A stretch of 64,000 nucleotides of DNA, from IMG/VR virus record IMGVR_UViG_3300028045_000001, positions 175,961 to 239,960 of that record. The stretch is one strand, 5' to 3'. The notes under the pieces are model-generated. The model saw only the letters and a program-made list of their open reading frames with translations, was not told where the DNA came from and ran no database searches. This document shows, in pieces, positions 1 through 64,000 of this stretch (position 1 is its first letter; every line of letters begins with the position of its first letter). Position numbers and translations under genes: made by a program.

Positions 1-1
1 A

Positions 2-1645
2 GCTCCTAATACGCTTGTTAAAGCGAACACACCATTTACGGAACCACCTGGCGGTGGGGAGTTGGGTTGCAATGCAATGGTGGCAATGATGCGGTCCATA
101 TATACTTCAGAAGATGCTTTCGCTATAAGTGAATCATTTGCTAAAAGGAATCAAACTTATGGTATGTCGAAAGCATTCGTAGAAATCAACAAAAATCAAA
201 TACCCGCTAACATAATGGGCGATGAAGAAGAATATAAATTCATGCCCGATATAGGAGAGCAAGTTGGCGACGATGGGATACTGTGCGCCATAAAGACACC
301 AAAGGTAGATGTGATACTCAATGAGCTCTCCGATAATTCAACGAGGCCAGACTATCTACATGACGCATTGTACAAAGTCCCACCTGGAGCAACGATAGTT
401 AACATCGAAGTATATTGTGATCCAAAATTTAATAAAAACAAATCAAAATATTTTGATCAGTTAAGGAAATACAGAGATCAAAGTAAACGTTACTGGACGG
501 AATTAATTGAAGTATATAAAAAATTAAAATCAGATAGGGTCAAACTCTCGCCAACGCTACATGCACTGTTCGCTAGAGCTTTGTCCTTTGCTCCTATCCA
601 TACTAAGAAACAAGGTAACTTAATGGTCGAGGGTGGTGTCCAGGTCAAGTTCATTTATATTGAAGTGACCTACTCATGGATACAATCGGTACAGCGGGGA
701 TTTAAGTTCACTGGGACAGAAGGTGGGAAAGGAACTATTTGCGAGATACTGCCGGACGAATTTATGCCTACAAATGAGTACGGAGAGACAGCAGATGTTA
801 TAATCGATCCTATCACTGTTTTAAATAGAATGAATCTGGGGCAAGATTATGTAATGTTTTTAAATAGAACCTCCGATACAATAATGCGCTTTATGAACAT
901 AGGTATAGATGCAGATGATTTAAACAAGACCTCCCGCACAATTGTAAGCGACATAAATAACGGACACATCGCAGACCCGTATGAGTATATATTAAAATAT
1001 TTGACAATGGTAAACGAAAACTACGCCAATCTTATAAGAGGATTGTACGATAATGATCGGGATACTTTTGTGGGCATGTGTGTGGCGGACGGGATACATA
1101 TAAATTATCCCCCATATCTAAATACACTCACTAAGGAGCGCATTATAGAAATAGCAGATACCTTTTGTGTAAGGAACACTCCTGTCTCTTTCTGTATTAG
1201 AAAGAGGGATGGTACCATCAAACGGGTGACCACTGAGAATCCAGTACCCATGGGAAGGAAGTATATGATGGTACTATGTAAGGTGCCACATGTGAATAGT
1301 GCTGGCGTTGGGAGGGTATCTCAATTCTTGGTACCTATAAAGCCAAATTCTACGGACAAAGTATTGAAGAAAAGAACTGCAGTACGTTCAACTGCAATCA
1401 GGTTCGGTGAAGATGAGATTAGAAACTTACATATGTCCGCTGGGGTTGAAGCAACTGCAAGATTACTGTGTGTGTATGGATGTACTCCAGATGCAACATA
1501 TATGCTAATGCAAGAAATATTGAATGCAGCCAAACCGAGTCATATAAATAGGATACCAATGAAAACTTCAGAGTGTATAAAAAAGAACAGGTACATAAGT
1601 ATTCAAAAAAGCATGATGGCTATAGCTGGAATAGAGGTTGAGTAA
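2..1645 (+). CDS. rpoB: RNA polymerase beta subunit, C-terminal part (probably non-virion RNAP, phiKZ gp71-73-like); 5' truncated by window edge
   Basis: Frame is open from base 2. GFKFTGTEGGKGTICEILPDEFMP...ADVIIDPITVLNRMNLGQ matches the beta GDK-x-GRHGNKG...MP...D-x-x-x-NP-x-x-x-x-SRMN-x-GQ region, and RFGEDE matches the beta RFGEME motif. Confidence 0.9.
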   Translation, partial: APNTLVKANTPFTEPPGGGELGCNAMVAMMRSIYTSEDAFAISESFAKRNQTYGMSKAFVEINKNQIPANIMGDEEEYKFMPDIGEQVGDDGILCAIKTPKVDVILNELSDNSTRPDYLHDALYKVPPGATIVNIEVYCDPKFNKNKSKYFDQLRKYRDQSKRYWTELIEVYKKLKSDRVKLSPTLHALFARALSFAPIHTKKQGNLMVEGGVQVKFIYIEVTYSWIQSVQRGFKFTGTEGGKGTICEILPDEFMPTNEYGETADVIIDPITVLNRMNLGQDYVMFLNRTSDTIMRFMNIGIDADDLNKTSRTIVSDINNGHIADPYEYILKYLTMVNENYANLIRGLYDNDRDTFVGMCVADGIHINYPPYLNTLTKERIIEIADTFCVRNTPVSFCIRKRDGTIKRVTTENPVPMGRKYMMVLCKVPHVNSAGVGRVSQFLVPIKPNSTDKVLKKRTAVRSTAIRFGEDEIRNLHMSAGVEATARLLCVYGCTPDATYMLMQEILNAAKPSHINRIPMKTSECIKKNRYISIQKSMMAIAGIEVE

Positions 1646-1648
1646 TAG

Positions 1649-1684
1649 CATAAGTAGTTGAGGGAAGTCCCTCAACTACTTATG
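1649..1684. terminator. Perfect inverted repeat, 17-bp stem, 2-nt loop
   Basis: cataagtagttgaggga-ag-tccctcaactacttatg directly after the beta gene stop; terminator role is inferred. Confidence 0.65.
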
Positions 1685-1750
1685 TAACACGTGAATAGAA
1701 TTCGGCAATATGCCGTCCGGTACACTAACAATAAATTTCAATCACACTTT

Positions 1751-1763
1751 ATTTATATGTTAC
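1751..1763 (+). promoter_or_regulatory. Candidate early-type promoter variant (ATTTATATGTTAC)
   Basis: One mismatch to the ATTTATATATTAC motif found at 9606, 11101 and 49392; lies upstream of the beta' C-terminal gene. Confidence 0.4.
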
Positions 1764-1781
1764 ATGTATGGAATCTTGACT

Positions 1782-3923
1782 ATGGACATAACTAACGGGG
1801 TACACATGAAGATAACTTTAAAGAACATATCAAATCCGGATTTTGTGGATGAGCAATTAGAAAATGAACCAAGGGGAATGGCCACAATGGAACTAACTGA
1901 TGGCTCATTTGAGGTCCCTATTCGACGGGCATTATTGACAGCGCATCTAATGAAGCCGATGATCGGTAGAGTCCCTATAACAAGTGAATTTATTTATACT
2001 GAGGAAAAATTTAACACAAAGGGGATAACGAAATTATATAATAGAATAGCCGACGCATGGTCAGTTCGTTCACCAAGAAAATCCAAGGTGGAGAAGGAGC
2101 TGAGAGCGTTTCAAATAGATATTGCAATGAACATTGATGGACTCAACAACCTTGCACTTGAACATATGCAAGGGTACCAAGACTCATTTGACCTAGTGGA
2201 CATCTGCAGAATGATGGAACAGAAGCCGTTAAAAGAGCTGTGTGACAATTTAAAATTAGATAACAACGAGGGTACAAAAGTAGCAGAAAAGAAAATAGCA
2301 ATGGCTGGAAAAGAGCTCGGTCGTATACTTCGCGCAGGAACAGATGTGATCGATTTTAATCCACTGTATCCACACATAGAATATATTAATATGAATCAAT
2401 TAATACAAATATTAATATCATATGGTCCGAGGTCAGATATCGATGATAGTATGCTATCGCATGTTGTAAAAGGAAATGCATTGGACGGCCTAATGGATTT
2501 TGATGATTTCTATACCGAGGCACACTCAGCTAAAAAGTCAGCATGGGTATCTAAAGGAGCTATAAAGGAGGCACAGTATAATTCAAGAAAAGTTCAGTTG
2601 GCTTGTTTTGAATTAATACATATGGTAGCTGGAGATTGTAACACTACTGTCACAATCCAAATGATAATAGCGCCAGAAATAAAGCATAACTTTATAGGTA
2701 AGTTTGTAGATACTGGCGATAGCGGCCGAGGCATCCTATTGACAGAGGACAATATAGATGATTTTTTAAATAAGCCGATTAAGCTATACTCAGCATTCGG
2801 CTGTAAAGTAAAAAATGGAGTATGCGAGCACTGCTTCGGCAAAGCCGGTCAGGCTATTCAAAAAGCTATACATATTGGCATCCTATGCGCGAGCATAGTG
2901 CTTTCCGCTATAACTCAGAAAATACTATCAGCCAAGCATCTTGTGCGAACCGCATCTCAAATGTACAAACTTCCAAATGAATTGAAGTCTTTATTTATAA
3001 CCAATTACTCCAAGGAACAAGGAACCTATAAGTATACTGACGAAGAATTAAAAGAACAGATAACTGCATTCGCAAAAGTCGAGGGATCAGACGATGAGGA
3101 TGAGGACGGTATCGATGAGTTGGTCCGTGGTGAGATGGACGTAGACACCTATCGCTCTCTTATAGAGAACGAGGTGATCAATGACACTGAAGTATTTTGG
3201 AGGCCAGCACACGAGCGGTATCTACAAAGTGGACTAAAATTAATAATCCCTTTGGATGTGTTTAATGGAGTATTGTCCGACATCGCTTTGGATCCTGTGG
3301 CTAAATCATTCACAACTATACGAGAACTCGCTATACACAACGATTCCATGCGCTCCCCACTTCCACTAAAATTTATAGGCGACGACAAAGATAACTCAGT
3401 ATATTTTTCAAAGTATACATTGGAGTTTATACACGATAGGGTAACAAGAGAATTGGTTACCATACCTAATAATAAAGTCATCCATGTTCCTTTGGCTGGA
3501 TTCGATATAACAAAAGCATTCGTTATAAGTCCTACCATAAATATCGATGTTGTAAAATTTGTAGCACATGTTAATAGTTTCTTACAGTCTAAGCTTCCAA
3601 AATACACATCAGCGACAGAAGGGCTAACTGATTTCTTAAATCTAGTATACAGGGAATCCACAGTTCCTGTGTCTCATGTTGAGGTAGTGTTAAAAGCATT
3701 TACTATTACAAGCAGTGAGGATAAACGGATACCGGTAATAACGGATCCAAACAATATGGTGTTTGCTAACACAAATGATACCATTTCAAGAACTGCATCT
3801 GGGAAGATGTCATATGAGGATCTAAATAGATACTATGCACGTCCGGATACATATTTAGCTGAACCTGCAGTGGGCCTAGTGGATCCATTGTTCGGCTCAA
3901 TTGAACGCATTGTGGATAAATAA
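1782..3923 (+). CDS. rpoC: RNA polymerase beta' subunit, C-terminal part (probably non-virion RNAP, phiKZ gp74-like)
   Basis: GDCNT...CKVKNGVCEHCFG Zn-binding motif and trigger-loop-like ITQKILSAKH. No NADFDGD motif, consistent with a split beta'. Start more likely ATG 1782 or 1806 than 1710. Confidence 0.8.
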   Translation: MDITNGVHMKITLKNISNPDFVDEQLENEPRGMATMELTDGSFEVPIRRALLTAHLMKPMIGRVPITSEFIYTEEKFNTKGITKLYNRIADAWSVRSPRKSKVEKELRAFQIDIAMNIDGLNNLALEHMQGYQDSFDLVDICRMMEQKPLKELCDNLKLDNNEGTKVAEKKIAMAGKELGRILRAGTDVIDFNPLYPHIEYINMNQLIQILISYGPRSDIDDSMLSHVVKGNALDGLMDFDDFYTEAHSAKKSAWVSKGAIKEAQYNSRKVQLACFELIHMVAGDCNTTVTIQMIIAPEIKHNFIGKFVDTGDSGRGILLTEDNIDDFLNKPIKLYSAFGCKVKNGVCEHCFGKAGQAIQKAIHIGILCASIVLSAITQKILSAKHLVRTASQMYKLPNELKSLFITNYSKEQGTYKYTDEELKEQITAFAKVEGSDDEDEDGIDELVRGEMDVDTYRSLIENEVINDTEVFWRPAHERYLQSGLKLIIPLDVFNGVLSDIALDPVAKSFTTIRELAIHNDSMRSPLPLKFIGDDKDNSVYFSKYTLEFIHDRVTRELVTIPNNKVIHVPLAGFDITKAFVISPTINIDVVKFVAHVNSFLQSKLPKYTSATEGLTDFLNLVYRESTVPVSHVEVVLKAFTITSSEDKRIPVITDPNNMVFANTNDTISRTASGKMSYEDLNRYYARPDTYLAEPAVGLVDPLFGSIERIVDK

Positions 3924-3930
3924 GTAAGTT

Positions 3931-3960
3931 TGCTGGTAGGGGCACTGTCCCCTATCAACA
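3931..3960 (+). terminator. Imperfect stem-loop
   Basis: tgctggtagggg-cactgt-cccctatcaaca, with one G-U pair and one mismatch, after the beta' stop. Confidence 0.4.
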
Positions 3961-4028
3961 TCATTTATATTGGGCCTATCGAGTATTGGTAGGAAAGCAC
4001 ATATTCTTTTTAAATAAGAAGGTAACGT

Positions 4029-5540
4029 ATGTATAACAATAGTGATTATAAATTGTCGTTATTAAAACACTCCACGTATTTCACTATAGACTTTAATAAC
4101 GCACTTAGAGATAGACACCTTCGAATAAATAATATAATTAGGAGCTTTTTAAAGCAGGAACTAACGGCTCTAAAGTATCATGCAAGGTATAGGAGATGGA
4201 TACCTCAGTATATGTATTATTTAGTGACCTCAGATTGGTACAGGCTACCTATAGCTTACTTTCCAAAGCTTTGTAGAGCTTTGGACTCCAACCAGATAAA
4301 ATACGTTGCAACAGAAATGGCTCCAGTTGAACATAGTACAATGGGAGCATTGCCCGATTTGAGGTGGAGTCCCAGAGAGATACAACTTGTCCCGTTAGAT
4401 TTTTTAAGCGAGGGTAGTCGGCCGCAATCAGCGCTGTCCTTGGCTACAGGGAATGGTAAAACTTTTACAGCTATAAGAAGCGCATTGAACTTAAATCAGA
4501 CTACATTGATTCTTTGTACTGGATTAATAGAAGTTTGGTATAATTCAATACTGGCACAGACTAACTGTTCGAAAGATGATGTTTGGATCATGCAGGGATA
4601 TGCCACAGTGCATAGTTTAAATAGTATGGTAGACAATGGATACAAACCGAAATTCGTTATAGCCTCCATACCTACAGTGTATAACTTTATTCTAAGAAAA
4701 AACAAATATGAGTACATCGATTATACTTTTTCCGAGTTAGTAGAAAAGATAGGGTTCGGTACAAAAATAATCGACGAGTGTCATCAGCGATTAAGTCAAC
4801 TAGTGACGATTGATCTTGTCGCCAATATTAAAAATAACATTTATTTATCCGCAACCTATCTCGCCACAAATAAGATCATAAGTAGGATATTTAATACTAT
4901 CTTTAACAAAGCTATTAAACTTGTCGGAGCTGAGGGGATCAGACATTGCAATATAGAAAGATACACTTATCATGTTCTAGTGTCCGAGAGGAAATGTAAA
5001 ACTTCCCAGGGATATAATCATGCTAAGTATGAGCAATATATTCTCAAACGAAAAACTCTATGGGCGGCATTTGAGGAGTCCGTGTTACGTCCAATAGTAA
5101 TATCGAGATTCATCAGGGATAGGAGATCTTTCCATAGAGGATTAATATTTTGTAGTACCTTTGACATGGCGGACAGGATCATCGAATCTATAAGGAAAGC
5201 TTTTCCAGAGATTCGTGTAGCGAGATACTTTTCATCCAAGGGGGATAAGATAGATGATACGCTATATAACAAAGCTGTGGATCTATGTGTCACAACACCT
5301 GGATCATCTGGTACCGGGAAAGATATTCCCGATCTATGGTTCATATTGAACACTATTTCATTTTCTTCCGAACTAATGGCTATACAAATGATAGGTCGAC
5401 TGCGGCCATTGGATGGATTTGAAACTAGATTTATTGACATATCAAATGATTTTGTCGAATCCCACAAGAGGCATCTAAGAGATAGGAATTCCATATGGAA
5501 TTATCTTGGATTATCCTGTGTAGATTACAACATACCATAA
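4029..5540 (+). CDS. Superfamily 2 DExH helicase
   Basis: Walker A ATGNGKT, motif II IIDECHQ, motif V-like GTGKDIPDL, motif VI QMIGRLR. Follows the nvRNAP genes as phiKZ gp75 does. Confidence 0.9.
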   Translation: MYNNSDYKLSLLKHSTYFTIDFNNALRDRHLRINNIIRSFLKQELTALKYHARYRRWIPQYMYYLVTSDWYRLPIAYFPKLCRALDSNQIKYVATEMAPVEHSTMGALPDLRWSPREIQLVPLDFLSEGSRPQSALSLATGNGKTFTAIRSALNLNQTTLILCTGLIEVWYNSILAQTNCSKDDVWIMQGYATVHSLNSMVDNGYKPKFVIASIPTVYNFILRKNKYEYIDYTFSELVEKIGFGTKIIDECHQRLSQLVTIDLVANIKNNIYLSATYLATNKIISRIFNTIFNKAIKLVGAEGIRHCNIERYTYHVLVSERKCKTSQGYNHAKYEQYILKRKTLWAAFEESVLRPIVISRFIRDRRSFHRGLIFCSTFDMADRIIESIRKAFPEIRVARYFSSKGDKIDDTLYNKAVDLCVTTPGSSGTGKDIPDLWFILNTISFSSELMAIQMIGRLRPLDGFETRFIDISNDFVESHKRHLRDRNSIWNYLGLSCVDYNIP

Positions 5541-5548
5541 TGTAATAC

Positions 5549-5578
5549 TTGGTATGGCATCCATGGATGCCATACCAA
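5549..5578. repeat. Perfect 30-bp palindrome, no spacer
   Basis: ttggtatggcatcca|tggatgccataccaa. Confidence 0.9.
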
Positions 5579-5594
5579 TATTATATACACAACT
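5578..5594 (+). promoter_or_regulatory. Candidate late promoter motif TTATATA-N(0-3)-AACT
   Basis: ATATTATATACACAACT; the same motif recurs upstream of other structural genes. Confidence 0.4.
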
Positions 5595-5631
5595 TAATTT
5601 TTTCAAATAATTGTCACTAAAGGAGTTTCCT

Positions 5632-6990
5632 ATGTCTAAGGAAATCATATGTGGGTATATCGTCGATGAGGCTATGTTCAAGGAACGCAATTTATTGCCG
5701 GGTACGCCTGATCAAACATCGCCAGGTATCCTCAACACTAATATCCATTCATTTTTTGCGGACCCAGTTATAACGACTGCCTTACACAGCGATAGGTATA
5801 CGAATCTTCCTGACTATGAGACAGGAAAAGGCGACATGGGAATAATATTTGATACACCTTATTCTCCCCTATTTGCCAATAAGGTCGATAATAATCCAAG
5901 ATCTTCCGACATCATAAATATTTTTAATATCGTCGAATATTTATTACGGTCTAATTGTTTAACCACATCTAAACAAGCAGAGCTTGAAGAATACCTTGTG
6001 ACAAATACAGGCAACATATTTACTGGATATGTTCAAAATACAATGTCTGTAAGTAAGACGCACATAGAAGGGGAATGGAATAGTGTACAGTCAGGCCCTG
6101 GGAAGTTCGATTTCGAAACGAGCATAACATTTGAATTTAATGATGGGACAAACACCTATGTGTTTAAGTTATATGTCGATCCGGAAACATTTGTAAACGA
6201 ATATTTATACAGTACTATCGGTCAGGTAATCCCGCCGTGCGATCCAATCAATATCATAAATACAAATTTTCAAAGTAACTTGGATGCCATTATTGTCTCC
6301 AGTACCTACATTAACAAACAAATAAAACTTGCATCTGTTAATAAAAACTATACCAGCAACGTTGTCTTTAAAACGGATTATAATAAAGATGCCGCAACCA
6401 ACCCTGGGTTTCCATTTGGTATTCTGTACCATGGAAAAGAGCCGACGGTTGCCCAACAAAGGGGAGCTATACGAACATTCCTAACGGACACCGGAATAGT
6501 GACTGATGAGGAATGGTTAGCCATATTCCCAGAGATCTATACGGATAACCGATATCTGATCATCCCTGCTTGGGACAACGTATATGCGCTACCTGGGTTC
6601 GACCTTTTAAAGTGCTCAATACATTCAAGTAAGACATCATCGCTCAAGTCGTTACTTCCAGAAATAGATCCTATTTTAATAGATACCTATACAGATATTC
6701 TTGTAGAGCCAAATGGGTCGCTATTTTTATTTGCTATTCCCGATGGGTCGGTGAGTGCACATATCTCTGACTTACATCCAACATACCAAAGTTGCGATGC
6801 AACCGGGACCATGTATGCATTCCAAACAGAAGAGACAAAGAATTTCAATGAACGACTGTCTGCATGCTTAGCACAACTAAAGGGGACGTATAACACTTAT
6901 GTGTTCAATGATACCGAATTCTATGGCATAGAGTTTAAAACATTTTATGTGAACACTGTAGAATATTGTGTGATGAAGAAACCAGACTAA
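5632..6990 (+). CDS. Putative virion structural protein
   Basis: About 452 aa, RBS AAGGAG before ATG 5632; first gene of a three-gene structural-looking cluster; function inferred from context. Confidence 0.5.
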   Translation: MSKEIICGYIVDEAMFKERNLLPGTPDQTSPGILNTNIHSFFADPVITTALHSDRYTNLPDYETGKGDMGIIFDTPYSPLFANKVDNNPRSSDIINIFNIVEYLLRSNCLTTSKQAELEEYLVTNTGNIFTGYVQNTMSVSKTHIEGEWNSVQSGPGKFDFETSITFEFNDGTNTYVFKLYVDPETFVNEYLYSTIGQVIPPCDPINIINTNFQSNLDAIIVSSTYINKQIKLASVNKNYTSNVVFKTDYNKDAATNPGFPFGILYHGKEPTVAQQRGAIRTFLTDTGIVTDEEWLAIFPEIYTDNRYLIIPAWDNVYALPGFDLLKCSIHSSKTSSLKSLLPEIDPILIDTYTDILVEPNGSLFLFAIPDGSVSAHISDLHPTYQSCDATGTMYAFQTEETKNFNERLSACLAQLKGTYNTYVFNDTEFYGIEFKTFYVNTVEYCVMKKPD

Positions 6991-7010
6991 TCAAATAAAA
7001 AGAGGTCGAT

Positions 7011-7616
7011 ATGTTAGTACCTGGAAGCACATATAAGTTTGAATTTGTTCCGGTATTAGCTGGCATAAATGGCATATATGAAGTTACATCTATAGTTTCG
7101 TATAATCAGTATGTCTTAGATGGGGGAGATACGCTAAAAGATCTATTTGAAACAAACAGTTTAACGGAGGCAGAATATGCAACACACGCTGAAGAAATTG
7201 TTGGTTCAAAAGTAGCATATCTGTTATCTAAGACCACTGTCCAGCCAGCCATTCCGGTACCACTGTGTCTATTTCCAAAACATCCAGACACTAATCTGAA
7301 ACCGTATGGAAGATTAATTGTAACCTTAGATCTTGGGATATTTGGAGACCAGACAAGACTTGAGGCATTGATGAGTGCAATGAAGGATATAGCGCTCACA
7401 TCTGTTGGAATTGATAATGATCCAGTGTTGATGAATATAGACACCAAATGGTTAACCGATGCTGAGTATGCTGCCATAAGACAAACCCGCGAAGATCTAA
7501 TAACAAATGAGGTCACGTATTATAGTGAATTCAAACGAGTACAGGAAGCACTGAATAGAGCCAATGATAAAATATCAGCTTACGAGGCAGGACTCATCGC
7601 ACTACAAAATCCATAA
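7011..7616 (+). CDS. Putative virion structural protein with C-terminal coiled coil
   Basis: 201 aa, RBS GAGG; C-terminal EFKRVQEALNRANDKISAYE helix; context in the cluster. Confidence 0.45.
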   Translation: MLVPGSTYKFEFVPVLAGINGIYEVTSIVSYNQYVLDGGDTLKDLFETNSLTEAEYATHAEEIVGSKVAYLLSKTTVQPAIPVPLCLFPKHPDTNLKPYGRLIVTLDLGIFGDQTRLEALMSAMKDIALTSVGIDNDPVLMNIDTKWLTDAEYAAIRQTREDLITNEVTYYSEFKRVQEALNRANDKISAYEAGLIALQNP

Positions 7617-7635
7617 TTTATTAGGAGAATAGTAA

Positions 7636-9528
7636 ATGATAGAAATTGATCCAACTGGAGAGAATCCTGAATTTTTCGTAGCTGATAAAAGATTCATGGT
7701 CCACCAGCCAGCACAAATAATAGACCTTGGTGGGATCTACTTCGAGAAAGGGTTTACGCTATATCAAGTAGAGAATGCATTAAAGATCGAACTCATTGAA
7801 GATCAGGACTACCGAATAACCGATTCTGATTTAGCCGAACAAGCTTTGGGTAAGCTATTGTTGACCTACGATGATTTCAATGAGGTTATAATCAAATCGA
7901 TCACAATTTTAAAGCCATCCAATGTTAGGTACATGGTGTCCTGGGCAGGGAATGTGCTTAACAAAACATCAATCAGTGACCCCATAACCTTAACCGATGA
8001 ACTTATGGATATTCTTATATCGCAAGAATCTGACATCGATGATATCAAGAAGTCTATGATAAGCAATATCGGTGGAGTAGATCCATACACTTCGCCCTAT
8101 ATGTTAGAGAACGATATACACGGCGCTAATCCAGATAATCTTATTACCGGCGAAGTGCATAAAGTTGACGGGACAAAGGCGTACAATCAACTCATCTCTC
8201 CTGCCGCTGGACCATTCTTTGGGGATACATTAGAAGTTATAATGGTAGCAACTGGACAGCCAGTACTGCCATCAGAGTATAGTCCGATCTCCATCGATCT
8301 TGAACTGTCAGGTGAAAGTAATTATAAGGCACCTATATTCAAGTATATCTTTTTCAAGAACACTATCGTTGGCGATGTTGCTATAAACTACCATGCCGTT
8401 GGTGGGAGAGTAACTGTAGAAAACATGCGTTCGCTGGATCTTGAATTCAGGAACCTAACTTCATTTATGGGTGGAGGCAATATCATAACCTCCAATAATT
8501 TAAACAAGGCACCTACCTTTTTATCGTTAATTGAACGACTGGTTAAGATGGAGGATACTGTGAGAAGATTATTAGTTCAAAATTTGGCTGATTACTCAGA
8601 CGTTAGCGATGGCCAATCAATATTACTTCAAGTAACATCTCCTGATGCAGACATGCATTGGTATGACATAGCAACTTTATATAAAGTTTCTGGATCAGAT
8701 GATATAACTGAAGTTGATCAGTGTGTACTTAAGATTGGAACTGGCCAATCTAGAATGATATGCACCACTGTCATCACAACTAACTTACATGCGCAGAAGG
8801 GCAACCAGTTTTCTTTATCTGTACACGATGCATCTGTCCCGCAAAAATATAAAGATTTTGTGGACTATGTTTCAGTCGATGATCGCGTTATACCAATGTT
8901 CAGGATTGTATGGTCTAAGGATCCAAGTGACGGCATTGGCTCTGGCGTCGTGCTGCAGATGGGACTGAGATTAAAATTGTTTTCTTCAGAACAAATTGCC
9001 GTTGAGAGTATGTCCGGGGTTGAGTCCTGCTGGAAGCTGCTCCCACAACCAGCTGTGGCCATGGGGCCAAATGATGACCTTATCCAACTTCCGGACGGAA
9101 GAGTATGGGCATCGGGAGATTCAGTAGGCGCAATGCCAACATGCTTTGTTGAAGCGCTTCCTTTGCCCTTGCCAAATGGTATACTTGGATACGGTGGTGG
9201 GATACCTGCAGCTACACTTGTTGGTTGGACTATCATAGCCAACATCATGCCTCCGGAAGTGGACCTTTCAAAAACAAAGAAGGTCCGGATAGATATAACG
9301 GACAGCATCACTTCAGAGGTATCTTCATCAACCATAGAGTTCGCCAGGAATCAAAGTGTCCTTATGGGATCTGGTAATATAACAGGGGATACAACTGGTA
9401 GGCAAGTATTGATTAAGATCGATAATTCGCTTCCTCCAGAATCTCGTGTGGCTATAAGAGTTGATGTAGCGGCAGAAGATAATATTGCGGATAAATTTTT
9501 AGTAAATCAAATATTGTTTTATTTTTAA
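7636..9528 (+). CDS. Putative baseplate/virion structural protein
   Basis: 630 aa with two copies of a D-x-(T/H)-G-x-NP-x-(F/N) motif (IEIDPTGENPEFFV; LENDIHGANPDNLITGEVH...PAAGPFF), which resembles phiKZ-family virion proteins as recalled, not searched. Confidence 0.5.
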   Translation: MIEIDPTGENPEFFVADKRFMVHQPAQIIDLGGIYFEKGFTLYQVENALKIELIEDQDYRITDSDLAEQALGKLLLTYDDFNEVIIKSITILKPSNVRYMVSWAGNVLNKTSISDPITLTDELMDILISQESDIDDIKKSMISNIGGVDPYTSPYMLENDIHGANPDNLITGEVHKVDGTKAYNQLISPAAGPFFGDTLEVIMVATGQPVLPSEYSPISIDLELSGESNYKAPIFKYIFFKNTIVGDVAINYHAVGGRVTVENMRSLDLEFRNLTSFMGGGNIITSNNLNKAPTFLSLIERLVKMEDTVRRLLVQNLADYSDVSDGQSILLQVTSPDADMHWYDIATLYKVSGSDDITEVDQCVLKIGTGQSRMICTTVITTNLHAQKGNQFSLSVHDASVPQKYKDFVDYVSVDDRVIPMFRIVWSKDPSDGIGSGVVLQMGLRLKLFSSEQIAVESMSGVESCWKLLPQPAVAMGPNDDLIQLPDGRVWASGDSVGAMPTCFVEALPLPLPNGILGYGGGIPAATLVGWTIIANIMPPEVDLSKTKKVRIDITDSITSEVSSSTIEFARNQSVLMGSGNITGDTTGRQVLIKIDNSLPPESRVAIRVDVAAEDNIADKFLVNQILFYF

Positions 9529-9536
9529 TGTTTAAT

Positions 9537-9572
9537 TATAACAGCAGGTGGGAAATCCCACCTGCTGTTATA
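9537..9572. terminator. Perfect inverted repeat, 17-bp stem, 2-nt loop
   Basis: tataacagcaggtggga-aa-tcccacctgctgttata. Confidence 0.65.
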
Positions 9573-9605
9573 TGTATGTAATAAAAACATTTTCATCCCC
9601 TTTTT

Positions 9606-9618
9606 ATTTATATATTAC
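9606..9618 (+). promoter_or_regulatory. Candidate early promoter ATTTATATATTAC
   Basis: Identical 13-mer at 11101 and 49392; contains TATATTAC, the published phiKZ early promoter consensus. Confidence 0.6.
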
Positions 9619-9674
9619 AGTAATGATATTAGAAATTACATTTTAAACAACTGTTCAAATGGAGAAAACTATTT

Positions 9675-9755
9675 ATGGAGATTACAACTGAACTACACGA
9701 CTATGTAAATGAATCACTTAGTCATATTGGAAAAGGGAAATTCATACAAGGTTAA
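9675..9755 (+). CDS. Possible 26-aa small ORF (MEITTELHDYVNESLSHIGKGKFIQG)
   Basis: GGAG at 9661, ATG at 9675, TAA ending at 9755; below the ORF-track cutoff. Confidence 0.3.
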   Translation: MEITTELHDYVNESLSHIGKGKFIQG

Positions 9756-9811
9756 AATAACTTCAAGTGTCACATTGAATTTACTATTAGTAACGAGGAG
9801 GTGCTTTAAGA

Positions 9812-10273
9812 ATGGATGCAATGGTGAATACTGTAAAAGAACTTTTGAAGGAGGCATTTGGCGACGATGTAAAATATAGCTTGCTGGTTATTGAGTCGGC
9901 GACTAAAAGAAAACTATCTGTAATTTCCAATTTATCCTCTACTTTTGAACTATCGACATTTAAAGGATTGATAAAGTTTATAGAAAGTAATACAGATGCA
10001 TGGGTAGACCATGTCAAATATATTAGAGGGATTGTAGCTCGCCCGGATACCGAGGACGCCATAGTCATGGGTCTATTAAAAACTGTGTTTAAAGGCAATA
10101 GCATTATATTAAATATATCGTCTTCGAAAAGTCCAAGCCGGACCATGTCTTATATGATCCCCGCACACACCGGGACCACAGTCCCACTGGAGGCAATATA
10201 CATTAGGGTACATGACCTAGAAGTAAGAGAGGCCGTTAGAAAAATAGAGAGCGGATCTGTCCCCATACATTAA
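9812..10273 (+). CDS. Hypothetical protein
   Basis: 153-aa ORF with GAGGAGG RBS. Confidence 0.6.
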   Translation: MDAMVNTVKELLKEAFGDDVKYSLLVIESATKRKLSVISNLSSTFELSTFKGLIKFIESNTDAWVDHVKYIRGIVARPDTEDAIVMGLLKTVFKGNSIILNISSSKSPSRTMSYMIPAHTGTTVPLEAIYIRVHDLEVREAVRKIESGSVPIH

Positions 10274-10289
10274 AAAAGGAGAATTCGAT

Positions 10290-10727
10290 ATGCAAGTGGT
10301 AGTGATAACTGGCGAAATAAAAGAACGAATAGAAAAAGCTATAGAACTCGCATCTAACAACCCAAGAACAGTAGACGCTCTAACCAAGCTGATGGAATCA
10401 ACTGATGAGTTGCCAGATGATTTTCATGCAGAGTACACCGTACTTATACCAATGGGTATCTCGGTTACATATACCCACGATGAAGCGATGGAAGGGTTGA
10501 TGTGTAGACATATTTCAATTTGTGGTAACGTAAAAGAAAAAGTAGTTGATCCCCATACTGTAAAAATGATAATGGAGGAGTATGGATTCATCAATACCCA
10601 TGTAAACGACCCAGAGCACGAAAAACGCCCGATAGTTCGCTTGGAGTATAATGACTCTGGAGCTGGGATCATCCATGCCCTCGAACCATTAGATGGAGAT
10701 ATGAGTAAACTGCGAAAACAGGCGTAG
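10290..10727 (+). CDS. Hypothetical protein
   Basis: 145-aa ORF with AAGGAG RBS. Confidence 0.65.
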   Translation: MQVVVITGEIKERIEKAIELASNNPRTVDALTKLMESTDELPDDFHAEYTVLIPMGISVTYTHDEAMEGLMCRHISICGNVKEKVVDPHTVKMIMEEYGFINTHVNDPEHEKRPIVRLEYNDSGAGIIHALEPLDGDMSKLRKQA

Positions 10728-10740
10728 TATACATAGTCCA

Positions 10741-10783
10741 GTGCCTAACAAGTACATAGCAATGCTATGTACTTGTTAGGCAC
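10741..10783. repeat. Perfect inverted repeat, 21-bp stem, 1-nt spacer
   Basis: gtgcctaacaagtacatagca-a-tgctatgtacttgttaggcac. Confidence 0.9.
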
Positions 10784-10814
10784 AACTGATTTATAAATTA
10801 TAGGACGGTGATAA

Positions 10815-11048
10815 ATGGATAGTTCATACAACGATGGATTCAAAGCTGGAGTTTTAAATGGAAGGGAACAAGTGCTTGAAAACATGAGAGAGATCGCCGC
10901 CACAATTGATGTCTGTAGGGCTTCCTCAAACTACATAGAAAAACAATTACACATTGGGCATTCGACTATGTACGACATATATGAATATAAATCAAATCTA
11001 TTGGATACCTTATTAAATAAAATAGATGGGATGATGGTGGACGACTAA
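10815..11048 (+). CDS. Hypothetical protein
   Basis: 77-aa ORF; N-terminal YNDGFKAG motif is common in small phage proteins. Confidence 0.55.
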   Translation: MDSSYNDGFKAGVLNGREQVLENMREIAATIDVCRASSNYIEKQLHIGHSTMYDIYEYKSNLLDTLLNKIDGMMVDD

Positions 11049-11100
11049 AATAGATGGGGGCAAGTGCCAAGTTATTGATTAGCGCTTATTAGATCTTTTC

Positions 11101-11113
11101 ATTTATATATTAC
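11101..11113 (+). promoter_or_regulatory. Candidate early promoter ATTTATATATTAC
   Basis: Exact copy of the motif, about 50 nt upstream of the first zinc-finger gene. Confidence 0.6.
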
Positions 11114-11161
11114 TACTATGTGTAAGGTATATGTATGTAGTTTTTAATATAGGAGAATAAT

Positions 11162-11353
11162 ATGGAAATATGTCAAGTCGATGGATGTAATAGAAAACAC
11201 TATGTCAAGGGCCATTGTGAAAAACACAATAAAGAAATGCAGATATGCGGCAGGATACTCCCAGTTATAAAGTGTAAGTTCGAAGGATGCGATGAAGAGC
11301 GTTTTAAGGAGGGGTACTGTCATGGATGCTACATGCGGATGTATAAACCATGA
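11162..11353 (+). CDS. Zinc-finger repeat protein, 2 units
   Basis: CQVDGC...GHCEKH and CKFEGC...GYCHGC; RBS AGGAG. Confidence 0.75.
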   Translation: MEICQVDGCNRKHYVKGHCEKHNKEMQICGRILPVIKCKFEGCDEERFKEGYCHGCYMRMYKP

Positions 11354-11378
11354 CAGAATAACATCATAGGAGAATAAT

Positions 11379-12164
11379 ATGAAAATATGTAAGGTTGATG
11401 GATGTGATAGAAAACACCATGCTAAAGGTTACTGTCACAAACATTATCTACAAATACAAAAATATGGCAAGATCCTGCCAGATAGAGTTATAACTGTTGG
11501 ATGTAAAGTCGATAGATGCGATGAAAAGCACCATGCTAAAGGATACTGTAGGAAACACTATCTACAAGTGCAACAACATGGCAAGACCATGTCTGATAGA
11601 GTTAAGCCAGTTGGATGTAAAGTCGATAGATGTGATGGAAAACGCTATGCTAAAGGGTATTGTAGTAGACACTATCGACAAGTGCATAAGCGTGACAAGA
11701 TCCTGCCAGATAGAGTTAAGCCCGTTGGATGTAAAGTCGATAGATGTGACGGAAAACACTATGCTAAAGGGTATTGTAGCAAACATTATCGCCGGATGAG
11801 AAGACATGGTAAGATTCTGCCAGATAGAGTCAAACCCGTTGGATGTACAGTCGATAGATGTAATGAAGAGCGTGTAGCTAAGGGGTATTGTCACAAACAC
11901 TATCATCAGATGCAGAGGAAGGGCAAGCTCCTGCCAGATAGAGTTGTTGGATGTAAAGTTGATGGATGTAAGGGAAAACACTATGCTAAAGGCCACTGTA
12001 GGAAACATTATCTACAAATGCATAGGTACGGTAAGATCCTACCAGATAAAGTCAAACACGTTGGATGTAAATTCAAAGGATGTGATGAAAAATACAAAGC
12101 CAAGGGCTATTGTAATACACATTACAATCAAATATGGCGACTTGGCAAGATCATAGGAGAATGA
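11379..12164 (+). CDS. CCCH zinc-finger tandem-repeat protein, 7 units
   Basis: Seven units of about 38 aa, C-K-V-D-(G/R)-C-x5-AKG-(Y/H)-C-x2-H-Y-x6-GK; very basic; no catalytic domain. Confidence 0.85.
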   Translation: MKICKVDGCDRKHHAKGYCHKHYLQIQKYGKILPDRVITVGCKVDRCDEKHHAKGYCRKHYLQVQQHGKTMSDRVKPVGCKVDRCDGKRYAKGYCSRHYRQVHKRDKILPDRVKPVGCKVDRCDGKHYAKGYCSKHYRRMRRHGKILPDRVKPVGCTVDRCNEERVAKGYCHKHYHQMQRKGKLLPDRVVGCKVDGCKGKHYAKGHCRKHYLQMHRYGKILPDKVKHVGCKFKGCDEKYKAKGYCNTHYNQIWRLGKIIGE

Positions 12165-12165
12165 T

Positions 12166-12600
12166 ATGAAAATATGTAAAGTTAGCTGGTGTGATAGGGG
12201 GCGTGTAGCTAAGGGGTATTGCATTACACACTACCAACAAATGCGGAGGAAGGGGAAGCTCCTACCAGACGGACCCGCAGTATGTAAAGTCGATGGGTGC
12301 GATGGAAAGCACTATGCTAAAGGCTACTGTCAAAAACACTATCTACAAATGCATAAGCGTGGCAAGACCATGCCAGATAGAGTTGCTGAATGTCAAGTCG
12401 ATGGGTGTGATAGAAAACACCATGCTAAAGGGTATTGTAGTAGACACTATCGACAAGTGCAAAAACATGGCAAGACCATGTCTGATAGAGTTATAACTGT
12501 TGGATGTAAAGTTGATGGATGTAAGAGAAAATACTATGCTAAAGGCCACTGTAGTAAACACTATCTACAAATATGGAAGCATGGTGAGATCATAAAATAA
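12166..12600 (+). CDS. CCCH zinc-finger tandem-repeat protein, 4 units
   Basis: Four units of the same motif; its RBS overlaps the stop of the previous paralogue. Confidence 0.85.
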   Translation: MKICKVSWCDRGRVAKGYCITHYQQMRRKGKLLPDGPAVCKVDGCDGKHYAKGYCQKHYLQMHKRGKTMPDRVAECQVDGCDRKHHAKGYCSRHYRQVQKHGKTMSDRVITVGCKVDGCKRKYYAKGHCSKHYLQIWKHGEIIK

Positions 12601-12640
12601 AAGTGTGCACTTAATCACACGCGATAGGAGGTAGTTGGAC

Positions 12641-13120
12641 ATGCACGAATGCATAGGTTCGTCTGTAATCCATGCGATGATGGCAGATGATGACTCGTAT
12701 ATAGCGCAGGAATTGTACGACTATTGCGCCTATAGTTTCGACAGAGATATTTATTTAGAAAGTGTCAATGAAAACTTCGAGATTATTCCTGGACTATTAA
12801 GAACCACTATGCGATCTGATACAGCCACCAATATGTATGTACTGACGGTGCACACTCTATGTGGATATGTGCTCACTATCCATACATCCAATAATTCGGG
12901 GTTACTTGATGCTTCTGGTGGGATCCTACAATTTAAAGACGTGTATATAGGTAAACACATATTGACATATTCTGGTGGATATGTTGGACCCGGTAGAATC
13001 CTCGACATCAAATGGGCTTGTTGCGCCATACCTTACTATGTGGACCTATACATGGACTACGGGATAAACTACCCCATTATTGATGGGGCAATAGTGCCAC
13101 CGATTAAATCAATTCTATAA
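12641..13120 (+). CDS. Stand-alone Hint/intein-like domain protein, paralogue 1
   Basis: ECIGSSVI...MYVLTV...TSNNSGLL...IGKHILT...IIDGAIVP; ATG 12641 is well spaced from GGAGG. Confidence 0.55.
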   Translation: MHECIGSSVIHAMMADDDSYIAQELYDYCAYSFDRDIYLESVNENFEIIPGLLRTTMRSDTATNMYVLTVHTLCGYVLTIHTSNNSGLLDASGGILQFKDVYIGKHILTYSGGYVGPGRILDIKWACCAIPYYVDLYMDYGINYPIIDGAIVPPIKSIL

Positions 13121-13135
13121 GGGAGGACGAATAAC

Positions 13136-13657
13136 GTGACTCACTATGGTACAAAAGAGTCCAAAGTATATGGAACATTATTCGGCGAGAACGAGTACAC
13201 TCTTGAAGATCTATTCGAATACTACTACGTGAGTATGTATGAGACCGATGAGCTCCCATATGCATTCGAGGAACTCGATGTCCCGACGTACATAGACAGT
13301 GTTGACAACAGAGGCTATTTAGTGCCAGCAGCGCTGATGGATATGTACTATGTTGGCGATCACCACTTATGCTACAGGATAACTACACAAGCTAATAATT
13401 ACAATTGTAATATTATTTCAACTAAAACTTCCAGGGACAGTTATTTTGTAGGGGTAGGAGGAGAGCTATTGCACGTGAGCCAATTGCAACAAGGTACTTC
13501 GATATTGGTATGCCCATTCCCTCCAGATGGAAATTTGTCCATAGGAGTGATAAGCGATGTAACTATATTGCCTCCAGAAGAAATATATGGGATAGTATTA
13601 GAGGCCGATGTACAATACTACATCAAGGATGGGTTTGTAGTCCCATCGAACACATAA
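13136..13657 (+). CDS. Stand-alone Hint/intein-like domain protein, paralogue 2
   Basis: YGTKESKV...TLEDL...CYRIT...SRDSYFV...SQLQQGTSIL...ISDV...EEIYGIVL...IKDGFVVPSN follows the intein block A-B-F-G pattern. Confidence 0.65.
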   Translation: MTHYGTKESKVYGTLFGENEYTLEDLFEYYYVSMYETDELPYAFEELDVPTYIDSVDNRGYLVPAALMDMYYVGDHHLCYRITTQANNYNCNIISTKTSRDSYFVGVGGELLHVSQLQQGTSILVCPFPPDGNLSIGVISDVTILPPEEIYGIVLEADVQYYIKDGFVVPSNT

Positions 13658-13673
13658 TAGTTGGAGAATAAAT

Positions 13674-14156
13674 ATGCACTATTGTACCATATGCGCAGAA
13701 GCAACATATGAAAATAGATGGTTATACACCATGTTTGATATAATTGAGATGCTTAAGCAACCGGACAGCTTATTAGTAGATGGAATAAATGCGAACGGAG
13801 AAACTATACTGACACCAGTACTCGGACTTAGTCCTGCTAAAGAAGCATCGTGCTACACCGTGGTAGCCAGAGTAGTACGTGGACTCACATATTCAATGGC
13901 GACGCGCACTTCTTCGGATAGTTATTTTGTTAAACTAGGTGGCGAACTAGTGGCAGTGACCCAACTTAAAGAAGGAGCAACTATATTGATGCATCCATAC
14001 ATGAATGCTTTGACGCCAGGGGTGGTCTTGAGTATTAGCGTAGACCAGATAAGAACAATGTGGGCATTAGAAGTAGACTATAAAACACCATATTACATTA
14101 AAGATGGGTTCGTAGTACCATCAAACAATATATTACAATTGGCCAACATGAGGTGA
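13674..14156 (+). CDS. Stand-alone Hint/intein-like domain protein, paralogue 3
   Basis: CYTVV...SSDSYFVKLGG...TQLKEGATIL...VLSISV...YYIKDGFVVPSN. Confidence 0.62.
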   Translation: MHYCTICAEATYENRWLYTMFDIIEMLKQPDSLLVDGINANGETILTPVLGLSPAKEASCYTVVARVVRGLTYSMATRTSSDSYFVKLGGELVAVTQLKEGATILMHPYMNALTPGVVLSISVDQIRTMWALEVDYKTPYYIKDGFVVPSNNILQLANMR

Positions 14157-14160
14157 TTGA

Positions 14161-14685
14161 ATGTACTATTTATCTGAATGTGAATATTTTCTTCATAGGA
14201 GCAAACGATACGATCTGCCCGAACTAAGTAAACAGACCGAATGTGGCACCATGCCTTCAATACAATTGCTCTCTATTAATAACAATGGTGGATTCCAAAT
14301 AGCCAATATACTGAGTGTGAATCAACTCAGTTACATAGATATACGCTACTTCGTTGCGGTTAGATCGCCTATATGTGAACATGGTCGTAGGGTAGATGAC
14401 ATATTCGCATTGAATGCTGCGCCCAACACTACATTTATTAAATTGGGAGGAGAGCCAATAAGAGCATCTCAATTAAAGAAGGGCCTCGCTATACTAATGT
14501 GTTCTCCGGAATTACAAGTAATAGAGGGGTCTGCTGCTAATGTGGGATACGGTGTGGTGGAGTCTATAACTGAATTACGCGATAGTAACATTTATGGCGT
14601 GGAACTTGAAGCTGACGATATCGCATACAACATTAAGAATAATTTCATTATTGCCAATGCTATGGCCATACAGGCGCTTAACTAA
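14161..14685 (+). CDS. Stand-alone Hint/intein-like domain protein, paralogue 4
   Basis: APNTTFIKLGG...ASQLKKGLAIL...VESITEL...IYGVEL...NNFIIAN. Confidence 0.62.
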   Translation: MYYLSECEYFLHRSKRYDLPELSKQTECGTMPSIQLLSINNNGGFQIANILSVNQLSYIDIRYFVAVRSPICEHGRRVDDIFALNAAPNTTFIKLGGEPIRASQLKKGLAILMCSPELQVIEGSAANVGYGVVESITELRDSNIYGVELEADDIAYNIKNNFIIANAMAIQALN

Positions 14686-14700
14686 TTTGGGGATTTATAA

Positions 14701-15267
14701 ATGTATTACGGAACAGAAGATACTTATGTACATTACAATGGATTAGATGTCACTCTATCAGAACTACATGACCGCAATATGGTCAATGATAGTGGGGGAA
14801 GGCCTATGTCCATTTACGGCATAAGCAAGTACGGCAATCTAATGGCCGCTAATATAGTAGCGACACAGTACGTTGGCGAGCTAATGTGCCGTACGGTGAC
14901 TGCAGTACCTAACGGATATCTTGGTGAAACATGCAGAATAACTATCGCCCATTACAGTTACTTTGTTGGAATTGGGGGACAGTTAATAAAAAGTGCACAG
15001 TTACAAAAAGGCGCGACAGTTGCAGTGTTCCCAAACTACATGTACCTGCCACATGTCCCAAAGAACTTGTGTCGATTTATAACACCTGGAAGAATATCCC
15101 ACATAAGTAAAACATCCATTAAAAAGATATACTGCTTAGCACCATCGACATATATCCCAGTTTTAATTGATAGTGGATTCATCACTTCCCACGACCAATG
15201 GGAGTACTGCAGGGCCTTCCAACAATCACCAATCTACAAAAGAATACAACTTATTGGAAAGGATTAA
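14701..15267 (+). CDS. Stand-alone Hint/intein-like domain protein, paralogue 5
   Basis: YGTEDTYV...TLSEL...AHYSYFVGIGG...SAQLQKGATV...ISHI...KIYCL...DSGFITSH. Confidence 0.62.
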   Translation: MYYGTEDTYVHYNGLDVTLSELHDRNMVNDSGGRPMSIYGISKYGNLMAANIVATQYVGELMCRTVTAVPNGYLGETCRITIAHYSYFVGIGGQLIKSAQLQKGATVAVFPNYMYLPHVPKNLCRFITPGRISHISKTSIKKIYCLAPSTYIPVLIDSGFITSHDQWEYCRAFQQSPIYKRIQLIGKD

Positions 15268-15274
15268 TAAATAT

Positions 15275-15784
15275 ATGTATATGTGCACAAAGGAATCAGT
15301 CGTATATGCAATGGCCCGTGGGGATGGAGCTTACGTGGCATGTAATCTTTTTGACTCGCACAATTGGGACATCAATGAGGGCATATTTATTGAGAGTATA
15401 GACAATGAGTTTGCTCCGATGCCATCTCTGTTGTATGGGATAATAAAGACCGGCAATAAAAGCATATTTTGTGTTGAGATACTCACTGCATCAAAGGTTG
15501 ACATTACGATACACATGTCTATAGACTCATGTTTAATTGATCTCTGTGGAGGTATAATAAAACCTATAAATGTATCTATTGGTAAACATGTGCTAACATT
15601 TAAAGGCACCGTTATTGAACCGGGCGTAATAACTAACATCACGCGGTCCGAGGCAACGATGACATATTGTTTAGATCTGCACTTGGGTGAGGATACCGAA
15701 GAATATGTATGTTATCCGGTGATAGATGGTGTAGTGGTCCCAGCATTTAATCATAGGGATGCATCCAGCAGGGTAGACTTTTAG
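15275..15784 (+). CDS. Stand-alone Hint/intein-like domain protein, paralogue 6
   Basis: MCTKESVV...SIDSCLI...VSIGKHVLT...ITNI...TYCLDL...VIDGVVVP. Start reassigned to ATG 15275, which removes the overlap with paralogue 5. Confidence 0.58.
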   Translation: MYMCTKESVVYAMARGDGAYVACNLFDSHNWDINEGIFIESIDNEFAPMPSLLYGIIKTGNKSIFCVEILTASKVDITIHMSIDSCLIDLCGGIIKPINVSIGKHVLTFKGTVIEPGVITNITRSEATMTYCLDLHLGEDTEEYVCYPVIDGVVVPAFNHRDASSRVDF

Positions 15785-15823
15785 CACTCCGATACTGTCC
15801 ACTGATGGACAGTATCGGAGTGC
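15784..15823. terminator. Bidirectional terminator-like inverted repeat, 18-bp stem, 4-nt loop
   Basis: gcactccgatactgtcca-ctga-tggacagtatcggagtgc between convergent genes; a T-run follows at about 15830. Confidence 0.75.
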
Positions 15824-15839
15824 CGGATATTTTTTTTAT

Positions 15840-17534
15840 TTACTGCAATGCCTCTATCTCTGTCGGTAAGAATGGCCTCGTCAAAGCATATAAGTTTGCT
15901 TTTGTAAATCCATTATGTTCGAACCTAAGTTTCCTATCTGGCGTTATAACTCCATTCAGTGAGAATAAGAAATCTTCTATGTTTTTATTTGCCTCTGTGG
16001 TTAGTATAGCGGAGCCATTGAGTGCATCGCCATCATAGTCAGCGTCAAAAGTACTTAAGGTTCCAGGATGAACGATCATCGAATCTACATATCCGTTACC
16101 GATTATTGGGTAATGGGGAAGTGTTATGAATACATCTGGATCGAACATAGTCGTTAGCCTAACCAATCTATCTGGCTTCGTGGTCGCAACTCTTATCCTT
16201 GGAGTTATAGTGTTATCGTCATTAGTTACTGGGTATCTGGTACATAGGCCATGTTTTCCTTTTGTGGCATGAAATGCAACTATGTAGAACATCTCGATGT
16301 AAGTTAACGGTCGTATATAGCTCTTATCTATATCGCCTTCACGATATGTCGATAACTCATTTATATCCCTAAAGATTATAACTTGCTCACCATCATCATA
16401 GACATTATAAATGTTCCATGTCTTACCATCAAGATCTTCCAGAGTAACGTTACTTGCTCTAAACGAGGCATCCTCAAATCTTTTAATGGTAGTACTAATT
16501 CCGTCAGAAGATACAAATCGATCTCGCATTTTTGGGGATATTTCAGTATAATGTAAGGACAGGCTCTTTGGGTCAATTACAGGTATCTGAGTAGAGGTTT
16601 CTTGCACCACCTGATTAAAGAACATTCTTTTAAGATAGTATATAGCTATCGGTTGAGTTACATTTATTGATTGTAGTGTCCCCATAATACACTCGTGGGA
16701 TTTCAACATCCTAGGATCAGTCGGAGAGTCTCCCGCTATTGTTGCAGCACTGATCACATTTCTTGCGCCATGTACTATACTTCGTTTTTGAAATTTGTCT
16801 TGAGCCCAACCATGTTTGTCGCTCATGAAATTCGTATAGTAATCAAAGATCTCATTAGCCTTTCTTTGGATAGCGTATCTAACAGTATCATATACTGGAT
16901 TTACTTTATAACTACCAGACGGCAAAGCCTGTGATAAGGCTATCAATGACATATATAGTTTGTTGGCATCGTCGTAGTTATCGATGTCGCCCATATTAAT
17001 ATCTCTGATGCCGGCCATCATAATTAGATATTTGTCGATATGCATACTTTCTATATGGTTATCTATCAGCTTTACTTTATAGCTCCGCTGTAAAGATTTG
17101 CTCGCTTTAAATTTTATTTTTTGTACATACTCCATAAAGAAACTATATCCTGTGCGAGCACGCTCGTCCTCTCTATCGATTTTAATTAAATCGCCAACTT
17201 CTTCATCAAAGTATGCAAAAGTATTACTCGACATTATTTCTCCGTATAATTTTTTTAGGGAGAGGAGGGTCTTGTATATTTTTGGATGAAATATCTTTGT
17301 CCTAAGGTTTATGTAGCCAAAATTTAACATCCTTTCAGGAGAACCTATTTCCCCAAAAATAGTTTGACTGAATAATCCATTTGGATCTAATTCATTGCTG
17401 GAGGGGACACGTATAAATTGTGAGGTAACTTCCCCAATATTGTTTTCTTTTATGTATTTGTCTACATCAAGTAAAGCTATTTTATACGGTTCTTTAGTGT
17501 CAGTGATTGTTGGCTCTTCTATTTGTATACTCAT
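15840..17534 (-). CDS. rpoC: RNA polymerase beta' subunit, N-terminal catalytic part (probably virion RNAP, phiKZ gp180-like)
   Basis: PNGLFSQTIFG...FGYINL N-terminal motif, RYP motif and catalytic HPGTLSTFDADYDGD (NADFDGD variant). Confidence 0.9.
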   Translation of the reverse strand: MSIQIEEPTITDTKEPYKIALLDVDKYIKENNIGEVTSQFIRVPSSNELDPNGLFSQTIFGEIGSPERMLNFGYINLRTKIFHPKIYKTLLSLKKLYGEIMSSNTFAYFDEEVGDLIKIDREDERARTGYSFFMEYVQKIKFKASKSLQRSYKVKLIDNHIESMHIDKYLIMMAGIRDINMGDIDNYDDANKLYMSLIALSQALPSGSYKVNPVYDTVRYAIQRKANEIFDYYTNFMSDKHGWAQDKFQKRSIVHGARNVISAATIAGDSPTDPRMLKSHECIMGTLQSINVTQPIAIYYLKRMFFNQVVQETSTQIPVIDPKSLSLHYTEISPKMRDRFVSSDGISTTIKRFEDASFRASNVTLEDLDGKTWNIYNVYDDGEQVIIFRDINELSTYREGDIDKSYIRPLTYIEMFYIVAFHATKGKHGLCTRYPVTNDDNTITPRIRVATTKPDRLVRLTTMFDPDVFITLPHYPIIGNGYVDSMIVHPGTLSTFDADYDGDALNGSAILTTEANKNIEDFLFSLNGVITPDRKLRFEHNGFTKANLYALTRPFLPTEIEALQ

Positions 17535-17624
17535 GCGTATCCACCTTTTTTATATAGTAACTTATTATATACTTTACAATAGTAGTTATATATAATAATT
17601 TGACTCTAACAAAAAGGATGCGTC

Positions 17625-18434
17625 ATGGGAAAGGACATAGATTGGAATGAGGTCTCAGAGGACATCGTCCGCAGCAAATTAAAGCGAGTAGATTCCGTAT
17701 ACATTGACCTGGCTATGATTAAAGACATACGCATTATGGCGTATATACTGCTTAATTTGGCTAAGGATCGCTATGTTAAAATAATGGACGAGATAAAGGG
17801 ATACAATGCACGATATGATCATGAGGTTGTAAAACATTTTTCATTGAAGGATTACACAGAGGAAGATATCGACAACTACATTAATGATAAAACAAATCAT
17901 CCATTACTGAGTGCTGCACCTGAGACCTCTGTAGTTACTTTCGTTACCAGAACTATAGATGAAATAATTAAGCATAACCGAGTGTGTGAAACCACTGAAA
18001 ATAATATAACCGTATATTTAAATATGAAAAATATACAACTGACAGATGAAGTTAAAGAATACTATAAGGTGATATTTAAACACCAACATGCCACAAATCT
18101 CATTTTCCTTAGCGTGCCATTTAATGAGATAGAAGAGAAGTTACTACGCTCCATAGATTTCTTTTTCTTAGATGATATACCAACTTATTTGGAAGTTGAG
18201 TCTAAGTATATGGAACAGTATGACGATGTAGAGGACTACCCCGATCCAGAAGAAATGGATAACCTGTTTGCAAAATTATTCTACAAATTGGTTTTTCAAA
18301 GAAAGCATGTTGTGTCATCTATGCAAATATTGGATAGGGATCCAAATATGGATGTAGAAGATATATTTAAAAAAACCAAAGTTATTTTAGATATGTTCAC
18401 ATCCTTCTCATATATTGAGAAATTACTCATTTAA
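17625..18434 (+). CDS. Hypothetical protein divergent from the virion RNAP beta' gene
   Basis: 269 aa, acidic, with VYIDL motif; no function assignable. Confidence 0.6.
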   Translation: MGKDIDWNEVSEDIVRSKLKRVDSVYIDLAMIKDIRIMAYILLNLAKDRYVKIMDEIKGYNARYDHEVVKHFSLKDYTEEDIDNYINDKTNHPLLSAAPETSVVTFVTRTIDEIIKHNRVCETTENNITVYLNMKNIQLTDEVKEYYKVIFKHQHATNLIFLSVPFNEIEEKLLRSIDFFFLDDIPTYLEVESKYMEQYDDVEDYPDPEEMDNLFAKLFYKLVFQRKHVVSSMQILDRDPNMDVEDIFKKTKVILDMFTSFSYIEKLLI

Positions 18435-18445
18435 GGAGTTTGATT

Positions 18446-21400
18446 ATGTCTGATGAAATATTTGGGGACGACACCTCGGGCGATGACGTCATGTTTGATT
18501 TCGAGGACGATCTTACTGACGACCGTAAAGCGGTCAGCTTACCAAAGGCCATTACAAAAACAGCGTTTCAGGGTTTAACAAAAGGATCCACCGCTGGAAT
18601 ACGTGCCGGTATATCGAATGTTCTTCCAGAAGTAGGTGCCGTTGCTGCAGATTTTATCAGTGAAAAAGACAATGCATTACAGACCATAACTGACGTTCAA
18701 GACGAAGGTTCAGAAGCCTTCTTGTCGATTAAAAAAACTACTGAGAAACTCCTGCCGAGAGCTAAGAGCTTTATACCTAAGCGGATATACGATGTGATGA
18801 GTGACTTCGCTACATCTTATGAGCCTGAAGTCGATTCCGCAGCAGAGGTAACGGAAGAAGATCAGCGGGAACTTGATATAGCTGATCGATTGGCTACTAT
18901 CTTTTCCATAAAAGCCGAACAAGAAAGAGATTTAGCAGTAACCGAAAATCTGGAAACTAATATAAGCAGACAGTTAGACTTAAACATGCATAGTTCTAGG
19001 ATGAGTGTCGCCAAACAAACAGCATTCTCACTTAGAAATATAGCGGACTTTTCGTACAACCAAACAATGGCATACATGAAAGAATCTTTGTATGCTAAAT
19101 GGCGACATATTTATATCTCCAAAGATATTCTTAGCTCTATCAAAATACTTACTGGAATGAGTGAGAAGAATCTAAGAATTATATCTAAGAATACTGGATT
19201 GCCCGATATACAAAAGAAACGGTTATTAGAGTCACTTAAAGAAACTTCTGTTGGTGGCCTATCCTCCTCAATAAGTGGAAAAGTAAGTGGGTATGCCGGT
19301 AGAGTGTTGTCTAAATTAAAAGATGATGCACTGTCCCCAGGCATAGAACTTATGGGCGGGATAGCCGATGCAGGCGACGCTACAAATGAGCTACTTGAAA
19401 TGCAGGACTCCATGAGGGACATGGGCGACGACGACGGTGGGCTGGCTGGAATGGCAGCTGGAGCTGGAGCCGGTGGGATCGGATCGTTGTTGGGTAGATC
19501 ATTTATAAGTAAGAAATTGCAAGAAATTTTTGATACAAGATCTCTAAATGAAACTGTAGGTAACATAAAAACCAAGGGGATATTGGGGTTAGGGGATATT
19601 GCAGAACGAGGTGGGCTAATTGGAACGCTGGCTGCAAGCTTACCTGGATTGTCTGAGGAAAGTAACATACTCAAAGCCAAAGAAGAGGTGGACGACGGCG
19701 GTGTTCGTCTTGCTACAGTGGAGGTTATCCCTGGACTGCTAAGTAGAATACTGCAAGAAATAAATGCGCTAAGAATTGGAGAGGTTAGTGAGTTACAAGT
19801 TTATGATCCAAAGGCATCGGAATTTGTAGATGCAAGTGAACGTAAGCAACGTATGGTCACTCAGATATTCGGTGATAGAGACATACGGGCAGAACGAGCA
19901 GCAGATGCGATCGGTACTCTGAAAGCAGCGTTCCTTCAATCAAAAGACGACGATATCGATATAGAGGAATTCGATGATCTTAGTTTAGATATGGCCAGAG
20001 TAGCAAATAATATGGCCCATAGTGAGACCCTACTTAAGCCAAAGAAATTAATTGAGTACAATGAAGACCCATCAAATGTTAGTTTCTATATGAGTAAACT
20101 TATAGATGGGGTAGAGAATCCAGAAGAAGTTGTTAATACTATCCTACAATCTGTGACCGATGGGACAGGGGATATCTTAAAATCGACCGTAGGCATATTC
20201 AATAATAAAATTATTAATATGATGAATCGAGCTTCGCATCTTGATCTAATACAGAAGATGTGGGACAGTGAGTCCGGCGAGGTAATGAAAGACTTGCGGG
20301 ATACGTCCGGTAAGATAAGTCAAAAATTTATATCAGAAAGTTTTTCCGATATTGATAAAGAGACCTTCGCCAAACAAACAACCAATCGGGTTGAATTGCT
20401 GTCTAAAGAAATAGAAGGTTCAGTTGCTAACAAGAATAAAGTAAAACATAGCGTACGATCCACTGCCCTTAAAGGGGCCGAATTGGTAATGTCAGACGAT
20501 AGGTTTGAGAGTTTCTTTCTTGAACATATTAGAAACAGTGAGTTTAAAAAAGAAGCTGCCGATATAATCGATGCCGTTAATTCCGATCCAGACATACTTG
20601 GAAGAGATAGATTTAAAGTAATACGGGATCGCATAGAGCAAGTAATCGACGCCAAGTATCCATCTTCTCCTGGCATAAAAGAAAGTCTCGGGAGAGCGTT
20701 GGATGGATTGAAGTTGGCACCGACCTACATTAAGGGGGCCGTCAAGCGAGTGATCTCTCCTTCTTATGCTAAAATGATAAGTGGCATAAGTGAAGAAGTC
20801 TTGCAGACTTCAGTTAGAGACATAGTCAATTCCGTATTACTTGACCAGACTATTCCAGTTAAGGATCAGATCAACGCGATACGTTCCAGAGTTACTGAAT
20901 TGTTAAGTCAGGATATATATCGAGAAGATCGTCCAAGACTCACAAGAGAGTTCGATGTAGCTTTACGAAAAATACGTCTTTCTTCTTATGACGACGAGGG
21001 CCAGTTGAAGGAGCACTCTCGTAATATATTTGATAAATCCGACCCTATCAACGTTGTTCTTGATAGGACCCAACGTGAGAACGAAGCAAAATTAAACGAA
21101 GAGTACGATAATGTACTGTCCGGTATGTCTGTAGTAGTGGAGGAATCCATTGCTGCTATAAATGAAAAACTTAACACCGCCGCTGATGGGATCAAAGATA
21201 GGGTAGCTCAAGCAGATGACAAGTATGGAGTTAGCGAACGAGTACATTCCATTAAAGATGTTGTACGCAATAGAGTTGACCAACTTAAGGACAATGTAAA
21301 AGATAGCAGTGAGGCAGTCGACGAGTCCATTACAAATGCAGCTTCTGAGAATGAACTTGCTCCCGAAGCAGATTCATTTGCAGCTGTGGATAAATTGTTG

Positions 21401-24400
21401 GAAGATTCAAGAAATATAAACGAGCAGATTGCAGAACTCAAAGATAAGTTAGGTATAGATAAGCTCATTCCGGCCGTCGGTTCCACCATCAAGGAACTGC
21501 GGGGCATATTGCATGTTACAACGGAAGACCTCGAAGTGTCCGACGATGATAAAGTCGTCGATGCGATGGAGATAGTCCAACCGACTTCAATAGAACTTCC
21601 GCAAAGACTAACAGACTTTTTAACAACAGTCGCGAAAAAAACTGAGGACATAAAAGAGAACGTAATTCAGCCGGCACAGGAGCAGGCACGGACTCGAGTT
21701 CAGAGTATGAAAGACTTCTTATCCACTACAGTTAGTGTAGAGGACACTGGAAATGAGATAGCTGGATTTGTTCGTGAGATTGCAGAGACTGTCGCTGAAC
21801 ATGGAGAGCCCGATCTAACTCAAGGAGAAGAAACAGAAACAGCCGTAGATCACCTCAGTAGTGTAAAGGATACAAATGAGAAAATAGTTAGCATCCTATC
21901 CGAAAGTAGTGATAGTCGGGGCGGTAGAGAGCTTCTTGATAGTGTTCTTCAAATACAGAAGAACGTTATGACGTTGTCCTCCAAAGAACATACTCTTGAG
22001 TGGAAGGATGCGCTAAAGGAAGTTCATTATAGTTCAGAGAATCCAATTGTATCTGGCCTAAATGAAATTGTACATAGATTGAATACCCTGAATGAAACCT
22101 TTACAGGTAGTGAACAACTCACATCGCAAGATGGAGATGGTACTTCTCCTAAATCTAAGAAACGTGGGGTATTTGGTATCATGCAGGATGGGTTTAACTC
22201 TGTTGGATCCATTGCGGCGGCAGGGGCTAAAGGATATGCCTCTCTATATGGCAACTTAATTAAATCAAGTGGATCTGCTGCTGGATCGATACTCGAAGGT
22301 GGTGGGAACCTACTCGGCAAAGCAGGTGAATTAGCCGGCAAAGCATTACCTGGCGCATTCAATATGTACAAAGATGTTCTAACAGGAACCATCGGTGCCA
22401 CTACAACAGGTGCATCTAAAATACTTGGCTCAGTTTTTGGAAGAGGAGGGAAAGTCGAGCCATTTGTAAATGTATACCTTAAGGATAGTATAGACCCAGG
22501 CAATCCGCTGTTATCAAAGAGGCTGCAGAAAAAAGGAGTCTTCTTTGAGGATGGGAGTGAACTAGAAGCATCAGATGAAATAACGGAACCTATCTTTAAT
22601 ACCGATGGAGAAGTTCTTGTAACTGAGGAAGATATCGATACTGGACTTGTGGACGTAGATAATAACCCATTAGGAACAAAATCAGTATTTGATAAAGTTA
22701 CAACGAAGGGCGGAGGAACAATCGGCAAACTCTTTGGTGGGCTAAAAGACATCGGAGGCTTACTCGCCGGAAAAGCGTTACCCGCGTATTACAAAGGTAT
22801 ATTTGGATTGGGATCATCCTTGGTTAAGGGCGGAACCGATATGGTCTCTGGACTGTTCGGTGTCCGGTCCAATAAAAAGGATCTCGAGACCATCGTAGGA
22901 ACTAGGCTGGACGCGATCTTAGATATAATAGACACACGTACAGAGACCATTATAGAGTCCATGAAAAAGGATGAAACAAAATCTATATTCGGTGATACAG
23001 ATGGCGATGGCGACGTAGAGGGCTCGTACAAGGATAGACTTGGAAAAACTAAATCGAAGTCTAAGACTTCATCAGAAGTAAGGAACGCTATTGCCCGCAA
23101 AACAAACATAACCCAGAAAAAACCTGGCATTGCGGCTAAGGCTGGTATATTGAGTTCGATAGCTGGTGGTGCTGGATACTTAGCGAGGAGTGCTGGTCGT
23201 AAGTTGGGACTCAGTGATAAACAAAGCGAAGTTGCTGGGTTAGCCGGTGGTGGGACAGCGATGGGCGTAGCCGGACTTGGTGCAACTGGGGTCGGACGCA
23301 AGGCGATGACTACCGTTGGTAGACAATTAGGGAAGACTGCTCTTTCAATCGGAGGGCGAGTACTCGCTACTGGTGCTGCAACTGGCATGGGAAGTGCAGC
23401 TATGGGTGGACTGGCTACAGCTGGCGGGGCATTGGCAACAGGTGCCGCTTCTATAGCTGCTTCTCCAGTGTTGTTGGCTGGTCTTGCTGCTGCTGGCGTT
23501 GGGGCTGTCGGGTATGGTCTCTATAAGCATTTAACTAAGGACAAAAGTATTAAAGAAGGCAATGATCTTGCACGACTCATGGTCGATCAAGGATTCATGC
23601 ATGATGGAATAGGTTGGGCAGATTGGGATCTTACAGAAGAAGGCGAAGAAGCGATCCAAATGAGCTTCGATAAAAAAGAATTAGAAATTCTAATGAAATC
23701 GGATAAGATTTCTGATGAAGCTAAGGAATATATACAAGCTCGTTTGGATAATTGGGAAGCTATCATACGTCTAAGAAAAAAAAGTGACCCTAACCGTAAG
23801 ATCAGTAGTAAGGTAGATGATATTACAAAGGCCAGTGATGAAAAGATTAAAGACCGTGAGGAGAGTGGCGAATTTAAAGGGAAGATAAAAGCAGCATTAA
23901 AGGAAAGTGCTATATTCGCTTTGGGTCCCACTGCAGTAGCGGCAGCTGGAATATATAAATATTTTTCTAGAGGAGACGAAGTAAAAAACGCTAACGAATT
24001 TGCGAGGAAGATGGTGGATTCTGGACTTCTTCATGATGGCTGGGGCTGGGCAGATTGGAGTTTAACGGAAGATGGCAAAGAAGCCGTGTCGACAACATTC
24101 ACAATTGAAGAGCTTAAGCTACTCATTGACTCCGATCAAATTGATGATGATGCTAAGGAATTTATACAGGCGCAGCTTGATAAATTGGAGTTAAAATCAG
24201 CCAAGAGATTAGATCCGAAGAAGATCAAACTATCTAATTTAAACAAAACATATGTGAACGAATCAGGGGCAATTGATCCGTTTAAAGTTCCAGTGAATAA
24301 GGATATCATTGGTGCGGATCGAGTTCCTAACTCTTTATCTTTTAATGATCCAAGTAATACGTCTGTATACGGCCAAGCCACTGTTGCGGCGAATGATGCA

Positions 24401-24700
24401 ACTATAAAAGAACAACCAATTGTAGTTAACACTAACACCGACAATACTGAACTTATAAATGCAATAAGGGAACAAACCTCGGTGATGTCCGGCAAACTTG
24501 GCAACATAGCAGACAATACTTTAGAAGCGGCCAATAAAGAGATCAAGGTCGATGTTCTTGTACCGGCCGATAACGGATCAAAGAATCCAGTACCCCCACA
24601 GGTGGGGATACATGAGATAGATAAGACTACTTCTAAAGTAGTTAGAACACAAACTCTCTCTACCATGAAGGAGGCGGCCACGCCTCCATTGTTCAGCTAA
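18446..24700 (+). CDS. Large tail-associated/tape-measure-like protein (phiKZ gp181-like)
   Basis: About 2084 aa, helical, with Gly/Ala-rich hydrophobic stretches and a DTDGDGD motif; sits next to the vRNAP beta' gene and a lysozyme gene, as gp181 does. Confidence 0.7.
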   Translation: MSDEIFGDDTSGDDVMFDFEDDLTDDRKAVSLPKAITKTAFQGLTKGSTAGIRAGISNVLPEVGAVAADFISEKDNALQTITDVQDEGSEAFLSIKKTTEKLLPRAKSFIPKRIYDVMSDFATSYEPEVDSAAEVTEEDQRELDIADRLATIFSIKAEQERDLAVTENLETNISRQLDLNMHSSRMSVAKQTAFSLRNIADFSYNQTMAYMKESLYAKWRHIYISKDILSSIKILTGMSEKNLRIISKNTGLPDIQKKRLLESLKETSVGGLSSSISGKVSGYAGRVLSKLKDDALSPGIELMGGIADAGDATNELLEMQDSMRDMGDDDGGLAGMAAGAGAGGIGSLLGRSFISKKLQEIFDTRSLNETVGNIKTKGILGLGDIAERGGLIGTLAASLPGLSEESNILKAKEEVDDGGVRLATVEVIPGLLSRILQEINALRIGEVSELQVYDPKASEFVDASERKQRMVTQIFGDRDIRAERAADAIGTLKAAFLQSKDDDIDIEEFDDLSLDMARVANNMAHSETLLKPKKLIEYNEDPSNVSFYMSKLIDGVENPEEVVNTILQSVTDGTGDILKSTVGIFNNKIINMMNRASHLDLIQKMWDSESGEVMKDLRDTSGKISQKFISESFSDIDKETFAKQTTNRVELLSKEIEGSVANKNKVKHSVRSTALKGAELVMSDDRFESFFLEHIRNSEFKKEAADIIDAVNSDPDILGRDRFKVIRDRIEQVIDAKYPSSPGIKESLGRALDGLKLAPTYIKGAVKRVISPSYAKMISGISEEVLQTSVRDIVNSVLLDQTIPVKDQINAIRSRVTELLSQDIYREDRPRLTREFDVALRKIRLSSYDDEGQLKEHSRNIFDKSDPINVVLDRTQRENEAKLNEEYDNVLSGMSVVVEESIAAINEKLNTAADGIKDRVAQADDKYGVSERVHSIKDVVRNRVDQLKDNVKDSSEAVDESITNAASENELAPEADSFAAVDKLLEDSRNINEQIAELKDKLGIDKLIPAVGSTIKELRGILHVTTEDLEVSDDDKVVDAMEIVQPTSIELPQRLTDFLTTVAKKTEDIKENVIQPAQEQARTRVQSMKDFLSTTVSVEDTGNEIAGFVREIAETVAEHGEPDLTQGEETETAVDHLSSVKDTNEKIVSILSESSDSRGGRELLDSVLQIQKNVMTLSSKEHTLEWKDALKEVHYSSENPIVSGLNEIVHRLNTLNETFTGSEQLTSQDGDGTSPKSKKRGVFGIMQDGFNSVGSIAAAGAKGYASLYGNLIKSSGSAAGSILEGGGNLLGKAGELAGKALPGAFNMYKDVLTGTIGATTTGASKILGSVFGRGGKVEPFVNVYLKDSIDPGNPLLSKRLQKKGVFFEDGSELEASDEITEPIFNTDGEVLVTEEDIDTGLVDVDNNPLGTKSVFDKVTTKGGGTIGKLFGGLKDIGGLLAGKALPAYYKGIFGLGSSLVKGGTDMVSGLFGVRSNKKDLETIVGTRLDAILDIIDTRTETIIESMKKDETKSIFGDTDGDGDVEGSYKDRLGKTKSKSKTSSEVRNAIARKTNITQKKPGIAAKAGILSSIAGGAGYLARSAGRKLGLSDKQSEVAGLAGGGTAMGVAGLGATGVGRKAMTTVGRQLGKTALSIGGRVLATGAATGMGSAAMGGLATAGGALATGAASIAASPVLLAGLAAAGVGAVGYGLYKHLTKDKSIKEGNDLARLMVDQGFMHDGIGWADWDLTEEGEEAIQMSFDKKELEILMKSDKISDEAKEYIQARLDNWEAIIRLRKKSDPNRKISSKVDDITKASDEKIKDREESGEFKGKIKAALKESAIFALGPTAVAAAGIYKYFSRGDEVKNANEFARKMVDSGLLHDGWGWADWSLTEDGKEAVSTTFTIEELKLLIDSDQIDDDAKEFIQAQLDKLELKSAKRLDPKKIKLSNLNKTYVNESGAIDPFKVPVNKDIIGADRVPNSLSFNDPSNTSVYGQATVAANDATIKEQPIVVNTNTDNTELINAIREQTSVMSGKLGNIADNTLEAANKEIKVDVLVPADNGSKNPVPPQVGIHEIDKTTSKVVRTQTLSTMKEAATPPLFS

Positions 24701-24707
24701 CCAAGGT

Positions 24708-24741
24708 ACCAGTTGCACTACAATACATCGGTGCAACTGGT
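24708..24741 (+). terminator. Stem-loop, 11-bp stem, 12-nt loop
   Basis: accagttgcac-N12-gtgcaactggt. Confidence 0.45.
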
Positions 24742-24770
24742 GCATTCAACTATAGACAGGAGAATACAAC

Positions 24771-25415
24771 ATGATTGCGAAGAATGAAAATAAGTACATA
24801 GCTATGCTTTCAATTGCTGGATATGAGGGGTGTCGACTATCTAAATACAAGGACACAAAAGGTTATTGGACAATAGGATTTGGTCACCTTATACTGGAAG
24901 GTGAATCATACAACAAAAAATTATCTTTTTCTGCAGCAGATCATTTGTTTGAACAGGATTTCGAAACATGCATGGAAGCTGCCACATCTGTTCCTAACTA
25001 TAGTGAGCTAAACGATGCCAGAAAGATCGCGATCTTAAACATCGTCTACAATATGGGAGCCCCAGGATTTATAAAGAAATTTCCATCATGCATTAGAGCT
25101 ATAAAAAACCTTAACTTTAAGGAGGCTGCCGCTCAATTACTATGTGGGAGCTCTAAAAATGTTAAAAGTAAGTATTTAAAGGAGGTTGGCCAAAGGGCAT
25201 TGGATGTGGCTAAGTTATTGGAGTCGGGTAAGCTTGAGGATGTGGTCATCAATGAGGTCAACTATGGACCGGATGGCGCTAGGAAATCTAAGTCCTACTT
25301 CTGGGAACATCTGAATGTAAATAAGCCAAAGTACACTGAACGGGTAACTGCGTCGCTTCCAAAGGACCTGTATGTCGCACTGGTTGCAAGTGGAGCAGAT
25401 GTATTAAAAGCATAA
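24771..25415 (+). CDS. Phage lysozyme (GH24, T4-lysozyme-like)
   Basis: YEG...YKDTKGYWTIGFGHL carries the E-x8-D-x5-T catalytic pattern; VYNMG motif. Confidence 0.88.
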   Translation: MIAKNENKYIAMLSIAGYEGCRLSKYKDTKGYWTIGFGHLILEGESYNKKLSFSAADHLFEQDFETCMEAATSVPNYSELNDARKIAILNIVYNMGAPGFIKKFPSCIRAIKNLNFKEAAAQLLCGSSKNVKSKYLKEVGQRALDVAKLLESGKLEDVVINEVNYGPDGARKSKSYFWEHLNVNKPKYTERVTASLPKDLYVALVASGADVLKA

Positions 25416-25442
25416 CATCATATCTGCAATGGGGTGAACCAT

Positions 25443-27290
25443 ATGAGTTCGAATATTATATTGAGGGACAATGATCCATCTTGGGTCAAGAACCCAACGG
25501 CCATTCGCATAGGCGAGGAATTCAGTAAGCTGAGTGATATGATGGCTAACATTATGCGGGATGATGATGGGAACCGTGAGGCCAGCGCGGAAAATTTAAA
25601 ATCATTAATAGAGAGTCTCCCTAAATCATTCTTTAGACATACTTACCAATCATCAGAGCCAGGTGGGAATGATGCTATGAATCCTGTCTGGCAATTTTGT
25701 GAGTACGATGATGTTCCAGCTCAATTGTCAGATAACGGAGTTCCAGGGGAAGGAGTTGGTAGAGTTTACGACGATATGTATAATCGTAATCAGCAGATAT
25801 TGTGGATGACTTTTGGGGTACCTCAATACAGTGACCCTACGACATTCTTTTCTGAAGCCGCTTCTTCTGGATTGTCACATCTAATGAATACTGGAGAACA
25901 AAGTATCCCGGGTACATTAGGGAGACTATTAGGCAAGACGCTTAATGTAGCATTTAAAATTCCACTTTATCCAATCATATGGATACAAGATTTAGGAAAG
26001 GCTATGGCCGGAAAGGAGCAGACGATCACTGAGTACTGCTCGTTAAAAAATACTCAATTATTGTACCTTAAGGGAGTTAACTCATTACTCACTCCACTTG
26101 CGGTATCATTAGGCATACTGCCTAATGGTATAGAAGGGGACGCAGTGTCCAGTACTGGTGCAAGTGGCTCGGAAGTTACACTTAAGGAAAGATATGATGC
26201 TTCCGGGCTTCCGGGAATAATGAAGCATGGGCCAGATATATTGTCCATAATGACGAGCAAGGCTCGAAGGCGAAAGAGTGCAGATAGCTCAGTCTTAAGC
26301 ACAGATCAAATATACGAAGAGTTGATGGCGGACAAAGCTATTAAAAAAGAACCTACTGCTGCAGATAAGTTTGCAGATGCCCTCGCTGTATCGGCCTTAG
26401 ATGGAGCTCAATATATAGGGTTTCGTGTAGAGAAAGGTTCCGTTCCAACAGAGACTTTCTCTAACACGGCTGGTCCATCTGCCATGGCATCTACTCTTAA
26501 CAACGTTAGCAAGAGTAAAAAAGATAAGAAGTTCATGTTGAGTGGATTGAAGGAAGGCGATGGAATACTTGGTGCGCTTGCATCTGTAGTAACTGGTGCC
26601 ACTGATTTTGCAGCCAAAGCTATATCAGAACTGACGGGGTTTGCTGGAGCAGTTGAGCTGGCTTCCGGCAATGGATACTTTGCATTACCGGAAATGTATT
26701 TGGATAGTAAGTTTTCAACCTCATTTAGTATGAGTTTGCAACTGAGGGCCAGAGCAGGAGATCCTGTAAGTGTGTTCCAATCGGTATATATTCCACTATG
26801 TTGTTGGATCGCAGCTGTGTCCCCAAGAGCCATAGGGGCCAACATGTACACTTCCCCATTCCTGTTTAGAGCATATAGCAAAGGCCAAGTATCAATACCA
26901 TTTGGATTAGTTGAGTCATTAAGTATTAAACGTGGAGTTGGTGAGTTTGGATGGAGTCGACAGATGCTACCAACAGCAATAGATTTGGATATATCTTTAA
27001 GGAACTTGAACCCTGCGCTGTTTATGACAATAGGTGGGGACAATACTTTGATGCAGCAGATCTTCGCTAAGAACTCCGGCATGTCTGAGTACTTGACCAC
27101 TTTATCTGGGATAGGATTATATGACCGGGAAAGTGTCAAATCGCGCATGGCATTAAAATTCAACACAATGTTGCAGACGCTTAAGCTCAAGCATAGTCCA
27201 ACTCACTACGGTATGGGATTAGGTGATACTACCATCGCTAAACTCGTAGCAGCAGTCGGTCCGTGGAAAATGAAGGTACCTAGAAATTAG
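25443..27290 (+). CDS. Putative tail/baseplate structural protein (phiKZ gp182-like position)
   Basis: About 615 aa with GGNDAMNP-x-WQF and AQYIGFRV motifs; follows the gp181-like gene and lysozyme. Confidence 0.55.
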   Translation: MSSNIILRDNDPSWVKNPTAIRIGEEFSKLSDMMANIMRDDDGNREASAENLKSLIESLPKSFFRHTYQSSEPGGNDAMNPVWQFCEYDDVPAQLSDNGVPGEGVGRVYDDMYNRNQQILWMTFGVPQYSDPTTFFSEAASSGLSHLMNTGEQSIPGTLGRLLGKTLNVAFKIPLYPIIWIQDLGKAMAGKEQTITEYCSLKNTQLLYLKGVNSLLTPLAVSLGILPNGIEGDAVSSTGASGSEVTLKERYDASGLPGIMKHGPDILSIMTSKARRRKSADSSVLSTDQIYEELMADKAIKKEPTAADKFADALAVSALDGAQYIGFRVEKGSVPTETFSNTAGPSAMASTLNNVSKSKKDKKFMLSGLKEGDGILGALASVVTGATDFAAKAISELTGFAGAVELASGNGYFALPEMYLDSKFSTSFSMSLQLRARAGDPVSVFQSVYIPLCCWIAAVSPRAIGANMYTSPFLFRAYSKGQVSIPFGLVESLSIKRGVGEFGWSRQMLPTAIDLDISLRNLNPALFMTIGGDNTLMQQIFAKNSGMSEYLTTLSGIGLYDRESVKSRMALKFNTMLQTLKLKHSPTHYGMGLGDTTIAKLVAAVGPWKMKVPRN

Positions 27291-27291
27291 C

Positions 27292-27323
27292 TTATAGTCT
27301 GCCCTACGTAGGGCAGACTATAA
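27292..27323. repeat. Perfect 32-bp palindrome, no spacer
   Basis: ttatagtctgccctac|gtagggcagactataa. Confidence 0.9.
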
Positions 27324-27398
27324 AAAATACAATAATGATATTATATATCAAAAGAATTCTTAAATCAAATGTATAACTTTTTTAATTGAGAGGTTGCA

Positions 27399-30300
27399 AT
27401 GTTAAAATACCCCCAATTTTATAGAAAATATGGCGTTTATAATTCGTCTGGATTTAAAACAATAATTACTCATAGAGAGGGACAACTAACAGAACTCCCA
27501 ATGGATTCAAGGCTACATATATTTGATAGTGTCTATAACTATACTAAAAACTATACTGTGGCGTTTGATATGAATCAGCCTTACTTCGGGAAGAAGAAGT
27601 TTGGAGTCTACAACATCCATAACACTTCGGCTGGGATCATTCCAAAAGATACTAAGCTTCAGTTCCCAACAAAAGATTTAAAACTTAAAACATTGGAGTT
27701 TGCAAACACTAATAAATCGAGATTCATTACTATCCCGGATGATCGTAAAATAGATAGCACTATGCCTATGAATTTAGTGGTTATTAATTACAACGCTTTA
27801 TCTAGAGTTAGGTTGATGGGTAAATTTATAGAGCAGAGACTTGTTGAACTGTTTTTAACAGAAGCAGTGAACCGAATAAATAAGTACAATGGGAACCATT
27901 TCGTATATGTCCCACTCGATACTATGACTTTTGTGCAGCAAGATTTTACAAGAACATATAAGGCATTTGTACCAGTCAGTTTTAAGTATACAACTAACGT
28001 ACAGTATATTCTAACGGTGCATATATTGAACTTGCTTAACATAGATTCGATTAATGGTACACTAAGTAAGTTACCTCCACACAAATATGACAGCGTTACA
28101 TTCATATTTAATGTTGGAGACAAATACGTGTATTACAATCTTGGAGAGATCTTTAAACTAAATGAAAAGAATAAAGCTTTCTTGCAGATTCAACGTCAAT
28201 TTAATGACTTAAGCGTGGCAGGAAGACCTACTGCGACAAAAGATCTAACCGCCATAGACCCAGAAAAAAATATAGATGCTCGTAGTTGCGATGTCCTGGT
28301 TGATGCGTTATCAGATTCTAAAACTGAAGTAACTCCAACCATTATAGATAGTGTTGCTGAAGTTGATCTCGCTGGGGAAATAGCTATCGAGCGGAGTAAG
28401 GAGCGCCTAACTACCAAACAATATGCGAAATTGAAAAAAATTTCAGTTAAGTATAAGGACGTTGTTTTAGAAAAGGGGTCCGGGGAAACCCTAGAGGCAA
28501 TATTAAATACTCCTATAGAACAAACCAATACCCTCGACATAGCGAACTTGGATTATTTAAAAGATGTCGTTCCAGACCAATCTATGTTGAGTACTTCGAT
28601 ACTGACTTCAAGAATACAGTATATGCAAAAGGCCTTTAAAAAAGATCTTGCCGGGACACTAACTGATTTTTCTAAGAATGGTTTGTTTCTAGTTGGGATT
28701 GAAAAGAATGAGGCACGTACAGAACTATCCAGAATAGATCATTATTCTGTGACATATGTTAACGAGAGGCAAGAGCAAACGACTATAAAATTTCATCTCC
28801 CTCATGTTGACAAAGATGGCGATATACTGGTCAACGGGATTAAGATGCGCTTGCGTTATCAAAATATAACAAAGCCTATATGTAAAATATCCAAGGACAC
28901 TGTTTCTTTATCATCAAACAATAACAAGGCTTTAGTGCAAAGACACCGGACAAAGGCCACGACATTCAATGAACACTTATTGAAGCATATCGTTAAACGG
29001 GGCGAAGATAAGATAAATCTTATATACGGGGTAGTTGCACCTATAGGTGACGTTCGGGCAAAGTTGCCGTATGAGTATACTTCACTTTCAGAAAAAATTA
29101 CTCAGATGCAAATTAAAGATCCGAAAATGGGGTCTGCTGAAATCGAGTTTAATTTTGAGTATACCGACCGGCTTCATGGGCTAACTGACAAAACTTCTAA
29201 GTTTGTAGAAAAGTTCGAGGAAGACAACAATACGGTGTATCTGGGTGGAAACACCACTACCCTATTTTTTATTGAGATCCAAGGGAAACTTTCTATCATA
29301 GACGTAAAAACCCTGGCAGTAATTCCAAACTCCCCAGATACATTACTGGACTACATATATGGCGTAGTAGGGCCACCATCAAAGCCACTTGCCAATTGGG
29401 TTGACTTGAGAATCCTCAGTAAAGATTTCCCAATGATTTTTATACTTGGATATAGATTTGGATTATCAAAGATATTGAAGTATCTAAATATAGATTACGC
29501 AGAATTCCCAAAAGGAGTCCGAGTTGTTGCCAAAGATCGATCCGACGTCATAATTGCTTTCCAGGATAAGTCCATAGTATTTAAACGATCGCCGTTAGCT
29601 AAATCGCTATTTTCTAATGGACTGAGATGGATGGATCTAAGGAAGTATTATTTTGAGGACATGGATGATCCACAAAAATATATCAATATATTACTTGATA
29701 AAAAAATTGGACCGCATTATTTGAGGGGCATCAGCAATTTCTTTGAAATGTTCTTAGACTACAAAACAAAAGAGGTTCTTTCGCAGATGGGAGAGCCAAC
29801 CAACATGTTAGACTTACTTGTAAGGGCTACCACTATGTTGGTCGATCAACAACACTTACCTCCAGCCAGTGTTGAGAATTTTAGAACGAGAACATACGAG
29901 AAATTCATCGATGTAATATATAACGAAATGAGTAGAGCACTTGGGCAACAAAAATATGCTGGACATCTAAGTAAGGAGAAGTTCACTATAAATCCCAATG
30001 CTGTATTTAATTCGGTTATGTCGGACACCCTCATGGATAATGTCTCAACGATAAATCCGATACATCAGGTTAAGATGGATTCTGCTTTCTCATACACTGG
30101 GATAGGCGGCAGGGATCAACAGTCGTTTGTTCACAGGGACAGACAATTTCCAGAGGACGGCGTGGGCGTTATATCTGAAGCAACTGTCGATAGTGGTAGG
30201 GTTGCCCTTAATTCCTGCTTCAGTCAAAATCCCAGTATAACTAATAACAATGGAATAATTAAACCAGTTGATTTAGATGAAGTTGAACCTGGACAGATGT

Positions 30301-31496
30301 TATCGGTCACTGGATTACTTATGCCTGGGGTTACATCTGATGATGGGAAGCGTGCCAACTTTGTTAATGGCCAATTTAGTCAATTTGTAGCAACTGAAGA
30401 TAGTGACATCTGTAAAGTTCGAACTGGGTATGATAAAGTAATTGCATCCCTATCGCGATATCCATTCGCAGTAGTAGCGAAGCAACCTGGAGTTGTGGTG
30501 GATGTTAATGAAAAACTTAAGATGTTTAAGATACAATACAAAGATGGGACAGTACGGTCTTATGAGTATGGAGCTATACCGACCATGGTTACTGGCGTAA
30601 GTGTAACTCAAAACATAGACTGTATAGTTAAAAAGGGCCAGAAGTTCCAGCGAGGTGACACACTATGTTACAATAGAGATTATTTTAAATTAACCTCGGA
30701 TGGCATACCGACATTTAAAATGGGCGTCCTTATGAATATCGCATTTATTGAGAACGACAATACCATAGAGGATAGTTCGGGGGTATCTAAAAGAGCCGCA
30801 AGTAGGATGGGGTATGAGCCGGTGCACAGAAGATCTATATCTATACATAAAGATTCTATTGTGTTTGATATAGTGAAACTTGGACAAGCAGTATTGAACA
30901 CTCATAACCTTCTAATATTTGACGATGGCGATATACCACAAATGTTCTTAAAAAATGAGTATATTGACGAGATATCAGAGCTAAATAGATCTACACCAAA
31001 ATGTAAATTCTCTGGAAAGATTCTGAGAATAAATGTTGTTTACAATTGTGAGCTATCTGATATGTCGGAGTCTCTAAGAGCAGTCGTCAAAGAAATCACT
31101 AGGCCTCAAAACTCCAAAGCTAACTTTTCTAATGACCCCGACGAAGGATTCGTTAAATCAAAGCCACTTATCGGAGAAAATAAATTAGGAAAGGTTACAG
31201 TGGACGAGGACAGTGTAGTGTTTGATTTCTACATCCAGGAAAAAGATAGCCTAGATGCTGGAGATAAAATATTCATAGCGTCCTCTTTAAAATCCGTTAT
31301 ATCTGAGATATTTGAGGAGCCCATAATAGCATCTGATCTAAAGGACGTTGACACTGGCAAACCACTCGAGATAGATTGTTTATTCTCTCAGACCAGTGTG
31401 TCGAATAGAATAGTGACATCACCTATGATACTTGGACTGGGAACACGATGGTGCGATGCCTTAGAAAAAAAACTATTGGACATATGGGAAGCTTGA
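27399..31496 (+). CDS. rpoB: RNA polymerase beta subunit, large part (probably virion RNAP, phiKZ gp178-like)
   Basis: 1365 aa. GVISEATVDSGRVAL, DDGKRANF, TGYDKVIA, IEDSSGVS and GDKIFIASSLKSVI...SNRIV correspond to conserved beta regions. Confidence 0.88.
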   Translation: MLKYPQFYRKYGVYNSSGFKTIITHREGQLTELPMDSRLHIFDSVYNYTKNYTVAFDMNQPYFGKKKFGVYNIHNTSAGIIPKDTKLQFPTKDLKLKTLEFANTNKSRFITIPDDRKIDSTMPMNLVVINYNALSRVRLMGKFIEQRLVELFLTEAVNRINKYNGNHFVYVPLDTMTFVQQDFTRTYKAFVPVSFKYTTNVQYILTVHILNLLNIDSINGTLSKLPPHKYDSVTFIFNVGDKYVYYNLGEIFKLNEKNKAFLQIQRQFNDLSVAGRPTATKDLTAIDPEKNIDARSCDVLVDALSDSKTEVTPTIIDSVAEVDLAGEIAIERSKERLTTKQYAKLKKISVKYKDVVLEKGSGETLEAILNTPIEQTNTLDIANLDYLKDVVPDQSMLSTSILTSRIQYMQKAFKKDLAGTLTDFSKNGLFLVGIEKNEARTELSRIDHYSVTYVNERQEQTTIKFHLPHVDKDGDILVNGIKMRLRYQNITKPICKISKDTVSLSSNNNKALVQRHRTKATTFNEHLLKHIVKRGEDKINLIYGVVAPIGDVRAKLPYEYTSLSEKITQMQIKDPKMGSAEIEFNFEYTDRLHGLTDKTSKFVEKFEEDNNTVYLGGNTTTLFFIEIQGKLSIIDVKTLAVIPNSPDTLLDYIYGVVGPPSKPLANWVDLRILSKDFPMIFILGYRFGLSKILKYLNIDYAEFPKGVRVVAKDRSDVIIAFQDKSIVFKRSPLAKSLFSNGLRWMDLRKYYFEDMDDPQKYINILLDKKIGPHYLRGISNFFEMFLDYKTKEVLSQMGEPTNMLDLLVRATTMLVDQQHLPPASVENFRTRTYEKFIDVIYNEMSRALGQQKYAGHLSKEKFTINPNAVFNSVMSDTLMDNVSTINPIHQVKMDSAFSYTGIGGRDQQSFVHRDRQFPEDGVGVISEATVDSGRVALNSCFSQNPSITNNNGIIKPVDLDEVEPGQMLSVTGLLMPGVTSDDGKRANFVNGQFSQFVATEDSDICKVRTGYDKVIASLSRYPFAVVAKQPGVVVDVNEKLKMFKIQYKDGTVRSYEYGAIPTMVTGVSVTQNIDCIVKKGQKFQRGDTLCYNRDYFKLTSDGIPTFKMGVLMNIAFIENDNTIEDSSGVSKRAASRMGYEPVHRRSISIHKDSIVFDIVKLGQAVLNTHNLLIFDDGDIPQMFLKNEYIDEISELNRSTPKCKFSGKILRINVVYNCELSDMSESLRAVVKEITRPQNSKANFSNDPDEGFVKSKPLIGENKLGKVTVDEDSVVFDFYIQEKDSLDAGDKIFIASSLKSVISEIFEEPIIASDLKDVDTGKPLEIDCLFSQTSVSNRIVTSPMILGLGTRWCDALEKKLLDIWEA

Positions 31497-31569
31497 TAAC
31501 TTATTTTTATGTACAGTTGTTATGTTATAACCTATTTCATTTGGAACACCAATAACTTTATTATTAAGT

Positions 31570-32055
31570 ATGGAGGAAAACATGATTAATTTACTTAGGA
31601 CTTTTGGTATGAAAATACTTAGTTTCCTTGTTGGACTAAGTCTCACAGATGTTATCAATTTCGCTGAGGGAGCATCTAAGGGCATCGGCGCTATAGAGGC
31701 ACTCAAGGCCTCATACAGAGTCATACGTATTGCACTGGGGGATAGGGAATACGAGCAAATACTTACGGAGCTTTACAATATAGACTCTACCGTAGATGAG
31801 CTCAAGGTATCCCATCCAGGCATTGAAACACTTGTCATGCATATTGTCGATGAATTGAACGATTATTTTCATTTGCCGGAAAACATTGAGAAGGATAAGA
31901 ACGATGGCATTGTCAACGTAAGTACATTAAAGACCATCGATAAATTTATAACCAAACATGGCGTCAAGGATCTCCCAGTAGATGCGCTTGGCAAAAAAGC
32001 ACTTAAGTATATATCAGAGACAATAGTGCAGGATAGATTGGCTGTCCCAGAATAG
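31570..32055 (+). CDS. Hypothetical protein
   Basis: 161-aa ORF. Confidence 0.55.
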   Translation: MEENMINLLRTFGMKILSFLVGLSLTDVINFAEGASKGIGAIEALKASYRVIRIALGDREYEQILTELYNIDSTVDELKVSHPGIETLVMHIVDELNDYFHLPENIEKDKNDGIVNVSTLKTIDKFITKHGVKDLPVDALGKKALKYISETIVQDRLAVPE

Positions 32056-32081
32056 TACCATGTTGAATTTTATAACACTGC

Positions 32082-32118
32082 TACCTTGGCCTTGCCTACT
32101 ATAGGCAAGGCCAAGGTA
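32082..32118. terminator. Perfect inverted repeat, 17-bp stem, 3-nt loop
   Basis: taccttggccttgccta-cta-taggcaaggccaaggta. Confidence 0.65.
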
Positions 32119-32164
32119 ACTAATGAGTTTATCTATCCCATGTGCAATTAAATACATACATTGT

Positions 32165-32177
32165 AATTATATAAACT
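32165..32177 (+). promoter_or_regulatory. Candidate late promoter motif
   Basis: AATTATATAAACT upstream of the fibre cluster. Confidence 0.35.
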
Positions 32178-32247
32178 GAACTGTATATATTTAAAGATCG
32201 AATATTAATATAAATTTTATAATTTTAATACATAGGGGAATGTTGCC

Positions 32248-33075
32248 ATGAGTCCTAATTTACCAATAAATGATTATACTATCGCCCAACAACAAGCATT
32301 GGTTAAAGTCAATGCAAAGACACAACTGGCCAATGGTAGCAATAGGACGTTGACTGAGATAAAGTCTGAAGTATTGGATACTAAGACTACATTAGAAAGC
32401 AAGGTCAATGGAATGTCCCCAAGACTCGACAATGTGAATGTAGCCATCCCTAATAAAGTGATCGAATTTGGTGCCCTTATAGCGGAAGAAGAAACATTAT
32501 ACCAGAGCATCTCCCAAGTTGCTACTACAAAATTCACAATGACACTTGACGGCAGTGTTGAAAAATTTTATCCTGTATGGTTTAAGTTTAATTCCGAAAC
32601 CATTAATTTTTTGGAGATATATAGGAATAAGAATCTAAACAGTGAGTTATTTGTTTTAGATAAAACTATACCAAGTGGGTACATATACATTGAAGGATGC
32701 GGGTACGACCCACTTACAGAATTACCCGGTAGACTAACCGTACGGTCATTCAATGAAATCGGAAATAAATGCATGAGTCTACCTAGTCCTAATCTGTATA
32801 GCAGTAGAGAAATTAATTCTGAAAAGGGGTACTACACAGTTGGGATCTCTGGAATTTATCTGCGTGGAGGATTAACCTATAATTTCCGATGTAACGATCT
32901 TGATGTTATACACAATATTGAAACCATATTTAACGATGGAACCAAAGACGCTTACACCATAACTGGCGTGGATGGAGAAGAGTACTATGCAGAAGCTACT
33001 ACAGTCGAAGACTGTGATAAAATAGATTGGGATGCGTCAATAAGCCCATTGTACGGAACCCAACAACAACCATAA
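32248..33075 (+). CDS. Fibre/appendage family protein (coiled coil + FYP/LRGG domain)
   Basis: LDGSVEKFYPVWF...SGIYLRGGLTY. Confidence 0.6.
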   Translation: MSPNLPINDYTIAQQQALVKVNAKTQLANGSNRTLTEIKSEVLDTKTTLESKVNGMSPRLDNVNVAIPNKVIEFGALIAEEETLYQSISQVATTKFTMTLDGSVEKFYPVWFKFNSETINFLEIYRNKNLNSELFVLDKTIPSGYIYIEGCGYDPLTELPGRLTVRSFNEIGNKCMSLPSPNLYSSREINSEKGYYTVGISGIYLRGGLTYNFRCNDLDVIHNIETIFNDGTKDAYTITGVDGEEYYAEATTVEDCDKIDWDASISPLYGTQQQP

Positions 33076-33185
33076 AGCATTTGACTGTTCAACCGGAACT
33101 GATAGTGTGGATTGTAGAAACCTTCTACCGACAATCTGGTGCCATGCTTCGGTATCAAACGCATAAAGATTAAGGGATATTGATT

Positions 33186-34964
33186 ATGAGTGCAAATTTA
33201 TTAACGAGTGAATATATTCGAGCTCAACGAACCAACATAGCTACCGTTGAAGACAAAATACCAAGTGCTGATAAAACTAGGACCGATATATCGGAACGCC
33301 TTGTTGAAGATGCGACTTATGCCACAGAAAAAAATATATTGTTAAATAGTAGAGACGCTAAAAGTACGGAGTTAGAGAACCACAGTAATGATAATAACGA
33401 ACTCCTGACTGAGGCAACTACGACGATAAATTCTAATGATGCGATAGTTAAATATAACTATAAGAATGAAATAGAGTTTGTTGTGAACGGAGAAATAAAT
33501 AAATTCTATCCAGTCTGGTTTCTTACTGGAACAGTAGGGCCGGCACCATCTCAAATATATGGAAGTATTTACATAGACGTTATCCGAACATCTGATATGG
33601 ATAGGCTATTGTTTGCCAATGACCCATCAAAGACTCCGACCGTTTATATGCACATCGATGCTGACAGCACAGATAGATGTAAGAATGTACCAACTGATTT
33701 TAAAGTTAGAAACTACTCTCCTAAACATGTAGAGTGTATCGCTATACCGAATAAAAAGTTATATTGTTCAAAGACACGATTTCCTTGGTTGCCCAAATAC
33801 CAACATCCGGTGTTATCTGGATTCTATGTTAGGGGCGGTATTAAATTTAAAATTTTTACCGATAGTGAGCAAGTTTCTAATGCACTCATAGCCAGAATGG
33901 AGTTACCGGCACTGGATGAGTACAACATTCAATCTTCTGGAGAGGATGACTACTATTGTAGAACTATAAAGGAAGAACACATTACACACATCCCATGGGG
34001 CATATCTGCATATAACTACCCTACGGAATATGCTCCGTTGGTTGGGGATACAGGATTATTGGTTGGTGGCACCTCCGCAGGCGATATTATAACCAGAAAT
34101 GAAATAGGCTATATATCAACTAAAGCCGCTACAATTGGTGCAGGTAACTTAAGTTTCCATATGGTACAACCGGAATGTGCCTCGAACGGTGGGAATGATA
34201 TCTGTGTTACAACTGGGGATGACGACGATAGTCTTGGGAACAGTCACGATGCGCAGTCTATTGTATCGACGGGATCCGACACACTTACGACTGCTGCGAT
34301 GTCTAAAGGCGTTAGTCTCAGTAAAGGAACATCCAACAATGTAAGTGATGTAGCTGTATTTACTGGAGGAGTAGGGTCGGGTGTACCCCTAACTGATATA
34401 CGGAGGGTTGCAGTACCGACTGTGGCCGAACATGCAGTTGTCGGTAATTTATTGGGAGCCGTAGTTGGCCATGTGTGTGATTCTAATGGGACACTTGATC
34501 AGGCAGTAGTAGTTGGGGGACATGAACTCGATGGAACACAATCCTCGATAGTGCAACAGTTCATTATTTCAACTGGATCGAACTCTGCGAAGACAGCTGA
34601 CCTGACAACGTATACCAAGTATGGAGAGTCCACCTCAATTGGTAATAGCGTAGGCGACCAAATTACAATTGCTGGTGGAAAAGATATGGAAAATGGGGAT
34701 GTTGTTATCCCACACATATACAGTTCTGTTGTGTCAACAGGAGCGGATGTAAATACGACGAGTGACCTTTCTATAGCTACGGCTACAACTGGAGGTACCT
34801 CAAATGGCACAGGTGATATTGGAACTATATATGGAGTTGGAGGAGATGGCGGGGTTATGTCAGACGAGTTACAGCAACTTGTTGTCTCTACCGGAACCTA
34901 TAGTTCGCAAACTAACAACGTTGCGACTGCTTCCATTTTAAATGGCGCTGCATCTAATGCATAG
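33186..34964 (+). CDS. Fibre/appendage family protein (coiled coil + FYP/LRGG domain + Kelch-like repeats)
   Basis: VNGEINKFYPVWF...FYVRGG, then repeated (I/V)STG...SNG..D....GG units. Confidence 0.65.
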   Translation: MSANLLTSEYIRAQRTNIATVEDKIPSADKTRTDISERLVEDATYATEKNILLNSRDAKSTELENHSNDNNELLTEATTTINSNDAIVKYNYKNEIEFVVNGEINKFYPVWFLTGTVGPAPSQIYGSIYIDVIRTSDMDRLLFANDPSKTPTVYMHIDADSTDRCKNVPTDFKVRNYSPKHVECIAIPNKKLYCSKTRFPWLPKYQHPVLSGFYVRGGIKFKIFTDSEQVSNALIARMELPALDEYNIQSSGEDDYYCRTIKEEHITHIPWGISAYNYPTEYAPLVGDTGLLVGGTSAGDIITRNEIGYISTKAATIGAGNLSFHMVQPECASNGGNDICVTTGDDDDSLGNSHDAQSIVSTGSDTLTTAAMSKGVSLSKGTSNNVSDVAVFTGGVGSGVPLTDIRRVAVPTVAEHAVVGNLLGAVVGHVCDSNGTLDQAVVVGGHELDGTQSSIVQQFIISTGSNSAKTADLTTYTKYGESTSIGNSVGDQITIAGGKDMENGDVVIPHIYSSVVSTGADVNTTSDLSIATATTGGTSNGTGDIGTIYGVGGDGGVMSDELQQLVVSTGTYSSQTNNVATASILNGAASNA

Positions 34965-34978
34965 GGAGATATTTTGTA

Positions 34979-37900
34979 ATGAGTGATAAAAAAATAATAA
35001 TCGGGGATAAAACTATATCCGACATATCAGATGACATTTCAATATCCAACAGCGATAGTACCATATTGGCATCTGGCAAAGCGTATGATTCTGTTTATAA
35101 AGAATTGACCAGTATTATCCAAGGTACGAAACAAGGCCAAATAACTGCACTTAATCAGAGACTAATAGAAGCACTCGATGCATTACAAGAAATAATCGAT
35201 GAGAATAATGATAGTTTATTTGATATCCAAGATGACGATCTGTCTGCATTGAGAACTGTTCTTGAAAGAGGAAACCTGATACGAGCAGATATTGTGAATA
35301 GTGGCATACAATATGAACTCACTGAAACCGGACATGACGTCAATGAATACGCCATAGACTGCTTAGAGCAATTTGTAGCGGGTTTAATTACAGACACCGG
35401 ACACTCTGCCATAGTAACCGTCGGCGGTGATGCTACTAAATTTTACCCCATTGTTTGGCCATTTCCAACTGGTTATGTTGGCACTGTTCGGATTGAGCGA
35501 GATAACACTCTGCCAACTGGTCACTCCGACCTAAGTATGTCGTTGTTCTTTAAGTGTTATGGATTTGGTTCGGGTGTAGATGTGAATGAATCACATGAGT
35601 TCAGAATAACTGACTTTACTGAGGCGAATGGAATATCCCTTAGGCTCGCAAGTCAGGATGTGTTCAATACTCCAAGCGGACTAGATCCAGTGAAACATGG
35701 CACTTACTCCTGCCCTATTGGAAACTGTGTGTTTTTAAGAGGGAATACGCAATACAAAATAACATGCAGCGATGTAGCTATACTGGCAGCTATCCAAGTT
35801 TCAGCCGATAACGTCGTGTCGAATTCCTTGCATGAAATAAACGGATACACTTACAATGTATCATGCATAGATGAGTCTATTATAACTAATATAATTAGTG
35901 ACGAGCGATTAAAATGGCTATTCCGTCAGCAGCATGTTATTAATACTAATAAGGTCAATGCTGTAACAGGTATGAATGTCCCAGTCGACTCAACTACTGG
36001 GAATTATTCAATAACATGGGGTACAACGAGTACTGCGGACGCAGAGTATGTTCTCGAACAAGCAACAGATTCTAATTTTTCAGATACTGTCGAATTGTAC
36101 AGTGGCCCGAATAGACAATTGGAGTTCATCGACCATGGTCCAGGGATTTTCTACTATAGAGTTAAAGCTATCAAATCTGGCTTAGCTGGAAGTGATTGGG
36201 TAGTTGGATCCGACACATGCTCTGTTGTTAAGTATCTATCTCGACCAACGGGCCTCACTGTTCCTGAGATGAGTACAAACGATGGCGAATTCACTGCGAA
36301 TTGGGCAGGCACATTACCAGTTAATGCAGAATACGTTCTTGAGTATGCCTTACAACACCAGTACTTGGATGCAGTTTCGATATACCAAGGGACAGATACA
36401 AGTAAACAATTTGTACATCTGGAACTTCCCCAAGATAGGTATTATTTTAGAGTTAAGATTATTAAAGAGAACTATACGGATAGTAGTTACTTCGGCGGAA
36501 CTACATGCTTAGTCATTATAGTTGCACATGCACCAGATTCAGTTAGCGTACCAGATGAAAATGAGTCTGGTTCTTTTACTACCACTTGGGCTCCAACAAC
36601 AACGGCGGATGGTAGCTATATACTTGAACGAGCTACTGAATCCGACTTCAGTGATGCGACTCAGTTCCCAATTACTACGAACCAGTATGACAATATCGAC
36701 CTACTAACGGATACGTATTATTTTCGTGTAAAGACGGTATGTGTTGGCATGACGGATAGTGATTGGGTGGAATCAATTCCATGTGTTGTTACAAGAACCA
36801 TTGTCAAGCCCTCAGAGTTCATCGTGCCGTCCGATAATTCGACTGGGGATTTCATGGTACGTTGGACCCGCTCACCTGAAAGCGACGTTACCTATATTGT
36901 TCAGTATTCAAATGATTCTGACTTCGGGGATGATGCTATAGTTGAAATACAGACTACTGGCACTACCCATAGCTACACCGACATATACCCAGATGTGCTA
37001 TATTTTAGAATAAAGGCTATTAAGGATAACATGTACGATAGCCCATGGGAAGGTGGATCTACCAGTATAACTGTAACAAGAACAGTAGAGACTCCAATGG
37101 ATATCGTTGTTCCATCAGACAACAGTGATGGGACTTACACTATCAGTTGGACTGCTACAGAGACGCCTGAGGTCATGTATACACTTGAAGAGTTTACAGA
37201 CAGTGACTCTCCTGATAGCACTGTTACAAGAAGCATCGATTGCACTGACGCGTTCTTTACCTTTTTGGAACAAGTTCCCGGAACATACTACTACAGAGTA
37301 CGTGCCAGTAAAGAACCAGATTGGTATCATAGTGACTGGGGAACAGGGGAAACTGGATGTGAGGTCGAACGAACTGTAGAGCTTCCGTCATTAACAGTCC
37401 CACCAAACGACCATGATGGGGATGGTGTATTTAATATAGTTATAGGTCCATCTGAAACTGCAGGTGCGTCATATGTAATTGAAGTCACTGCAACTGATGG
37501 CTTCTCTGATGAAATCAATGTAGCAGCCGGCTCCTCGCTGACTATTGCAATGTTGGATTTGGATCCAGACATTTATTCTTTTAAAATCATGGCTACGAAA
37601 CCGGAATGGGAGAATAGTGATTGGGTAGATGGTAGTGATCCATGCGACGTTCGAAGAATTATAGAGCCTCCAACAAATTTTATTGTTACTGATTCTAATC
37701 TTACTGGGGATCTTACCGTAGCTTGGACAGCTTCTCCAGAAGAAGATGTCGCATATGTTCTTCAGCGTGCCACAGATGATTTATTCCCAACAGAATCTAC
37801 ACTTGAAGTGCAAGTAACAGGTACTTCATATAGTTACACAGATGTCCAACCAGGAGAACATTATTTTAGGGTCAAGGCCACCAAGTCTGAATGGAGGGAT

Positions 37901-40072
37901 AGCGATTGGGCGATCGGTAGTTGCGAAGTGAACAGGCAACCTGCCCCACCAATAAGCCTATCGGTTCCAAGCAACTCTCCAATTGACACTGTTGGTTTAG
38001 TGGAACTGACTATAGTGCCGCCTTCTGTCGCTAGTGACATTAGCAACTATGTTATCGAACGATCTACTCAATCAACCTTCGATCCATCGGATACAGTTGA
38101 AGTGTATTCTGGTTCTGGACTCAATCCAACCATCACTGAAACCATGCCAGGCACATATTGGTACCGAGTTAGAGCCATAGGATTAGATCCAGCTACTTGG
38201 GATCCGAGTCCTTGGACAGTTGGCGGTAGTTGCGAGGTAGAAATAAAAGTTGCAAAACCAAGTTCATTAACTGTGCCTGAAACTAACGACGACGGATCGC
38301 CGGTCTTAAATATAGTTGCATCTAGTTCCAATGTAACTTATGTGGTAAACCGCGCAAGAGCATCGAATTTTTCAGATGCAACTGAAATTTATAGGGGAGG
38401 GGGATTAGTTGTCATTGGCGGATCCAACTTGAATCCAGGTACTTACTACTACCAAGTCCGAGCTATTAGGAATAATTGGAAAGACAGTGACTGGACTAAT
38501 TCACATATCTCATGTGTGGTGAGTAGGACTGTCGTCAACCCAACGGGATTAACCGTGCCGCCAAACAGCGCTGGAGGAAATATAGCCTTGACAATAGGTG
38601 CATCTTCTACGCAAGGCTGCGTGTATGTCGTAGAAAGAGCCCTTAATCAAAGTTTTACACAGGGAAGACAGACTGTCTACACTGGCCAAACGCCATCCTG
38701 TTCGGCTCCTGTAGGAGGGGTTCCAAATAGGTATTATTTTAGAGTTAGGGGAATTAAAACGAACAATTGGAAAAGTAGTGCTTGGGTACCTGGCAATACC
38801 TCTTGCTTGATTACACCAAAGTTGAGAAATCCAACATATTTATCTATACCGCCAAGGTCTGTAAAGGACGCTCTTATGCCGGTAGTTATAGGGGCATCTC
38901 CAGATGCACCAGATTATTATGGAATATACATGTCCCGCTACAGTGACATGGCTAATCAATATCAAGTGTATCAAGGCCCTGCTCAAAATCCTAAAATTAC
39001 TATAGGTTCAGTTATTGGGGCATCGTATTTTCGAGTTAAAGCGTTTAAATCACAATGGGCCAGTAGCGATTATGTGGGAGGCAATAGGCCGACCAATAGC
39101 CTACGATATGGCGACGATGGTATGTTTACGGGAGGAACACAAGATAATGCTTATTTAGATAGTGCCCATAACGTAAAGATATCTACCGGCGCTATATCTT
39201 TTAATAGCGGCAACGTCACCAAGAGATCATATCATGGCATGGCATCCGACAGTCACAATGATAATTACATAGTACACGCAGGCCGCAAAGGACCAGATAG
39301 TGGAGACTTGCTCCAAAGTTCTGTCTATGGCAATGTATCGACAAGTAGTGTTGCAACAGTAGGAGGTGTTATTTCAACATGTCGCCTTTCCCTTTATTTA
39401 GATAATGACGTTGAAGGCCAATATGTTGTACTTGGTGGCTATAAGTCCAGTGGCAATAGGGATGTCTTAAAGGGCCACATATCCACTAGGCAAGAGACAC
39501 TTTCTGCGGTCGGCGACAATACTGCCGTATATGGTTCTGTTGGAGGAAATAAGGAGGATGTAGGATTCTTTATCCCGGGAGCATTCTCTTGGACCAGTTC
39601 CGGTAACTATCGAAGAAGCGTATTGGATGCGAGTGCGCATTTCATTATTTCTACTGAAGTAAGAAGTGAAACCACTGAAAGTATTTCTACAAGACACTTC
39701 TCTAGTTCCGTAGATAATAATAGTGGCGATACCATGATAGTTGTCAATGGGAGAAGATACCTTAAGTGGACAATATACGGGCCGAACAATAGATTGCGCT
39801 CTTATTACTACGAGGATGATATTACTTCAAATGATAAATATATCATGTCGACTGGAGTGCTATCTATGGGCGTCAGCGATTTATCAGAACCTTATGGGAT
39901 CGGCGGCTGTCAAAGCGGAGCAAATAACTCTATTAATTCCGAAGGGGTCATAATGGGAGGTAATGCCTCTGTAACAAAAATAACAATTGACACAAATGCT
40001 ACAGCCACAGATATTGGTTCTTTGCCAAATCCAAATGTGCTCATGAATCCTGCCGCAACCAGCAATGGGTAA
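34979..40072 (+). CDS. Large fibre/adhesin: N-terminal module, coiled coil, FYP domain, 11 FN3 repeats, C-terminal Kelch-like repeats
   Basis: Repeated VP...W....Y.LE.A....F......Y.G........YY(Y/F)RV(K/R)A......S.W units; C-terminal ISTG/SNG repeats. Confidence 0.8.
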   Translation: MSDKKIIIGDKTISDISDDISISNSDSTILASGKAYDSVYKELTSIIQGTKQGQITALNQRLIEALDALQEIIDENNDSLFDIQDDDLSALRTVLERGNLIRADIVNSGIQYELTETGHDVNEYAIDCLEQFVAGLITDTGHSAIVTVGGDATKFYPIVWPFPTGYVGTVRIERDNTLPTGHSDLSMSLFFKCYGFGSGVDVNESHEFRITDFTEANGISLRLASQDVFNTPSGLDPVKHGTYSCPIGNCVFLRGNTQYKITCSDVAILAAIQVSADNVVSNSLHEINGYTYNVSCIDESIITNIISDERLKWLFRQQHVINTNKVNAVTGMNVPVDSTTGNYSITWGTTSTADAEYVLEQATDSNFSDTVELYSGPNRQLEFIDHGPGIFYYRVKAIKSGLAGSDWVVGSDTCSVVKYLSRPTGLTVPEMSTNDGEFTANWAGTLPVNAEYVLEYALQHQYLDAVSIYQGTDTSKQFVHLELPQDRYYFRVKIIKENYTDSSYFGGTTCLVIIVAHAPDSVSVPDENESGSFTTTWAPTTTADGSYILERATESDFSDATQFPITTNQYDNIDLLTDTYYFRVKTVCVGMTDSDWVESIPCVVTRTIVKPSEFIVPSDNSTGDFMVRWTRSPESDVTYIVQYSNDSDFGDDAIVEIQTTGTTHSYTDIYPDVLYFRIKAIKDNMYDSPWEGGSTSITVTRTVETPMDIVVPSDNSDGTYTISWTATETPEVMYTLEEFTDSDSPDSTVTRSIDCTDAFFTFLEQVPGTYYYRVRASKEPDWYHSDWGTGETGCEVERTVELPSLTVPPNDHDGDGVFNIVIGPSETAGASYVIEVTATDGFSDEINVAAGSSLTIAMLDLDPDIYSFKIMATKPEWENSDWVDGSDPCDVRRIIEPPTNFIVTDSNLTGDLTVAWTASPEEDVAYVLQRATDDLFPTESTLEVQVTGTSYSYTDVQPGEHYFRVKATKSEWRDSDWAIGSCEVNRQPAPPISLSVPSNSPIDTVGLVELTIVPPSVASDISNYVIERSTQSTFDPSDTVEVYSGSGLNPTITETMPGTYWYRVRAIGLDPATWDPSPWTVGGSCEVEIKVAKPSSLTVPETNDDGSPVLNIVASSSNVTYVVNRARASNFSDATEIYRGGGLVVIGGSNLNPGTYYYQVRAIRNNWKDSDWTNSHISCVVSRTVVNPTGLTVPPNSAGGNIALTIGASSTQGCVYVVERALNQSFTQGRQTVYTGQTPSCSAPVGGVPNRYYFRVRGIKTNNWKSSAWVPGNTSCLITPKLRNPTYLSIPPRSVKDALMPVVIGASPDAPDYYGIYMSRYSDMANQYQVYQGPAQNPKITIGSVIGASYFRVKAFKSQWASSDYVGGNRPTNSLRYGDDGMFTGGTQDNAYLDSAHNVKISTGAISFNSGNVTKRSYHGMASDSHNDNYIVHAGRKGPDSGDLLQSSVYGNVSTSSVATVGGVISTCRLSLYLDNDVEGQYVVLGGYKSSGNRDVLKGHISTRQETLSAVGDNTAVYGSVGGNKEDVGFFIPGAFSWTSSGNYRRSVLDASAHFIISTEVRSETTESISTRHFSSSVDNNSGDTMIVVNGRRYLKWTIYGPNNRLRSYYYEDDITSNDKYIMSTGVLSMGVSDLSEPYGIGGCQSGANNSINSEGVIMGGNASVTKITIDTNATATDIGSLPNPNVLMNPAATSNG

Positions 40073-40111
40073 TCGGTACAACTGTATTTAAAGTTAAATT
40101 ATTTTTACATC

Positions 40112-40145
40112 ATGAGGAAGTTCTCCTGTAGGAGAACTTCCTCAT
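40112..40145. terminator. Perfect inverted repeat, 16-bp stem, 2-nt loop
   Basis: atgaggaagttctcct-gt-aggagaacttcctcat. Confidence 0.65.
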
Positions 40146-40160
40146 TAATAATGTTTTAAG

Positions 40161-40175
40161 ATATTATATACAACT
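40161..40175 (+). promoter_or_regulatory. Candidate late promoter motif
   Basis: ATATTATATACAACT. Confidence 0.4.
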
Positions 40176-40211
40176 AATTCAATATTATTAAGTTATCTAT
40201 GAGGTGAGATT

Positions 40212-42950
40212 ATGAGTGGCAACACTACTGTAGATGTACCAGTCACGGACGATGACATGGCTGAAAAAGCATGGTTAGAGAACAGAATGGAGGATGAATT
40301 CAACGAAATGAATTCCAATACTTCTGAACTTGAAGCATTTAAAAATGAAGGCAACATTGTAAAGCAGAATATATTCAACAACCAAGTGCTGATCGATAAA
40401 GAAAATGCAGAATTAGAATTGAATCTATCGAAGCAGGCACAGAACTTAACTGACCATGCAATTCGATTGGAAAATATCCAAGACGAATTGGCAGAGCTAA
40501 AGTCTGGAGTTAACTATACCTTAACTTTTACTATGGGTGGGAACTTAAATCAATTTTTTCCAATGGCATGGGCCATAACTTATGACGCTATAGTTAGAGT
40601 CATTCTATCAAGAGGATCTGATCAAAATACTGAATTGTTTACTGGCGACGCTATCCCTCCGGGAGTATACTTTGATTTGATTCAAAAGTTTGACAATGCT
40701 GCAACAAACAAAGTCGGTTTTTTTAGAGTCAATACAGATCGGTATACGGGGCAAGCATGTGTGAAAATACCAAGTGATAAGTTACTTTCCACACTAACTG
40801 AAAATGGCAACCTTAGTACCTATGATTATCAGAATACCGGATACAGTGGATTTTGGTTACGTGGGGCACTCACCTACACTGTTGCCACCAATGATCCAGA
40901 CGTCATGCTCGATTTACAAAACTGTATTGATAAGAGCAACGAGAGTGATCCAATTTATAACTGGGATGATAACAAGCCACAGGCGCTGCCACCTACTAAT
41001 TTTCAAGTACCTGATACAAGCACATCTGGTACCATCCTATTGTCCTGGCTCGCATCCGATTCCCCGTTAGCTTCATACATTGTGGAGGAATCAAAGCTCC
41101 CAGATTTTCACACGTCAGAGATAGTATATACTGGGGATGATGCTTCCATAGAGTTAGAGTATATGGAGCCCGGTACATACCACTACCGGGTCAGAGCAAC
41201 CAAATCACAATATGGCGACAGCCCCTGGGTTGGATCCACAGAATGTGTTGTTACGAGGACTACGGAGATCCCGGATACAATCTATGTGCCAAGTACTAAT
41301 GATGATGGGGACTTAGTTGTGTCCTGGACTACTTCCGAAACCCCACATGCGTCATACACATTAGAAGAAGATACCGATCCATTGTTTAGTGATCCTACCC
41401 AATTATATATTGGTTCTGATACGACCCACTCTATAGTCAACCAATTAGAAGGAGTGTATCACTATAGGGTCAAATCAATTCGCTCTGGGTATGCGGATAG
41501 TGATTGGGTAGAAGCAACAAATTCACTTTCCGTAACTAAGAATATGAGTCCAATTGATGGTATGGATATACCGACAACCTCCTCTGGAATATACATTGTG
41601 ACATGGAGCGCCCTATCTAATCCGACTTCCGATATAATCTACACCATAGAAGAGGCGACGAATGTAGGGTTCACTGAGAACCTCATATCGCGGATCACTG
41701 CGGATACATTTGCGAACTTCGACCACGATGAATTAGAACTCGGGGCGTTCTATTACCGAGTAAAGGCATCTAAAGTTGGATGGAATGATACCGGTTGGAC
41801 AGAAGGATCAAATGCCTGCATCATATCAAAAACTGTGGAGCCACTGAGTGATCTTGTGATCCCAACTTATAATGAGACCGGTGAATTTACAATAAGTTGG
41901 GCACCCTCCCCAACTGAGAATATAATATACGAAATACAGGAAGCAATCGATATAGACTTTAGCAATGCCCAGTCTATCGCACTTCAAACTGGACTGTCAG
42001 TTGAACTCACTGGCAAAGTTGAGGGAGAGTATTACTATAGGGTTAGAGGAATAAGAACTAACTTTACGTCGAGCGCGTGGACACTCGGGGAGAATCCGTG
42101 CTTTGTACGAAGAGTCGTACCTACTCCATATTTCACCGAATATCCAGAGACAAGTGAATCTGGCAATTATTCCATCTCTTGGGATGACATGTTGCCAGGA
42201 TGTACATACACTTTACAGGAATCTACTTCTGGGGAGCTGTCTGACTTTAACACAATATTTATTGGCACCGCCCGTACCTATCACATAGAGGCTCAAGATC
42301 CTGGAGAATACTACTACCGAATCAAGGCCTCGAGAGATCCGCTCAATGATAGTGATTGGCAAGCATATCAAGCTGCAGTGAATGTGTCAAGAGTTACTCT
42401 CAAGGCATCCAATGTCATTGTGCCAGTCAATAATGGAACTGGGGACTACGGCATAACGTGGGATGCCTCAGAAACAGCTGGTGTTACCTATGAACTACAA
42501 GAATCCACTTCCGTTGATTTTTCGACTGTAGCAGTGATATACGTGGGTAGCAATACTACAACTTCCATATCGGATAAAGCGCCTGGCACGTACTATTATC
42601 GAGTCAGAACACTTAAGAGTGGATGGGTATCTTCATATTCTGAAAGTGTGGATGGCTGTCAAGTTATACGAACCACTGATCCAGCGGGAGAGATCTCCAT
42701 TACAGCTACTGGCACTAAAATTGATATAGACTGGCCTAACTCTGAAACATCAGATGTAACCTATGGGGTCAACGTGGTGTGGTCCGGGGAAACAACTGGG
42801 CACTATTATAGCGTAAGTAGTTTGACATCGTCCATCCTAAGCATCGACGCATCCAATTGGGAAGCAGGCCAATATACATTTAATGTTACTGTCGATAAGC
42901 CGGGCTGGTTTAGTTCGAACACGTACAGTGCACCTTATACATGGTCGTAA
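40212..42950 (+). CDS. Fibre/adhesin: coiled coil, FYP domain, 6-7 FN3 repeats
   Basis: MGGNLNQFFPMAW...FWLRGALTY, followed by FN3 units with YYYRV. Confidence 0.8.
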   Translation: MSGNTTVDVPVTDDDMAEKAWLENRMEDEFNEMNSNTSELEAFKNEGNIVKQNIFNNQVLIDKENAELELNLSKQAQNLTDHAIRLENIQDELAELKSGVNYTLTFTMGGNLNQFFPMAWAITYDAIVRVILSRGSDQNTELFTGDAIPPGVYFDLIQKFDNAATNKVGFFRVNTDRYTGQACVKIPSDKLLSTLTENGNLSTYDYQNTGYSGFWLRGALTYTVATNDPDVMLDLQNCIDKSNESDPIYNWDDNKPQALPPTNFQVPDTSTSGTILLSWLASDSPLASYIVEESKLPDFHTSEIVYTGDDASIELEYMEPGTYHYRVRATKSQYGDSPWVGSTECVVTRTTEIPDTIYVPSTNDDGDLVVSWTTSETPHASYTLEEDTDPLFSDPTQLYIGSDTTHSIVNQLEGVYHYRVKSIRSGYADSDWVEATNSLSVTKNMSPIDGMDIPTTSSGIYIVTWSALSNPTSDIIYTIEEATNVGFTENLISRITADTFANFDHDELELGAFYYRVKASKVGWNDTGWTEGSNACIISKTVEPLSDLVIPTYNETGEFTISWAPSPTENIIYEIQEAIDIDFSNAQSIALQTGLSVELTGKVEGEYYYRVRGIRTNFTSSAWTLGENPCFVRRVVPTPYFTEYPETSESGNYSISWDDMLPGCTYTLQESTSGELSDFNTIFIGTARTYHIEAQDPGEYYYRIKASRDPLNDSDWQAYQAAVNVSRVTLKASNVIVPVNNGTGDYGITWDASETAGVTYELQESTSVDFSTVAVIYVGSNTTTSISDKAPGTYYYRVRTLKSGWVSSYSESVDGCQVIRTTDPAGEISITATGTKIDIDWPNSETSDVTYGVNVVWSGETTGHYYSVSSLTSSILSIDASNWEAGQYTFNVTVDKPGWFSSNTYSAPYTWS

Positions 42951-42962
42951 TAAAAAGCAAGC

Positions 42963-42996
42963 CATATGTCCCTTCTCATATGAGAAGGGACATATG
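42963..42996. repeat. Perfect 34-bp palindrome, no spacer
   Basis: catatgtcccttctcat|atgagaagggacatatg. Confidence 0.9.
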
Positions 42997-42997
42997 A

Positions 42998-43010
42998 ATA
43001 TTATATAACT
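42998..43010 (+). promoter_or_regulatory. Candidate late promoter motif
   Basis: ATATTATATAACT immediately after the palindrome. Confidence 0.45.
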
Positions 43011-43049
43011 AAAAAAAGACAAATCCTTAAAATAAGAGAAGGTGAGAGT

Positions 43050-43871
43050 ATGGCTAATGGCGATGTAACTGATGCGCAGATGGATATGAAGGACGAACTC
43101 GAGGATACAAAACTCGGGCAGGATATTTCGATAGAGTATACTGTCCAGAGAGTCGATAGTCTTAACGCGGACGTCCCAACTAAAATCGAAGGTGTGTCCG
43201 ACATAGTCAATTCTACAAATGCAAGCATTATAAATTTGGAAGCGACCTTTAATAACTATACCACTAATTATTTAAATCGCATCAATAGATTACCTATAAT
43301 CCAGACCGCGTACGATAATTACGAACACAGACTATGGCGATTAACTTTCCTACTGCACGGGACTATTTCTAACTTCTATCCTATTCGCCTCAAGCTCAAT
43401 GGTGATGTGCTAAAAAAATTCTCTATATATAGGAATAAAAATCAGGAGACAGCAGCATTCGTGGCATTGGGTATACCAAGTGGCGGAGTCCGACTAAACG
43501 CACATACTATTGGAAACAGTAACTCAGACGGAAATAGAGTTTTTAGGATTTTAAATTATGAGGAAGAGGGGTCTAAGTGCATCGGGGCGATAGGGTTAGA
43601 TTTATATGGATCAGTATCTGGAGAAGACCCAGGTTATGATTGTAACTCTCATGCTGGGCTATATTTACGAGGTGGGATAAGCTACACTCTTGAAACCAAT
43701 GATCGGGAACTGATGAATGATCTTCAGGATTTTTTGGAGTACGCCGGATCTACTGATCCATGGATAATTGGGGACTTTATAGCAACAGCACTAACCCTTG
43801 AAGAAATTTCTTTACTGGATAATGACCCGAGATTAAATCTTAACTACCTTGAGGGCAGGGGTGGGATATAA
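43050..43871 (+). CDS. Fibre/appendage family protein (coiled coil + FYP/LRGG domain)
   Basis: LHGTISNFYPIRL...GLYLRGGISY. Confidence 0.6.
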   Translation: MANGDVTDAQMDMKDELEDTKLGQDISIEYTVQRVDSLNADVPTKIEGVSDIVNSTNASIINLEATFNNYTTNYLNRINRLPIIQTAYDNYEHRLWRLTFLLHGTISNFYPIRLKLNGDVLKKFSIYRNKNQETAAFVALGIPSGGVRLNAHTIGNSNSDGNRVFRILNYEEEGSKCIGAIGLDLYGSVSGEDPGYDCNSHAGLYLRGGISYTLETNDRELMNDLQDFLEYAGSTDPWIIGDFIATALTLEEISLLDNDPRLNLNYLEGRGGI

Positions 43872-43909
43872 GCCTTATATCCTTATTTGAACAACGAAGG
43901 AATAAAATC

Positions 43910-44692
43910 ATGACAGAGTTCGCAACTGATGTACAAATGACTTTAAAGCAGTCTACGGATGCGCAACGTGAAGAACAACATCCAACAATAATTGCAAACC
44001 GTGAGGTCATTAACGAGATAGACACGGTCTCCTTTATAATAGGAAAAGTAAATGTTGTCAACCTTGTTGATGACCGAGTCACCGTAACCGAAGAAACCCT
44101 ACAAGCATTGATTGATAACTATGCTGTAGATTATTCTGATTATCGATCAAAATTAAATTCATTCAAGACTTCTGATATGGGATTGATAGAATATAAGTTC
44201 ACTATGTTCGGAGACATAAATAATTTTTATCCACTCCCATTTAAATTTAACAGCGACATAGTTAAACGGTTTTCTATATACAGAGGGATTCATGATGACT
44301 CATCTACATTCACCGCAAATGGGAAACAGCCCAGTGGAGGACTGATCCAACTAACTGGCTCTAATGCCATATTTAGAATAAATGCCTACTCTAACGTTGG
44401 AGACATATGCATGCAGCTCCTTAATCAGCGACTGTACTCCTCATACAATGGGGACCCTGAGACATTTAGTTGTAGCGAGACTAATGGGGTGTACCTTAGG
44501 GGAGGAATAAGTTACACAATAGTTGCCGATTCATTTAGCATGATCTCAGACATAACTGCCCACATATCCATGGGACTCCAACCGAATTGGGCATGGGGAC
44601 TACATGTGGCAGAATCTATACCTGACACCAACATAGAAAGTATAGAACAATCTAATGTATATGAGAATGACAATCATCTGGAAGGCAGGTAA
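43910..44692 (+). CDS. Fibre/appendage family protein (coiled coil + FYP/LRGG domain)
   Basis: MFGDINNFYPLPF...GVYLRGGISY. Confidence 0.6.
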   Translation: MTEFATDVQMTLKQSTDAQREEQHPTIIANREVINEIDTVSFIIGKVNVVNLVDDRVTVTEETLQALIDNYAVDYSDYRSKLNSFKTSDMGLIEYKFTMFGDINNFYPLPFKFNSDIVKRFSIYRGIHDDSSTFTANGKQPSGGLIQLTGSNAIFRINAYSNVGDICMQLLNQRLYSSYNGDPETFSCSETNGVYLRGGISYTIVADSFSMISDITAHISMGLQPNWAWGLHVAESIPDTNIESIEQSNVYENDNHLEGR

Positions 44693-44710
44693 TACCTCCA
44701 CATAATATAC

Positions 44711-44752
44711 TTCTATGGCCCACTCCTTTTATAAAAGGAGTGGGCCATAGAA
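44711..44752. repeat. Perfect 42-bp palindrome, no spacer
   Basis: ttctatggcccactcctttta|taaaaggagtgggccatagaa. Confidence 0.9.
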
Positions 44753-44761
44753 TACTATAGG

Positions 44762-44774
44762 CTATTATATAACT
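44762..44774 (+). promoter_or_regulatory. Candidate late promoter motif
   Basis: CTATTATATAACT. Confidence 0.45.
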
Positions 44775-44804
44775 AAACAAACTTTTCATTACAGGTGATA
44801 AACT

Positions 44805-46664
44805 ATGTCTGATAAAAATGTACTGATAGAAGATAAAATAATAAAGGGTATATCGGACGAATGTCCAGAAACGGATGGGTCAGAAAATATACTGGTATCT
44901 ACAAAAGGACTGTACGATCTAAGGCAAGAACTGTTGGCCCAAATTATAGCGGCCGATGGTAACATAATTGAAGTGGTTAACAACGAACTAATAGTTGCCT
45001 TGACTAAACAACTAGGAATCATAAACTCTAATTCCCAGCTAATAGCTGAGATAGATACCATCATTGACACAGGCTTCGATGACATAGAGAACTCGGTTTC
45101 AGTCATAGAAGGAGAGGTGACTACAGTAAATGAGAATATGATTGAGTTAGAAGAGAAAAGTGCACAGTCCACTACTAATTTAAATAATCTAAATTCGGCC
45201 CTGGCCCGTATGGAAGTTCGCGATTTTGTCAGCATAACAATAGATGGCGATGATGACAAATTTTATCCGGTATACTGGAAATTTGACAATCACGAACCCT
45301 GCACTATAGTCATCAAAAGGGACGGTGCTGGGGAAAGTAACAGGGGAGTATATATAGAACTGGTCGGTATTGGAGGTAACGTCAAAGAAGAGTATGCCAG
45401 ATCATTATTCATAAAAGAGTTCACCGATAAGGGCGGGATCAGTGCAAAATTATTAAGTTTAAATATGTACTCATTTGAGGGCACCGGCAATCAGGGAAAC
45501 TCTGATTTTATAGCACATTGTGCAAGTGGACTGTATCTTAGGGGTGCGGCAACATATCAATTATATTGTGAGCTACAGTCAATACGAGTCGCTATACAAA
45601 GCCAAGTTATGGATGGGGTAGCTAGTGTAAAATCTGTAAGTGAGAACAGTCGAACGTACATGATGATCCCCATATCTGAATCTGACATGGTGGCGCTACC
45701 ATCTGATCCAGCACTGCGATTTGAAAATTCCATAAACAAATACATCATGCCTGGCGACATAGCGGTTCACCATGGTGGACAATATACATTTAACTCTGAT
45801 TTAACTCAAACAAATAGTATCCACCAATCATCTGTGTCTACTGGCGCTGCTGCTGTCATCACAGGAACCTTGCCGATTGCTTTATGGGGCATGGTGGCAA
45901 CATCAAATAGTTCCGGAGACATTGCACTCTCCGCAAGCGGTGAATCGGACATAACTTCCTTCGCATTTAAATATAAGTCCATTATATCTACTGGTGGAGA
46001 TGCCATACCTCTGATTTCTTTGGCTAACCCACAAAAAAACATGGCATCAACTTCCAATGGGTATAAGGACATGGCCTGCTTCATTGGAGGTGGGTCCGAT
46101 GGAAACTATTCAAGTTCCATTGAAAAAAATATAATTTCAACGGATGTCGTTGTGACAACTACGCCACAGATGGCAGTAGCAACTGGGAATAGTGGCGCAA
46201 CCTCTAACTTGATCTACGATACTGGAATATTGGTAGGTGGACAAGTTGACAACGGTAACAGTATGGCAGTGTTGACCGACGCCATACATCAATTTGTTGT
46301 ATCCAATGATGTAGATTCCATTGTAACAGGCGCACTAAATATATCCTGCGACGGTGGGCGGCTTGTTTCAAATGGCATCGCTGATACTTGTCTGGATGTA
46401 GAGGGATCCCCCGTTGTAGAGTATGCTAGAACTATCATCATATCTACCGCAGCTAACTCCGTACTCTCCGGGAGCATAAATACATACGGTTATAAATCAG
46501 CATCCCAAGCATCGAATTCAGTTGGGGATAGGGCAGTCTACGCTGGTGGGGACGCATACACTGACACCATAAGACAGTATGTTATTTCCACCCCATCGTG
46601 CGCACTTGCACCAGGGGCACTAACAGAATCATTACGAGCTGCTGCCGGTACATCCAATGGATAG
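44805..46664 (+). CDS. Fibre/appendage family protein (N-terminal module, coiled coil, FYP domain, Kelch-like repeats)
   Basis: IDGDDDKFYPVYW...GLYLRGAATY, then six to seven IST.../SNG..D....GG units. Confidence 0.68.
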   Translation: MSDKNVLIEDKIIKGISDECPETDGSENILVSTKGLYDLRQELLAQIIAADGNIIEVVNNELIVALTKQLGIINSNSQLIAEIDTIIDTGFDDIENSVSVIEGEVTTVNENMIELEEKSAQSTTNLNNLNSALARMEVRDFVSITIDGDDDKFYPVYWKFDNHEPCTIVIKRDGAGESNRGVYIELVGIGGNVKEEYARSLFIKEFTDKGGISAKLLSLNMYSFEGTGNQGNSDFIAHCASGLYLRGAATYQLYCELQSIRVAIQSQVMDGVASVKSVSENSRTYMMIPISESDMVALPSDPALRFENSINKYIMPGDIAVHHGGQYTFNSDLTQTNSIHQSSVSTGAAAVITGTLPIALWGMVATSNSSGDIALSASGESDITSFAFKYKSIISTGGDAIPLISLANPQKNMASTSNGYKDMACFIGGGSDGNYSSSIEKNIISTDVVVTTTPQMAVATGNSGATSNLIYDTGILVGGQVDNGNSMAVLTDAIHQFVVSNDVDSIVTGALNISCDGGRLVSNGIADTCLDVEGSPVVEYARTIIISTAANSVLSGSINTYGYKSASQASNSVGDRAVYAGGDAYTDTIRQYVISTPSCALAPGALTESLRAAAGTSNG

Positions 46665-46693
46665 TGACAATATATAAATATATAAATGCATAG

Positions 46694-47455
46694 ATGTATA
46701 GCGAGGTAACTATGACGACACCAATGAAATTTAAAACGACATTGAAACAAGCTTTAATTTCATCTAAAGAGCTACATAGGAATAGCAAGAGATTATATAA
46801 AAAACATAGCTCGCTTCAAGGTAATCAGCGGGCCACATCTATTCAGTTGCGAACACAGAATGAACTGCACAAAAACTCTATCGATTTAATCAAGGCGAAG
46901 CTATCTTACGCTAAGTCAATGATCGATCGTATCGACTCAGATAAACTAAAGAATGCGGATGCCCTATCTTTTATAAGACCAAAGGAAGTTACTTTCATGG
47001 TGAGTGGAGATGAGAACACATTCTATCCAATCATGTGGGACTTTCCAAACGACACCGACTCCGTCATTATAATAGCACGTGATGCGAGTAATGTACACTG
47101 TAGTACTGCGCCTTCGCGTGTACCAAGATTGTTTTTCAGGATGGTGTCAGGATCGATTCCAATAGATGGAGTCCGTTACTGTGCGGATGTGGATATGTTT
47201 GTACAGGATGGGGATGAGGTATTATTACACCCCTCCAATCAAATGCTATCGTCACTAAATGATCCGAAAGCTGAGAAGCACCACCATTGTCCAACTAAGT
47301 GTGGGTGCTTTCTTAAGGGTGGCACAGAATACAGATTGCTTTATAGCACAAAGTCGGTAAAGGATCAAATATTGCACTGGGCCGAAAACACTGTCGATGA
47401 GACAATGCTCACTTCAGGCGACGATAAGTATTTTGTACATTCTATAGTTAGCTAA
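46694..47455 (+). CDS. Fibre/appendage family protein (coiled coil + FYP domain)
   Basis: VSGDENTFYPIMW...GCFLKGGTEY. Confidence 0.6.
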   Translation: MYSEVTMTTPMKFKTTLKQALISSKELHRNSKRLYKKHSSLQGNQRATSIQLRTQNELHKNSIDLIKAKLSYAKSMIDRIDSDKLKNADALSFIRPKEVTFMVSGDENTFYPIMWDFPNDTDSVIIIARDASNVHCSTAPSRVPRLFFRMVSGSIPIDGVRYCADVDMFVQDGDEVLLHPSNQMLSSLNDPKAEKHHHCPTKCGCFLKGGTEYRLLYSTKSVKDQILHWAENTVDETMLTSGDDKYFVHSIVS

Positions 47456-47485
47456 TATAAATCAACACATGAGGAAACTACTGTA

Positions 47486-47659
47486 ATGAGCAATAAGCAA
47501 ATCCAAGTAGGTAAAACTATAGTCGTTGGTCTGATGGGAGAGTACGACGAAACCAATGTCCACAGTGGCACTGTTATAACCCAAGCGGATCTTACGGAGT
47601 TGGCCACAAAAATGAAGAACGCTATCCAAGATGCGATAGAATCAGACTCGGGGGATTAA
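47486..47659 (+). CDS. 57-aa orphan N-terminal fibre module
   Basis: ATG 47486 to TAA 47659 (MSNKQIQVGKTIVVGLMGEYDETNVHSGTVITQADLTELATKM...), resembling the N-termini of the 34979, 44805 and 47664 proteins. Confidence 0.6.
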   Translation: MSNKQIQVGKTIVVGLMGEYDETNVHSGTVITQADLTELATKMKNAIQDAIESDSGD

Positions 47660-47663
47660 GGAT

Positions 47664-48572
47664 ATGGCTGACATCAAGGTACTGATTGATGGTGTTAAAA
47701 TAACTAAAGTTGTAAATGAGTACAATCCAAATTTAGCTCCATCTGAGAAAACCGTAGTGTCGCAAAGCATAATACCACAAATGTACGACATGGTTCGAGA
47801 TGGATTGGCGATAGGAGAGGATGATGCTTCTGTGCAAGAATTACTGTCTGCATCTAATGCGGAATTAGATGCGGCAGAAGTGACCATGAAATTCACTGGG
47901 GATAATATCGACCTACATAATGACTATGCCGATATCATCACTACGGTAGAGGAGATGGAAATAGTAAATGCTCAGGCTCTCGCCGCCGTTACAGCTGCGG
48001 AAGCCGCCGCCACTGCAGCCCAAGCAGAGTTATATGCTGTACCAAAAGTTCATGAAAGAACCTATCGCTTGGGAGGCAGTGACAAGTGTTTCTATCCAAT
48101 CTGGTTTGTTTCCCATCCAACTGAGTTACATACATTAATAGTATCTAATGCGGAGTTGCTGTGTGAAATAGATATCATAGGTGGAGGCGATGAAAATTTA
48201 AATGTTAGAGCTATGCATATAACTTCTATCACACAGGACCCAGAAAACAAATTACTATTGTTGCCAGGAGTGAGCATGTATAGTCGTAAGGGCAATTCCG
48301 CGTATGGGTATTCGTGTTCGAACAGGCACGGCATCTATCTTAGAGGAGGGAGATCCTACACGGTTCAGTCATACTACAAAACAATGATAGATGAGCTGGC
48401 TGCTCCATTTGTAATTGGAACTGTCGATAGTTCGGTGGAGCAGGATACATCAGCTATCGAAGAAACCTTCCATTTGGTGTTTGATTCCATCAGGTATACA
48501 ATGAAAAAACTCACTGAAACCGAGGTTGACGCGATACCTATCGATCTGAGGGTTTCTGGGGCAACGGTATAA
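47664..48572 (+). CDS. Fibre/appendage family protein (N-terminal module, Ala-rich coil, FYP domain)
   Basis: LGGSDKCFYPIWF...GIYLRGGRSY. Confidence 0.6.
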   Translation: MADIKVLIDGVKITKVVNEYNPNLAPSEKTVVSQSIIPQMYDMVRDGLAIGEDDASVQELLSASNAELDAAEVTMKFTGDNIDLHNDYADIITTVEEMEIVNAQALAAVTAAEAAATAAQAELYAVPKVHERTYRLGGSDKCFYPIWFVSHPTELHTLIVSNAELLCEIDIIGGGDENLNVRAMHITSITQDPENKLLLLPGVSMYSRKGNSAYGYSCSNRHGIYLRGGRSYTVQSYYKTMIDELAAPFVIGTVDSSVEQDTSAIEETFHLVFDSIRYTMKKLTETEVDAIPIDLRVSGATV

Positions 48573-48589
48573 AAGGGATAGAAAATATC

Positions 48590-49348
48590 ATGATTGAAGA
48601 AATGGATAAGTCAACAAATGCGGATAGGTTGATTCTACGCGATCGTGTGGTTGATATGAGACGAACACTAAAAGAAAAACACACCGCATATATCAGCTTG
48701 AAAAATAATCAACAGAAGGTTAGAAACTTAGCCACTCATAAATTGAGTCAAATTAGCAATGCTATATCTGACTCCAATAAGCACATAGATGCCACTTCAA
48801 CTGCTTTGGCTACTGCTACTCAGATACAATCGGGGTTCCATGGAGCACTGGTTAAAAATAAACATCGGGTGAGACAGCAAGTTATACTCCCCTTAACCGG
48901 GGAGCCTGATAAGTTTTATCCAATCATACTAACGGGAATCGACGAATGTAAAATTAGGTTTTCTATAGCTACCGGCCACAGTCAAGATGATTACCTTATT
49001 GAAAAAATCTCTATCCTCGGCTCAAATAGCGGTAGCTCTATATGTGAGTTGAAAGAGGAGTTTCTTAGTGCTAAAGGGAAGAGATATATTTGCCTCTTGA
49101 ATACTAAAATGTGGTGTGAGTTGAATGGACACCCTGCATCCTTTAGTTGTCTACATCATCAAGGATTTTATTTAAGAGGAGGTACAACTTATACAGTTTG
49201 TTCAGATCATCAAGATATACTAACTAAATTAATAATTAACTTTAGTCGACCTATGTCTGATACATACACACTCACTAATAAATCCGATACTATGATCTTT
49301 AGATCAATACGTGATACAGAACTTATTCAAACATTAGATCGAATGTAA
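48590..49348 (+). CDS. Fibre/appendage family protein (coiled coil + FYP domain)
   Basis: LTGEPDKFYPIIL...GFYLRGGTTY. Confidence 0.6.
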   Translation: MIEEMDKSTNADRLILRDRVVDMRRTLKEKHTAYISLKNNQQKVRNLATHKLSQISNAISDSNKHIDATSTALATATQIQSGFHGALVKNKHRVRQQVILPLTGEPDKFYPIILTGIDECKIRFSIATGHSQDDYLIEKISILGSNSGSSICELKEEFLSAKGKRYICLLNTKMWCELNGHPASFSCLHHQGFYLRGGTTYTVCSDHQDILTKLIINFSRPMSDTYTLTNKSDTMIFRSIRDTELIQTLDRM

Positions 49349-49391
49349 CACCGATGCAGTAGCCGTAAAGTCACATACTCACCACATTTTT

Positions 49392-49404
49392 ATTTATATA
49401 TTAC
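49392..49404 (+). promoter_or_regulatory. Candidate early promoter ATTTATATATTAC
   Basis: Exact copy of the motif, at the switch from structural to accessory genes. Confidence 0.6.
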
Positions 49405-49472
49405 TATTATAGCTATAAGAATAAATGCATCTTTTATACACATTAAAGACTTCGAGTCAAAGGAGTGCAACT

Positions 49473-50000
49473 ATGTTAACCATGGACATTTTTCGAGAGG
49501 CAGCTATATGTTTTATAATTGGGGTACCTACAACGATATTGTTATTCGGGATAGGCTACCTCAAACTTGTAATGATTAATAAAAATGATAGGAGGGATGC
49601 GTATAAAAAATTCTTCAAGCGCTGCGAATTTGAATATATCGAAGAGTTGCTGCATTTGTATTACACAAGAAACGATGAACTATGGGGAGCGTTGCAAGAC
49701 TTGCAGCGAATACGGAGACTATTCGTGAAATACGATACTATGTTACGGAATGGCTTCCATATTGATGGGGTAAAAAGAAGACGCATACGTGTAATACAGT
49801 CATATATTCCAACATACATTAAACGAGCACGCGATGGGTTCAAGAATCACCCATGTGCGATCAGCGAAAATAAGTTAGCTAACTACTTAGCATCAATAGA
49901 GTCAGTCGTCGATAGTGTACGAATGTACCAAGACGACGTTCCAATTGACAGCGCTATATGGGAAGGGCCAGGGAGAGGATACTATGAGCCGAATACCTGA
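49473..50000 (+). CDS. Hypothetical membrane-anchored protein
   Basis: N-terminal hydrophobic segment AAICFIIGVPTTILLFGIGYL; AGGAG before ATG 49473. Confidence 0.55.
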   Translation: MLTMDIFREAAICFIIGVPTTILLFGIGYLKLVMINKNDRRDAYKKFFKRCEFEYIEELLHLYYTRNDELWGALQDLQRIRRLFVKYDTMLRNGFHIDGVKRRRIRVIQSYIPTYIKRARDGFKNHPCAISENKLANYLASIESVVDSVRMYQDDVPIDSAIWEGPGRGYYEPNT

Positions 50001-50427
50001 TACGATATACGATATGGAGGACTGTGACCGCTTATCCATAAGGGACATCTCATTTCCTAGAAAGGAGGTTTGGACATCTTTGGAATCTATATCCGAGTCA
50101 ATAATAGCTGATATAGAAGAGGCCAAGATAAATGATAGCACCTTTATAGCGTCATTTACAGTTTTAAACACATACAAAGTAGCATTGGAAAAGTTATGTG
50201 AAGGGAAGTTACACGGTGTTTCTGAGGCAGATGGATTGGCGGCACTTGGGATAGACTCGAGGGACATTATGGTGACGTTTGAGTACACTACCGAATATGT
50301 TTCGGCGGTGCTTGGGGAAATAGATGTACGTCTACGATCAAAGATAATAGAGTACATCGTTCGACTGATTAATTTTAAAAAATTAGTACTGGCTATGGAG
50401 AAAAATATAACATGTCCAATAAATTAG
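49984..50427 (+). CDS. Hypothetical protein
   Basis: About 147 aa from ATG 49984, with GAGGA RBS. Confidence 0.55.
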   Translation: MSRIPDTIYDMEDCDRLSIRDISFPRKEVWTSLESISESIIADIEEAKINDSTFIASFTVLNTYKVALEKLCEGKLHGVSEADGLAALGIDSRDIMVTFEYTTEYVSAVLGEIDVRLRSKIIEYIVRLINFKKLVLAMEKNITCPIN

Positions 50428-51653
50428 AATTAGTGGAACAGAGCGCAACGTTATTAGATGCTTACGGATTGGAATGCATAGAAAAAGCTGGGAGAACTTG
50501 CTATGCTTCAGTTAGTAAAACTGACTGTAAAGATAAAACTGGCTTAACTTGCGCTAACCTTGGAGAACCGTGTGGAGAATGCGAACACCACTCTTCCTAT
50601 CGATTCACAAAGTCTATCATAGGGTCCAAGCACGAGGCCATGTTGGAGCACCTTAACACAGCCTTTATTATACCCGATAATCTCAAAGATGAACTTAATA
50701 AAATCCAACATGTTTATTTAAAGTATTTCAATATCACTGATTTTGATCGATGTGTTATTTCTGGTAACATGCGAGCGTGGAGAGAATTGGTACTGCATCT
50801 GCCAACCCAATTTGTATTAGCGCTTGCATTCGCAGTCAAAGAAAAATACGATCTAATGTTTTCAGGACTGTCAATGGAAGTAGATGCGTTATTAGATAAC
50901 CATGTGCCACTGTTTGAGCCAGTCGTGGTGGAACCTTTAGATATGCCATTTAAAGAAAGGGTATATCATCAGTATATAAGCATGGTATTGGAGACGAATA
51001 GATCTACGTGTATGTGTGTCATACGGCATCGTCCGAATAGTTTTGCTATGACATCCACCAGATGGATTAAGTTTGATGCTCTAAAAATAACGTTGCCAGT
51101 GTGGGCAGATAAAAAATTGTTGAGAACCATGTTCGATTCAAAAGATACACATGAATTGATATTTGATTTAGTGCCTGGCTCTTTCCAACAATTTCCACAT
51201 TCAAATGATTCTTGTAAAATAAACGATTTTTATTCTGATGCGCAAACTAAGTTGGATAAAATTCCGGAGTGGTTATTTTACATGTCGTGCATGCAAGCCC
51301 AGCAAAGATATACCCAGCTTATGGAAGCAGGCTGGGATAGAGGTGAGGCACGAGAAGTTCTTCCAAATGGACTTCATGCCAGTCTTGTAGTTACTACCAA
51401 CATACGGGAATGGTGGGTCATGTTGAACATCCGAAAGTATGGCCTAACTGGAAAACCACATGCTCAGATTAAGGACCTGTTTACAAAAGTTCACACTTTA
51501 CTTGAAGGACAATACCCAGATCATTTTGGCAAATGGTATAAAGAAAGGATAAATGCTTTAAAAAATAAACTTGAACACTCATTACACCCAATGGAGTTCA
51601 TTAGAGTTTTGGAGGATCGGGATGCCATACTATGCGAAAAACAAAAAACTTAG
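50412..51653 (+). CDS. thyX: FAD-dependent thymidylate synthase (extended)
   Basis: AGRTCY, HEAMLEH, ThyX signature RHR-x7-S (RHRPNSFAMTSTRW), AREVLPN and NIREW. Confidence 0.88.
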   Translation: MSNKLELVEQSATLLDAYGLECIEKAGRTCYASVSKTDCKDKTGLTCANLGEPCGECEHHSSYRFTKSIIGSKHEAMLEHLNTAFIIPDNLKDELNKIQHVYLKYFNITDFDRCVISGNMRAWRELVLHLPTQFVLALAFAVKEKYDLMFSGLSMEVDALLDNHVPLFEPVVVEPLDMPFKERVYHQYISMVLETNRSTCMCVIRHRPNSFAMTSTRWIKFDALKITLPVWADKKLLRTMFDSKDTHELIFDLVPGSFQQFPHSNDSCKINDFYSDAQTKLDKIPEWLFYMSCMQAQQRYTQLMEAGWDRGEAREVLPNGLHASLVVTTNIREWWVMLNIRKYGLTGKPHAQIKDLFTKVHTLLEGQYPDHFGKWYKERINALKNKLEHSLHPMEFIRVLEDRDAILCEKQKT

Positions 51654-51849
51654 AAAGGCTTATACCGTTATTATAGATGACGTTATAAATGCCAGCGATG
51701 ATGCCCCAATAAAGAATGGACATTCAACATTATACATGAGTGGGAGTAGTTTAATGAGGAGCTTCTTTATTAAGTTACTCGTCGGAAAAAATACTCTGTT
51801 CATTAGAGGCACCAGGGAGTTTGAAAAGAAATTTGATACTACTCCGTAG
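51622..51849 (+). CDS. Hypothetical protein
   Basis: 75 aa from ATG 51622, with GGAGG RBS. Confidence 0.45.
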   Translation: MPYYAKNKKLRKAYTVIIDDVINASDDAPIKNGHSTLYMSGSSLMRSFFIKLLVGKNTLFIRGTREFEKKFDTTP

Positions 51850-51857
51850 GAGGTTAC

Positions 51858-52718
51858 ATGAGCGACATACTTTGTTTTTATCACAAAGACTTGGATGGCA
51901 TATGTGCGGCCTCCATAGTCAAACATAAATTTCCAGATTGTGAATGTATCGGATTAACATACGAAAAGGATCTCCCAAACCTCCCAGAAAAAGGCAAGAC
52001 AATCTATATAGTTGACTACACGTTCCCGGTTGATTATATGCATCAATTAAATGAAGACCATATAGTGCACTGGATAGATCACCATCACAATGCCATATCG
52101 GAGGTTAAAAGTTCTGGGTTTAAGGCATCTGGATCTGAAACGTTAGATCCATCTTATAGTGGAGCCGCACTAACTTGGATGCACTTTAACCGTCATATAA
52201 AACTTCCACGATTTATCGAATTAGTTAGTAACTGGGACCTATGGAAACACGATGATCCAGAATGTGTATATTTTCATTACGGTATTTTTTGTAATGCGGA
52301 CACAAGTCCAGGTGCTGAAGTGTGGAATAAATTAAATAATGCCGCCCACCTATCTTTGGTATCAGAAACCATCATACGTGAAATTGTCGAGTGTGGTAAA
52401 AAAGCACGGTCATACCAAGGTATAATTGATAAAGACCACGTACAAAGATTTGCATACGTTGTTGATTTCGAAGGACATAAGGCATTGGTCGCCAATTACC
52501 ACAGGGGGACCTCAGAAATATTTGACTCTATAATAGAGGAAGATAAATACAGGTGCGACGTTATGATAATTTATAGCCATAGGAAGAATGGATACAAGTA
52601 TTCAATACGATCCAACGACGATACTGTGGACGTTGCACTCATCGCAAAAAAGTATGGGGGTAACGGACATAGGGCATCCGCTGGCTTCTGGCACGACACC
52701 CTATTGTGGGAGACATAG
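51858..52718 (+). CDS. DHH-family phosphoesterase (with DHHA1-like C-terminus)
   Basis: YHKDLDG, IVDY, WIDHH and C-terminal YGGNGHRASAG. Confidence 0.88.
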   Translation: MSDILCFYHKDLDGICAASIVKHKFPDCECIGLTYEKDLPNLPEKGKTIYIVDYTFPVDYMHQLNEDHIVHWIDHHHNAISEVKSSGFKASGSETLDPSYSGAALTWMHFNRHIKLPRFIELVSNWDLWKHDDPECVYFHYGIFCNADTSPGAEVWNKLNNAAHLSLVSETIIREIVECGKKARSYQGIIDKDHVQRFAYVVDFEGHKALVANYHRGTSEIFDSIIEEDKYRCDVMIIYSHRKNGYKYSIRSNDDTVDVALIAKKYGGNGHRASAGFWHDTLLWET

Positions 52719-52722
52719 GACC

Positions 52723-52764
52723 ACACTTAGACGCTGATAGGATGTCCTATCAGCGTCTAAGTGT
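52723..52764. terminator. Perfect inverted repeat, 20-bp stem, 2-nt loop
   Basis: acacttagacgctgatagga-tg-tcctatcagcgtctaagtgt. Confidence 0.65.
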
Positions 52765-52782
52765 AATATAATTATAAAGGAG

Positions 52783-54027
52783 ATGAAAATGTATCTTGAG
52801 GGCTGGATAAGAAAAACCATATGTAAACAAAAATATTATGAAAGTATCGATGAGGAAGATGGTTCACTGTTACTAACTCCTTACGTGGTAGTGAATAGGT
52901 ATGTGAGAGAAGGAGTTACTGACAAGAAAGGCGATGTCATACACGGAGAGTGGATACCTGCAGATCATCCCAAAGTACCAGATCAAATTTGTGACGTACC
53001 TGAGGAGCGAATCAATTGCACCATAGCCGAAGTATCTATTATGTTAAAGTATAACCTTAGACCTGACGAGCCAAGTCCGACCTATCGTATATTTCGTCGA
53101 GATAACTCGCATATCGGGGTAGCATGTCCATCATTGCCAGGTTACTTTGATAGTGAGATAACTTGGCTACGAACAATACAACTCAATATGGTGGATAGTC
53201 ATGTTGTACAAAAATGCATGATCAGTGGACTAACTATAGATCGAGTGGGTGACCCACAAATGGATAGGATGTGTAAACTATATGAAGGTAAGGTATACGT
53301 CTACTTTAATCCAAGTGCCAAAGAACCGGATGAATATTGGAAATTAGAGTACTGCGTTCCGATGAAGGTAACTTCGGGACAGTATTACGGCGATAACCCA
53401 AGCGGCGATATCATTAATAGGATTGATGGCATAGATAATTACATTCACAAAAAGACATCAATAATTGATCAGATACTGCGCAGTAATAATAAATTTACTG
53501 CAATAAAGGATAAGGTAGTTGGATTTATATATGGTGGAAGAGGATACCACTCTCCTTCTATTAATGCGGATGGACCAGATTTTGTATCTGGAAAAGCAAT
53601 AGATGGCGTGGGGCTATTCCTTCCAAGTGGAAATGCCTCAGGGCGATTCTCCGTTGATTTGCACAAGCATCGCATAAGCCTCATGTATGAACACACACTG
53701 TATGCTGTCAGGGATAAGCTATATTTAAATGGCTGCAGAGTTGGGGGCGATCACATGGGTTTAAATAACATGACGATCAATGAGCTTGAGCTCTCCCTTA
53801 GAACTTATCTTTCTAAGGGTAGAAGTGCGGATGCTTTAGTGGCATGCCTAATAAATAAATCTTTGCCAGACGTAAGATGTATCGAGGTAATTAAATCGCC
53901 AGCTGTACAAATGGCCCCGGCCCCCAGGCAGTATTATGTAAATGATGTACGCATAGATATATTGGAAGAAAGGGACAGGACAGATGGCTTCAAAAAAGAA
54001 TTAGCTTTTATACAGAATGGAGATTAA
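52783..54027 (+). CDS. Hypothetical protein, paralogue of 54475-55869
   Basis: Shares WI.K..C.Q.Y.E, WIPA.H..VP, EYWK, VTSG.Y.G.N, VGFIY.GRGY and VRDK.YLNG with the second copy. Confidence 0.7.
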   Translation: MKMYLEGWIRKTICKQKYYESIDEEDGSLLLTPYVVVNRYVREGVTDKKGDVIHGEWIPADHPKVPDQICDVPEERINCTIAEVSIMLKYNLRPDEPSPTYRIFRRDNSHIGVACPSLPGYFDSEITWLRTIQLNMVDSHVVQKCMISGLTIDRVGDPQMDRMCKLYEGKVYVYFNPSAKEPDEYWKLEYCVPMKVTSGQYYGDNPSGDIINRIDGIDNYIHKKTSIIDQILRSNNKFTAIKDKVVGFIYGGRGYHSPSINADGPDFVSGKAIDGVGLFLPSGNASGRFSVDLHKHRISLMYEHTLYAVRDKLYLNGCRVGGDHMGLNNMTINELELSLRTYLSKGRSADALVACLINKSLPDVRCIEVIKSPAVQMAPAPRQYYVNDVRIDILEERDRTDGFKKELAFIQNGD

Positions 54028-54438
54028 ATGAAATTCATTGATCAAATGGTTTTTGAAAAAGGAAAGGGTGACTGTGTAAGAGCTTGTTTGGCCTCAATTT
54101 TAGAATTTCCAATCAAAGACATGCCAAATTTTTGGGAAGTAGCGTATAATGTAGAGGAATTTTGGAAATTAGTAAATACATGGATATCAGACAATTATAA
54201 CTATAATTGTCTGATAACTAAAAATTTACCTACTTTAGAATGTAAAGATATCCTATGCATCGCCATCGGCTCTCCTGCTCATTGTGATGGAAAAGAATGC
54301 GAAGAAGTGCATGCAGTTATTTGGTTTGAGGGAAAGGTAATATTTGATCCACATCCTAATAGAGCTGGTCTAAGTAAAATAAACTCATTCCTTTTTCTAA
54401 TACCTACAATTAATCGATTCAAAGATCCAACTGCCTAA
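54028..54438 (+). CDS. Putative papain-fold (C39-like) cysteine peptidase
   Basis: GDCVRACLASIL, VHAVIW and FDPHP give a candidate Cys-His-Asp triad. Confidence 0.55.
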   Translation: MKFIDQMVFEKGKGDCVRACLASILEFPIKDMPNFWEVAYNVEEFWKLVNTWISDNYNYNCLITKNLPTLECKDILCIAIGSPAHCDGKECEEVHAVIWFEGKVIFDPHPNRAGLSKINSFLFLIPTINRFKDPTA

Positions 54439-54474
54439 CAAATTAAATTATCAAACTTTTTAAGGATGAATTAA

Positions 54475-55869
54475 ATGGAACTAACAACTCAAATTAGCGA
54501 TAATGATGACCATATGATAACTGATTGTTGGATACATAAATTCGTATGTCAACAACAATACCACGAGGCAGTAACTGTGGATTGGGAACTGATGCTATCT
54601 CCATATGTAAAAGTGAAACAGTATATGCGGAGAGTGTCGATTGTAGACGGTGACCTTAAGAGCACTGCCTGGATTCCCGCAAACCATGATGATGTTCCAC
54701 CTGCACATAGAGCGGCCGATGAACGGATAATTCATTGTGATATAGAAGACATTTCAATTCTATTGAATACTGATATTGTGACCAAAAAGAGATCGAGTAT
54801 ATTTATAAACAAGCCGAATAAAGATCCTATAACCAATGAATACCGAAACGGTACTCATTCAAAGATACCAGGCTATATCAATACGGGAATAGATGGATTG
54901 TGGTCATTTCAACTTACCATCGAGCAGAGATGCAACATCGGTCGTTTCCATAAAAGACCATCGCAGTTAAGTATCGATACTACATATAAGCTACAGGAAG
55001 GTCAAATAGAGATTTATTTTGATCCTAACATGGAAGATACGCTTGAGTATTGGAAAACTCTCTATAACGATGCGATGCCAGTAACTTCTGGAGTGTACAA
55101 CGGGGGGAATTTAAGTAATTACGTTTTTAATGAGATAGGAGGCATCGAAGGATATCTAACTATTAAATATTTAATAACAGATTCGTTTACTTCATGCAAA
55201 CATGGAGACGAAGAGATTGTTGGATTTATATATGAGGGTAGAGGATATAACCTACGATCTTTTTCTGCTAGCTCTGGTAGGATTGGTGGAGAGTTGATTG
55301 ATAAGACAGTCTTTTTTGATACCAATGATGAATTAGATGATGTCGTTATAGACATATATAAAAGCTACATTAAATTGATGCGCAAGAATATATTGTATAT
55401 TGTAAGAGACAAGGTATACTTGAATGGGGACCCTATAGAAGTAATAAATCCAGAAATGTTTGTTAGTGAATTTAGAGAATCACTTAAAAAATACATTACA
55501 ATGGATTGTGGCATTGGTCCATTAACCACATGCTATATAAACATAATGCTTCCAGAAGTATTGTATATTCAGATGGGCACTGAAACGGTGGACGTCTATG
55601 AGAGAAAAAATAGATGCAATCAATTTAAAGAAGAGATCCCTTTTATACTTGATTGTCCTAGAACAAGAGTTGGGGATATAGGAAACGGCCCATTTCAATT
55701 TGAAAATCATGAGAATACCGACACCGTATCAAAGCAAGTATTAGACGACATGAAACATGGTTATGAAATGCTTCTGATGGATACGGAAGTGTGTCAACCT
55801 AAGGAAGTCGATGTGCCCGCTGATGTAGGTTATGAAATAAAACTTGAGGATGATCCGGAGTTTGAATAA
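54475..55869 (+). CDS. Hypothetical protein, paralogue of 52783-54027
   Basis: Shared motifs listed for the first copy. Confidence 0.7.
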   Translation: MELTTQISDNDDHMITDCWIHKFVCQQQYHEAVTVDWELMLSPYVKVKQYMRRVSIVDGDLKSTAWIPANHDDVPPAHRAADERIIHCDIEDISILLNTDIVTKKRSSIFINKPNKDPITNEYRNGTHSKIPGYINTGIDGLWSFQLTIEQRCNIGRFHKRPSQLSIDTTYKLQEGQIEIYFDPNMEDTLEYWKTLYNDAMPVTSGVYNGGNLSNYVFNEIGGIEGYLTIKYLITDSFTSCKHGDEEIVGFIYEGRGYNLRSFSASSGRIGGELIDKTVFFDTNDELDDVVIDIYKSYIKLMRKNILYIVRDKVYLNGDPIEVINPEMFVSEFRESLKKYITMDCGIGPLTTCYINIMLPEVLYIQMGTETVDVYERKNRCNQFKEEIPFILDCPRTRVGDIGNGPFQFENHENTDTVSKQVLDDMKHGYEMLLMDTEVCQPKEVDVPADVGYEIKLEDDPEFE

Positions 55870-55893
55870 CTAAATGATAGAAGGGAGTTTAAA

Positions 55894-56295
55894 ATGGCAG
55901 AAACAGAGTGTGATATTAGATTTGGACCGTATCTAATTGATATTATCAATGGGTATTGTTCGATACGACGAGAAGATGGTGCGCCAGTTGAACCCACCTT
56001 TTTTGAAATGCAGTACATAAAGGATACTGTGTTTGGTGTGGATGCTATAGGAATTGAAATATTCCCTGCCACAGGTAAAGCCTTCAATTTTACAGAAGTG
56101 ACTTCCGAGCCACCTAAACGATATTTGTGGAGGATGGGAATAGATGCTATCGATGAAACAGTTGGTGCATTTACGTCATATACAGGAGATGAAGAGGCGG
56201 AGCTACAACGTGAGGAGGATGCTAAAAAGCATGCCTCCGATGACGTAGTATGTATGTCCACTTACTACAAGCGCAATAAATTAGGGAATAAATAG
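55894..56295 (+). CDS. Conserved-type phage hypothetical protein
   Basis: PTFFEMQYIKDTVFG....IEIFP...YLW pattern, recalled from small phage proteins. Confidence 0.5.
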   Translation: MAETECDIRFGPYLIDIINGYCSIRREDGAPVEPTFFEMQYIKDTVFGVDAIGIEIFPATGKAFNFTEVTSEPPKRYLWRMGIDAIDETVGAFTSYTGDEEAELQREEDAKKHASDDVVCMSTYYKRNKLGNK

Positions 56296-56299
56296 GGGT

Positions 56300-56890
56300 A
56301 TGTCAAATAGAGGGAGAATCACTATGTTTGAATCTAAATTCAAAGCAATGCGACACGTTGAAACTGTAAGAAATTTTATTTCTACTGTAATTAAAGAATT
56401 ACTTAATCGACAGGAACTCCACGATCAAACAAAACTCCAATCCCCTGAAGCTGAGATATTCGCGGAGCACACACCGAAGTTAAGGGATAGCGCTTACGCT
56501 TCTGAGGAATATAATGAGTGTCTAAAGGAAATGAATGTCGCATTGGAACATCATTACAAGAACAGCCGACATCATCCAGAGCATTTCGGTCACATGCGAT
56601 GTGCCGCTTGTATGGACACATACACTATTGATCCGGATGCTCATTGTGTCGATTGTAGTAGGAACGGTATTCCGAAACACAGTATACTTTCAATGAACCT
56701 AATTGATATGATCGAGATGTTATGCGATTGGAAGGCAGCTACATTACGTCATGACACTGGTGACCTATATCAAAGTATCGAATTGAATCAAAAACGTTTT
56801 GGGTATGGGAATGAAATAAAGAAACTATTGATCAACACTGCTAAATGGCTGGATGAGCAGGATACCTTCCACCATGCAAAAGAAAGTTGA
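56300..56890 (+). CDS. HD-like protein (DUF5662-type) with Zn-ribbon insertion
   Basis: HDQTKL, HHY..SRHHPEHF, IEMLCDW.AA; inserted CAAC-x11-CVDC. Confidence 0.6.
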   Translation: MSNRGRITMFESKFKAMRHVETVRNFISTVIKELLNRQELHDQTKLQSPEAEIFAEHTPKLRDSAYASEEYNECLKEMNVALEHHYKNSRHHPEHFGHMRCAACMDTYTIDPDAHCVDCSRNGIPKHSILSMNLIDMIEMLCDWKAATLRHDTGDLYQSIELNQKRFGYGNEIKKLLINTAKWLDEQDTFHHAKES

Positions 56891-56929
56891 TACTACTATA
56901 ACAATACTACCATAGCTTTGGAGAATTAA

Positions 56930-57403
56930 ATGGAGTTTATAGATATATGCCGTACTTACGACTACGCAATGTATGATTCGCATATTTGTGAAATGCGAGA
57001 CGCCATGGAAGTGGAGATGCTCGACCACATACCTGAGAACTTACATGCGTTTTATAAAGAAGTTTACTCATACGTTCCAAAGTCAATCCATGACTTTTCA
57101 ATGACAATATTCCATGATCCACACAGAAGGTTTTTTATACTGAAGAACGACAATGTGATCGTAGGATACATATACCTCATGCTACATGAGCCAGTCATAC
57201 ATATAGAGGAGATATATATTTATAGGAAATACCGGGGCAAGCAGATAGGACCTGCCGTTATACAAAAATTAAGCGACAGTATGAAGGATTTTACTTCGAT
57301 TAATTTAAATGTAATAGTTGCTAACAGTGCAGCTTTAAGCATGTATATAAAGTTGGGGTTTAGCATGCATACGATGACTATGTATAAGAAAATAAATCAA
57401 TAA
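56930..57403 (+). CDS. GNAT-family N-acetyltransferase
   Basis: Acetyl-CoA motif A IYIYRKYRGKQIG; motif B LNV...NSAALSMYIKLGF. Confidence 0.85.
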   Translation: MEFIDICRTYDYAMYDSHICEMRDAMEVEMLDHIPENLHAFYKEVYSYVPKSIHDFSMTIFHDPHRRFFILKNDNVIVGYIYLMLHEPVIHIEEIYIYRKYRGKQIGPAVIQKLSDSMKDFTSINLNVIVANSAALSMYIKLGFSMHTMTMYKKINQ

Positions 57404-57414
57404 TTTATTATTTC

Positions 57415-57442
57415 TACGGATGGTTCATATGAACCATCCGTA
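57415..57442. repeat. Perfect 28-bp palindrome, no spacer
   Basis: tacggatggttcat|atgaaccatccgta. Confidence 0.9.
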
Positions 57443-57482
57443 CTATAAATTTAATTAAAATAAAGGGGGCTAATAAAAAAAA

Positions 57483-58214
57483 ATGGAAGTTGGATACCCA
57501 CATAAAAACTCTATTATTTACATTGCAGATATTGGAGATGATATAGATGATCAAATTGCTGTTGAATATCTTCATCTGTCTGGTTGCTTAAATGGCGTTG
57601 TTTTAGATGGTACAAAGAGCTCTAATCAAATAGAATCACGAATAAAATTTTTAAAAGATAGGGGGGTGCAATTTTACGACACTGTCCCACTTGGAACAGA
57701 AATTATATTTTGTGGTGGAAGACTAACTAAAGTGGCAAGGTACATTGAAGATGGAGGACATTTGGAATTTCTTTGTATGAATGGAGGATTTGCTGGTAAA
57801 AATTGTGTAGCAAAAAAACATATACTTGAAAAATTTAAAAAGCACACTACAGTAAGAACTTACAATTTTAACATGGACGTGTCCGCTGCAATGAATGTGA
57901 TAGATTCACTACATATAGATTCTATTCTTTTAGTTAGTAAAAATATATGCCACCACAAAAAGAATACTTTTCCAAACTTACATAAAGAATTATTTCTTGA
58001 AAAATATAAATTACGGGAAACAAAGTGTTTACATGACTTATTGGCTGTAAAAGAAGGCATGGCGTTTTTAAACAAACAACATATGCTATGCCAATATTTA
58101 CCAGTTAAAGTTTACAATAAGTATAACGAAAAAAATGAAACCATGACTGAATGGGGGGCACACTTTAATCCAAATTCACATGTATTAATATCTGTCGGTT
58201 GGGAAATAAAATAA
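57483..58214 (+). CDS. Nucleoside hydrolase-like protein (IU-NH fold)
   Basis: IADIGDDIDDQIA (D-x-D-x-x-x-DD), MNGG, YNFNMDVSAA and LHDLLA. Confidence 0.7.
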   Translation: MEVGYPHKNSIIYIADIGDDIDDQIAVEYLHLSGCLNGVVLDGTKSSNQIESRIKFLKDRGVQFYDTVPLGTEIIFCGGRLTKVARYIEDGGHLEFLCMNGGFAGKNCVAKKHILEKFKKHTTVRTYNFNMDVSAAMNVIDSLHIDSILLVSKNICHHKKNTFPNLHKELFLEKYKLRETKCLHDLLAVKEGMAFLNKQHMLCQYLPVKVYNKYNEKNETMTEWGAHFNPNSHVLISVGWEIK

Positions 58215-58395
58215 TTTAAATATTTAATAAAAGGTATAAATTTGATATGTTTAAACTGATTAAAAAGATTTCATTGGCCAGTATCCTTATTCTACAAATG
58301 AATCTATTATAGAAGAACTTAAAAAGGAATATACATTAGGTAACGAAGATAGTGTCATACATTAATGTAGAATTATTTAAAGGAAAATATTTAAG

Positions 58396-58788
58396 ATGAG
58401 CAATGAATTGCCATATGATCCAAAATTAAAAGAAGCAATGGCCGAAATAAAAGTGATTCTAAAGAAACACGATATTGCGGGAGCGGTTTCGTTGGTATCT
58501 GAAACACATTCAGAATATCTCTATGACTTTCCATCATGGTCTGGCATTAAACTTACTGGCGACGGATTAAAAATGGATATAAAACATAAAGATTTTAAAG
58601 CTAAAGCAGATTTCAATGAAGCCGCCACTATAGCGATGCACGTACTTCATCAAATAAGGGATATAGGTGGTAAATCATTTATGATATTCGAAAAGGTCAT
58701 AAATACGATAATTGAAAAAACCGGTATAGAAGTGGAGCATGAGCCATTTCACAATTCTACCCACATAGAAACAATTAAAGTAAAATAA
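58396..58788 (+). CDS. Hypothetical protein
   Basis: 130-aa ORF with AAGGA RBS. Confidence 0.6.
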   Translation: MSNELPYDPKLKEAMAEIKVILKKHDIAGAVSLVSETHSEYLYDFPSWSGIKLTGDGLKMDIKHKDFKAKADFNEAATIAMHVLHQIRDIGGKSFMIFEKVINTIIEKTGIEVEHEPFHNSTHIETIKVK

Positions 58789-58795
58789 ACTTTTA

Positions 58796-58829
58796 TGTAA
58801 CATGTTGGTGCGTACACCAACATGTTACA
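58796..58829. terminator. Perfect inverted repeat, 15-bp stem, 4-nt loop
   Basis: tgtaacatgttggtg-cgta-caccaacatgttaca, followed by a T-rich run. Confidence 0.7.
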
Positions 58830-58913
58830 GCCAAGCCTTTATTTTTTTTTATCATTTAATAATGGATAATTACATTGACGACCATCTGATCAAAAATTAG
58901 GGAGATAGAGTAG

Positions 58914-59903
58914 ATGAAAAAGTTACTTAGCTTGGCTGGAATCGAGGATGCGAGACTTACTGCCGATTCATATATTGAGCGCGAGAAGCAATTCTCTGAC
59001 CTACATGACATTCTAGTTATAACGATTGCCTTGAAAGAGAATATAGAAACGCATGGCTTCACCAAACAGATTGCAGAGTATGTACAAACAATAGGTGGCG
59101 ACACATTCTTTACTGATGCCACTGTCTCACTCCAAGGCTTTCTCGATGGAACTGATGACCAGCATGAGGTGTCAGAAATAGCAATGAATGGGATATCTAG
59201 TGCTATAGCTTCCGCTATAAAAAAAATTAAAGGGATTATAAAAAAGGCAGTCGATAAATTAAAAGCCCTATTTAAAGAAGTGGATGGCGCTACACTAGAC
59301 CTAAATGAGTTCCTTAAAAATAATGCAGTTCTTCTAACTGATAAAGTTGATTGGGACTCCATTAAGGATAAAAGGATCCCTGGGCCGCGCATTATAAAAT
59401 TAAAGCCACTGATGAAATCACTCACATCTTTTTCTAAATGGGATATTCTTGAATTAACCAATCTTCTTGACATAAGTAGAATCACCACATTACAAGATAT
59501 ACCGAACACTGCCTCCATATCAAAAGATATGTATATAGTGTGTACAGATGATCTCAGGGATATCAAGAATATGCAAAATATCGAAAAGGATCTCCTAAAA
59601 ATGCCCAATATCACAACACTAAAGGTAAAGGATAACATCAAAGAATTGTATGACACAGTCGTTGTATTATTAAAGCATGTGTCGAAACTATTCGAGAGTC
59701 GGGACGAACTGTTTGCTGCCTTGAATTCATTTATAGTGGACCTACAGAATTTGCCAGATGCCGAGTTTAATAAACGGATTCAACATTCGAGCATATCGGA
59801 GGCTTGGTTCATATCAACCATCTTCGAGGTGATGCTTGAATCAAAGAATGTTTTTCTAAGGGCTAGTTACAAGGTGTTTGATACCGTACACGAAGGTATA
59901 TGA
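58914..59903 (+). CDS. Putative internal head/ejection protein (phiKZ-type propeptide architecture)
   Basis: Acidic helical N-terminus, VSLQG...IAMNG, then an amphipathic basic helix AIKKIKGIIKKAVDKL. Confidence 0.55.
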   Translation: MKKLLSLAGIEDARLTADSYIEREKQFSDLHDILVITIALKENIETHGFTKQIAEYVQTIGGDTFFTDATVSLQGFLDGTDDQHEVSEIAMNGISSAIASAIKKIKGIIKKAVDKLKALFKEVDGATLDLNEFLKNNAVLLTDKVDWDSIKDKRIPGPRIIKLKPLMKSLTSFSKWDILELTNLLDISRITTLQDIPNTASISKDMYIVCTDDLRDIKNMQNIEKDLLKMPNITTLKVKDNIKELYDTVVVLLKHVSKLFESRDELFAALNSFIVDLQNLPDAEFNKRIQHSSISEAWFISTIFEVMLESKNVFLRASYKVFDTVHEGI

Positions 59904-59928
59904 TCTTATAAAGGTAGCTGTAACGCGT

Positions 59929-59968
59929 AGGTGGCTCTGGGTACCACATGTGGTACCCAGAGCCACCT
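59929..59968. repeat. Perfect 40-bp palindrome, no spacer
   Basis: aggtggctctgggtaccaca|tgtggtacccagagccacct. Confidence 0.9.
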
Positions 59969-60008
59969 TCACTACAAGCATTATAAAATTATAAATAGGA
60001 TACTCATT

Positions 60009-61052
60009 ATGCAATACTACGCAGCCCCTATATCGGAAAATGATTTTAGTGATATAGATTCGCCACCTATATTGGAGTACAGTAATATGATCAATGGGGG
60101 GAATACAAATAAGCCCGTAGTTGGGGACGTGGCAGTCATAGTAGGCGGCCATACCGTTCATTCCGATATGGGTGACGGGAGCCCAATTAAGTCTACCCAA
60201 ATGACATTGGTATCAACCGGAGCAAGCTCACAACTATCTGGAGAACTAAATACCGTTAGGTCCTTTTTCGATTCAACCTCAAACAGCACCCTGGATCAGG
60301 CTGTGCATACAGGTGGGGTTGTTGGCGGTTGGAGCGAGGTGACTGAATATCGTACATTCGAGAGTCCACCGAATCCAATAGAGCAGACGGTTGTGTCAAC
60401 TGGTGGGACTACGACCAGAGTGGGCAATATGGCCCTTGCTTCACTCGCACACACTTCTACATCAAACGGAGAAAGGGACACACAAATAGTTACTTGTGGA
60501 ATAAGTATGACTGGTGCCTACGTCGCACTTATGCAACGCTCTACCATATCTACATGTACCGATGCAGTTGAAAGTGGGGACGGGAGTCAAGGTATACTAA
60601 GTGACCATGGTGGATCTACCTCTAGTGGCAAGAGCGACATAGCGCTTCATGTACACCAGCAAGTTATAGCCACTTCAGTTATCTCAACTGGTGCAAGCAT
60701 GGTTATAGTGGAACATACGCCCTACTCTTTATTCTCCAATTGTGGTGCTTCCAATGGTGTAGGGGATGTAGGTATTATGATAGGCGGATTGTCCAATGAT
60801 GTCGCCAAGTATGCGGTAGAGAGATACACTATATCCACTGGATCTTTTGTTGGGGGTACCGGCAGTTTAATTAAGAAAGTATTATTTGGTGGAGCCACTT
60901 CTAACGGGATTGACGACGTTGCCATAATTAGTGGCGGCCTTGCAGACGACGGAAGTATACAACAAAAGATTATATCTACCAACGATGATGCCATTGTCAC
61001 CGGAACATTGGTATCACATGCAACTGGAATTGCGGCTACTTGTAACAGTTGA
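60009..61052 (+). CDS. Kelch-like repeat virion appendage tip protein
   Basis: About seven (I/V)STG...SNG..D.....GG units. Start is probably ATG 60009, because 59931 lies inside the palindrome. Confidence 0.62.
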   Translation: MQYYAAPISENDFSDIDSPPILEYSNMINGGNTNKPVVGDVAVIVGGHTVHSDMGDGSPIKSTQMTLVSTGASSQLSGELNTVRSFFDSTSNSTLDQAVHTGGVVGGWSEVTEYRTFESPPNPIEQTVVSTGGTTTRVGNMALASLAHTSTSNGERDTQIVTCGISMTGAYVALMQRSTISTCTDAVESGDGSQGILSDHGGSTSSGKSDIALHVHQQVIATSVISTGASMVIVEHTPYSLFSNCGASNGVGDVGIMIGGLSNDVAKYAVERYTISTGSFVGGTGSLIKKVLFGGATSNGIDDVAIISGGLADDGSIQQKIISTNDDAIVTGTLVSHATGIAATCNS

Positions 61053-61075
61053 ATTTTTAAAAAATAGGTGATATT

Positions 61076-62734
61076 ATGGAATACTATGCCAAGCCCTTCT
61101 TAGAAGCGGAAATCGACGCCCTGCCAAATTATAAGAGAGGGTCATTATGCTACGGTAACATGATACAAGGTGGCACCATTATAGCTCCACCTAATGTATT
61201 GCCTGAAATAAATACTGTCACTATATCTGGAGTCACTGAAGCACCAAACGGCGAGTTAGTGAATGGCCGATATCCCCAGGCAGGTAGAGATGCAAATGGC
61301 TTTCCGTATTTCAAACATGAATCATATGATTATTATTTATGGTTTGTCGCAGACACATGGTACCTTGCTGAAACTACTGTGGCAGATGTTACAAATGCTG
61401 TACCTCCTGTTGATAATTTTTGGGCCCATGGGACTGACGACAATTATATAGTAGGTGCAATGTATACCCCATATGGAAGTTATATCTCGTTCCCAATAGT
61501 AAAATATATTTCAACGGAAGGTAATCAACATTTTGTTGGGGCTGCCAAAGCAGAGATAGCTAATCCATATTATATAGTTTCCCAGATAGGGCCGAGTGGT
61601 CCACCCGAACCAGGGGAGGCCGGATATGTGCCAACTGATGGTATAGATATCCCTGGGAATAACAGAGCCATTGTTGCTAATATAGCAGACATACCATCAG
61701 ATAATAAATCATTCAATGGTGTGTACTTGCACGAAGACAAATGGTCCGATAATGGATTCCCCTATTTTAAACATAACGTTAGTGATATATACATTTATTA
61801 TTCTAACGACCGTTGGTATCTTGCCGAGGCTTCTGAAGATACCGCAATAGTGGGGGATGTACCGCAAGGTAATTATTGGGAAAAGACGACTCTACCTACC
61901 AACTACAAGATAGATGGCGCTTTCCAACCTGTGGGATATGTAACAACTGGCGCTGTGATCTATCTATCCATATATGACGACACTTTCTTTTGGGGAGCAT
62001 TTGATGGCCAGAAAGCTAACCCATGTGCGCCTGGACTTGTTGGTGAAGGGACGTATAGTCCATGGGATAGTGATGGAAAGTGTAACTGGGCTGGATCATG
62101 GATATGCGGCGAAGGTCCAGATAGATGTATAGCTTGCTATTGTGATACCGATTGCAATTGTGTGTACGATCCAGAAGTGGAGCCACCATTGGACCTTATT
62201 ACTCCGACCGAAGCTAGTGAGTCTGGATATCCTATATCTTGGACACACTCTGAGACACCGGGAGTTACATATGAAATTGCTCGCTCTACTTCCATAGACA
62301 TGCGTAATCCAGAAGTAACTACGACTACACAAACTACTTTGACGTATGGTTCAACTGAGCCAAGGACATACTGGCACACAGTCATAGCCACACTTGATGG
62401 CGTTCGTAGCCCGATAGCTATGGGAGGCTCATGTAAAGTAACTGAAAATTATATACCGATAGCACCTCCAACAAATCTTATAGTCCCAGATACTGTAGTA
62501 GGGGAGGATGGGTACACTATATCGTGGACTGTTACTAACGAATTGGGTGCAGTGTATGAACTTGCCAGATCTATAAATTCTGATATGTCCGATTCAGAAA
62601 TCGCCACCATATCGTTCGGTCAATTTACTTACAGTAGAACAAGTCCCAACACATACTATCACACCATCCAAACAGTAGTAATTGGTACTGATCGTAGTGT
62701 TGTAATCGGCCCAGAAGCATGTATTGTTACTTAA
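61076..62734 (+). CDS. Modular virion appendage protein (two NG-Y/NGFPYFKH modules, Cys-rich segment, two FN3)
   Basis: Duplicated NG.Y......NGFPYFKH...WYLAE; CIACYCDTDCNC; two FN3-like units at the C-terminus. Confidence 0.62.
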   Translation: MEYYAKPFLEAEIDALPNYKRGSLCYGNMIQGGTIIAPPNVLPEINTVTISGVTEAPNGELVNGRYPQAGRDANGFPYFKHESYDYYLWFVADTWYLAETTVADVTNAVPPVDNFWAHGTDDNYIVGAMYTPYGSYISFPIVKYISTEGNQHFVGAAKAEIANPYYIVSQIGPSGPPEPGEAGYVPTDGIDIPGNNRAIVANIADIPSDNKSFNGVYLHEDKWSDNGFPYFKHNVSDIYIYYSNDRWYLAEASEDTAIVGDVPQGNYWEKTTLPTNYKIDGAFQPVGYVTTGAVIYLSIYDDTFFWGAFDGQKANPCAPGLVGEGTYSPWDSDGKCNWAGSWICGEGPDRCIACYCDTDCNCVYDPEVEPPLDLITPTEASESGYPISWTHSETPGVTYEIARSTSIDMRNPEVTTTTQTTLTYGSTEPRTYWHTVIATLDGVRSPIAMGGSCKVTENYIPIAPPTNLIVPDTVVGEDGYTISWTVTNELGAVYELARSINSDMSDSEIATISFGQFTYSRTSPNTYYHTIQTVVIGTDRSVVIGPEACIVT

Positions 62735-62768
62735 ATAAATAATGGAAGTCACCAAAGGAGACTCTGCA

Positions 62769-63854
62769 ATGAAAGATCTATTTGATGGGATTACAAACGA
62801 CGACGATATAGTAACCAATCCAAAAGAAATTATGTTGGAGATCAATGAGATACTCTCGGATATAAGTGCCAACTTTGAAGAGTTGTCTATATTGGAAGAT
62901 GCGATCGAAGATGTGTCTCTTATCAAGGACACTATTTCCGAACAGGGGCTTACTGTACCATTGGCCAAACTAATTCAGAATAAAGGTGGAGAAGTATTGT
63001 TCGATGGTACAGACATATCCCTGCAAGGATATATCGACAACATGCACACGTCCGAGGAATCCCAAGAAATCGTGATGAATGGTCTTGTGAAGACACTAAA
63101 GATTGGGTTAGATAAAATTTATAACTTCGTTATGTCGATTTTAAAAAAAGTAGGCGAAGCATTAAAAAAACTTTTTAAATTTTTAACTAGAAAAAATTGG
63201 GCTCATTATAAATGGAGATATTATTCGGATAAATTCATAATAGATGAAAAAATGAAGCACGGCTACGCTACTGCTCCTTGGAGTGTAGATAGTATGTCAA
63301 CCCTACTAATTGAATTAAGTAAGGGCTATAATAGAAAGTCATTGAAAGCACTCGATGTTTTTTATAGCGGAGTTCCATTGACGGAAGCATTAGATAAAGT
63401 CAGACATGAGCTACTCTTTAAATGTGCGTCAGAATGTATCGGACTTAATGTTATACTGGATACTACAACAGGGAACACAGCGGTACACCTTGAATATAAT
63501 GTAAGAGATAAATTTGACTATGATCCGGATCAACATATATCGCTTTACGATGCCGGATGGAGAGTTGGAAAATCAAAAGAAATAGAAAAGACATTCGAGG
63601 GATTATTGGCCCTTAATAGTACAATCAAAGCCATAGAGAATAAATCCAATTATATTGCTGTAGCACTAGGGGGGGCCAAGCGCGCTACTGAGAAAAACCC
63701 AACTGATCCGAACGCTGCAGAAAGATATGCTACAATGGTAAATAACAGTAAGTTCGTAATAAAATTCGTCAATACAAGCAGTCGTTGTCTCATTAAGCTG
63801 TTCAAGGAGATAGGTGATGACGTAGAGAAAGTAGATCGACTATGTAAAAAATAA
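62769..63854 (+). CDS. Putative internal head/ejection protein, paralogue of 58914-59903
   Basis: ISLQG...IVMNG, then an amphipathic helix LDKIYNFVMSILKKVGEALKKLF; AAAGGAG before ATG 62769. Confidence 0.55.
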   Translation: MKDLFDGITNDDDIVTNPKEIMLEINEILSDISANFEELSILEDAIEDVSLIKDTISEQGLTVPLAKLIQNKGGEVLFDGTDISLQGYIDNMHTSEESQEIVMNGLVKTLKIGLDKIYNFVMSILKKVGEALKKLFKFLTRKNWAHYKWRYYSDKFIIDEKMKHGYATAPWSVDSMSTLLIELSKGYNRKSLKALDVFYSGVPLTEALDKVRHELLFKCASECIGLNVILDTTTGNTAVHLEYNVRDKFDYDPDQHISLYDAGWRVGKSKEIEKTFEGLLALNSTIKAIENKSNYIAVALGGAKRATEKNPTDPNAAERYATMVNNSKFVIKFVNTSSRCLIKLFKEIGDDVEKVDRLCKK

Positions 63855-63878
63855 TTTATTACTGGGGGCCATTCTATC

Positions 63879-64000
63879 ATGAAAAATCTATTCGATAACG
63901 AAACCGATGATCAAAAAAGGCGAAGACTGCATATACAAGAAGATGGATTTGATCTAATGCAATTCCTCATCAATGCCTCAGATAATATGGAAGTGCGCAC
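63879..64000 (+). CDS. Partial ORF, possibly another head-protein paralogue (3' truncated)
   Basis: MKNLFDNETDD... resembles the MKDLFDGITNDDD start of the previous gene. Confidence 0.4.
   Translation, partial: MKNLFDNETDDQKRRRLHIQEDGFDLMQFLINASDNMEVR

What the first reader, a model, noticed from the sequence alone, without database searches (positions are those of the whole stretch)
1649..59968. Fourteen perfect, sequence-unrelated intergenic palindromes, six with no spacer
Seen in sequence: stems of 14-21 bp with 0-4-nt spacers at 1649, 5549, 9537, 10741, 15784, 27292, 32082, 40112, 42963, 44711, 52723, 57415, 58796 and 59929. All are strictly Watson-Crick, share no sequence, and most lack a U-tract. 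Established knowledge: ordinary intrinsic terminators have shorter stems, real loops, frequent G-U pairs and U-tails. Inference: selection on DNA symmetry (cruciform or ssDNA hairpin), a phage-RNAP-specific pause/termination signal, or dsRNA processing sites.
Basis: partly seen in the sequence, partly recalled or inferred. Interest (0 to 1): 0.6.

Follow-up and report, generated by a model that had tools for sequence, protein, structure and literature searches.

The report
Perfect-palindrome transcript-end hairpins, jumbo phage
The fourteen perfect palindromes are real and belong to about ninety such elements that sit just after genes in a 240-kb phiKZ-like jumbo phage, most likely marking where its transcripts end; their flawless symmetry is best explained by DNA copying errors (template switching) that keep the two arms identical, as shown here in related phages.

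Summary
Observation confirmed. All 14 palindromes are at the stated coordinates: perfect Watson-Crick, 14-21 bp arms, 0-4 nt spacers, six with none, none expected by chance. They share no sequence, and most lack an adjacent U-tract.

The window is the last 64 kb of a 239,960-bp jumbo phage with phiKZ-type split RNA polymerase genes. Genome-wide there are about 81 such palindromes plus 8-10 large-loop hairpins. Only 3 of about 90 are imperfect.

They start 2-40 nt after stop codons. They occupy 57% of convergent, 27% of tandem and 13% of divergent gene junctions. Many lie just upstream of promoter-like motifs. They are most likely transcript 3'-end hairpins, as experimentally mapped in phiKZ and 201phi2-1, but in a different form: long, sequence-diverse, often loopless, with no conserved tail.

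Near-exclusive perfection is shared by other phiKZ-like phages (RSF1, PCH45, AhC3_1, RP31). In the RSF1 clade, all 44 variable stem columns are compensated, and half involve transversions. Loops are often exact reverse complements. These are the signatures of replication template switching plus purifying selection. The 25 loopless centres here (P~1e-15) fit the same process.

No close relatives or reads were available, so termination and the mechanism in this genome are inferred. Verdict: a new variant of a known kind, of moderate interest.

The parts
1649..1684 (.). Perfect palindrome, 17-bp arms, 2-nt spacer. It lies 4 nt after the stop of the ORF ending at 1645 and 26 nt before the RNAP-beta-like gene starting at 1710.
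   Evidence: RNA dG -25.3 kcal/mol
5549..5578 (.). Perfect palindrome, 15-bp arms, no spacer (centre CCATGG). It lies 9 nt after the helicase-like ORF (4029-5540) and is followed at +1 by an ATTATATA-like motif.
   Evidence: dG -20.3 kcal/mol
9537..9572 (.). Perfect palindrome, 17-bp arms, 2-nt spacer. It lies 9 nt after ORF 7636-9528 and is followed 38 nt later by the early-promoter-like TATATTAC motif.
   Evidence: dG -28.2 kcal/mol
10741..10783 (.). Perfect palindrome, 21-bp arms, 1-nt spacer, 14 nt after ORF 10290-10727.
   Evidence: dG -32.9 kcal/mol
15784..15823 (.). Perfect palindrome, 18-bp arms, 4-nt spacer, at a convergent junction. It abuts the stop of ORF 15167-15784 (+) and lies 17 nt from the end of the RNAP-beta-like gene 15840-17534 (-). 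A T8 run starts 7 nt downstream.
   Evidence: dG -33.6 kcal/mol
24708..24741 (.). Additional hairpin not in the finding: 11-bp perfect stem with a 12-nt loop, in the 70-nt gap between the 2086-aa tail-fibre-like gene (ends 24700) and the next gene (starts 24771). RNAfold extends it by two pairs, one of them a G.U.
27292..27323 (.). Perfect palindrome, 16-bp arms, no spacer (centre TACGTA). It lies 2 nt after the virion-protein ORF 25434-27290 and 76 nt before the RNAP beta gene starting at 27399. An ATTATATA-like motif lies 16 nt downstream.
   Evidence: dG -21.9 kcal/mol
32082..32118 (.). Perfect palindrome, 17-bp arms, 3-nt spacer, 27 nt after ORF 31570-32055.
   Evidence: dG -30.7 kcal/mol
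40112..40145 (.). Perfect palindrome, 16-bp arms, 2-nt spacer, 40 nt after the 1697-aa ORF (ends 40072). An ATTATATA-like motif lies 17 nt downstream, and the next gene starts at 40212.
   Evidence: dG -24.6 kcal/mol
42963..42996 (.). Perfect palindrome, 17-bp arms, no spacer (centre CATATG), 13 nt after the tail-protein ORF 40212-42950. An ATTATATA-like motif lies 3 nt downstream. It is one of the few that pass the loose T-rich-tail test.
   Evidence: dG -24.7 kcal/mol
44711..44752 (.). Perfect palindrome, 21-bp arms, no spacer (centre TTATAA), 19 nt after ORF 43910-44692. An ATTATATA-like motif lies 11 nt downstream.
   Evidence: dG -33.4 kcal/mol
52723..52764 (.). Perfect palindrome, 20-bp arms, 2-nt spacer. 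It lies 5 nt after ORF 51858-52718 and 19 nt before the next gene (52783).
   Evidence: dG -33.1 kcal/mol
54185..54216 (.). A 15th perfect palindrome (15-bp arms, 2-nt spacer), not in the finding. It lies inside ORF 54028-54438, has 22% GC and is the weakest fold. It is probably not a member of the class.
   Evidence: dG -15.2 kcal/mol
57415..57442 (.). Perfect palindrome, 14-bp arms, no spacer (centre CATATG). It lies 12 nt after ORF 56930-57403 and 41 nt before the next gene (57483).
   Evidence: dG -19.0 kcal/mol
58796..58829 (.). Perfect palindrome, 15-bp arms, 4-nt spacer, 8 nt after ORF 58396-58788. A T-run starts about 12 nt downstream.
   Evidence: dG -21.8 kcal/mol
59929..59968 (.). 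Perfect palindrome, 20-bp arms, no spacer (centre ACATGT), 26 nt after ORF 58914-59903. The likely ATG of the next gene is near 60008, so the element is intergenic.
   Evidence: dG -36.8 kcal/mol

Best explanation
The palindromes are the transcript 3'-end signals of a phiKZ-like jumbo phage that transcribes its genome with its own multisubunit RNA polymerases. When transcribed, each folds into a very stable, perfectly paired RNA hairpin of 12-21 bp; loopless ones open a 4-nt loop. In the window dG is -19 to -37 kcal/mol. The hairpin forms a few nucleotides after a stop codon and usually just before the next promoter-like motif. It ends or attenuates transcription, and it protects the 3' end from exonucleases. 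In this way it delimits transcription units.

The flawless, sequence-unrelated symmetry is not itself the signal. It is a by-product of how such hairpins evolve in this phage lineage. During DNA replication the polymerase occasionally switches template between the two arms. That copies one arm onto the other, fixing any mismatch in one step, and inverts the spacer. When the switch crosses the dyad, it erases the spacer altogether. Purifying selection then removes the mismatched intermediates.

Shown: the existence, statistics and placement of the elements, and the evolutionary pattern in related phages. Inferred: that transcripts end here, and that template switching acts in this particular genome.
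For: - Identity of the genome: three phiKZ-type RNAP beta/beta' gene fragments lie in the window. The genome is a 239,960-bp phage record with terminal repeats. Sigma70-like promoters are not enriched.
- Shared promoter core: the TATATTAC core of a long, strand-specific promoter-like motif is shared with phiKZ's own repeated motif.
- Placement: about 85% are intergenic and start 2-40 nt after the upstream stop. They occupy 13 of 23 convergent, 49 of 181 tandem and 3 of 23 divergent junctions.
- Promoter coupling: 9 of 14 window elements are followed within 50 nt by a promoter-like motif. Repeated promoter cassettes begin immediately after unrelated palindromes.
- Density: about 37 per 100 kb, close to the mapped terminators of phiKZ (133 in 280 kb) and 201phi2-1 (132 in about 317 kb) (PMC10914365, PMC11512511).
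- Stability: median dG is -24.7 kcal/mol. At dG <= -20 kcal/mol, 78 of 95 strong intergenic hairpin loci are these palindromes.
- Clade trait: perfect:imperfect counts are 21:2 in RSF1, 13:0 in PCH45, 25:0 in AhC3_1, 49:5 in RP31 (at score >=10) and 80:1 here.
- RSF1 clade (RNAP gene 86% identical): 17 loci, 221 stem columns, 44 variable, all compensated. 23 involve transversions, including C-G/G-C and A-T/T-A flips that have no G.U intermediate. 5 of 16 loci with loops contain exact reverse-complement loop pairs. A loopless centre changes CGCG to CTAG and stays palindromic.
- RP31 vs RP12 (1.6% flank divergence): two exact loop inversions.
- Known mechanism: arm homogenisation and spacer inversion are the published signatures of template switching (PMC8794818, PMC8604942).
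- In this genome: 26 of 58 even-centred elements have self-complementary centres (P~1e-15). Two 76%-identical paralogous genes each carry an unrelated perfect palindrome 3-5 nt after the stop.
Against: - No transcript data exist for this phage, so termination is inferred from position and analogy.
- Most elements lack the U-tract that multisubunit RNAPs normally need for intrinsic termination. They also lack the TTAT tail of phiKZ terminators.
- Unlike the RSF1 clade, the loops show no GNRA or UUCG preference (1 of 9 four-nt loops), so direct evidence of selection at the RNA level is weaker here.
- No close relative exists and reads were unavailable. Template switching therefore could not be demonstrated in this genome itself.
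- In RP31/RP12 the inversion rate (2 of 54 hairpins at 1.6% divergence) looks too low for template switching alone to erase mismatches, so strong selection against even G.U pairs is still needed. A purely RNA-stability model does not easily explain that.
- Only 27% of tandem junctions carry an element.
Confidence: 0.6

Rival explanations
1. RNA processing or stability sites rather than terminators. RNAP reads through, and the perfect duplex is then recognised by a double-strand-specific RNase (host RNase III or an unrecognised phage enzyme) or simply blocks 3'-5' exonucleases. This would define mature 3' ends as in the mimivirus 'hairpin rule'.
For: Sequence-unrelated palindromes after genes are the defining feature of the mimivirus hairpin rule, where a viral RNase III-like enzyme cleaves them (PMC4402537). 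The absence of a U-tract fits processing better than intrinsic termination. Perfect, bulge-free duplexes of 14-21 bp are good dsRNA substrates (established knowledge). Placement is the same as for the best explanation.
Against: No RNase III domain is detectable in the phage genome. Most stems are shorter than the roughly 20-22 bp favoured by bacterial RNase III (established knowledge). In relatives whose ends were mapped, hairpin sites behave as termination sites with reduced read-through, and eight tested 201phi2-1 terminators showed termination activity in a terminator-trap assay (PMC10914365, PMC11512511). Processing does not explain the self-complementary centres.
Confidence: 0.2
2. The symmetry is selected at the DNA level. 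The palindromes extrude as cruciforms or form hairpins in single-stranded DNA. In that form they act as roadblocks, as structure-specific protein-binding sites, or as replication, recombination or packaging signals.
For: Symmetry extends through the centre far beyond chance (26 of 58, P~1e-15). There is no tetraloop preference, no arm-composition asymmetry relative to transcription direction, and almost no G.T pairs. Centres are rich in flexible pyrimidine-purine steps such as CATG and CATATG.
Against: Placement is polar with respect to genes: tightly after stop codons, enriched at convergent junctions and depleted at divergent ones. A pure DNA-structure role does not predict that. The sequences share nothing, so a sequence-specific dimeric binder is excluded. 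In the RSF1 clade the homologous class carries GNRA and UUCG loops, which argues for function in RNA. Loopless centres are also the expected footprint of template switches that cross the dyad (PMC8794818), so selection on DNA shape is not needed.
Confidence: 0.12
3. Plain host-RNAP bidirectional intrinsic terminators whose perfection is incidental.
For: Long gapless hairpins in T4 and RaK2 are also mostly perfect (24 of 30). A subset here has T-runs 3-12 nt downstream. 13 elements sit at convergent junctions.
Against: Canonical tails are missing in most, and upstream A-tracts are absent (1 of 53). Stems of 14 bp or more are 7-20 times denser than in T4, RaK2 or phiKZ. The genome carries its own RNAP sets and shows no sigma70-promoter enrichment. 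Perfection differs significantly from T4 plus RaK2 (P=0.0015).
Confidence: 0.05
4. Assembly or library fold-back artefacts, chance, or copies of a mobile palindromic element (REP/MITE-like).
For: Reads could not be inspected.
Against: None are expected by chance. The elements are short, internal and positioned after stop codons. The same class occurs in independently sequenced cultured phages. They share no more sequence than shuffled palindromes, so they are not a repeat family.
Confidence: 0.02

Closest known systems
Hairpin terminators of phiKZ and 201phi2-1, mapped by ONT-cappable-seq (PMC10914365, PMC11512511)
   Same: Both are jumbo phages with their own split multisubunit RNAPs. Both have roughly one hairpin per 2-3 kb, placed after genes and at convergent junctions. 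Stems are essentially perfect, and there is no classical long U-tract.
   Different: phiKZ terminators share one conserved sequence: an 8-bp C/G-rich stem, a real loop and a TTAT tail. Here stems are 14-22 bp and unrelated in sequence, 31% are loopless, and no tail motif is conserved. Stems of 14 bp or more are about 11 times denser (25.4 against 2.3 per 100 kb).
Intergenic hairpins of Ralstonia/Burkholderia phages RSF1, FLC4-5C, FLC8 and SURPRISE13, of RP12/RP31, and of Aeromonas phage AhC3_1 and Serratia phage PCH45 (analysed here)
   Same: They are sequence-diverse perfect stems, AT/YR-rich at the base and GC-rich at the top, with no adjacent U-tract. Perfection is near-exclusive.
   Different: Their stems are shorter (11-16 bp). 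Loops are mostly stable GNRA or UUCG tetraloops or their complements. Loopless elements are rare (0-13%). Density of long stems is 2-10 times lower.
Mimivirus 'hairpin rule' (PMC4402537)
   Same: Sequence-unrelated palindromes in short 3' intergenic regions define transcript ends, in a large virus that carries its own transcription machinery.
   Different: That system is in a eukaryotic giant virus, is coupled to polyadenylation, and uses a viral RNase III-like enzyme. No RNase III gene is detectable here, and only about a third of gene junctions carry an element.
Template-switch creation and maintenance of hairpins (PMC8794818, PMC8604942)
   Same: Perfect stems, multi-base and transversion-type compensatory changes, and exact loop inversion. 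All were seen here in the phiKZ-like relatives.
   Different: The mechanism was described for rRNA, microRNA and yeast inverted repeats. My paper searches turned up no application to phage terminators. In this genome only indirect footprints are available: loopless centres, and palindromes that have turned over downstream of paralogous genes.
PeSL composite promoter-terminator cassettes of T4-like phages (PMC2839356, PMC4122927)
   Same: A stem-loop lies directly upstream of a conserved early promoter in intergenic regions, and the promoter cassettes are repeated.
   Different: In PeSLs the whole motif is conserved. Here only the promoter part is conserved, and the repeated cassette begins just after an unrelated palindrome.
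Canonical Rho-independent terminators
   Same: A stable hairpin shortly after a stop codon.
   Different: Stems are far longer, there are no bulges or G.U pairs, and most lack the U-tract.

Membership tests
Canonical intrinsic (Rho-independent) terminator | Stable RNA hairpin at the end of a transcription unit | tested here: met
   In the window dG is -19 to -37 kcal/mol. The elements lie 2-40 nt after stop codons.
Canonical intrinsic (Rho-independent) terminator | U-tract directly (0-2 nt) after the stem | tested here: not met
   Only 1 of 7 palindromes in window 40050-60040 passes on the sense strand. Genome-wide, 10 of 53 have a T-run of 4 or more within 12 nt.
Canonical intrinsic (Rho-independent) terminator | RNAP release at the site | not testable with these tools
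phiKZ-type phage terminators (Putzeys et al. 2024) | Hairpins after genes in a phage with its own multisubunit RNAPs, at about 40-50 per 100 kb | tested here: met
   RNAP genes are present. Density is about 37 per 100 kb, and placement is by junction type.
phiKZ-type phage terminators (Putzeys et al. 2024) | Conserved motif BCCYCCCC-loop-GGGRRGG followed by TTAT | tested here: not met
   The palindromes share no sequence, and the downstream flank has no conserved positions. The phiKZ motif is seen in phiKZ itself.
Mimivirus hairpin rule | Sequence-unrelated palindromes in 3' intergenic regions | tested here: met
   Coverage is partial: 27% of tandem and 57% of convergent junctions.
Mimivirus hairpin rule | Virus-encoded RNase III-like enzyme that cleaves the hairpin | tested here: not met
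   No PF00636 match in the 240-kb genome, while the controls gave matches.
Mimivirus hairpin rule | Polyadenylation at the hairpin | not testable with these tools
   No RNA data.
Template-switch-maintained hairpins | Arm homogenisation: changes always compensated, including transversion flips | tested here: inconclusive
   Met in relatives: 44 of 44 variable columns are compensated, and 23 involve transversions. In this genome only indirect evidence exists: 80:1 perfect and unrelated perfect palindromes after 76%-identical paralogs. No orthologues are available.
Template-switch-maintained hairpins | Exact inversion of the spacer between close relatives | tested here: inconclusive
   Met in relatives: 5 of 16 loci in the RSF1 clade and 2 events between RP31 and RP12. 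Not testable in this genome. The excess of loopless centres is compatible with it.
REP/MITE-like repeated palindromic elements | Shared consensus sequence among copies | tested here: not met
   7 pairs have a longest common substring of 9 or more, against 6.2 in shuffled palindromes.
PeSL promoter-terminator cassettes | Conserved composite motif of stem-loop plus early promoter | tested here: not met
   The promoter part is conserved and repeated, but the stem-loop is not part of the repeat.
N4-type DNA-hairpin promoters (recalled from memory: 5-7 bp stem, 3-nt loop, conserved sequence, upstream of early genes) | Short conserved hairpins at the 5' ends of genes | tested here: not met
   Stems are 14-22 bp, there is no shared sequence, and the elements are attached to gene 3' ends and rare at divergent junctions.

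The most novel reading that the evidence does not exclude
This phage lineage may use a U-tract-independent 'hairpin rule' for 3'-end formation by its own RNA polymerases, convergent with that of mimiviruses. In that reading the strict two-fold DNA symmetry, including the loopless centres and the exclusion of G.U pairs, is itself selected. Possible reasons are that the element must work identically on both strands as a bidirectional insulator, or that it acts as an extruded DNA structure. Template switching would then be the mechanism that supplies symmetric variants rather than the whole explanation.
Probability: 0.2. Interest if true: 0.75.

Novelty: new variant of a known kind. Interest (0 to 1): 0.5.

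Why it matters
- If these palindromes end transcripts, they show that phage-encoded multisubunit RNAPs can use a terminator design with no conserved sequence and no U-tract. This is a phage counterpart of the mimivirus hairpin rule, and a source of very strong, compact and possibly bidirectional insulators for synthetic biology.
- The comparative result may be of wider interest. Across several phiKZ-like clades, terminator hairpins evolve by strictly compensated changes and loop flips. That is among the clearest natural examples of template switching creating and maintaining functional hairpins. It also gives a simple genomic read-out of template-switch activity in phage replication.
- For annotation, the palindromes are reliable markers of transcription-unit boundaries in an otherwise orphan genome.

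Tried and rejected
- **Close relatives, for an orthologous-site test in this genome: none found.** megablast and tblastn against cultured phages gave at most 31% aa identity. IMG/VR and JGI metagenome scans with the RNAP beta protein returned only the genome itself. The large protein search gave a best hit of 31% on a 271-kb contig whose DNA could not be retrieved. A scan of viral contigs for the 18-nt promoter motif gave only chance single hits.
- **Reads:** Neither population variation nor an assembly artefact could be checked with reads.
- **Phage-nucleus markers:** phiKZ chimallin and PhuZ used as queries gave no match in the genome. This is inconclusive, so no claim of nucleus formation is made.
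- **Phage-encoded RNase III:** none found.
- **Rfam:** no family in the window.
- **First energy-based scan:** the threshold of -14 kcal/mol was too lax and picked up background folding. It was re-filtered at -20 kcal/mol.
- **AhC3_1 relatives:** too divergent for intergenic orthology, at 67% nt identity or less. RP12/RP31 were used instead.
- **Random AT-rich viral loci as a baseline:** 61:53 perfect to imperfect. I judged this baseline too favourable and replaced it with T4 and RaK2, which lowered the significance of 'perfection' to P=0.0015.
- The count was recomputed from the stored files.
- **Byrne et al. 2009, the original hairpin-rule paper:** not held. PMC4402537 was used instead.
- **Rejected readings:** mobile repeat family, sequence-specific dimer-binding sites (no consensus), and N4-like hairpin promoters (wrong end of the genes).

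Full report
**1.

A complete scan of the window for perfect inverted repeats returns every one of the 14 listed elements at the stated coordinates. Arms are 14-21 bp and spacers 0-4 nt, and six have no spacer. In second-order Markov shuffles of the window, stems of 14 bp or more never occur. Stems of 10 bp or more average 1.15, against 15 observed, and no real stems of 10-13 bp occur at all, so this is a discrete class. All 14 are intergenic.

The scan adds a 15th perfect palindrome at 54185-54216. It lies inside a plausible ORF, has 22% GC and folds weakly (dG -15 kcal/mol), so it is probably unrelated. A later scan that allowed larger loops adds a hairpin at 24708-24741, with an 11-bp perfect stem and a 12-nt loop, in the gap after the 2086-aa gene.

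**2. What the genome is**

The window is the last 64 kb of a 239,960-bp viral record with direct terminal repeats (contig Ga0233414_10000002). It encodes three phiKZ-type split RNA polymerase beta/beta' genes (1710-3923, 15840-17534 on the minus strand, 27399-31496). It also encodes virion, tail, helicase and thymidylate-synthase-like proteins.

Its RNAP beta is at most 31% identical to anything in cultured phages or in the large protein collection. No close relative exists in IMG/VR or JGI metagenomes. phiKZ chimallin and PhuZ find nothing, which is inconclusive, so I call the phage phiKZ-like by its polymerases only.

Sigma70-like promoters are not enriched (68 against 73 expected). A long, strand-specific promoter-like motif with the core TATATTAC occurs 39 times on the plus strand. 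The same core sits in phiKZ's own repeated AT-rich upstream motif (16 on the plus strand against 6.7 expected).

**3. The class is genome-wide**

- *Census.* The whole genome has 81 perfect palindromes with arms of 11-22 bp and spacers of 0-10 nt, against one with a mismatch and none with a G.T. A further 8-10 intergenic hairpins have 12-23-nt loops. In all, 3 of about 90 are imperfect (T:C, T.G, A:C).
- *Energy check.* A scan that can see bulges and G.U pairs finds that, at dG <= -20 kcal/mol, 78 of 95 strong intergenic hairpin loci are these palindromes.
- *Sequence relatedness.* They share no more sequence than shuffled palindromes.
- *Placement.* About 85% are intergenic and begin 2-40 nt after the upstream stop codon. 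They occupy 13 of 23 convergent, 49 of 181 tandem and 3 of 23 divergent junctions.
- *Flanks.* Arms show no compositional asymmetry relative to transcription. Only 10 of 53 oriented elements have a T-run of 4 or more within 12 nt. T-runs further downstream (22 of 53 within 25 nt, against 3 mirror-image A-runs) largely belong to the promoter-like motif that follows.
- *Promoter coupling.* In the window, 9 of 14 are followed within 50 nt by a promoter-like motif, then a ribosome-binding site and ATG. Repeated promoter/5'-UTR cassettes (90-92% identical) begin immediately after palindromes that are unrelated to each other.

**4. What is unusual, and what is not**

The same scanner was run on other genomes:

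| Genome | Perfect : imperfect (score >= 11) | Stems >= 14 bp per 100 kb |
|---|---|---|
| This phage | 80:1 | 25.4 |
| RSF1 | 21:2 | 9 |
| PCH45 | 13:0 | 2 |
| AhC3_1 | 25:0 | 11 |
| phiKZ (130 kb) | 11:2 | 2.3 |
| T4 | 4:1 | 1.2 |
| RaK2 | 20:5 | 3.7 |

Perfection among long gapless hairpins is therefore partly a property of the detection method. It is also a general trait of phiKZ-like phages. This genome still differs from T4 plus RaK2 (P=0.0015).

The truly distinctive features are length, density and the centres. 25 of 81 elements are loopless, against 0-13% elsewhere. 26 of 58 even-centred elements have a self-complementary 4-nt centre, against 6.8% expected (P~1e-15). Loops show no GNRA or UUCG preference.

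A standard terminator scan accepts only 2 of 7 palindromes in 40050-60040, and only 1 on the sense strand. No Rfam family matches.

**5. Known comparators**

- ONT-cappable-seq mapped 133 termination sites in phiKZ and 132 in 201phi2-1. Most intrinsic ones share one conserved short hairpin followed by TTAT (PMC10914365, PMC11512511). I see that motif in phiKZ DNA.
- Density and placement here match those maps. Sequence conservation and the tail do not.
- The mimivirus hairpin rule uses sequence-unrelated palindromes to define 3' ends, with a viral RNase III-like enzyme (PMC4402537). This phage has no RNase III domain.
- PeSL cassettes of T4-like phages couple a stem-loop to an early promoter (PMC2839356, PMC4122927). 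Here only the promoter part is conserved.

**6. How the perfection is maintained: a test in relatives**

No orthologues of this genome exist, so I tested the element class in two other phiKZ-like clades.

*RSF1 clade.* RSF1 was compared with SURPRISE13, FLC4-5C and FLC8. Their RNAP gene is 86% identical.
- Of 23 orthologous hairpin loci (88 instances), 79 instances are perfect.
- Counting each variable column once: 17 loci and 221 stem columns, of which 44 vary. All 44 are compensated. 23 involve a transversion, including 6 C-G/G-C and 7 A-T/T-A flips that cannot pass through a G.U intermediate.
- In 5 of 16 loci with loops, the loops of different phages are exact reverse complements (GTGA/TCAC, GCAA/TTGC, TTTC/GAAA).
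- A loopless centre changes from CGCG to CTAG and stays palindromic.
- The one RSF1 hairpin with classical A5/T5 tracts is also the one that keeps two G.T pairs in three genomes.

*RP31 vs RP12.* Flanks are 1.6% diverged. Of 54 hairpins, 42 are identical. Two differ by exact loop inversion. About five carry single uncompensated changes (G.T or mismatch). Stems change about 2-3 times more slowly than flanks.

Arm homogenisation and spacer inversion are the published signatures of replication template switching, which can create a perfect stem or repair a pair in one event (PMC8794818, PMC8604942). The short-timescale data show that mismatched states arise and are removed, so purifying selection acts as well.

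**7. Applying this to the window**

The loopless centres are what a template switch that crosses the dyad would leave. Two paralogous genes, 76% identical up to their stop codons, each carry a perfect palindrome 3-5 nt after the stop, and those two palindromes share no sequence. Position is conserved, sequence has turned over, and perfection is kept.

I therefore read the 14 elements as transcript 3'-end hairpins. Most likely they are terminators or attenuators for the phage polymerases, and they also protect 3' ends. Their symmetry is largely a mutational by-product that selection keeps.

Processing by a double-strand RNase remains possible, as does a role of the DNA structure itself. The exclusion of even G.U pairs and the lack of tetraloops keep the DNA-level reading alive at low probability. 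Chance, artefact, a mobile repeat family, dimer-binding sites and N4-type hairpin promoters are rejected.

**8. Limits**

- No RNA data were available.
- Gene calls are my own longest-ORF heuristic, so junction counts are approximate.
- Template switching is demonstrated in relatives, not in this genome.
- The original hairpin-rule paper was not available.
- The properties of N4 promoters and of RNase III substrates are cited from general knowledge.

**9. Verdict**

This is a new variant (long, loopless, motif-free) of a known kind (hairpin terminators of phiKZ-like jumbo phages), with a documented evolutionary mechanism behind its most striking property. Interest is moderate.

Noticed in passing
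window 9611, 11106, 49397 (intergenic) and 14129, 29687 (inside ORFs); genome-wide 39 on the + strand and 11 on the - strand: A long, strand-specific promoter-like motif (T-run, then TTATATATTAC, then TATnATGA). Its TATATTAC core is also the core of phiKZ's own repeated AT-rich upstream motif (16 on the + strand against 6.7 expected), even though the RNAPs are only about 30% identical. It is probably the virion-RNAP early promoter.
   Followed up: partly
window 5550, 10754, 27339, 32165, 40162, 42999, 44763, 52766 (approximate starts): A second promoter-like motif (ATTATATA-like) lies 1-47 nt downstream of 8 of the 14 palindromes, ahead of virion and tail genes. It may be the middle or late promoter class.
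   Followed up: partly
genome (G000:C1) 144584-144700, 170956-171044, 171608-171718; and 158206-158315, 159193-159303: Promoter/5'-UTR cassettes of about 110 nt, 90-92% identical, repeated upstream of different genes. Each begins right after a different, unrelated palindrome.
   Followed up: partly
genome 9.2-10.3 kb, 20.7-21.4 kb, 63.2-63.7 kb, 149.5-151.4 kb, 153.1-153.7 kb: A family of genes built from roughly 75-nt (25-aa) tandem repeats. Their proteins are about 40-50% identical to repeats on a giant-virus MAG contig (L041).
   Followed up: no
window 34979-40072, 40212-42950, 44805-46664, 47664-48572: Four large neighbouring proteins all match the same PHROG of unknown function (phrog_10758). 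This suggests a shared module in a set of tail or fibre-like proteins.
   Followed up: no
window 54185-54216: A perfect 15-bp-arm palindrome inside ORF 54028-54438. It is AT-rich and weak, unlike the intergenic class.
   Followed up: partly
genome 56064-56088: A (TA)12 microsatellite in an intergenic region.
   Followed up: no
RSF1 record NC_028899.1, 27456-27495 (within L076): The only RSF1 hairpin flanked by classical A5 and T5 tracts is also the only one that keeps two G.T pairs, unchanged in three genomes. It looks like a host-type bidirectional terminator among the phage-type ones.
   Followed up: partly
FLC4-5C vs FLC8 (L098-L110); RP31 vs RP12 (L135-L154): Very closely related cultured phages differ at several hairpins only by exact reverse-complementation of the 4-nt loop. 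This points to frequent inversion events in these genomes.
   Followed up: yes
Vibrio phage vB_VpaM_sm033, first 100 kb (L070-L074): This phiKZ-like phage has no hairpins scoring 11 or more, so the long perfect-hairpin trait is not universal among phages with split RNAPs.
   Followed up: no

What the first reader, a model, noticed from the sequence alone, without database searches (positions are those of the whole stretch)
11101..15823. Zinc-finger arrays and pseudo-Hint proteins form one promoter-to-terminator unit (candidate new early system)
Seen in sequence: an exact ATTTATATATTAC motif at 11101 precedes nine co-oriented, tightly packed genes (gaps of 1-40 nt). They end at the hairpin at 15784, with no internal palindrome or motif copy found by eye. 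Both gene families are locally amplified and diversified, which is typical of phage-host arms-race loci. Inference: a co-expressed early cassette in which variable nucleic-acid readers and variable Hint-fold binders may act together or against a common host system.
Basis: inference. Interest (0 to 1): 0.75.

Follow-up and report, generated by a model that had tools for sequence, protein, structure and literature searches.

The report
Early operon of domesticated homing-element parts
A marine phiKZ-like jumbo phage has a nine-gene unit behind one early-type promoter that encodes three nuclease-less zinc-finger arrays and six splicing-dead, free-standing intein-like (Hint) proteins; the parts are real and unusual, but nothing shows the two families work together.

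Summary
The window is the last 64 kb of a 239,960-bp seawater phage genome that encodes phiKZ-type RNA polymerase subunits. ATTTATATATTAC at 11101 belongs to a longer motif with 48 plus-strand copies and 1 minus-strand copy genome-wide. Its core is the phiKZ early-promoter core TATATTAC. Nine co-oriented genes follow, each with a ribosome-binding site, separated by gaps of 1-34 nt. They end at an 18-bp hairpin at 15784-15823. No second promoter copy or long perfect hairpin lies inside.

Genes 1-3 carry 2, 7 and 4 copies of a C-x4-C-x9-C-x2-H finger. The closest relatives are the N-terminal arrays of HNH-AP2 homing endonucleases, but no nuclease domain is present here.

Genes 4-9, plus a seventh copy elsewhere in the genome, have the Hint fold. 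Their profile hits ThyX and RecA mini-inteins, and all top 50 PDB fold matches are inteins or their kin. They lack the block-B histidine, a conserved terminal asparagine and any extein.

The proposed functional link between the families is not supported. None of 54 finger loci from other viruses carries a Hint copy. Two Hint homologues, one in this genome, sit in a locus with no finger gene. No RNA data were listed. Function remains inferred: early, non-catalytic DNA binders and protein-binding scaffolds.

The parts
11096..11120 (+). Early-type promoter. Core ATTTATATATTAC lies at 11101-11113, with a T-rich upstream part and a conserved ATG at 11118-11120 that probably overlaps the transcription start.
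   Evidence: Exact motif. Matrix score 36.4, one of 48 + strand sites against 1 - strand site genome-wide. Same core as the phiKZ early promoter TATATTAC. Jumbo-phage early promoters are AT-rich 10-mers centred near -10. The start site is inferred, not measured.
11162..11353 (+). Gene 1: 63 aa, two zinc fingers (the second is CCCC), pI 8.4.
   Evidence: PHROG 1271 'HNH endonuclease', N-terminal region, E 4.5e-7.
11317..11356 (+). Imperfect hairpin across the stop codon of gene 1, with no U-tract. It could be an attenuator or RNA-stability element, or it could be chance.
   Evidence: 18-nt arms, 83% complementary. dG -19.2 kcal/mol, z -3.6, 0 of 200 shuffles fold as well.
11379..12164 (+). Gene 2: 261 aa, seven C-x4-C-x9-C-x2-H fingers, pI 9.8, no nuclease domain.
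   Evidence: PHROG 5351 E 9.7e-74; Pfam DUF5763 E 8e-9. 114-nt tandem period, 10.8 copies across genes 2 and 3. Closest relatives are five-finger HNH_3/AP2-type endonucleases.
12166..12600 (+). Gene 3: 144 aa, four fingers, pI 9.7. It starts 1 nt after the stop of gene 2 with the same MKICKV start and RBS, so it is a gene duplicate.
12635..13120 (+). Gene 4: free-standing dead-Hint protein of subfamily A, 161 aa (159 aa if the ATG at 12641 is used), pI 4.5.
   Evidence: Paralogue alignment. Tree groups gene 4 with gene 9 and P0008, support 95/93.
13136..13657 (+). Gene 5: dead-Hint protein of subfamily B, 173 aa, GTG start, pI 4.2, ends ...PSN-T.
   Evidence: AlphaFold2 model with pLDDT 74.8 and pTM 0.73. 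All top 50 PDB matches are inteins, BIL or Hedgehog Hint domains, best E 3.2e-7. BFVD and ESM Atlas agree.
13674..14156 (+). Gene 6: dead-Hint protein of subfamily B, 160 aa.
14161..14685 (+). Gene 7: dead-Hint protein of subfamily B, 174 aa, the most divergent copy.
14701..15267 (+). Gene 8: dead-Hint protein of subfamily B, 188 aa, the only basic member (pI 8.9).
15275..15784 (+). Gene 9: dead-Hint protein of subfamily A, 169 aa from the ATG 'MYMCT'. The longer TTG ORF from 15167 overlaps gene 8 and is unlikely to be the real start.
15784..15837 (.). Terminator hairpin (18-bp stem, 4-nt loop, 15784-15823) plus a T8 run at 15830-15837. It lies between the convergent gene 9 and the RNA polymerase gene and is probably bidirectional.
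   Evidence: dG -34.6 (+ strand) and -36.0 (- strand) kcal/mol, z -10.3 and -11.5. It is one of 79 long perfect hairpins in the genome.
10741..10783 (.). Context: upstream 21-bp perfect hairpin, a probable terminator of the unit started at 9609. The 77-aa gene at 10815-11048 lies between this hairpin and the cassette promoter.
   Evidence: dG -39.8, z -9.3.
15840..17534 (-). Context: gene for a phiKZ-type RNA polymerase beta-prime fragment (contains DADYDGD), convergent with the cassette.
   Evidence: About 30% identity to RNAP subunits of Psa21, PA1C, Ea35-70 and others; 314 phage records matched.

Best explanation
This is a polycistronic unit of a marine phiKZ-like jumbo phage. It is most likely transcribed early by the virion RNA polymerase, from the promoter at about 11101 to the hairpin at 15784.

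It encodes two lineage-specific gene expansions, each built from a module that normally belongs to a selfish homing element.

(1) Three basic proteins consist only of 2, 7 and 4 CCCH zinc fingers. This finger type forms the DNA-recognition array at the N-terminus of HNH/AP2 homing endonucleases, but no nuclease is present here. They most likely bind specific DNA sequences without cutting, acting as repressors, roadblocks or site occluders.

(2) Six mostly acidic proteins are free-standing mini-intein (Hint) folds. They have lost the residues needed for splicing or cleavage and have no extein. They most likely serve as non-catalytic protein- or peptide-binding scaffolds aimed at host or competitor targets.

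Shown: the gene layout, the motif statistics, the domain identities, the missing catalytic residues and purifying selection on the fingers. Inferred: early timing, co-transcription, DNA binding and the binder role of the Hint proteins. Adjacency is the only link between the two families.
For: Promoter and unit:
- The motif is strongly strand-biased and intergenic.
- Its core is identical to the phiKZ early promoter. Its position and type fit virion-RNAP early promoters as reviewed.
- No other matrix hit and no perfect hairpin of 11 bp or more lies inside the unit.
- About 25 of the genome's 79 long hairpins sit 17-70 nt upstream of such promoters, which suggests that these hairpins end transcription units.
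- All nine genes have an RBS and short gaps.

Fingers:
- PHROG 5351 E 9.7e-74, PHROG 1271 and Pfam DUF5763.
- 354 relatives were found; the best 120 were listed, and about half of those carry HNH_3, HNH, Endonuclease_7 or AP2 domains; three others carry sigma-70 region 4 or HTH_7.
- The best relatives, P0020 and P0021, have five fingers followed by an HNH_3 and AP2-like C-terminus.
- The phage's own genome has no match to the HNH_3 or HNH models.
- The proteins are basic, pI 8.4-9.8.
- Zinc ligands are invariant. Variation is concentrated at positions 20, 24, 27 and 29, a spacing of 3-4 that puts them on one face of a helix after the Cys-x2-His.
- dN/dS between repeats is 0.26 overall and 0.16 at framework positions.

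Hint family:
- The profile hits ThyX and RecA mini-inteins over the whole domain, E 1e-8 to 7e-4, and Pfam calls Intein_splicing on the same stretches.
- The Npu DnaE intein is the top PDB sequence match.
- The model has a Hint fold, with TM-score up to 0.80.
- The block-B His is replaced by Ser, Thr or Gly in all nine members. The terminal Asn is kept only in genes 5 and 6. Residue 1 is Cys in four of the nine members in the alignment (genes 4, 6, 9 and P0008).
- All seven copies in this genome are intact ORFs despite 9-32% identity. Two subfamilies have outside homologues, P0008 and P0010.
- P0010 sits behind a hairpin and an identical ATTTATATATTACTACTATG promoter.
Against: - There is no transcript or timing data; no RNA run was listed.
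- Read-through from the upstream promoter at 9609 is not excluded, and an imperfect internal hairpin exists at 11317-11356.
- Zinc and DNA binding are not demonstrated. The finger model was of low confidence (pLDDT 60), and no solved structure of this finger was found by sequence.
- No function is known for any catalytically dead free-standing Hint protein, so the 'binding scaffold' role is a default inference.
- The host is unknown. A phiKZ nuclear-shell homologue was not detected (inconclusive), so it is unclear which DNA the fingers could reach.
Confidence: 0.6

Rival explanations
1. One reading: the finger arrays and the Hint proteins form one functional system. They would interact physically, for example with acidic Hint proteins acting as adaptors, antagonists or chaperones of the basic finger proteins, or they would attack one host pathway together.
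For: Both families share one promoter-to-terminator unit with tight spacing. Their net charges are opposite: pI 8.4-9.8 for the fingers and 4.2-5.3 for five of the six Hint proteins. Both are expanded only in this phage.
Against: None of 54 finger loci in IMG/VR (764 kb) has a Hint-family ORF within 10 kb. The seventh paralogue (L009) and its homologue P0010 are solitary genes with their own promoter and no finger neighbour. The 45 residues left of P0008's upstream neighbour are not a finger. Finger arrays also occur alone in bacteria and other phages. The complex prediction scored 0.01, which the tool says counts as no evidence either way.
Confidence: 0.12
2. The finger arrays are anti-homing 'immunity' proteins. 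As nuclease-less copies of a homing endonuclease's DNA-recognition array, made early, they would occupy the endonuclease's target sites in the phage's own genome. That would protect it from HNH endonucleases of co-infecting jumbo phages.
For: The closest relatives are multi-finger HNH-AP2 homing endonucleases. The cassette is convergent with an RNA polymerase gene. In a relative with 41% RNAP identity (L074), the same slot holds an HNH homing endonuclease gene (PHROG 374, E 1.7e-96). In phiKZ an HNH endonuclease gene, gp56, follows the RNAP gene gp55. An HNH endonuclease that targets a virion-RNAP gene mediates competition between PhiPA3 and PhiKZ (PMC11620839).
Against: No target site is known. 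The fingers lie 3.2-4.7 kb from the RNAP gene, with the Hint genes in between. No such protective mechanism has been described. It does not explain the Hint genes.
Confidence: 0.1
3. The cassette is decaying debris of homing elements, a broken HNH endonuclease and an excised intein, with no function for the phage.
For: Both families derive from selfish-element modules that have lost their catalytic parts. The locus is a landing site for an HNH gene in a relative. The cassette is absent from the nearest relatives.
Against: Nine intact ORFs with ribosome-binding sites lie behind a consensus promoter. The fingers are under purifying selection: dN/dS 0.26 with dS about 0.9. The seven Hint paralogues in this genome stay open at 9-32% identity. 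The subfamilies are conserved as free-standing genes in other metagenomic phages, one of them behind the same promoter. The sequence is identical in four seawater samples.
Confidence: 0.1
4. The Hint proteins are still active autoprocessing domains of the BIL or class-3 intein kind. They would cleave off their short N-terminal peptide or attach themselves to a target.
For: Cys aligns with intein residue 1 in genes 4, 6, 9 and P0008, and Ser in P0010 and L009. Genes 5 and 6 end in PSN, like the ASN end of DnaE inteins, and gene 5 has Thr at position +1.
Against: The block-B histidine is absent in all nine members. Residue 1 is Gly or Leu in genes 5, 7 and 8. The terminal Asn is missing in seven of nine. 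Only structural residues (Gly120, Ile142, Tyr151 in gene 5 numbering) are near-invariant. The N-terminal 'extein' is only 2-5 residues long.
Confidence: 0.05

Closest known systems
N-terminal zinc-finger arrays of phage HNH / HNH-AP2 homing endonucleases (PHROG 5351 and 1271; Pfam DUF5763 PF19067)
   Same: Same finger unit (C-x4-C ... AKGYC-x2-HY, about 36-38 aa) in tandem. The best relatives are 42-53% identical over five fingers.
   Different: There is no HNH, Endonuclease VII or AP2 domain. The proteins end right after the last finger, and the genome has no match to the HNH or HNH_3 models. Seven fingers in one protein is at the high end; other viral loci mostly have 1-4, and one has 9. Nuclease-less arrays are not unique, since about half of the listed relatives carry no recognised nuclease domain.
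Mini-inteins (Pfam Intein_splicing PF14890), e.g. ThyX and RecA mini-inteins, the Mtu RecA intein 3IFJ and the Npu DnaE intein 4KL5
   Same: Same Hint fold and block order over the whole domain. Detectable by profile (E 1e-8) and by structure (E 3e-7, TM-score up to 0.8).
   Different: They are free-standing genes that start 2-5 residues before intein position 1 and end within 1-25 residues after the last strand. There is no extein and no block-B His, and neither the terminal Asn nor the +1 nucleophile is conserved. There are seven paralogues in one genome. Only two free-standing relatives turned up among 1.84 billion representatives.
Bacterial intein-like (BIL) and Hedgehog Hint domains
   Same: Same fold, used outside classical splicing; both appear among the fold matches (2LWY, 6Y75, 1AT0).
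   Different: BIL and Hedgehog domains keep catalytic residues and act on an attached polypeptide. These proteins have neither.
phiKZ-type early promoters and early operons read by the virion RNA polymerase
   Same: Identical core TATATTAC, AT-rich, upstream of clusters of small genes of unknown function, strongly strand-biased.
   Different: The extended consensus (upstream TCA and T-tract, downstream ATG) is specific to this phage lineage, and no transcript data exist for it.
Intron or free-standing HNH homing endonucleases at RNA polymerase genes of chimalliviruses (PhiPA3 gp210; phiKZ gp56)
   Same: The genomic neighbourhood is the same: next to an RNAP subunit gene. A relative has an HNH gene in the same slot.
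   Different: Here only a DNA-recognition module remains. No nuclease and no intron were detected.
Lineage-specific expansion of zinc ribbons in Bacillus phage G (Iyer et al. 2021, PMC7824862)
   Same: A jumbo phage with many copies of a small zinc module, proposed there to act as specific transcription factors or structural DNA binders.
   Different: The zinc module is different. There the copies are separate small proteins; here they form tandem arrays within three proteins.

Membership tests
Intein (self-splicing Hint domain) | Hint fold | tested here: met
   AlphaFold2 model of gene 5, pLDDT 74.8. All top 50 PDB matches are inteins, BIL or Hedgehog Hint domains. The profile hits Intein_splicing regions.
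Intein (self-splicing Hint domain) | Nucleophile (Cys/Ser/Thr) at intein position 1 | tested here: inconclusive
   Cys in genes 4, 6, 9 and P0008; Ser in L009 and P0010; Gly or Leu in genes 5, 7 and 8. The residue is not conserved across the family.
Intein (self-splicing Hint domain) | Block B T-x-x-H histidine | tested here: not met
   The aligned position is Ser, Thr or Gly in all nine free-standing members, and His in the four real inteins. The Npu DnaE alignment agrees that the His is missing (it pairs it with Asp).
Intein (self-splicing Hint domain) | C-terminal Asn followed by a Cys/Ser/Thr extein residue | tested here: not met
   Only genes 5 and 6 end the last strand with SN, and only gene 5 has Thr next. 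The other seven lack the Asn.
Intein (self-splicing Hint domain) | Inserted in frame within a host protein (exteins on both sides) | tested here: not met
   These are stand-alone ORFs of 159-188 aa with their own RBS, 2-5 residues before position 1 and 1-25 residues after the last strand.
HNH homing endonuclease | N-terminal CCCH finger repeats of the PHROG 5351/1271 type | tested here: met
   E 9.7e-74 and 2.6e-52 for gene 2. 13 fingers mapped.
HNH homing endonuclease | HNH (beta-beta-alpha-metal) nuclease domain | tested here: not met
   There is no Pfam HNH, HNH_3 or HNH_5 hit in genes 1-3. A six-frame search of the whole genome with PF13392 and PF01844 found nothing at E <= 1, while control genomes matched.
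phiKZ-type early (virion RNAP) promoter | Conserved AT-rich motif of about 10 nt upstream of gene clusters, strand-specific and intergenic | tested here: met
   The core equals the phiKZ TATATTAC.
phiKZ-type early (virion RNAP) promoter | Transcripts start about 6-10 nt downstream, early in infection and independent of the host RNAP | not testable with these tools
   The phage is uncultured (seawater metagenomes), and no RNA run was listed.
Single operon | Co-oriented genes with short gaps and no internal promoter or terminator signal | tested here: met
   Gaps are 1-34 nt. No matrix hit scores 8 or more inside the unit. No perfect hairpin of 11 bp or more lies inside. Caveat: the imperfect hairpin at 11317-11356.
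Single operon | One continuous transcript | not testable with these tools
   No RNA data.
Two-family functional system (fingers plus Hint) | Conserved co-occurrence of the two families in other genomes | tested here: not met
   0 of 54 finger loci. Hint homologues L009 and P0010 have no finger gene in the locus read; the 45 residues left of P0008's upstream neighbour are not a finger. Relatives G001 and L074 lack both families. The test is limited because no close relatives are available.

The most novel reading that the evidence does not exclude
The cassette could be a new kind of early counter-measure assembled entirely from disarmed homing-element parts. The nuclease-less finger arrays would occupy specific DNA sites, for example to shield the phage's own RNA polymerase genes or other conserved genes from HNH homing endonucleases of co-infecting jumbo phages, or to silence host loci. 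The diversified dead-Hint proteins would act as specific adaptors or inhibitors that pair with them or with competitor and host proteins. That would make splicing-dead inteins a new class of phage effector scaffold.
Probability: 0.1. Interest if true: 0.8.

Novelty: new variant of a known kind. Interest (0 to 1): 0.45.

Why it matters
Inteins and homing endonucleases are usually seen as selfish passengers. Here both of their non-catalytic modules, the DNA-reading fingers and the Hint fold, appear as intact, expanded families. The fingers show measurable purifying selection. Both families sit behind a consensus early promoter of a jumbo phage. If the proteins are functional, this would be a clear case of a phage domesticating homing-element parts. 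It would also give a first handle on what a catalytically dead, free-standing Hint domain does. The finger arrays, with invariant zinc ligands and variation on one helix face, are also a candidate natural modular DNA-reading scaffold whose structure has not been solved.

Tried and rejected
- Megablast of the cassette against 50,697 phage records found no match.
- A word-based protein search with gene 5 returned only itself and a paralogue.
- Relatives were sought through the RNA polymerase gene. IMG/VR gave one record at 30% identity (G001) with neither family. JGI metagenomes gave the phage's own contig, a 41% relative (L074) with neither family in 21 kb, and a 3.7-kb fragment. The rest of the 106-kb L074 record could not be searched because it is not held.
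- NCBIfam found nothing for any of the ten proteins. Pfam and PHROGs found nothing for the Hint proteins or for the three upstream genes.
- The AlphaFold2 model of a two-finger unit had pLDDT 60, too low for a fold search, so none was run. PDB sequence searches with the fingers gave only weak TFIIIA and FGF matches, which I rejected as pattern matches.
- The complex prediction for gene 3 plus gene 5 gave no answer.
- I considered a common origin from an HNH-bearing intein. The HNH-containing ThyX inteins hit by the profile (P0017, P0019) have no such fingers. None of the 56 viral finger ORFs or their neighbours has a Hint domain. The idea is not supported.
- Four seawater DNA runs hold the phage with identical sequence. 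Assemblies break inside the finger repeats, and no informative variants were seen. No RNA run was listed.
- Rfam found only a spurious miRNA hit on the 10741 hairpin, and there are no tRNAs.
- The phiKZ nuclear-shell protein does not match the genome. This is inconclusive, so nucleus formation is not claimed.
- The sigma-70 promoter scan found no more sites than in shuffled sequence.

Full report
**Where the window comes from**

The window is bases 175,961-239,960 of a 239,960-bp viral record with direct terminal repeats, rated complete. Four seawater metagenomes hold the same sequence. The only large minus-strand gene near the finding, at 15840-17534, encodes a fragment of a multisubunit RNA polymerase beta-prime with the DADYDGD metal motif. 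It is about 30% identical to subunits of Psa21, PA1C, Ea35-70 and 300 other phiKZ-like jumbo phages. There is no DNA-level match to any deposited phage. The phage is therefore a deep-branching, uncultured, phiKZ-like jumbo phage. A direct search with the phiKZ nuclear-shell protein found nothing. That result is inconclusive, so I do not claim nucleus formation.

**The promoter motif is real**

- ATTTATATATTAC is exact at 11101. The window has 3 exact and 2 one-mismatch copies against 0.51 expected.
- Genome-wide, TATATATTAC occurs 32 times on the plus strand and 3 times on the minus strand. The reversed control occurs once and zero times.
- Aligning the sites shows a longer consensus: an upstream TCA, a T-tract, TTATATATTAC, and a conserved ATG five bases downstream.
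- A weight matrix built from the sites finds 48 plus-strand sites and one minus-strand site. 45 of the 48 lie outside large ORFs, at a median of 60 nt before the next ATG ORF.
- The core is identical to the published phiKZ early-promoter core TATATTAC (PMC7058600).
- The review of jumbo-phage RNA polymerases describes such AT-rich 10-mers centred near -10 as early promoters read by the virion polymerase (PMC7598289).
- In the window the matrix finds only 1754, 9609, 11104 and 49395. The cassette therefore has exactly one such site. A bare TATATTAC at 14129 lacks all of the context and is best read as chance. Eighteen of the 50 genomic copies of the 8-mer lack the flanking TA of the seed motif, 11 of them on the minus strand.

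**The unit**

- Nine plus-strand genes follow with gaps of 25, 1, 34, 15, 16, 4, 15 and 7 nt, each behind a Shine-Dalgarno-like sequence.
- The ninth gene most likely starts at the ATG at 15275 ('MYMCT', like the 'MHYCT' and 'MYYGT' starts of its paralogues), not at the overlapping TTG at 15167.
- Its stop codon overlaps the first base of an 18-bp perfect hairpin at 15784-15823 (dG about -35 kcal/mol, z about -10 on either strand). A T8 run follows.
- The genome holds 79 perfect hairpins of 11 bp or more. About 25 of them lie 17-70 nt upstream of an early-type promoter, and most lack a U-tract. Long hairpins therefore seem to be this phage's usual punctuation between units. None lies inside the cassette.
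- Caveat 1: an imperfect 18-nt-arm hairpin spans the stop codon of gene 1 (11317-11356; dG -19.2, z -3.6).
- Caveat 2: the nearest upstream hairpin is at 10741-10783, with a 77-aa gene between it and the promoter. Read-through from the promoter at 9609 cannot be excluded.
- No RNA run was listed for this sequence, so co-transcription and timing remain inferences.

**The finger genes**

- Genes 1-3 (63, 261 and 144 aa; pI 8.4, 9.8 and 9.7) contain 2, 7 and 4 units of C-x4-C-x9-C-x2-H, each about 36-38 residues. They form a 114-nt tandem array of 10.8 copies across genes 2 and 3.
- Each gene begins with M-x-I-C at its first finger, behind a near-identical RBS. They are duplicated genes rather than one broken gene.
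- They match the N-terminal parts of PHROG families annotated as HNH endonuclease (E 9.7e-74) and Pfam DUF5763.
- 354 relatives were found; the best 120 were listed, and about half of those carry HNH_3, HNH, HNH_5 or Endonuclease_7 domains, often with AP2. A few carry sigma-70 region 4 or a resolvase HTH. The rest have no recognised second domain.
- The two closest relatives have five fingers followed by an HNH_3-like and an AP2-like C-terminus.
- In genes 1-3 nothing follows the last finger. A six-frame search of the whole genome with the HNH_3 and HNH models found nothing, while control genomes matched.
- Across the 13 fingers the zinc ligands and the AKGYC...HY frame are invariant or nearly so. 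Variability peaks at positions 11, 13-14 and at 20, 24, 27 and 29. That spacing puts the latter four on one face of the helix that begins at the Cys-x2-His.
- Pairwise dN/dS between repeats is 0.26 overall, 0.16 at framework positions and 0.74 at the variable positions. The variable positions were chosen after the fact, so this is no evidence of positive selection. dS is about 0.9, so the repeats are old and constrained.
- The two-finger model was of low confidence (pLDDT 60; a short hairpin plus a helix per finger). No solved structure matches by sequence.

**The Hint genes**

- Genes 4-9 (159-188 aa) are paralogues at 13-32% identity. They have no Pfam, PHROG or NCBIfam match.
- A seventh copy lies at genome position 133386-133883, behind its own copy of the promoter.
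- A profile of the seven, run against 1.84 billion representative proteins, found 19 proteins. These were the seven themselves, two free-standing outsiders (P0008, 157 aa; P0010, 178 aa), and proteins bearing inteins or Hint repeats. Most are ThyX and RecA proteins in which the matched stretch is the mini-intein. Pfam calls Intein_splicing on exactly those stretches.
- The best PDB sequence match is the Npu DnaE intein, aligned end to end.
- The AlphaFold2 model of gene 5 (pLDDT 74.8; low only in an acidic insertion at residues 15-47) matches inteins, BIL domains and Hedgehog Hint domains in all top 50 PDB hits. The best E-value is 3.2e-7 and TM-scores reach 0.80. BFVD and the ESM Atlas give the same answer.
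- Alignment with four real mini-inteins shows what is missing:
  - The block-B histidine is Ser, Thr or Gly in all nine free-standing members.
  - The C-terminal Asn survives only in genes 5 and 6.
  - Position 1 is Cys in four members, Ser in two, and Gly or Leu in three.
  - The proteins begin 2-5 residues before position 1 and end shortly after the last strand.
- Only structural residues are near-invariant. These are splicing-dead, extein-less Hint domains, so 'pseudo-Hint' is a fair name.
- A tree gives three well-supported subfamilies: genes 4 and 9 with P0008; genes 5-8; and the seventh copy with P0010. The expansion therefore predates the split from the phages that carry P0008 and P0010.
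- P0010's 1.7-kb contig shows a hairpin and then the identical ATTTATATATTACTACTATG promoter directly upstream. That is independent support that this family is expressed from early-type promoters.
- BFVD also lists a few small free-standing Hint proteins in other phages (143-172 aa). The architecture is therefore not unprecedented, although this family is very rare.

**Are the two families linked?**

I found no support beyond adjacency.

- 54 IMG/VR loci carrying finger proteins (764 kb with flanks) contain no ORF matching the Hint profile at E <= 0.01. The same profile detects ordinary mini-inteins.
- Finger arrays also occur alone in a bacterial chromosome and in another phage.
- The seventh Hint copy and P0010 have no finger gene in the locus read. 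The 45 residues left of P0008's upstream neighbour are not a finger.
- The nearest relatives by RNA polymerase lack both families. One is a complete genome at 30% identity. The other is a contig at 41% identity, of which 21 kb was examined.
- The gene 3 plus gene 5 complex prediction scored 0.01, which the tool itself says is no evidence either way.
- The opposite charges of the two families are suggestive only.

**Origin and locus**

In the 41% relative, the slot convergent with the RNA polymerase gene holds a 350-aa homing-endonuclease-like gene with a different zinc-ribbon repeat (PHROG 374, E 1.7e-96). In phiKZ an HNH endonuclease gene directly follows an RNAP subunit gene. An intron-encoded HNH endonuclease at a virion-RNAP gene mediates competition between PhiPA3 and PhiKZ (PMC11620839). 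The neighbourhood is thus a known landing zone for homing endonucleases. That fits the idea that the fingers descend from such a gene that lost its nuclease. A single HNH-intein ancestor for both families is not supported.

**Conclusion**

The best explanation is an early-promoter-driven operon that carries two old, constrained expansions of disarmed homing-element modules: non-cutting DNA-reading finger arrays and non-splicing Hint scaffolds. The claim that they form one system, or are caught in an arms race, has no support so far. Function is inferred from domain ancestry, charge and expression signals only.

Noticed in passing
whole genome (G000); in the window e.g. 1649, 5549, 9537, 10741, 15784, 27292, 32082, 40112, 42963, 44711, 52723: The genome has 79 perfect hairpins with stems of 11-22 bp. 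About 25 sit 17-70 nt upstream of an early-type promoter, giving a regular terminator-then-promoter punctuation. Most have no U-tract, so termination by this phage's polymerases may depend on the hairpin alone.
   Followed up: partly
promoter consensus, e.g. window 11101-11121, 9606-9626: The early-type promoter consensus includes a conserved ATG (tattATGa) five bases after TATATTAC. It recalls the T-A-T-G element that overlaps the start site of phiKZ late promoters. It may mark the transcription start.
   Followed up: no
L074:12295-13347 (-), contig FRDC01002128.1: A relative with 41% RNAP identity carries a 350-aa HNH-endonuclease-like gene in the slot convergent with its RNA polymerase gene. 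It has three copies of a different zinc-ribbon repeat (C-x-C-x-C ... SCGC) and matches PHROG 374 at E 1.7e-96. The slot looks like a hot spot for homing-type genes.
   Followed up: partly
window 10815-11048: A 77-aa acidic ORF sits between a strong hairpin (10741-10783) and the cassette promoter. It has no early-type promoter of its own, so how it is expressed is unclear; read-through or another promoter class are possible.
   Followed up: no
window 15840-17534 (-): The RNA polymerase beta-prime fragment gene is the only long minus-strand gene in a window that is otherwise almost entirely plus-strand. No adjacent partner fragment lies on the same strand.
   Followed up: no
window 11657-11676 and 12432-12451: Assemblies of the public metagenome runs break inside the finger repeats. 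Low-depth contigs 80-85% alike from the same samples map onto the fingers, so other finger-bearing genes are present in those communities.
   Followed up: no
window 18440-24700, 27399-31496, 34979-40072: Three very large plus-strand ORFs (2086, 1365 and 1697 aa) lie downstream of the finding. They were not examined.
   Followed up: no
window 14129-14136: A bare TATATTAC core lies at the 3' end of gene 6 without the extended promoter context (matrix score below 8). It is probably chance but could be a weak internal start.
   Followed up: partly

What the first reader, a model, noticed from the sequence alone, without database searches (positions are those of the whole stretch)
11162..12600. Three genes made entirely of 13 CCCH zinc-finger units with a variable putative recognition helix
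Seen in sequence: the genes have 2, 7 and 4 units of about 36-38 aa (C-x4-C-x9-C-x2-H-Y...GK) and no other domain. The scaffold is conserved, while residues around the His vary (HKHYLQ, RKHYLQ, SRHYRQ, SKHYRR, HKHYHQ, NTHYNQ, ITHYQQ). Established knowledge: a single such finger is common at the N-terminus of phage HNH endonucleases as a DNA-binding module. Inference: a nuclease-free, repeat-coded nucleic-acid-binding array, conceptually like C2H2 or TALE arrays, that could recognise long DNA or RNA targets for host shut-off, genome protection or anti-defence.
Basis: partly seen in the sequence, partly recalled or inferred. Interest (0 to 1): 0.8.

Follow-up and report, generated by a model that had tools for sequence, protein, structure and literature searches.

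The report
Nuclease-free zinc-finger arrays, jumbo phage
Three adjacent genes of a marine jumbo phage encode proteins made only of 13 repeated zinc-finger units; these units normally guide phage homing nucleases to DNA, so the proteins are probably DNA binders that do not cut, and they belong to a large family that nobody has studied.

Summary
Three + strand genes (63, 261 and 144 aa) consist only of 2, 7 and 4 units with the spacing C-x4-C-x9-C-x2-H (one unit ends in Cys). Each gene has its own ribosome-binding site, and the three lie in three different frames. These 13 units are the only ones in the 64 kb window.

The unit matches Pfam DUF5763 and resembles Zf_WRKY19. AlphaFold models each unit confidently as a short hairpin plus a 10-residue helix. 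The order of the zinc ligands suggests a treble-clef finger, not a C2H2 finger.

Tandem arrays of 2-10 units, not single fingers, are the norm in front of HNH, HNH_3, Endonuclease VII and GIY-YIG nucleases. Nuclease-free arrays are also common, for example Bacillus phage 0305phi8-36 gp9/gp10, a 15-unit Bacillus cereus protein and 35-unit oomycete proteins. The family has about 26,000 clusters at 50% identity.

The window's genes look functional. All 52 ligand positions are kept, scaffold dN/dS is 0.16 and net charge is +44 and +22. A variable helix stripe (positions 17/21/24) lies beside a conserved basic stripe (18/22/25).

The most likely function is zinc-dependent DNA binding without cleavage, probably expressed early. 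A modular recognition code is untested. This is a new member of a known but uncharacterised kind.

The parts
11096..11113 (+). Promoter-like motif TTTTCATTTATATATTAC, 48 nt upstream of the first finger gene
   Evidence: The 18-nt motif occurs exactly, or with the Y position varying, only three times in the window, at 9601, 11096 and 49387. All three sites are intergenic and on the + strand. With up to 3 mismatches allowed there are 5 matches, against 0.9 expected by chance. The motif contains TATATTAC, listed as the phiKZ promoter motif and also present in the 201phi2-1 consensus in PMC7058600 Table 2. Function is inferred, not shown.
11151..11155 (+). Shine-Dalgarno AGGAG of gene A; the same cassette recurs at 11368-11372 (gene B) and 12155-12159 (gene C)
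   Evidence: Read directly from the sequence. The cassette AGGAGAAT(A/G)ATATG(A/G)AAATATGT precedes and starts all three genes.
11162..11353 (+). Gene A: 63 aa, 2 units (the second is a CCCC variant and is truncated after the helix)
   Evidence: phrog_1271 E = 4.5e-7.
11379..12164 (+). Gene B: 261 aa, 7 units, pI 9.8, net charge +44
   Evidence: Pfam DUF5763 scores 35.3 bits, above the cutoff of 26.3. phrog_5351 E = 1e-73, matching only profile positions 6-79 of 171.
12166..12600 (+). Gene C: 144 aa, 4 units, pI 9.7, net charge +22. Its start lies just after the stop of gene B, and its ribosome-binding site lies inside the end of gene B.
   Evidence: The AlphaFold2 model has mean pLDDT 88.7, with helices at residues 20-29, 56-65, 92-101 and 130-139.
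12635..15784 (+). Neighbours, probably in the same transcription unit: six tandem paralogous genes for stand-alone Hint (mini-intein) fold proteins (12635-13120, 13136-13657, 13674-14156, 14161-14685, 14701-15267, about 15275-15784)
   Evidence: Alignment A3. Paralogy at 25-38% identity. ESM Atlas structure matches with TM 0.66-0.75 to Hint, intein and PT-HINT families. AlphaFold2 pTM 0.74, and Foldseek against PDB gives E = 4e-6 to inteins. There is no Pfam or PHROG hit.
15784..15823 (+). Terminator-like hairpin with an 18-bp stem that closes the + strand gene block. It faces the end of the convergent RNA polymerase beta-subunit gene (15840-17534, - strand).
   Evidence: No comparable terminator was found between 11162 and 15784 on the + strand.

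Best explanation
The three genes encode free-standing, strongly basic poly-zinc-finger proteins. They are built only from the DUF5763-type CCCH module, which elsewhere forms the N-terminal targeting region of phage and bacterial homing nucleases. Each unit probably binds one Zn through Cys1, Cys6, Cys16 and His19. The first two ligands sit on a short hairpin (zinc knuckle) and the last two at the start of a 10-residue helix, which is a treble-clef-like layout. One face of that helix packs inward (His19, hydrophobic 23, His/Tyr26). A second face is conserved and basic (18/22/25) and is proposed to hold the DNA backbone. A third, adjacent face is variable and polar (17/21/24) and is proposed to read bases. 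Units are joined by a conserved linker (GK-I/T-L/M-P-D-R-V-x-x-V-G), so 7 or 4 units in a row would cover a long composite site on double-stranded DNA. With no nuclease domain, binding would block or regulate rather than cut. The most likely role is as early-expressed regulators or roadblocks at specific sites on phage or host DNA. Shown here: gene structure, repeat architecture, family membership, purifying selection, predicted fold and domain partners. Inferred: zinc binding, DNA rather than RNA as the ligand, the roles of the helix faces, early expression and the biological role.
For: Architecture. Family: DUF5763 passes Pfam's cutoff for gene B, and PHROG families annotated as HNH endonuclease match only through their N-terminal parts. 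Domain partners in homologues all act on DNA: HNH_3, HNH/HNH_5, Endonuclease_7, AP2, HTH_7 and Sigma70_r4, and GIY-YIG at a borderline score. A Pseudanabaena phage Pan2 protein has 3 units plus HNH_3. The genes appear to be maintained rather than decaying. All 52 ligand positions are kept. dN/dS among units is 0.3 overall and 0.16-0.17 on the scaffold, at a synonymous divergence of 0.43-0.55. Each gene has its own ribosome-binding site. Charge is pI 9.7-9.8, against a median of 5.2 for the window's long + strand ORFs. Fold: pLDDT is 88.7, with one helix per unit at unit positions 17-26; pTM of 0.43 fits a beads-on-a-string chain. Variability: positions 17, 21, 24 and 26 are the most variable in the window. 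Across 425 units of the family, 17 and 21 are among the most variable and are rich in S/K/R/N/H/Q, while 18, 22 and 25 are mostly K/R/Q. Several nuclease-free paralogues per genome recur elsewhere: locus L037 has three, L038 has two and phage 0305phi8-36 has two. A possible early promoter motif lies upstream. There is experimental precedent for similar-looking N-terminal Zn modules. Deleting the one in N.phiGamma relaxed its specificity, and extra Zn motifs in N.BthT13001I added a base to its site (PMC3592412).
Against: There is no experimental datum for any DUF5763 member: no paper uses the name and no solved structure is related by sequence or fold. Homology to the tested N.phiGamma Zn domain could not be shown (hhalign probability 1.2%). 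The variable positions were picked after looking at the data, and their dN/dS of 0.75-1.0 fits relaxed constraint as well as target-driven diversification. The model coordinates could not be inspected, so the ligand geometry and helix faces rest on the secondary-structure output and helical periodicity. No RNA run was listed, so expression is not shown. The promoter motif is borrowed from phiKZ-like phages whose RNA polymerase is only about 30% identical to this phage's. No close relative was found, so unit numbers could not be compared.
Confidence: 0.6

Rival explanations
1. The proteins are targeting subunits that work in trans with a separately encoded nuclease (a split homing or nicking endonuclease). 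The arrays would bring a nuclease-only protein to specific sites.
For: Xu and Gupta describe stand-alone Zn-domain proteins next to phage HNH endonucleases. They propose that these act as 'mini-specificity subunits' or regulators of the nuclease gene (PMC3592412). The closest homologues of the window's units sit in proteins with long C-terminal tails: P0001 at 53% identity with an unassigned 189-aa tail, and P0002 at 42% with HNH_3.
Against: tblastn with 194 C-terminal tails of homologues finds no nuclease-like partner anywhere in the 64 kb window. The neighbours are Hint-fold proteins and unknowns, not nucleases. The remaining 176 kb of the genome could not be examined.
Confidence: 0.15
2. 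The genes are decaying remnants of homing endonuclease genes that lost their nuclease domain and no longer have a function.
For: The module is typical of selfish homing genes. The block lies in an accessory region that is absent near the RNA polymerase gene of the nearest relatives. An array-only homologue sits between housekeeping genes of a bacterium, as free-standing homing genes do. Stand-alone Hint domains, the other typical part of such elements, lie next door.
Against: There are no frameshifts or internal stops. All 52 Zn-ligand positions are intact. Scaffold dN/dS is 0.16 although synonymous sites are about half saturated. All three genes keep their ribosome-binding sites. Nuclease-free arrays recur as several paralogues per genome in unrelated phages and reach 14-15 units in bacterial elements.
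Confidence: 0.1
3. The arrays bind RNA or single-stranded nucleic acid, for example phage or host transcripts, rather than double-stranded DNA.
For: The proteins are very basic. Zinc modules of several kinds bind RNA; a Zn ribbon of Nob1 binds rRNA, as cited in PMC3592412. TFIIIA-type arrays bind both DNA and RNA and are among the weak fold matches. phiKZ-like phages separate transcription from translation and need RNA-handling proteins.
Against: The spacing differs from the RNA-binding C-x8-C-x5-C-x3-H fingers, and Pfam zf_CCCH_4 scores only E = 3.2. Every identified partner domain in the family acts on or binds DNA.
Confidence: 0.1
4. The proteins are protein-interaction scaffolds or a zinc store or sponge and have no nucleic-acid role.
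For: There are 13 predicted metal sites in about 470 residues. Small treble-clef modules often mediate protein contacts (general knowledge).
Against: The strong net positive charge, the conserved basic helix stripe and the exclusive association with nucleases and DNA-binding domains point to nucleic acid.
Confidence: 0.05

Closest known systems
Pfam DUF5763 (PF19067) and the overlapping Zf_WRKY19 (PF24906) modules
   Same: They share the same C-x4-C-x9-C-x2-H-Y core. Gene B passes the DUF5763 cutoff. Homologues and array-only relatives hit one or both models.
   Different: Both are domain models with no known function. Genes A and C fall below the cutoffs although they are clear paralogues of B.
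Bacillus phage 0305phi8-36 gp9 and gp10 ('Cys-rich domain protein; may contain zinc fingers')
   Same: They are adjacent paralogous genes in a large phage with 4 and 3 units of the same module and no nuclease domain by Pfam. They are among the top three structural matches in BFVD, at E = 7e-9 and 2e-8 (matched to gp9 and gp10 by their lengths of 182 and 244 aa).
   Different: They have fewer units. gp10 has an unrelated N-terminal part of about 115 aa. Identity is only about 27%. RefSeq now labels gp9 'HNH endonuclease' although it has no HNH domain.
N-terminal DNA-targeting regions of free-standing HNH_3, HNH, Endonuclease VII and GIY-YIG homing nucleases (functionally like the NUMOD modules of Sitbon and Pietrokovski 2003)
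   Same: They use the same module in tandem, 2-10 copies, with the same spacing and linker style.
   Different: Those proteins carry a catalytic domain of 100-200 aa after the array. The window's proteins end with the last unit.
Zinc 'ribbon' domains and stand-alone ZR proteins of phage HNH nicking endonucleases (Xu and Gupta 2013, PMC3592412)
   Same: N.phiGamma has an N-terminal C-x4-C-x8-C-x2-H module. Deleting it relaxed specificity, and extra motifs extended the site by one base. Nuclease-free Zn proteins were noted next to such nucleases.
   Different: Homology was not demonstrable (hhalign probability 1.2%). Those proteins have one or two sites, lie beside the terminase and cos site, and accompany an HNH gene. 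None of this holds here.
Eukaryotic C2H2 poly-zinc-finger proteins and TALE repeat arrays
   Same: These are a functional analogy only. They have tandem small units with conserved linkers and a few variable positions on a helix, and they read long DNA sites. The weak best PDB fold matches are WT1, TFIIIA, REF6 and CTCF arrays.
   Different: The ligand pattern and topology differ: the last two ligands lie at the start of the helix, not its end. There is no significant fold or sequence match (E >= 0.16). TALE repeats bind no metal.
Plant EFFECTOR OF TRANSCRIPTION / HRT repeats (zinc- and DNA-binding Cys-His repeats joined to a GIY-YIG nuclease domain)
   Same: They have a variable number of Cys/His zinc- and DNA-binding repeats combined with a homing-nuclease-type domain (PMC6585611). 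One relative here (P0121) has 10 units plus a GIY-YIG domain at a borderline score.
   Different: The first spacing is recalled from memory as C-x8/9-C, not C-x4-C. No profile comparison could be run, so this is a lead only.

Membership tests
Pfam DUF5763 (PF19067) | Whole-protein score at or above the curated cutoff of 26.3 bits | tested here: met
   Gene B scores 35.3 bits with 5 matched stretches. Gene C scores 17.1 bits, below the cutoff, and gene A has no hit. Both are evident paralogues of B, with 60-85% nucleotide identity between units.
Pfam DUF5763 (PF19067) | Ligand spacing C-x4-C-x9-C-x2-H followed by an aromatic residue | tested here: met
   13 of 13 units have this spacing, one with Cys in place of His. 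The same spacing holds in 434 of about 460 units from 120 homologues.
HNH / His-Me finger homing endonuclease (the label that PHROG-based annotation would give) | Presence of an HNH, HNH_3 or other beta-beta-alpha-metal catalytic domain | tested here: not met
   There is no HNH family hit in Pfam at E <= 10. The PHROG matches cover only the N-terminal part of the profiles. Every residue after the first three belongs to a unit. tblastn with 194 nuclease-bearing tails finds nothing in the window.
C2H2 zinc finger arrays | C-x2-4-C-x12-H-x3-5-H pattern with both His in the C-terminal half of the helix, and a match to zf-C2H2 models or structures | tested here: not met
   No zf-C2H2 hit in Pfam. 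The PDB sequence search gives only TFIIIA at E = 0.22. Foldseek's best match has E = 0.16 and TM 0.15-0.2. Here the third and fourth ligands lie at the helix start.
Tristetraprolin-type CCCH RNA-binding fingers | C-x7-8-C-x5-C-x3-H spacing and a match to zf-CCCH models | tested here: not met
   The spacing is C-x4-C-x9-C-x2-H. zf_CCCH_4 scores E = 3.2 and 8.4 bits against a cutoff of 29.
Phage HNHE zinc-ribbon domain and adjacent ZR proteins (Xu and Gupta 2013) | Homology to the N-terminal Zn domain of N.phiGamma-type nickases | tested here: inconclusive
   The layout is similar (C-x4-C-x8-C-x2-H), but hhalign of the unit profile against the N.phiGamma N-terminus gives a probability of 1.2% over 10 columns.
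Phage HNHE zinc-ribbon domain and adjacent ZR proteins (Xu and Gupta 2013) | Location next to an HNH endonuclease gene and the terminase/cos region | tested here: not met
   The neighbours are unknown small proteins, Hint-fold paralogues, virion proteins and RNA polymerase subunits. No HNH tail homologue is present in the window.
Zinc-binding protein (any zinc finger) | Stoichiometric Zn bound by the four ligands of each unit | not testable with these tools
   This is inferred from the invariant ligands and the confident model. It needs metal analysis of purified protein.
Sequence-specific DNA-binding array with a per-unit code (TALE-like or C2H2-like in function) | Each unit contacts a fixed number of bases, and its variable residues determine which bases | not testable with these tools
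   Only indirect evidence exists: a variable polar stripe at 17/21/24 beside a basic stripe at 18/22/25 on the predicted helix, and 13 different 17/21/24 triplets in 13 units.

The most novel reading that the evidence does not exclude
The DUF5763 unit is a true modular reader. Each unit would contact a fixed short step of double-stranded DNA, with helix positions 17, 21 and 24 specifying the bases. Arrays of 2 to 35 units would then spell out long addresses, giving a third natural programmable DNA-binding scaffold beside C2H2 and TALE arrays, and a compact, prokaryotic and viral one. In this phage the three nuclease-free arrays would be early proteins that occupy chosen sites, for example to shield the phage's own sequences from the homing nucleases of competing phages or to silence host loci.
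Probability: 0.15. Interest if true: 0.85.

Novelty: new member of a known kind. Interest (0 to 1): 0.45.

Why it matters
The module is very widespread. It occurs in about 26,000 clusters at 50% identity, in phages, bacteria, giant viruses and oomycetes. Even so, no paper using its Pfam name was found, and no solved structure was found by sequence or by fold. If the units read DNA one after another, they would explain how many free-standing homing nucleases find their long targets. They could also offer a small zinc-based scaffold for designed DNA binders.

For phage biology, recurrent nuclease-free arrays suggest that phages have repeatedly turned the targeting part of a selfish nuclease into a non-cutting DNA binder. 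Here they sit beside six nuclease-free Hint domains, in a likely early gene block of a phiKZ-like jumbo phage.

There is also a practical point. Annotation pipelines will label such genes 'HNH endonuclease', as RefSeq now does for 0305phi8-36 gp9, although they contain no nuclease.

Tried and rejected
- Megablast of the region against 50,697 phage records found no match.
- The PDB sequence search gave only a chance-level TFIIIA hit.
- Foldseek of the 4-unit model against PDB found nothing significant. The short local matches to the Sulfolobus topoisomerase III Zn finger (rmsd 1.2-2.9 over 26-28 residues, probability <= 0.38) are only a lead.
- The literature search for 'DUF5763' found no papers. 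The searches gave only the analogies cited in this report.
- NCBIfam has no model for these proteins. PADLOC gave one negligible hit.
- hhalign of the unit profile against the N.phiGamma Zn domain was not significant.
- I searched for close relatives to compare unit number. IMG/VR and the metagenome scan gave only the source contig itself and relatives at 30-41% RNA polymerase identity. Those relatives have no arrays near that gene.
- Reads and contigs: only Logan contigs were available. They break inside the repeat, so they cannot show copy-number variants.
- No RNA run was listed.
- No partner nuclease was found in the window by tblastn with 194 tails.
- The Hint paralogues do not co-occur with arrays in the other fetched loci.
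- Sigma-70-like promoters are not enriched in the region: 18 found against 24.6 expected.
- The idea that the three genes are one gene read through stops is rejected, because they lie in three different frames and each has its own ribosome-binding site.
- Positive selection on the variable positions is not supported (dN/dS 0.75-1.0, with positions chosen after the fact).
Full report
**What is there**

The + strand carries three adjacent ORFs: 11162-11353 (63 aa), 11379-12164 (261 aa) and 12166-12600 (144 aa). After a three-residue start (MEI or MKI), each protein consists only of units with the spacing C-x4-C-x9-C-x2-H. There are 2, 7 and 4 units, 13 in all. Internal units are 36 or 38 aa, and the last unit of each gene is shorter.

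The second unit of the first gene has Cys in place of His.

A six-frame scan finds these 13 units and no others in the 64 kb. It also shows that the three genes lie in three different frames, so they cannot be one gene interrupted by stops. Each gene is preceded by the same AGGAG cassette and begins with nearly the same codons. The genes therefore arose by duplication of whole genes as well as of units.

At the DNA level, Tandem Repeats Finder reports a period of 114 nt, 10.8 copies and 69% matches. Units are 50-85% identical to one another. The units of the third gene are a mosaic of types seen in the second gene, not a block copy.

Logan contigs from two seawater runs match the stretch with no differences at depths of about 78 and 6, though one or both may be the source sample. 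The same runs hold other unit-bearing contigs at lower depth and 80-85% likeness.

**Where it is**

The window is the last 64 kb of a 239,960-bp viral contig from a seawater metagenome. The phage encodes multisubunit RNA polymerase beta-type subunits like phiKZ-type jumbo phages, but is only about 30% identical to them. No near match exists among deposited phage genomes.

The finger genes lie in a block of small accessory genes between a virion protein gene and a convergent RNA polymerase subunit gene.

An 18-nt motif, TTTTYATTTATATATTAC, lies 48 nt upstream of the first gene. It occurs exactly at only two other places in the window, both intergenic and on the + strand. It contains TATATTAC, which one paper lists as the promoter motif of phiKZ and which is also in the 201phi2-1 consensus (PMC7058600).

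The next strong terminator-like hairpin on the + strand is at 15784-15823. The finger genes may therefore be transcribed together with the six genes that follow them. Early expression is an inference. No RNA run was listed.

**What the unit is**

Gene B passes Pfam's cutoff for DUF5763, at 35.3 bits against 26.3. PHROG families annotated as HNH endonuclease match at E = 1e-73 to 3e-52, but only through the N-terminal part of their profiles. No nuclease family is hit, and NCBIfam has no model.

AlphaFold2 was run on gene C with a 70-row alignment of in-register four-unit segments. It gives mean pLDDT 88.7 and pTM 0.43. Each unit has short strands followed by one 10-residue helix at unit positions 17-26, that is, starting right after the third Cys. 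Two ligands on a knuckle and two at the start of a helix is the treble-clef layout, not the C2H2 one. This is my reading, because the coordinates could not be inspected.

No solved structure is related by sequence or significantly by fold. The best PDB matches are C2H2 arrays at E >= 0.16.

Among predicted viral structures, three of the top five matches are named nucleases of actinophages (two HNH endonucleases and an Endonuclease VII). The other two have the lengths of 0305phi8-36 gp9 and gp10 (E = 7e-9 and 2e-8). Many short uncharacterised phage and giant-virus proteins follow further down the list.

**How common it is**

A word-indexed search found 354 homologues in the size range allowed. 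An exhaustive profile search of 1.84 billion cluster representatives found 25,990 at E <= 1e-3 and 12,442 at E <= 1e-10.

In the listed homologues the module nearly always comes in tandem, with 2-10 copies. About half of the first 120 carry a nuclease or DNA-binding domain after the array:
- HNH_3: 37
- HNH or HNH_5: 17
- Endonuclease_7: 3
- AP2, HTH_7 or Sigma70_r4 in a few others

One protein has 10 units and a GIY-YIG domain at a borderline score.

Nuclease-free arrays are also frequent, at 21 of 120 and 18 of 145 by a strict geometric rule. Of the 100 nearest ESM Atlas clusters, 82 carry no common Pfam family; the two shown are 'hypothetical protein' clusters of 66 and 209 aa.

Examples of nuclease-free arrays:
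- Phage 0305phi8-36 gp9 and gp10, adjacent paralogues annotated as 'may contain zinc fingers', with no HNH domain by Pfam.
- A phage contig with three such genes and another with two.
- A 4-unit gene on a 195-kb viral contig.
- An 8-unit protein between pheST and a tRNA synthetase gene in a bacterial genome.
- A 14-unit protein in an element with TubZ and an integrase.
- A 15-unit Bacillus cereus hypothetical protein.
- Proteins of 24 and 35 units in Aphanomyces oomycetes.

None has a name beyond 'hypothetical protein'.

**Are the window's genes functional?**

All 52 ligand positions are kept. Nei-Gojobori counts over all unit pairs give:
- dN/dS 0.3 overall
- dN/dS 0.16-0.17 on the scaffold
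- dN/dS 0.09-0.10 for helix positions 18, 19, 20, 22, 23 and 25
- synonymous divergence 0.43-0.55

The repeats are therefore old and have been held by purifying selection. The pairs are not independent, so these are descriptive figures.

The proteins are very basic. Gene B has pI 9.8 and net charge +44, and gene C has pI 9.7 and +22, against a median pI of 5.2 for the window's long + strand ORFs.

**The 'recognition helix'**

Within the window the most variable core positions are 17, 21, 24 and 26, followed by 8, 10 and 11. Across 425 units of the family, 17 and 21 are among the most variable and are dominated by S, K, R, N, H and Q. Positions 18, 22 and 25 are mostly K, R or Q. Position 19 is the His ligand, and 23 is hydrophobic.

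On a helix spanning positions 17-26 this gives three stripes:
- 19/23/26 face the core.
- 18/22/25 form a conserved basic stripe.
- 17/21/24 form an adjacent variable polar stripe.

That is what one expects of a helix lying in a DNA groove, with one edge on the backbone and one reading bases. All 13 units have different 17/21/24 triplets.

dN/dS at these positions is 0.75-1.0, and the positions were chosen after looking.

**Experimental precedent**

The only bench data I found concern similar-looking N-terminal Zn modules of phage HNH nickases (PMC3592412):
- Deleting the 51-aa Zn domain of N.phiGamma weakened activity and relaxed specificity.
- The extra Zn motifs of N.BthT13001I added a C to the site and kept doing so when fused to another catalytic domain.
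- Stand-alone Zn proteins next to such nucleases were noted, and the authors proposed them as regulators or 'mini-specificity subunits', but did not test them.

N.phiGamma begins with C-x4-C-x8-C-x2-H. A profile comparison with the window's unit was not significant, so this is an analogy and not shown kinship.

**Best explanation and rivals**

I judge the genes to encode zinc-dependent, non-cutting, sequence-selective DNA-binding proteins derived from the targeting part of homing nucleases. They are probably made early and act as regulators or roadblocks on phage or host DNA (confidence 0.6 for the binding mechanism, less for the role).

The rivals are:
- Targeting subunits for a nuclease encoded elsewhere (0.15). 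No partner was found in the window, and the rest of the genome was not seen.
- Decaying homing-gene remnants (0.1). The selection data and the recurrence of paralogue sets in other phages argue against this.
- RNA or single-strand binders (0.1).
- Protein scaffolds or zinc stores (0.05).

**Novelty**

This is a new member of a known but functionally uncharacterised kind. The specific case is not exceptional in unit number or in lacking a nuclease. The family as a whole is under-studied and would be of real interest if a per-unit recognition rule exists.

**Seen in passing**

The six genes after the finger genes (12635-15784) are paralogues with no Pfam or PHROG hit. They have a confident mini-intein (Hint) fold:
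- ESM Atlas TM 0.66-0.75
- AlphaFold2 pTM 0.74
- Foldseek E = 4e-6 and TM up to 0.75 to the NpuDnaB, NrdJ-1 and Ssp DnaB inteins

They stand alone, without a host protein to splice. The block-B His and the penultimate His are replaced, so splicing seems unlikely.

This one likely transcription unit thus joins orphaned targeting modules of homing nucleases with orphaned intein-type domains. I have no explanation for that.

Noticed in passing
window 12635-15784 (+): Six tandem paralogous genes (about 160-190 aa, 25-38% identical) lie directly after the finger genes. They have no Pfam or PHROG hit but a confident stand-alone Hint (mini-intein) fold. A Cys is kept at position 4 (MHYCT). The block-B His and the penultimate His are replaced, and the C-terminal Asn is kept in some copies (..GFVVPSN). 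They are probably not splicing-competent, and their function is unknown.
   Followed up: yes
window 9601-9618, 11096-11113, 49387-49404 (+): An 18-nt motif, TTTTYATTTATATATTAC, is found exactly three times, always intergenic and upstream of + strand genes. It contains the TATATTAC motif reported for phiKZ promoters. These are candidate phage promoters that mark three transcription units of small unknown genes.
   Followed up: partly
window 15784-15823: A perfect 18-bp stem with a 4-nt loop lies between the last Hint paralogue (+ strand) and the convergent RNA polymerase beta-subunit gene (15840-17534, - strand). It is a likely bidirectional terminator.
   Followed up: no
window 11388-12597, unit codons 28-38: The linker-coding DNA between fingers has about half the synonymous divergence of the finger cores (0.245 against 0.476 among the nine closest units). 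This hints at gene conversion or unit shuffling at the linkers, or at a constraint at the nucleotide level.
   Followed up: partly
window about 12589-12605: After the stop of gene C, the sequence ATCATAAAATAAAAGTG resembles a decayed copy of the cassette ATCATAGGAGAAT(A/G)ATATG that joins genes A/B and B/C. A further gene copy may once have followed.
   Followed up: no
window 14701-15267 and 15167-15784: The mechanical ORF 15167-15784 (TTG start) overlaps the previous paralogue by 100 nt. Alignment with its paralogues suggests the real start is the ATG at about 15275 (MYMCT).
   Followed up: partly
L001 4274-4822 (Bacillus phage 0305phi8-36 gp9, NC_009760.1): RefSeq calls gp9 'HNH endonuclease', while the GenBank record calls it 'Cys-rich domain protein'. 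It has four finger units and no HNH domain by Pfam. This is an example of a nuclease name carried over through the shared finger module.
   Followed up: yes
L042 8001-12188 (Aphanomyces stellatus, P0133) and P0184 (Aphanomyces cochlioides): Oomycete genomes encode single-exon hypothetical proteins made almost wholly of 35 and 24 units with the same spacing, among ordinary eukaryotic genes. The module is shared between phages, bacteria and eukaryotes.
   Followed up: partly
window 11387-11620 and 12346-12439, runs X1 and X2: The same seawater runs hold short lower-depth contigs that are 80-85% like single units and continue into other finger-like sequence. Other array genes, probably from other phages, are present in the community.
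   Followed up: no
window 18440-24700, 27399-31496, 34979-40072 (+): Very long ORFs (2086, 1365 and 1697 aa) follow in the window. The 1365-aa ORF has homologues next to the RNA polymerase gene in both distant relatives (L004, L040). They were not examined further.
   Followed up: no
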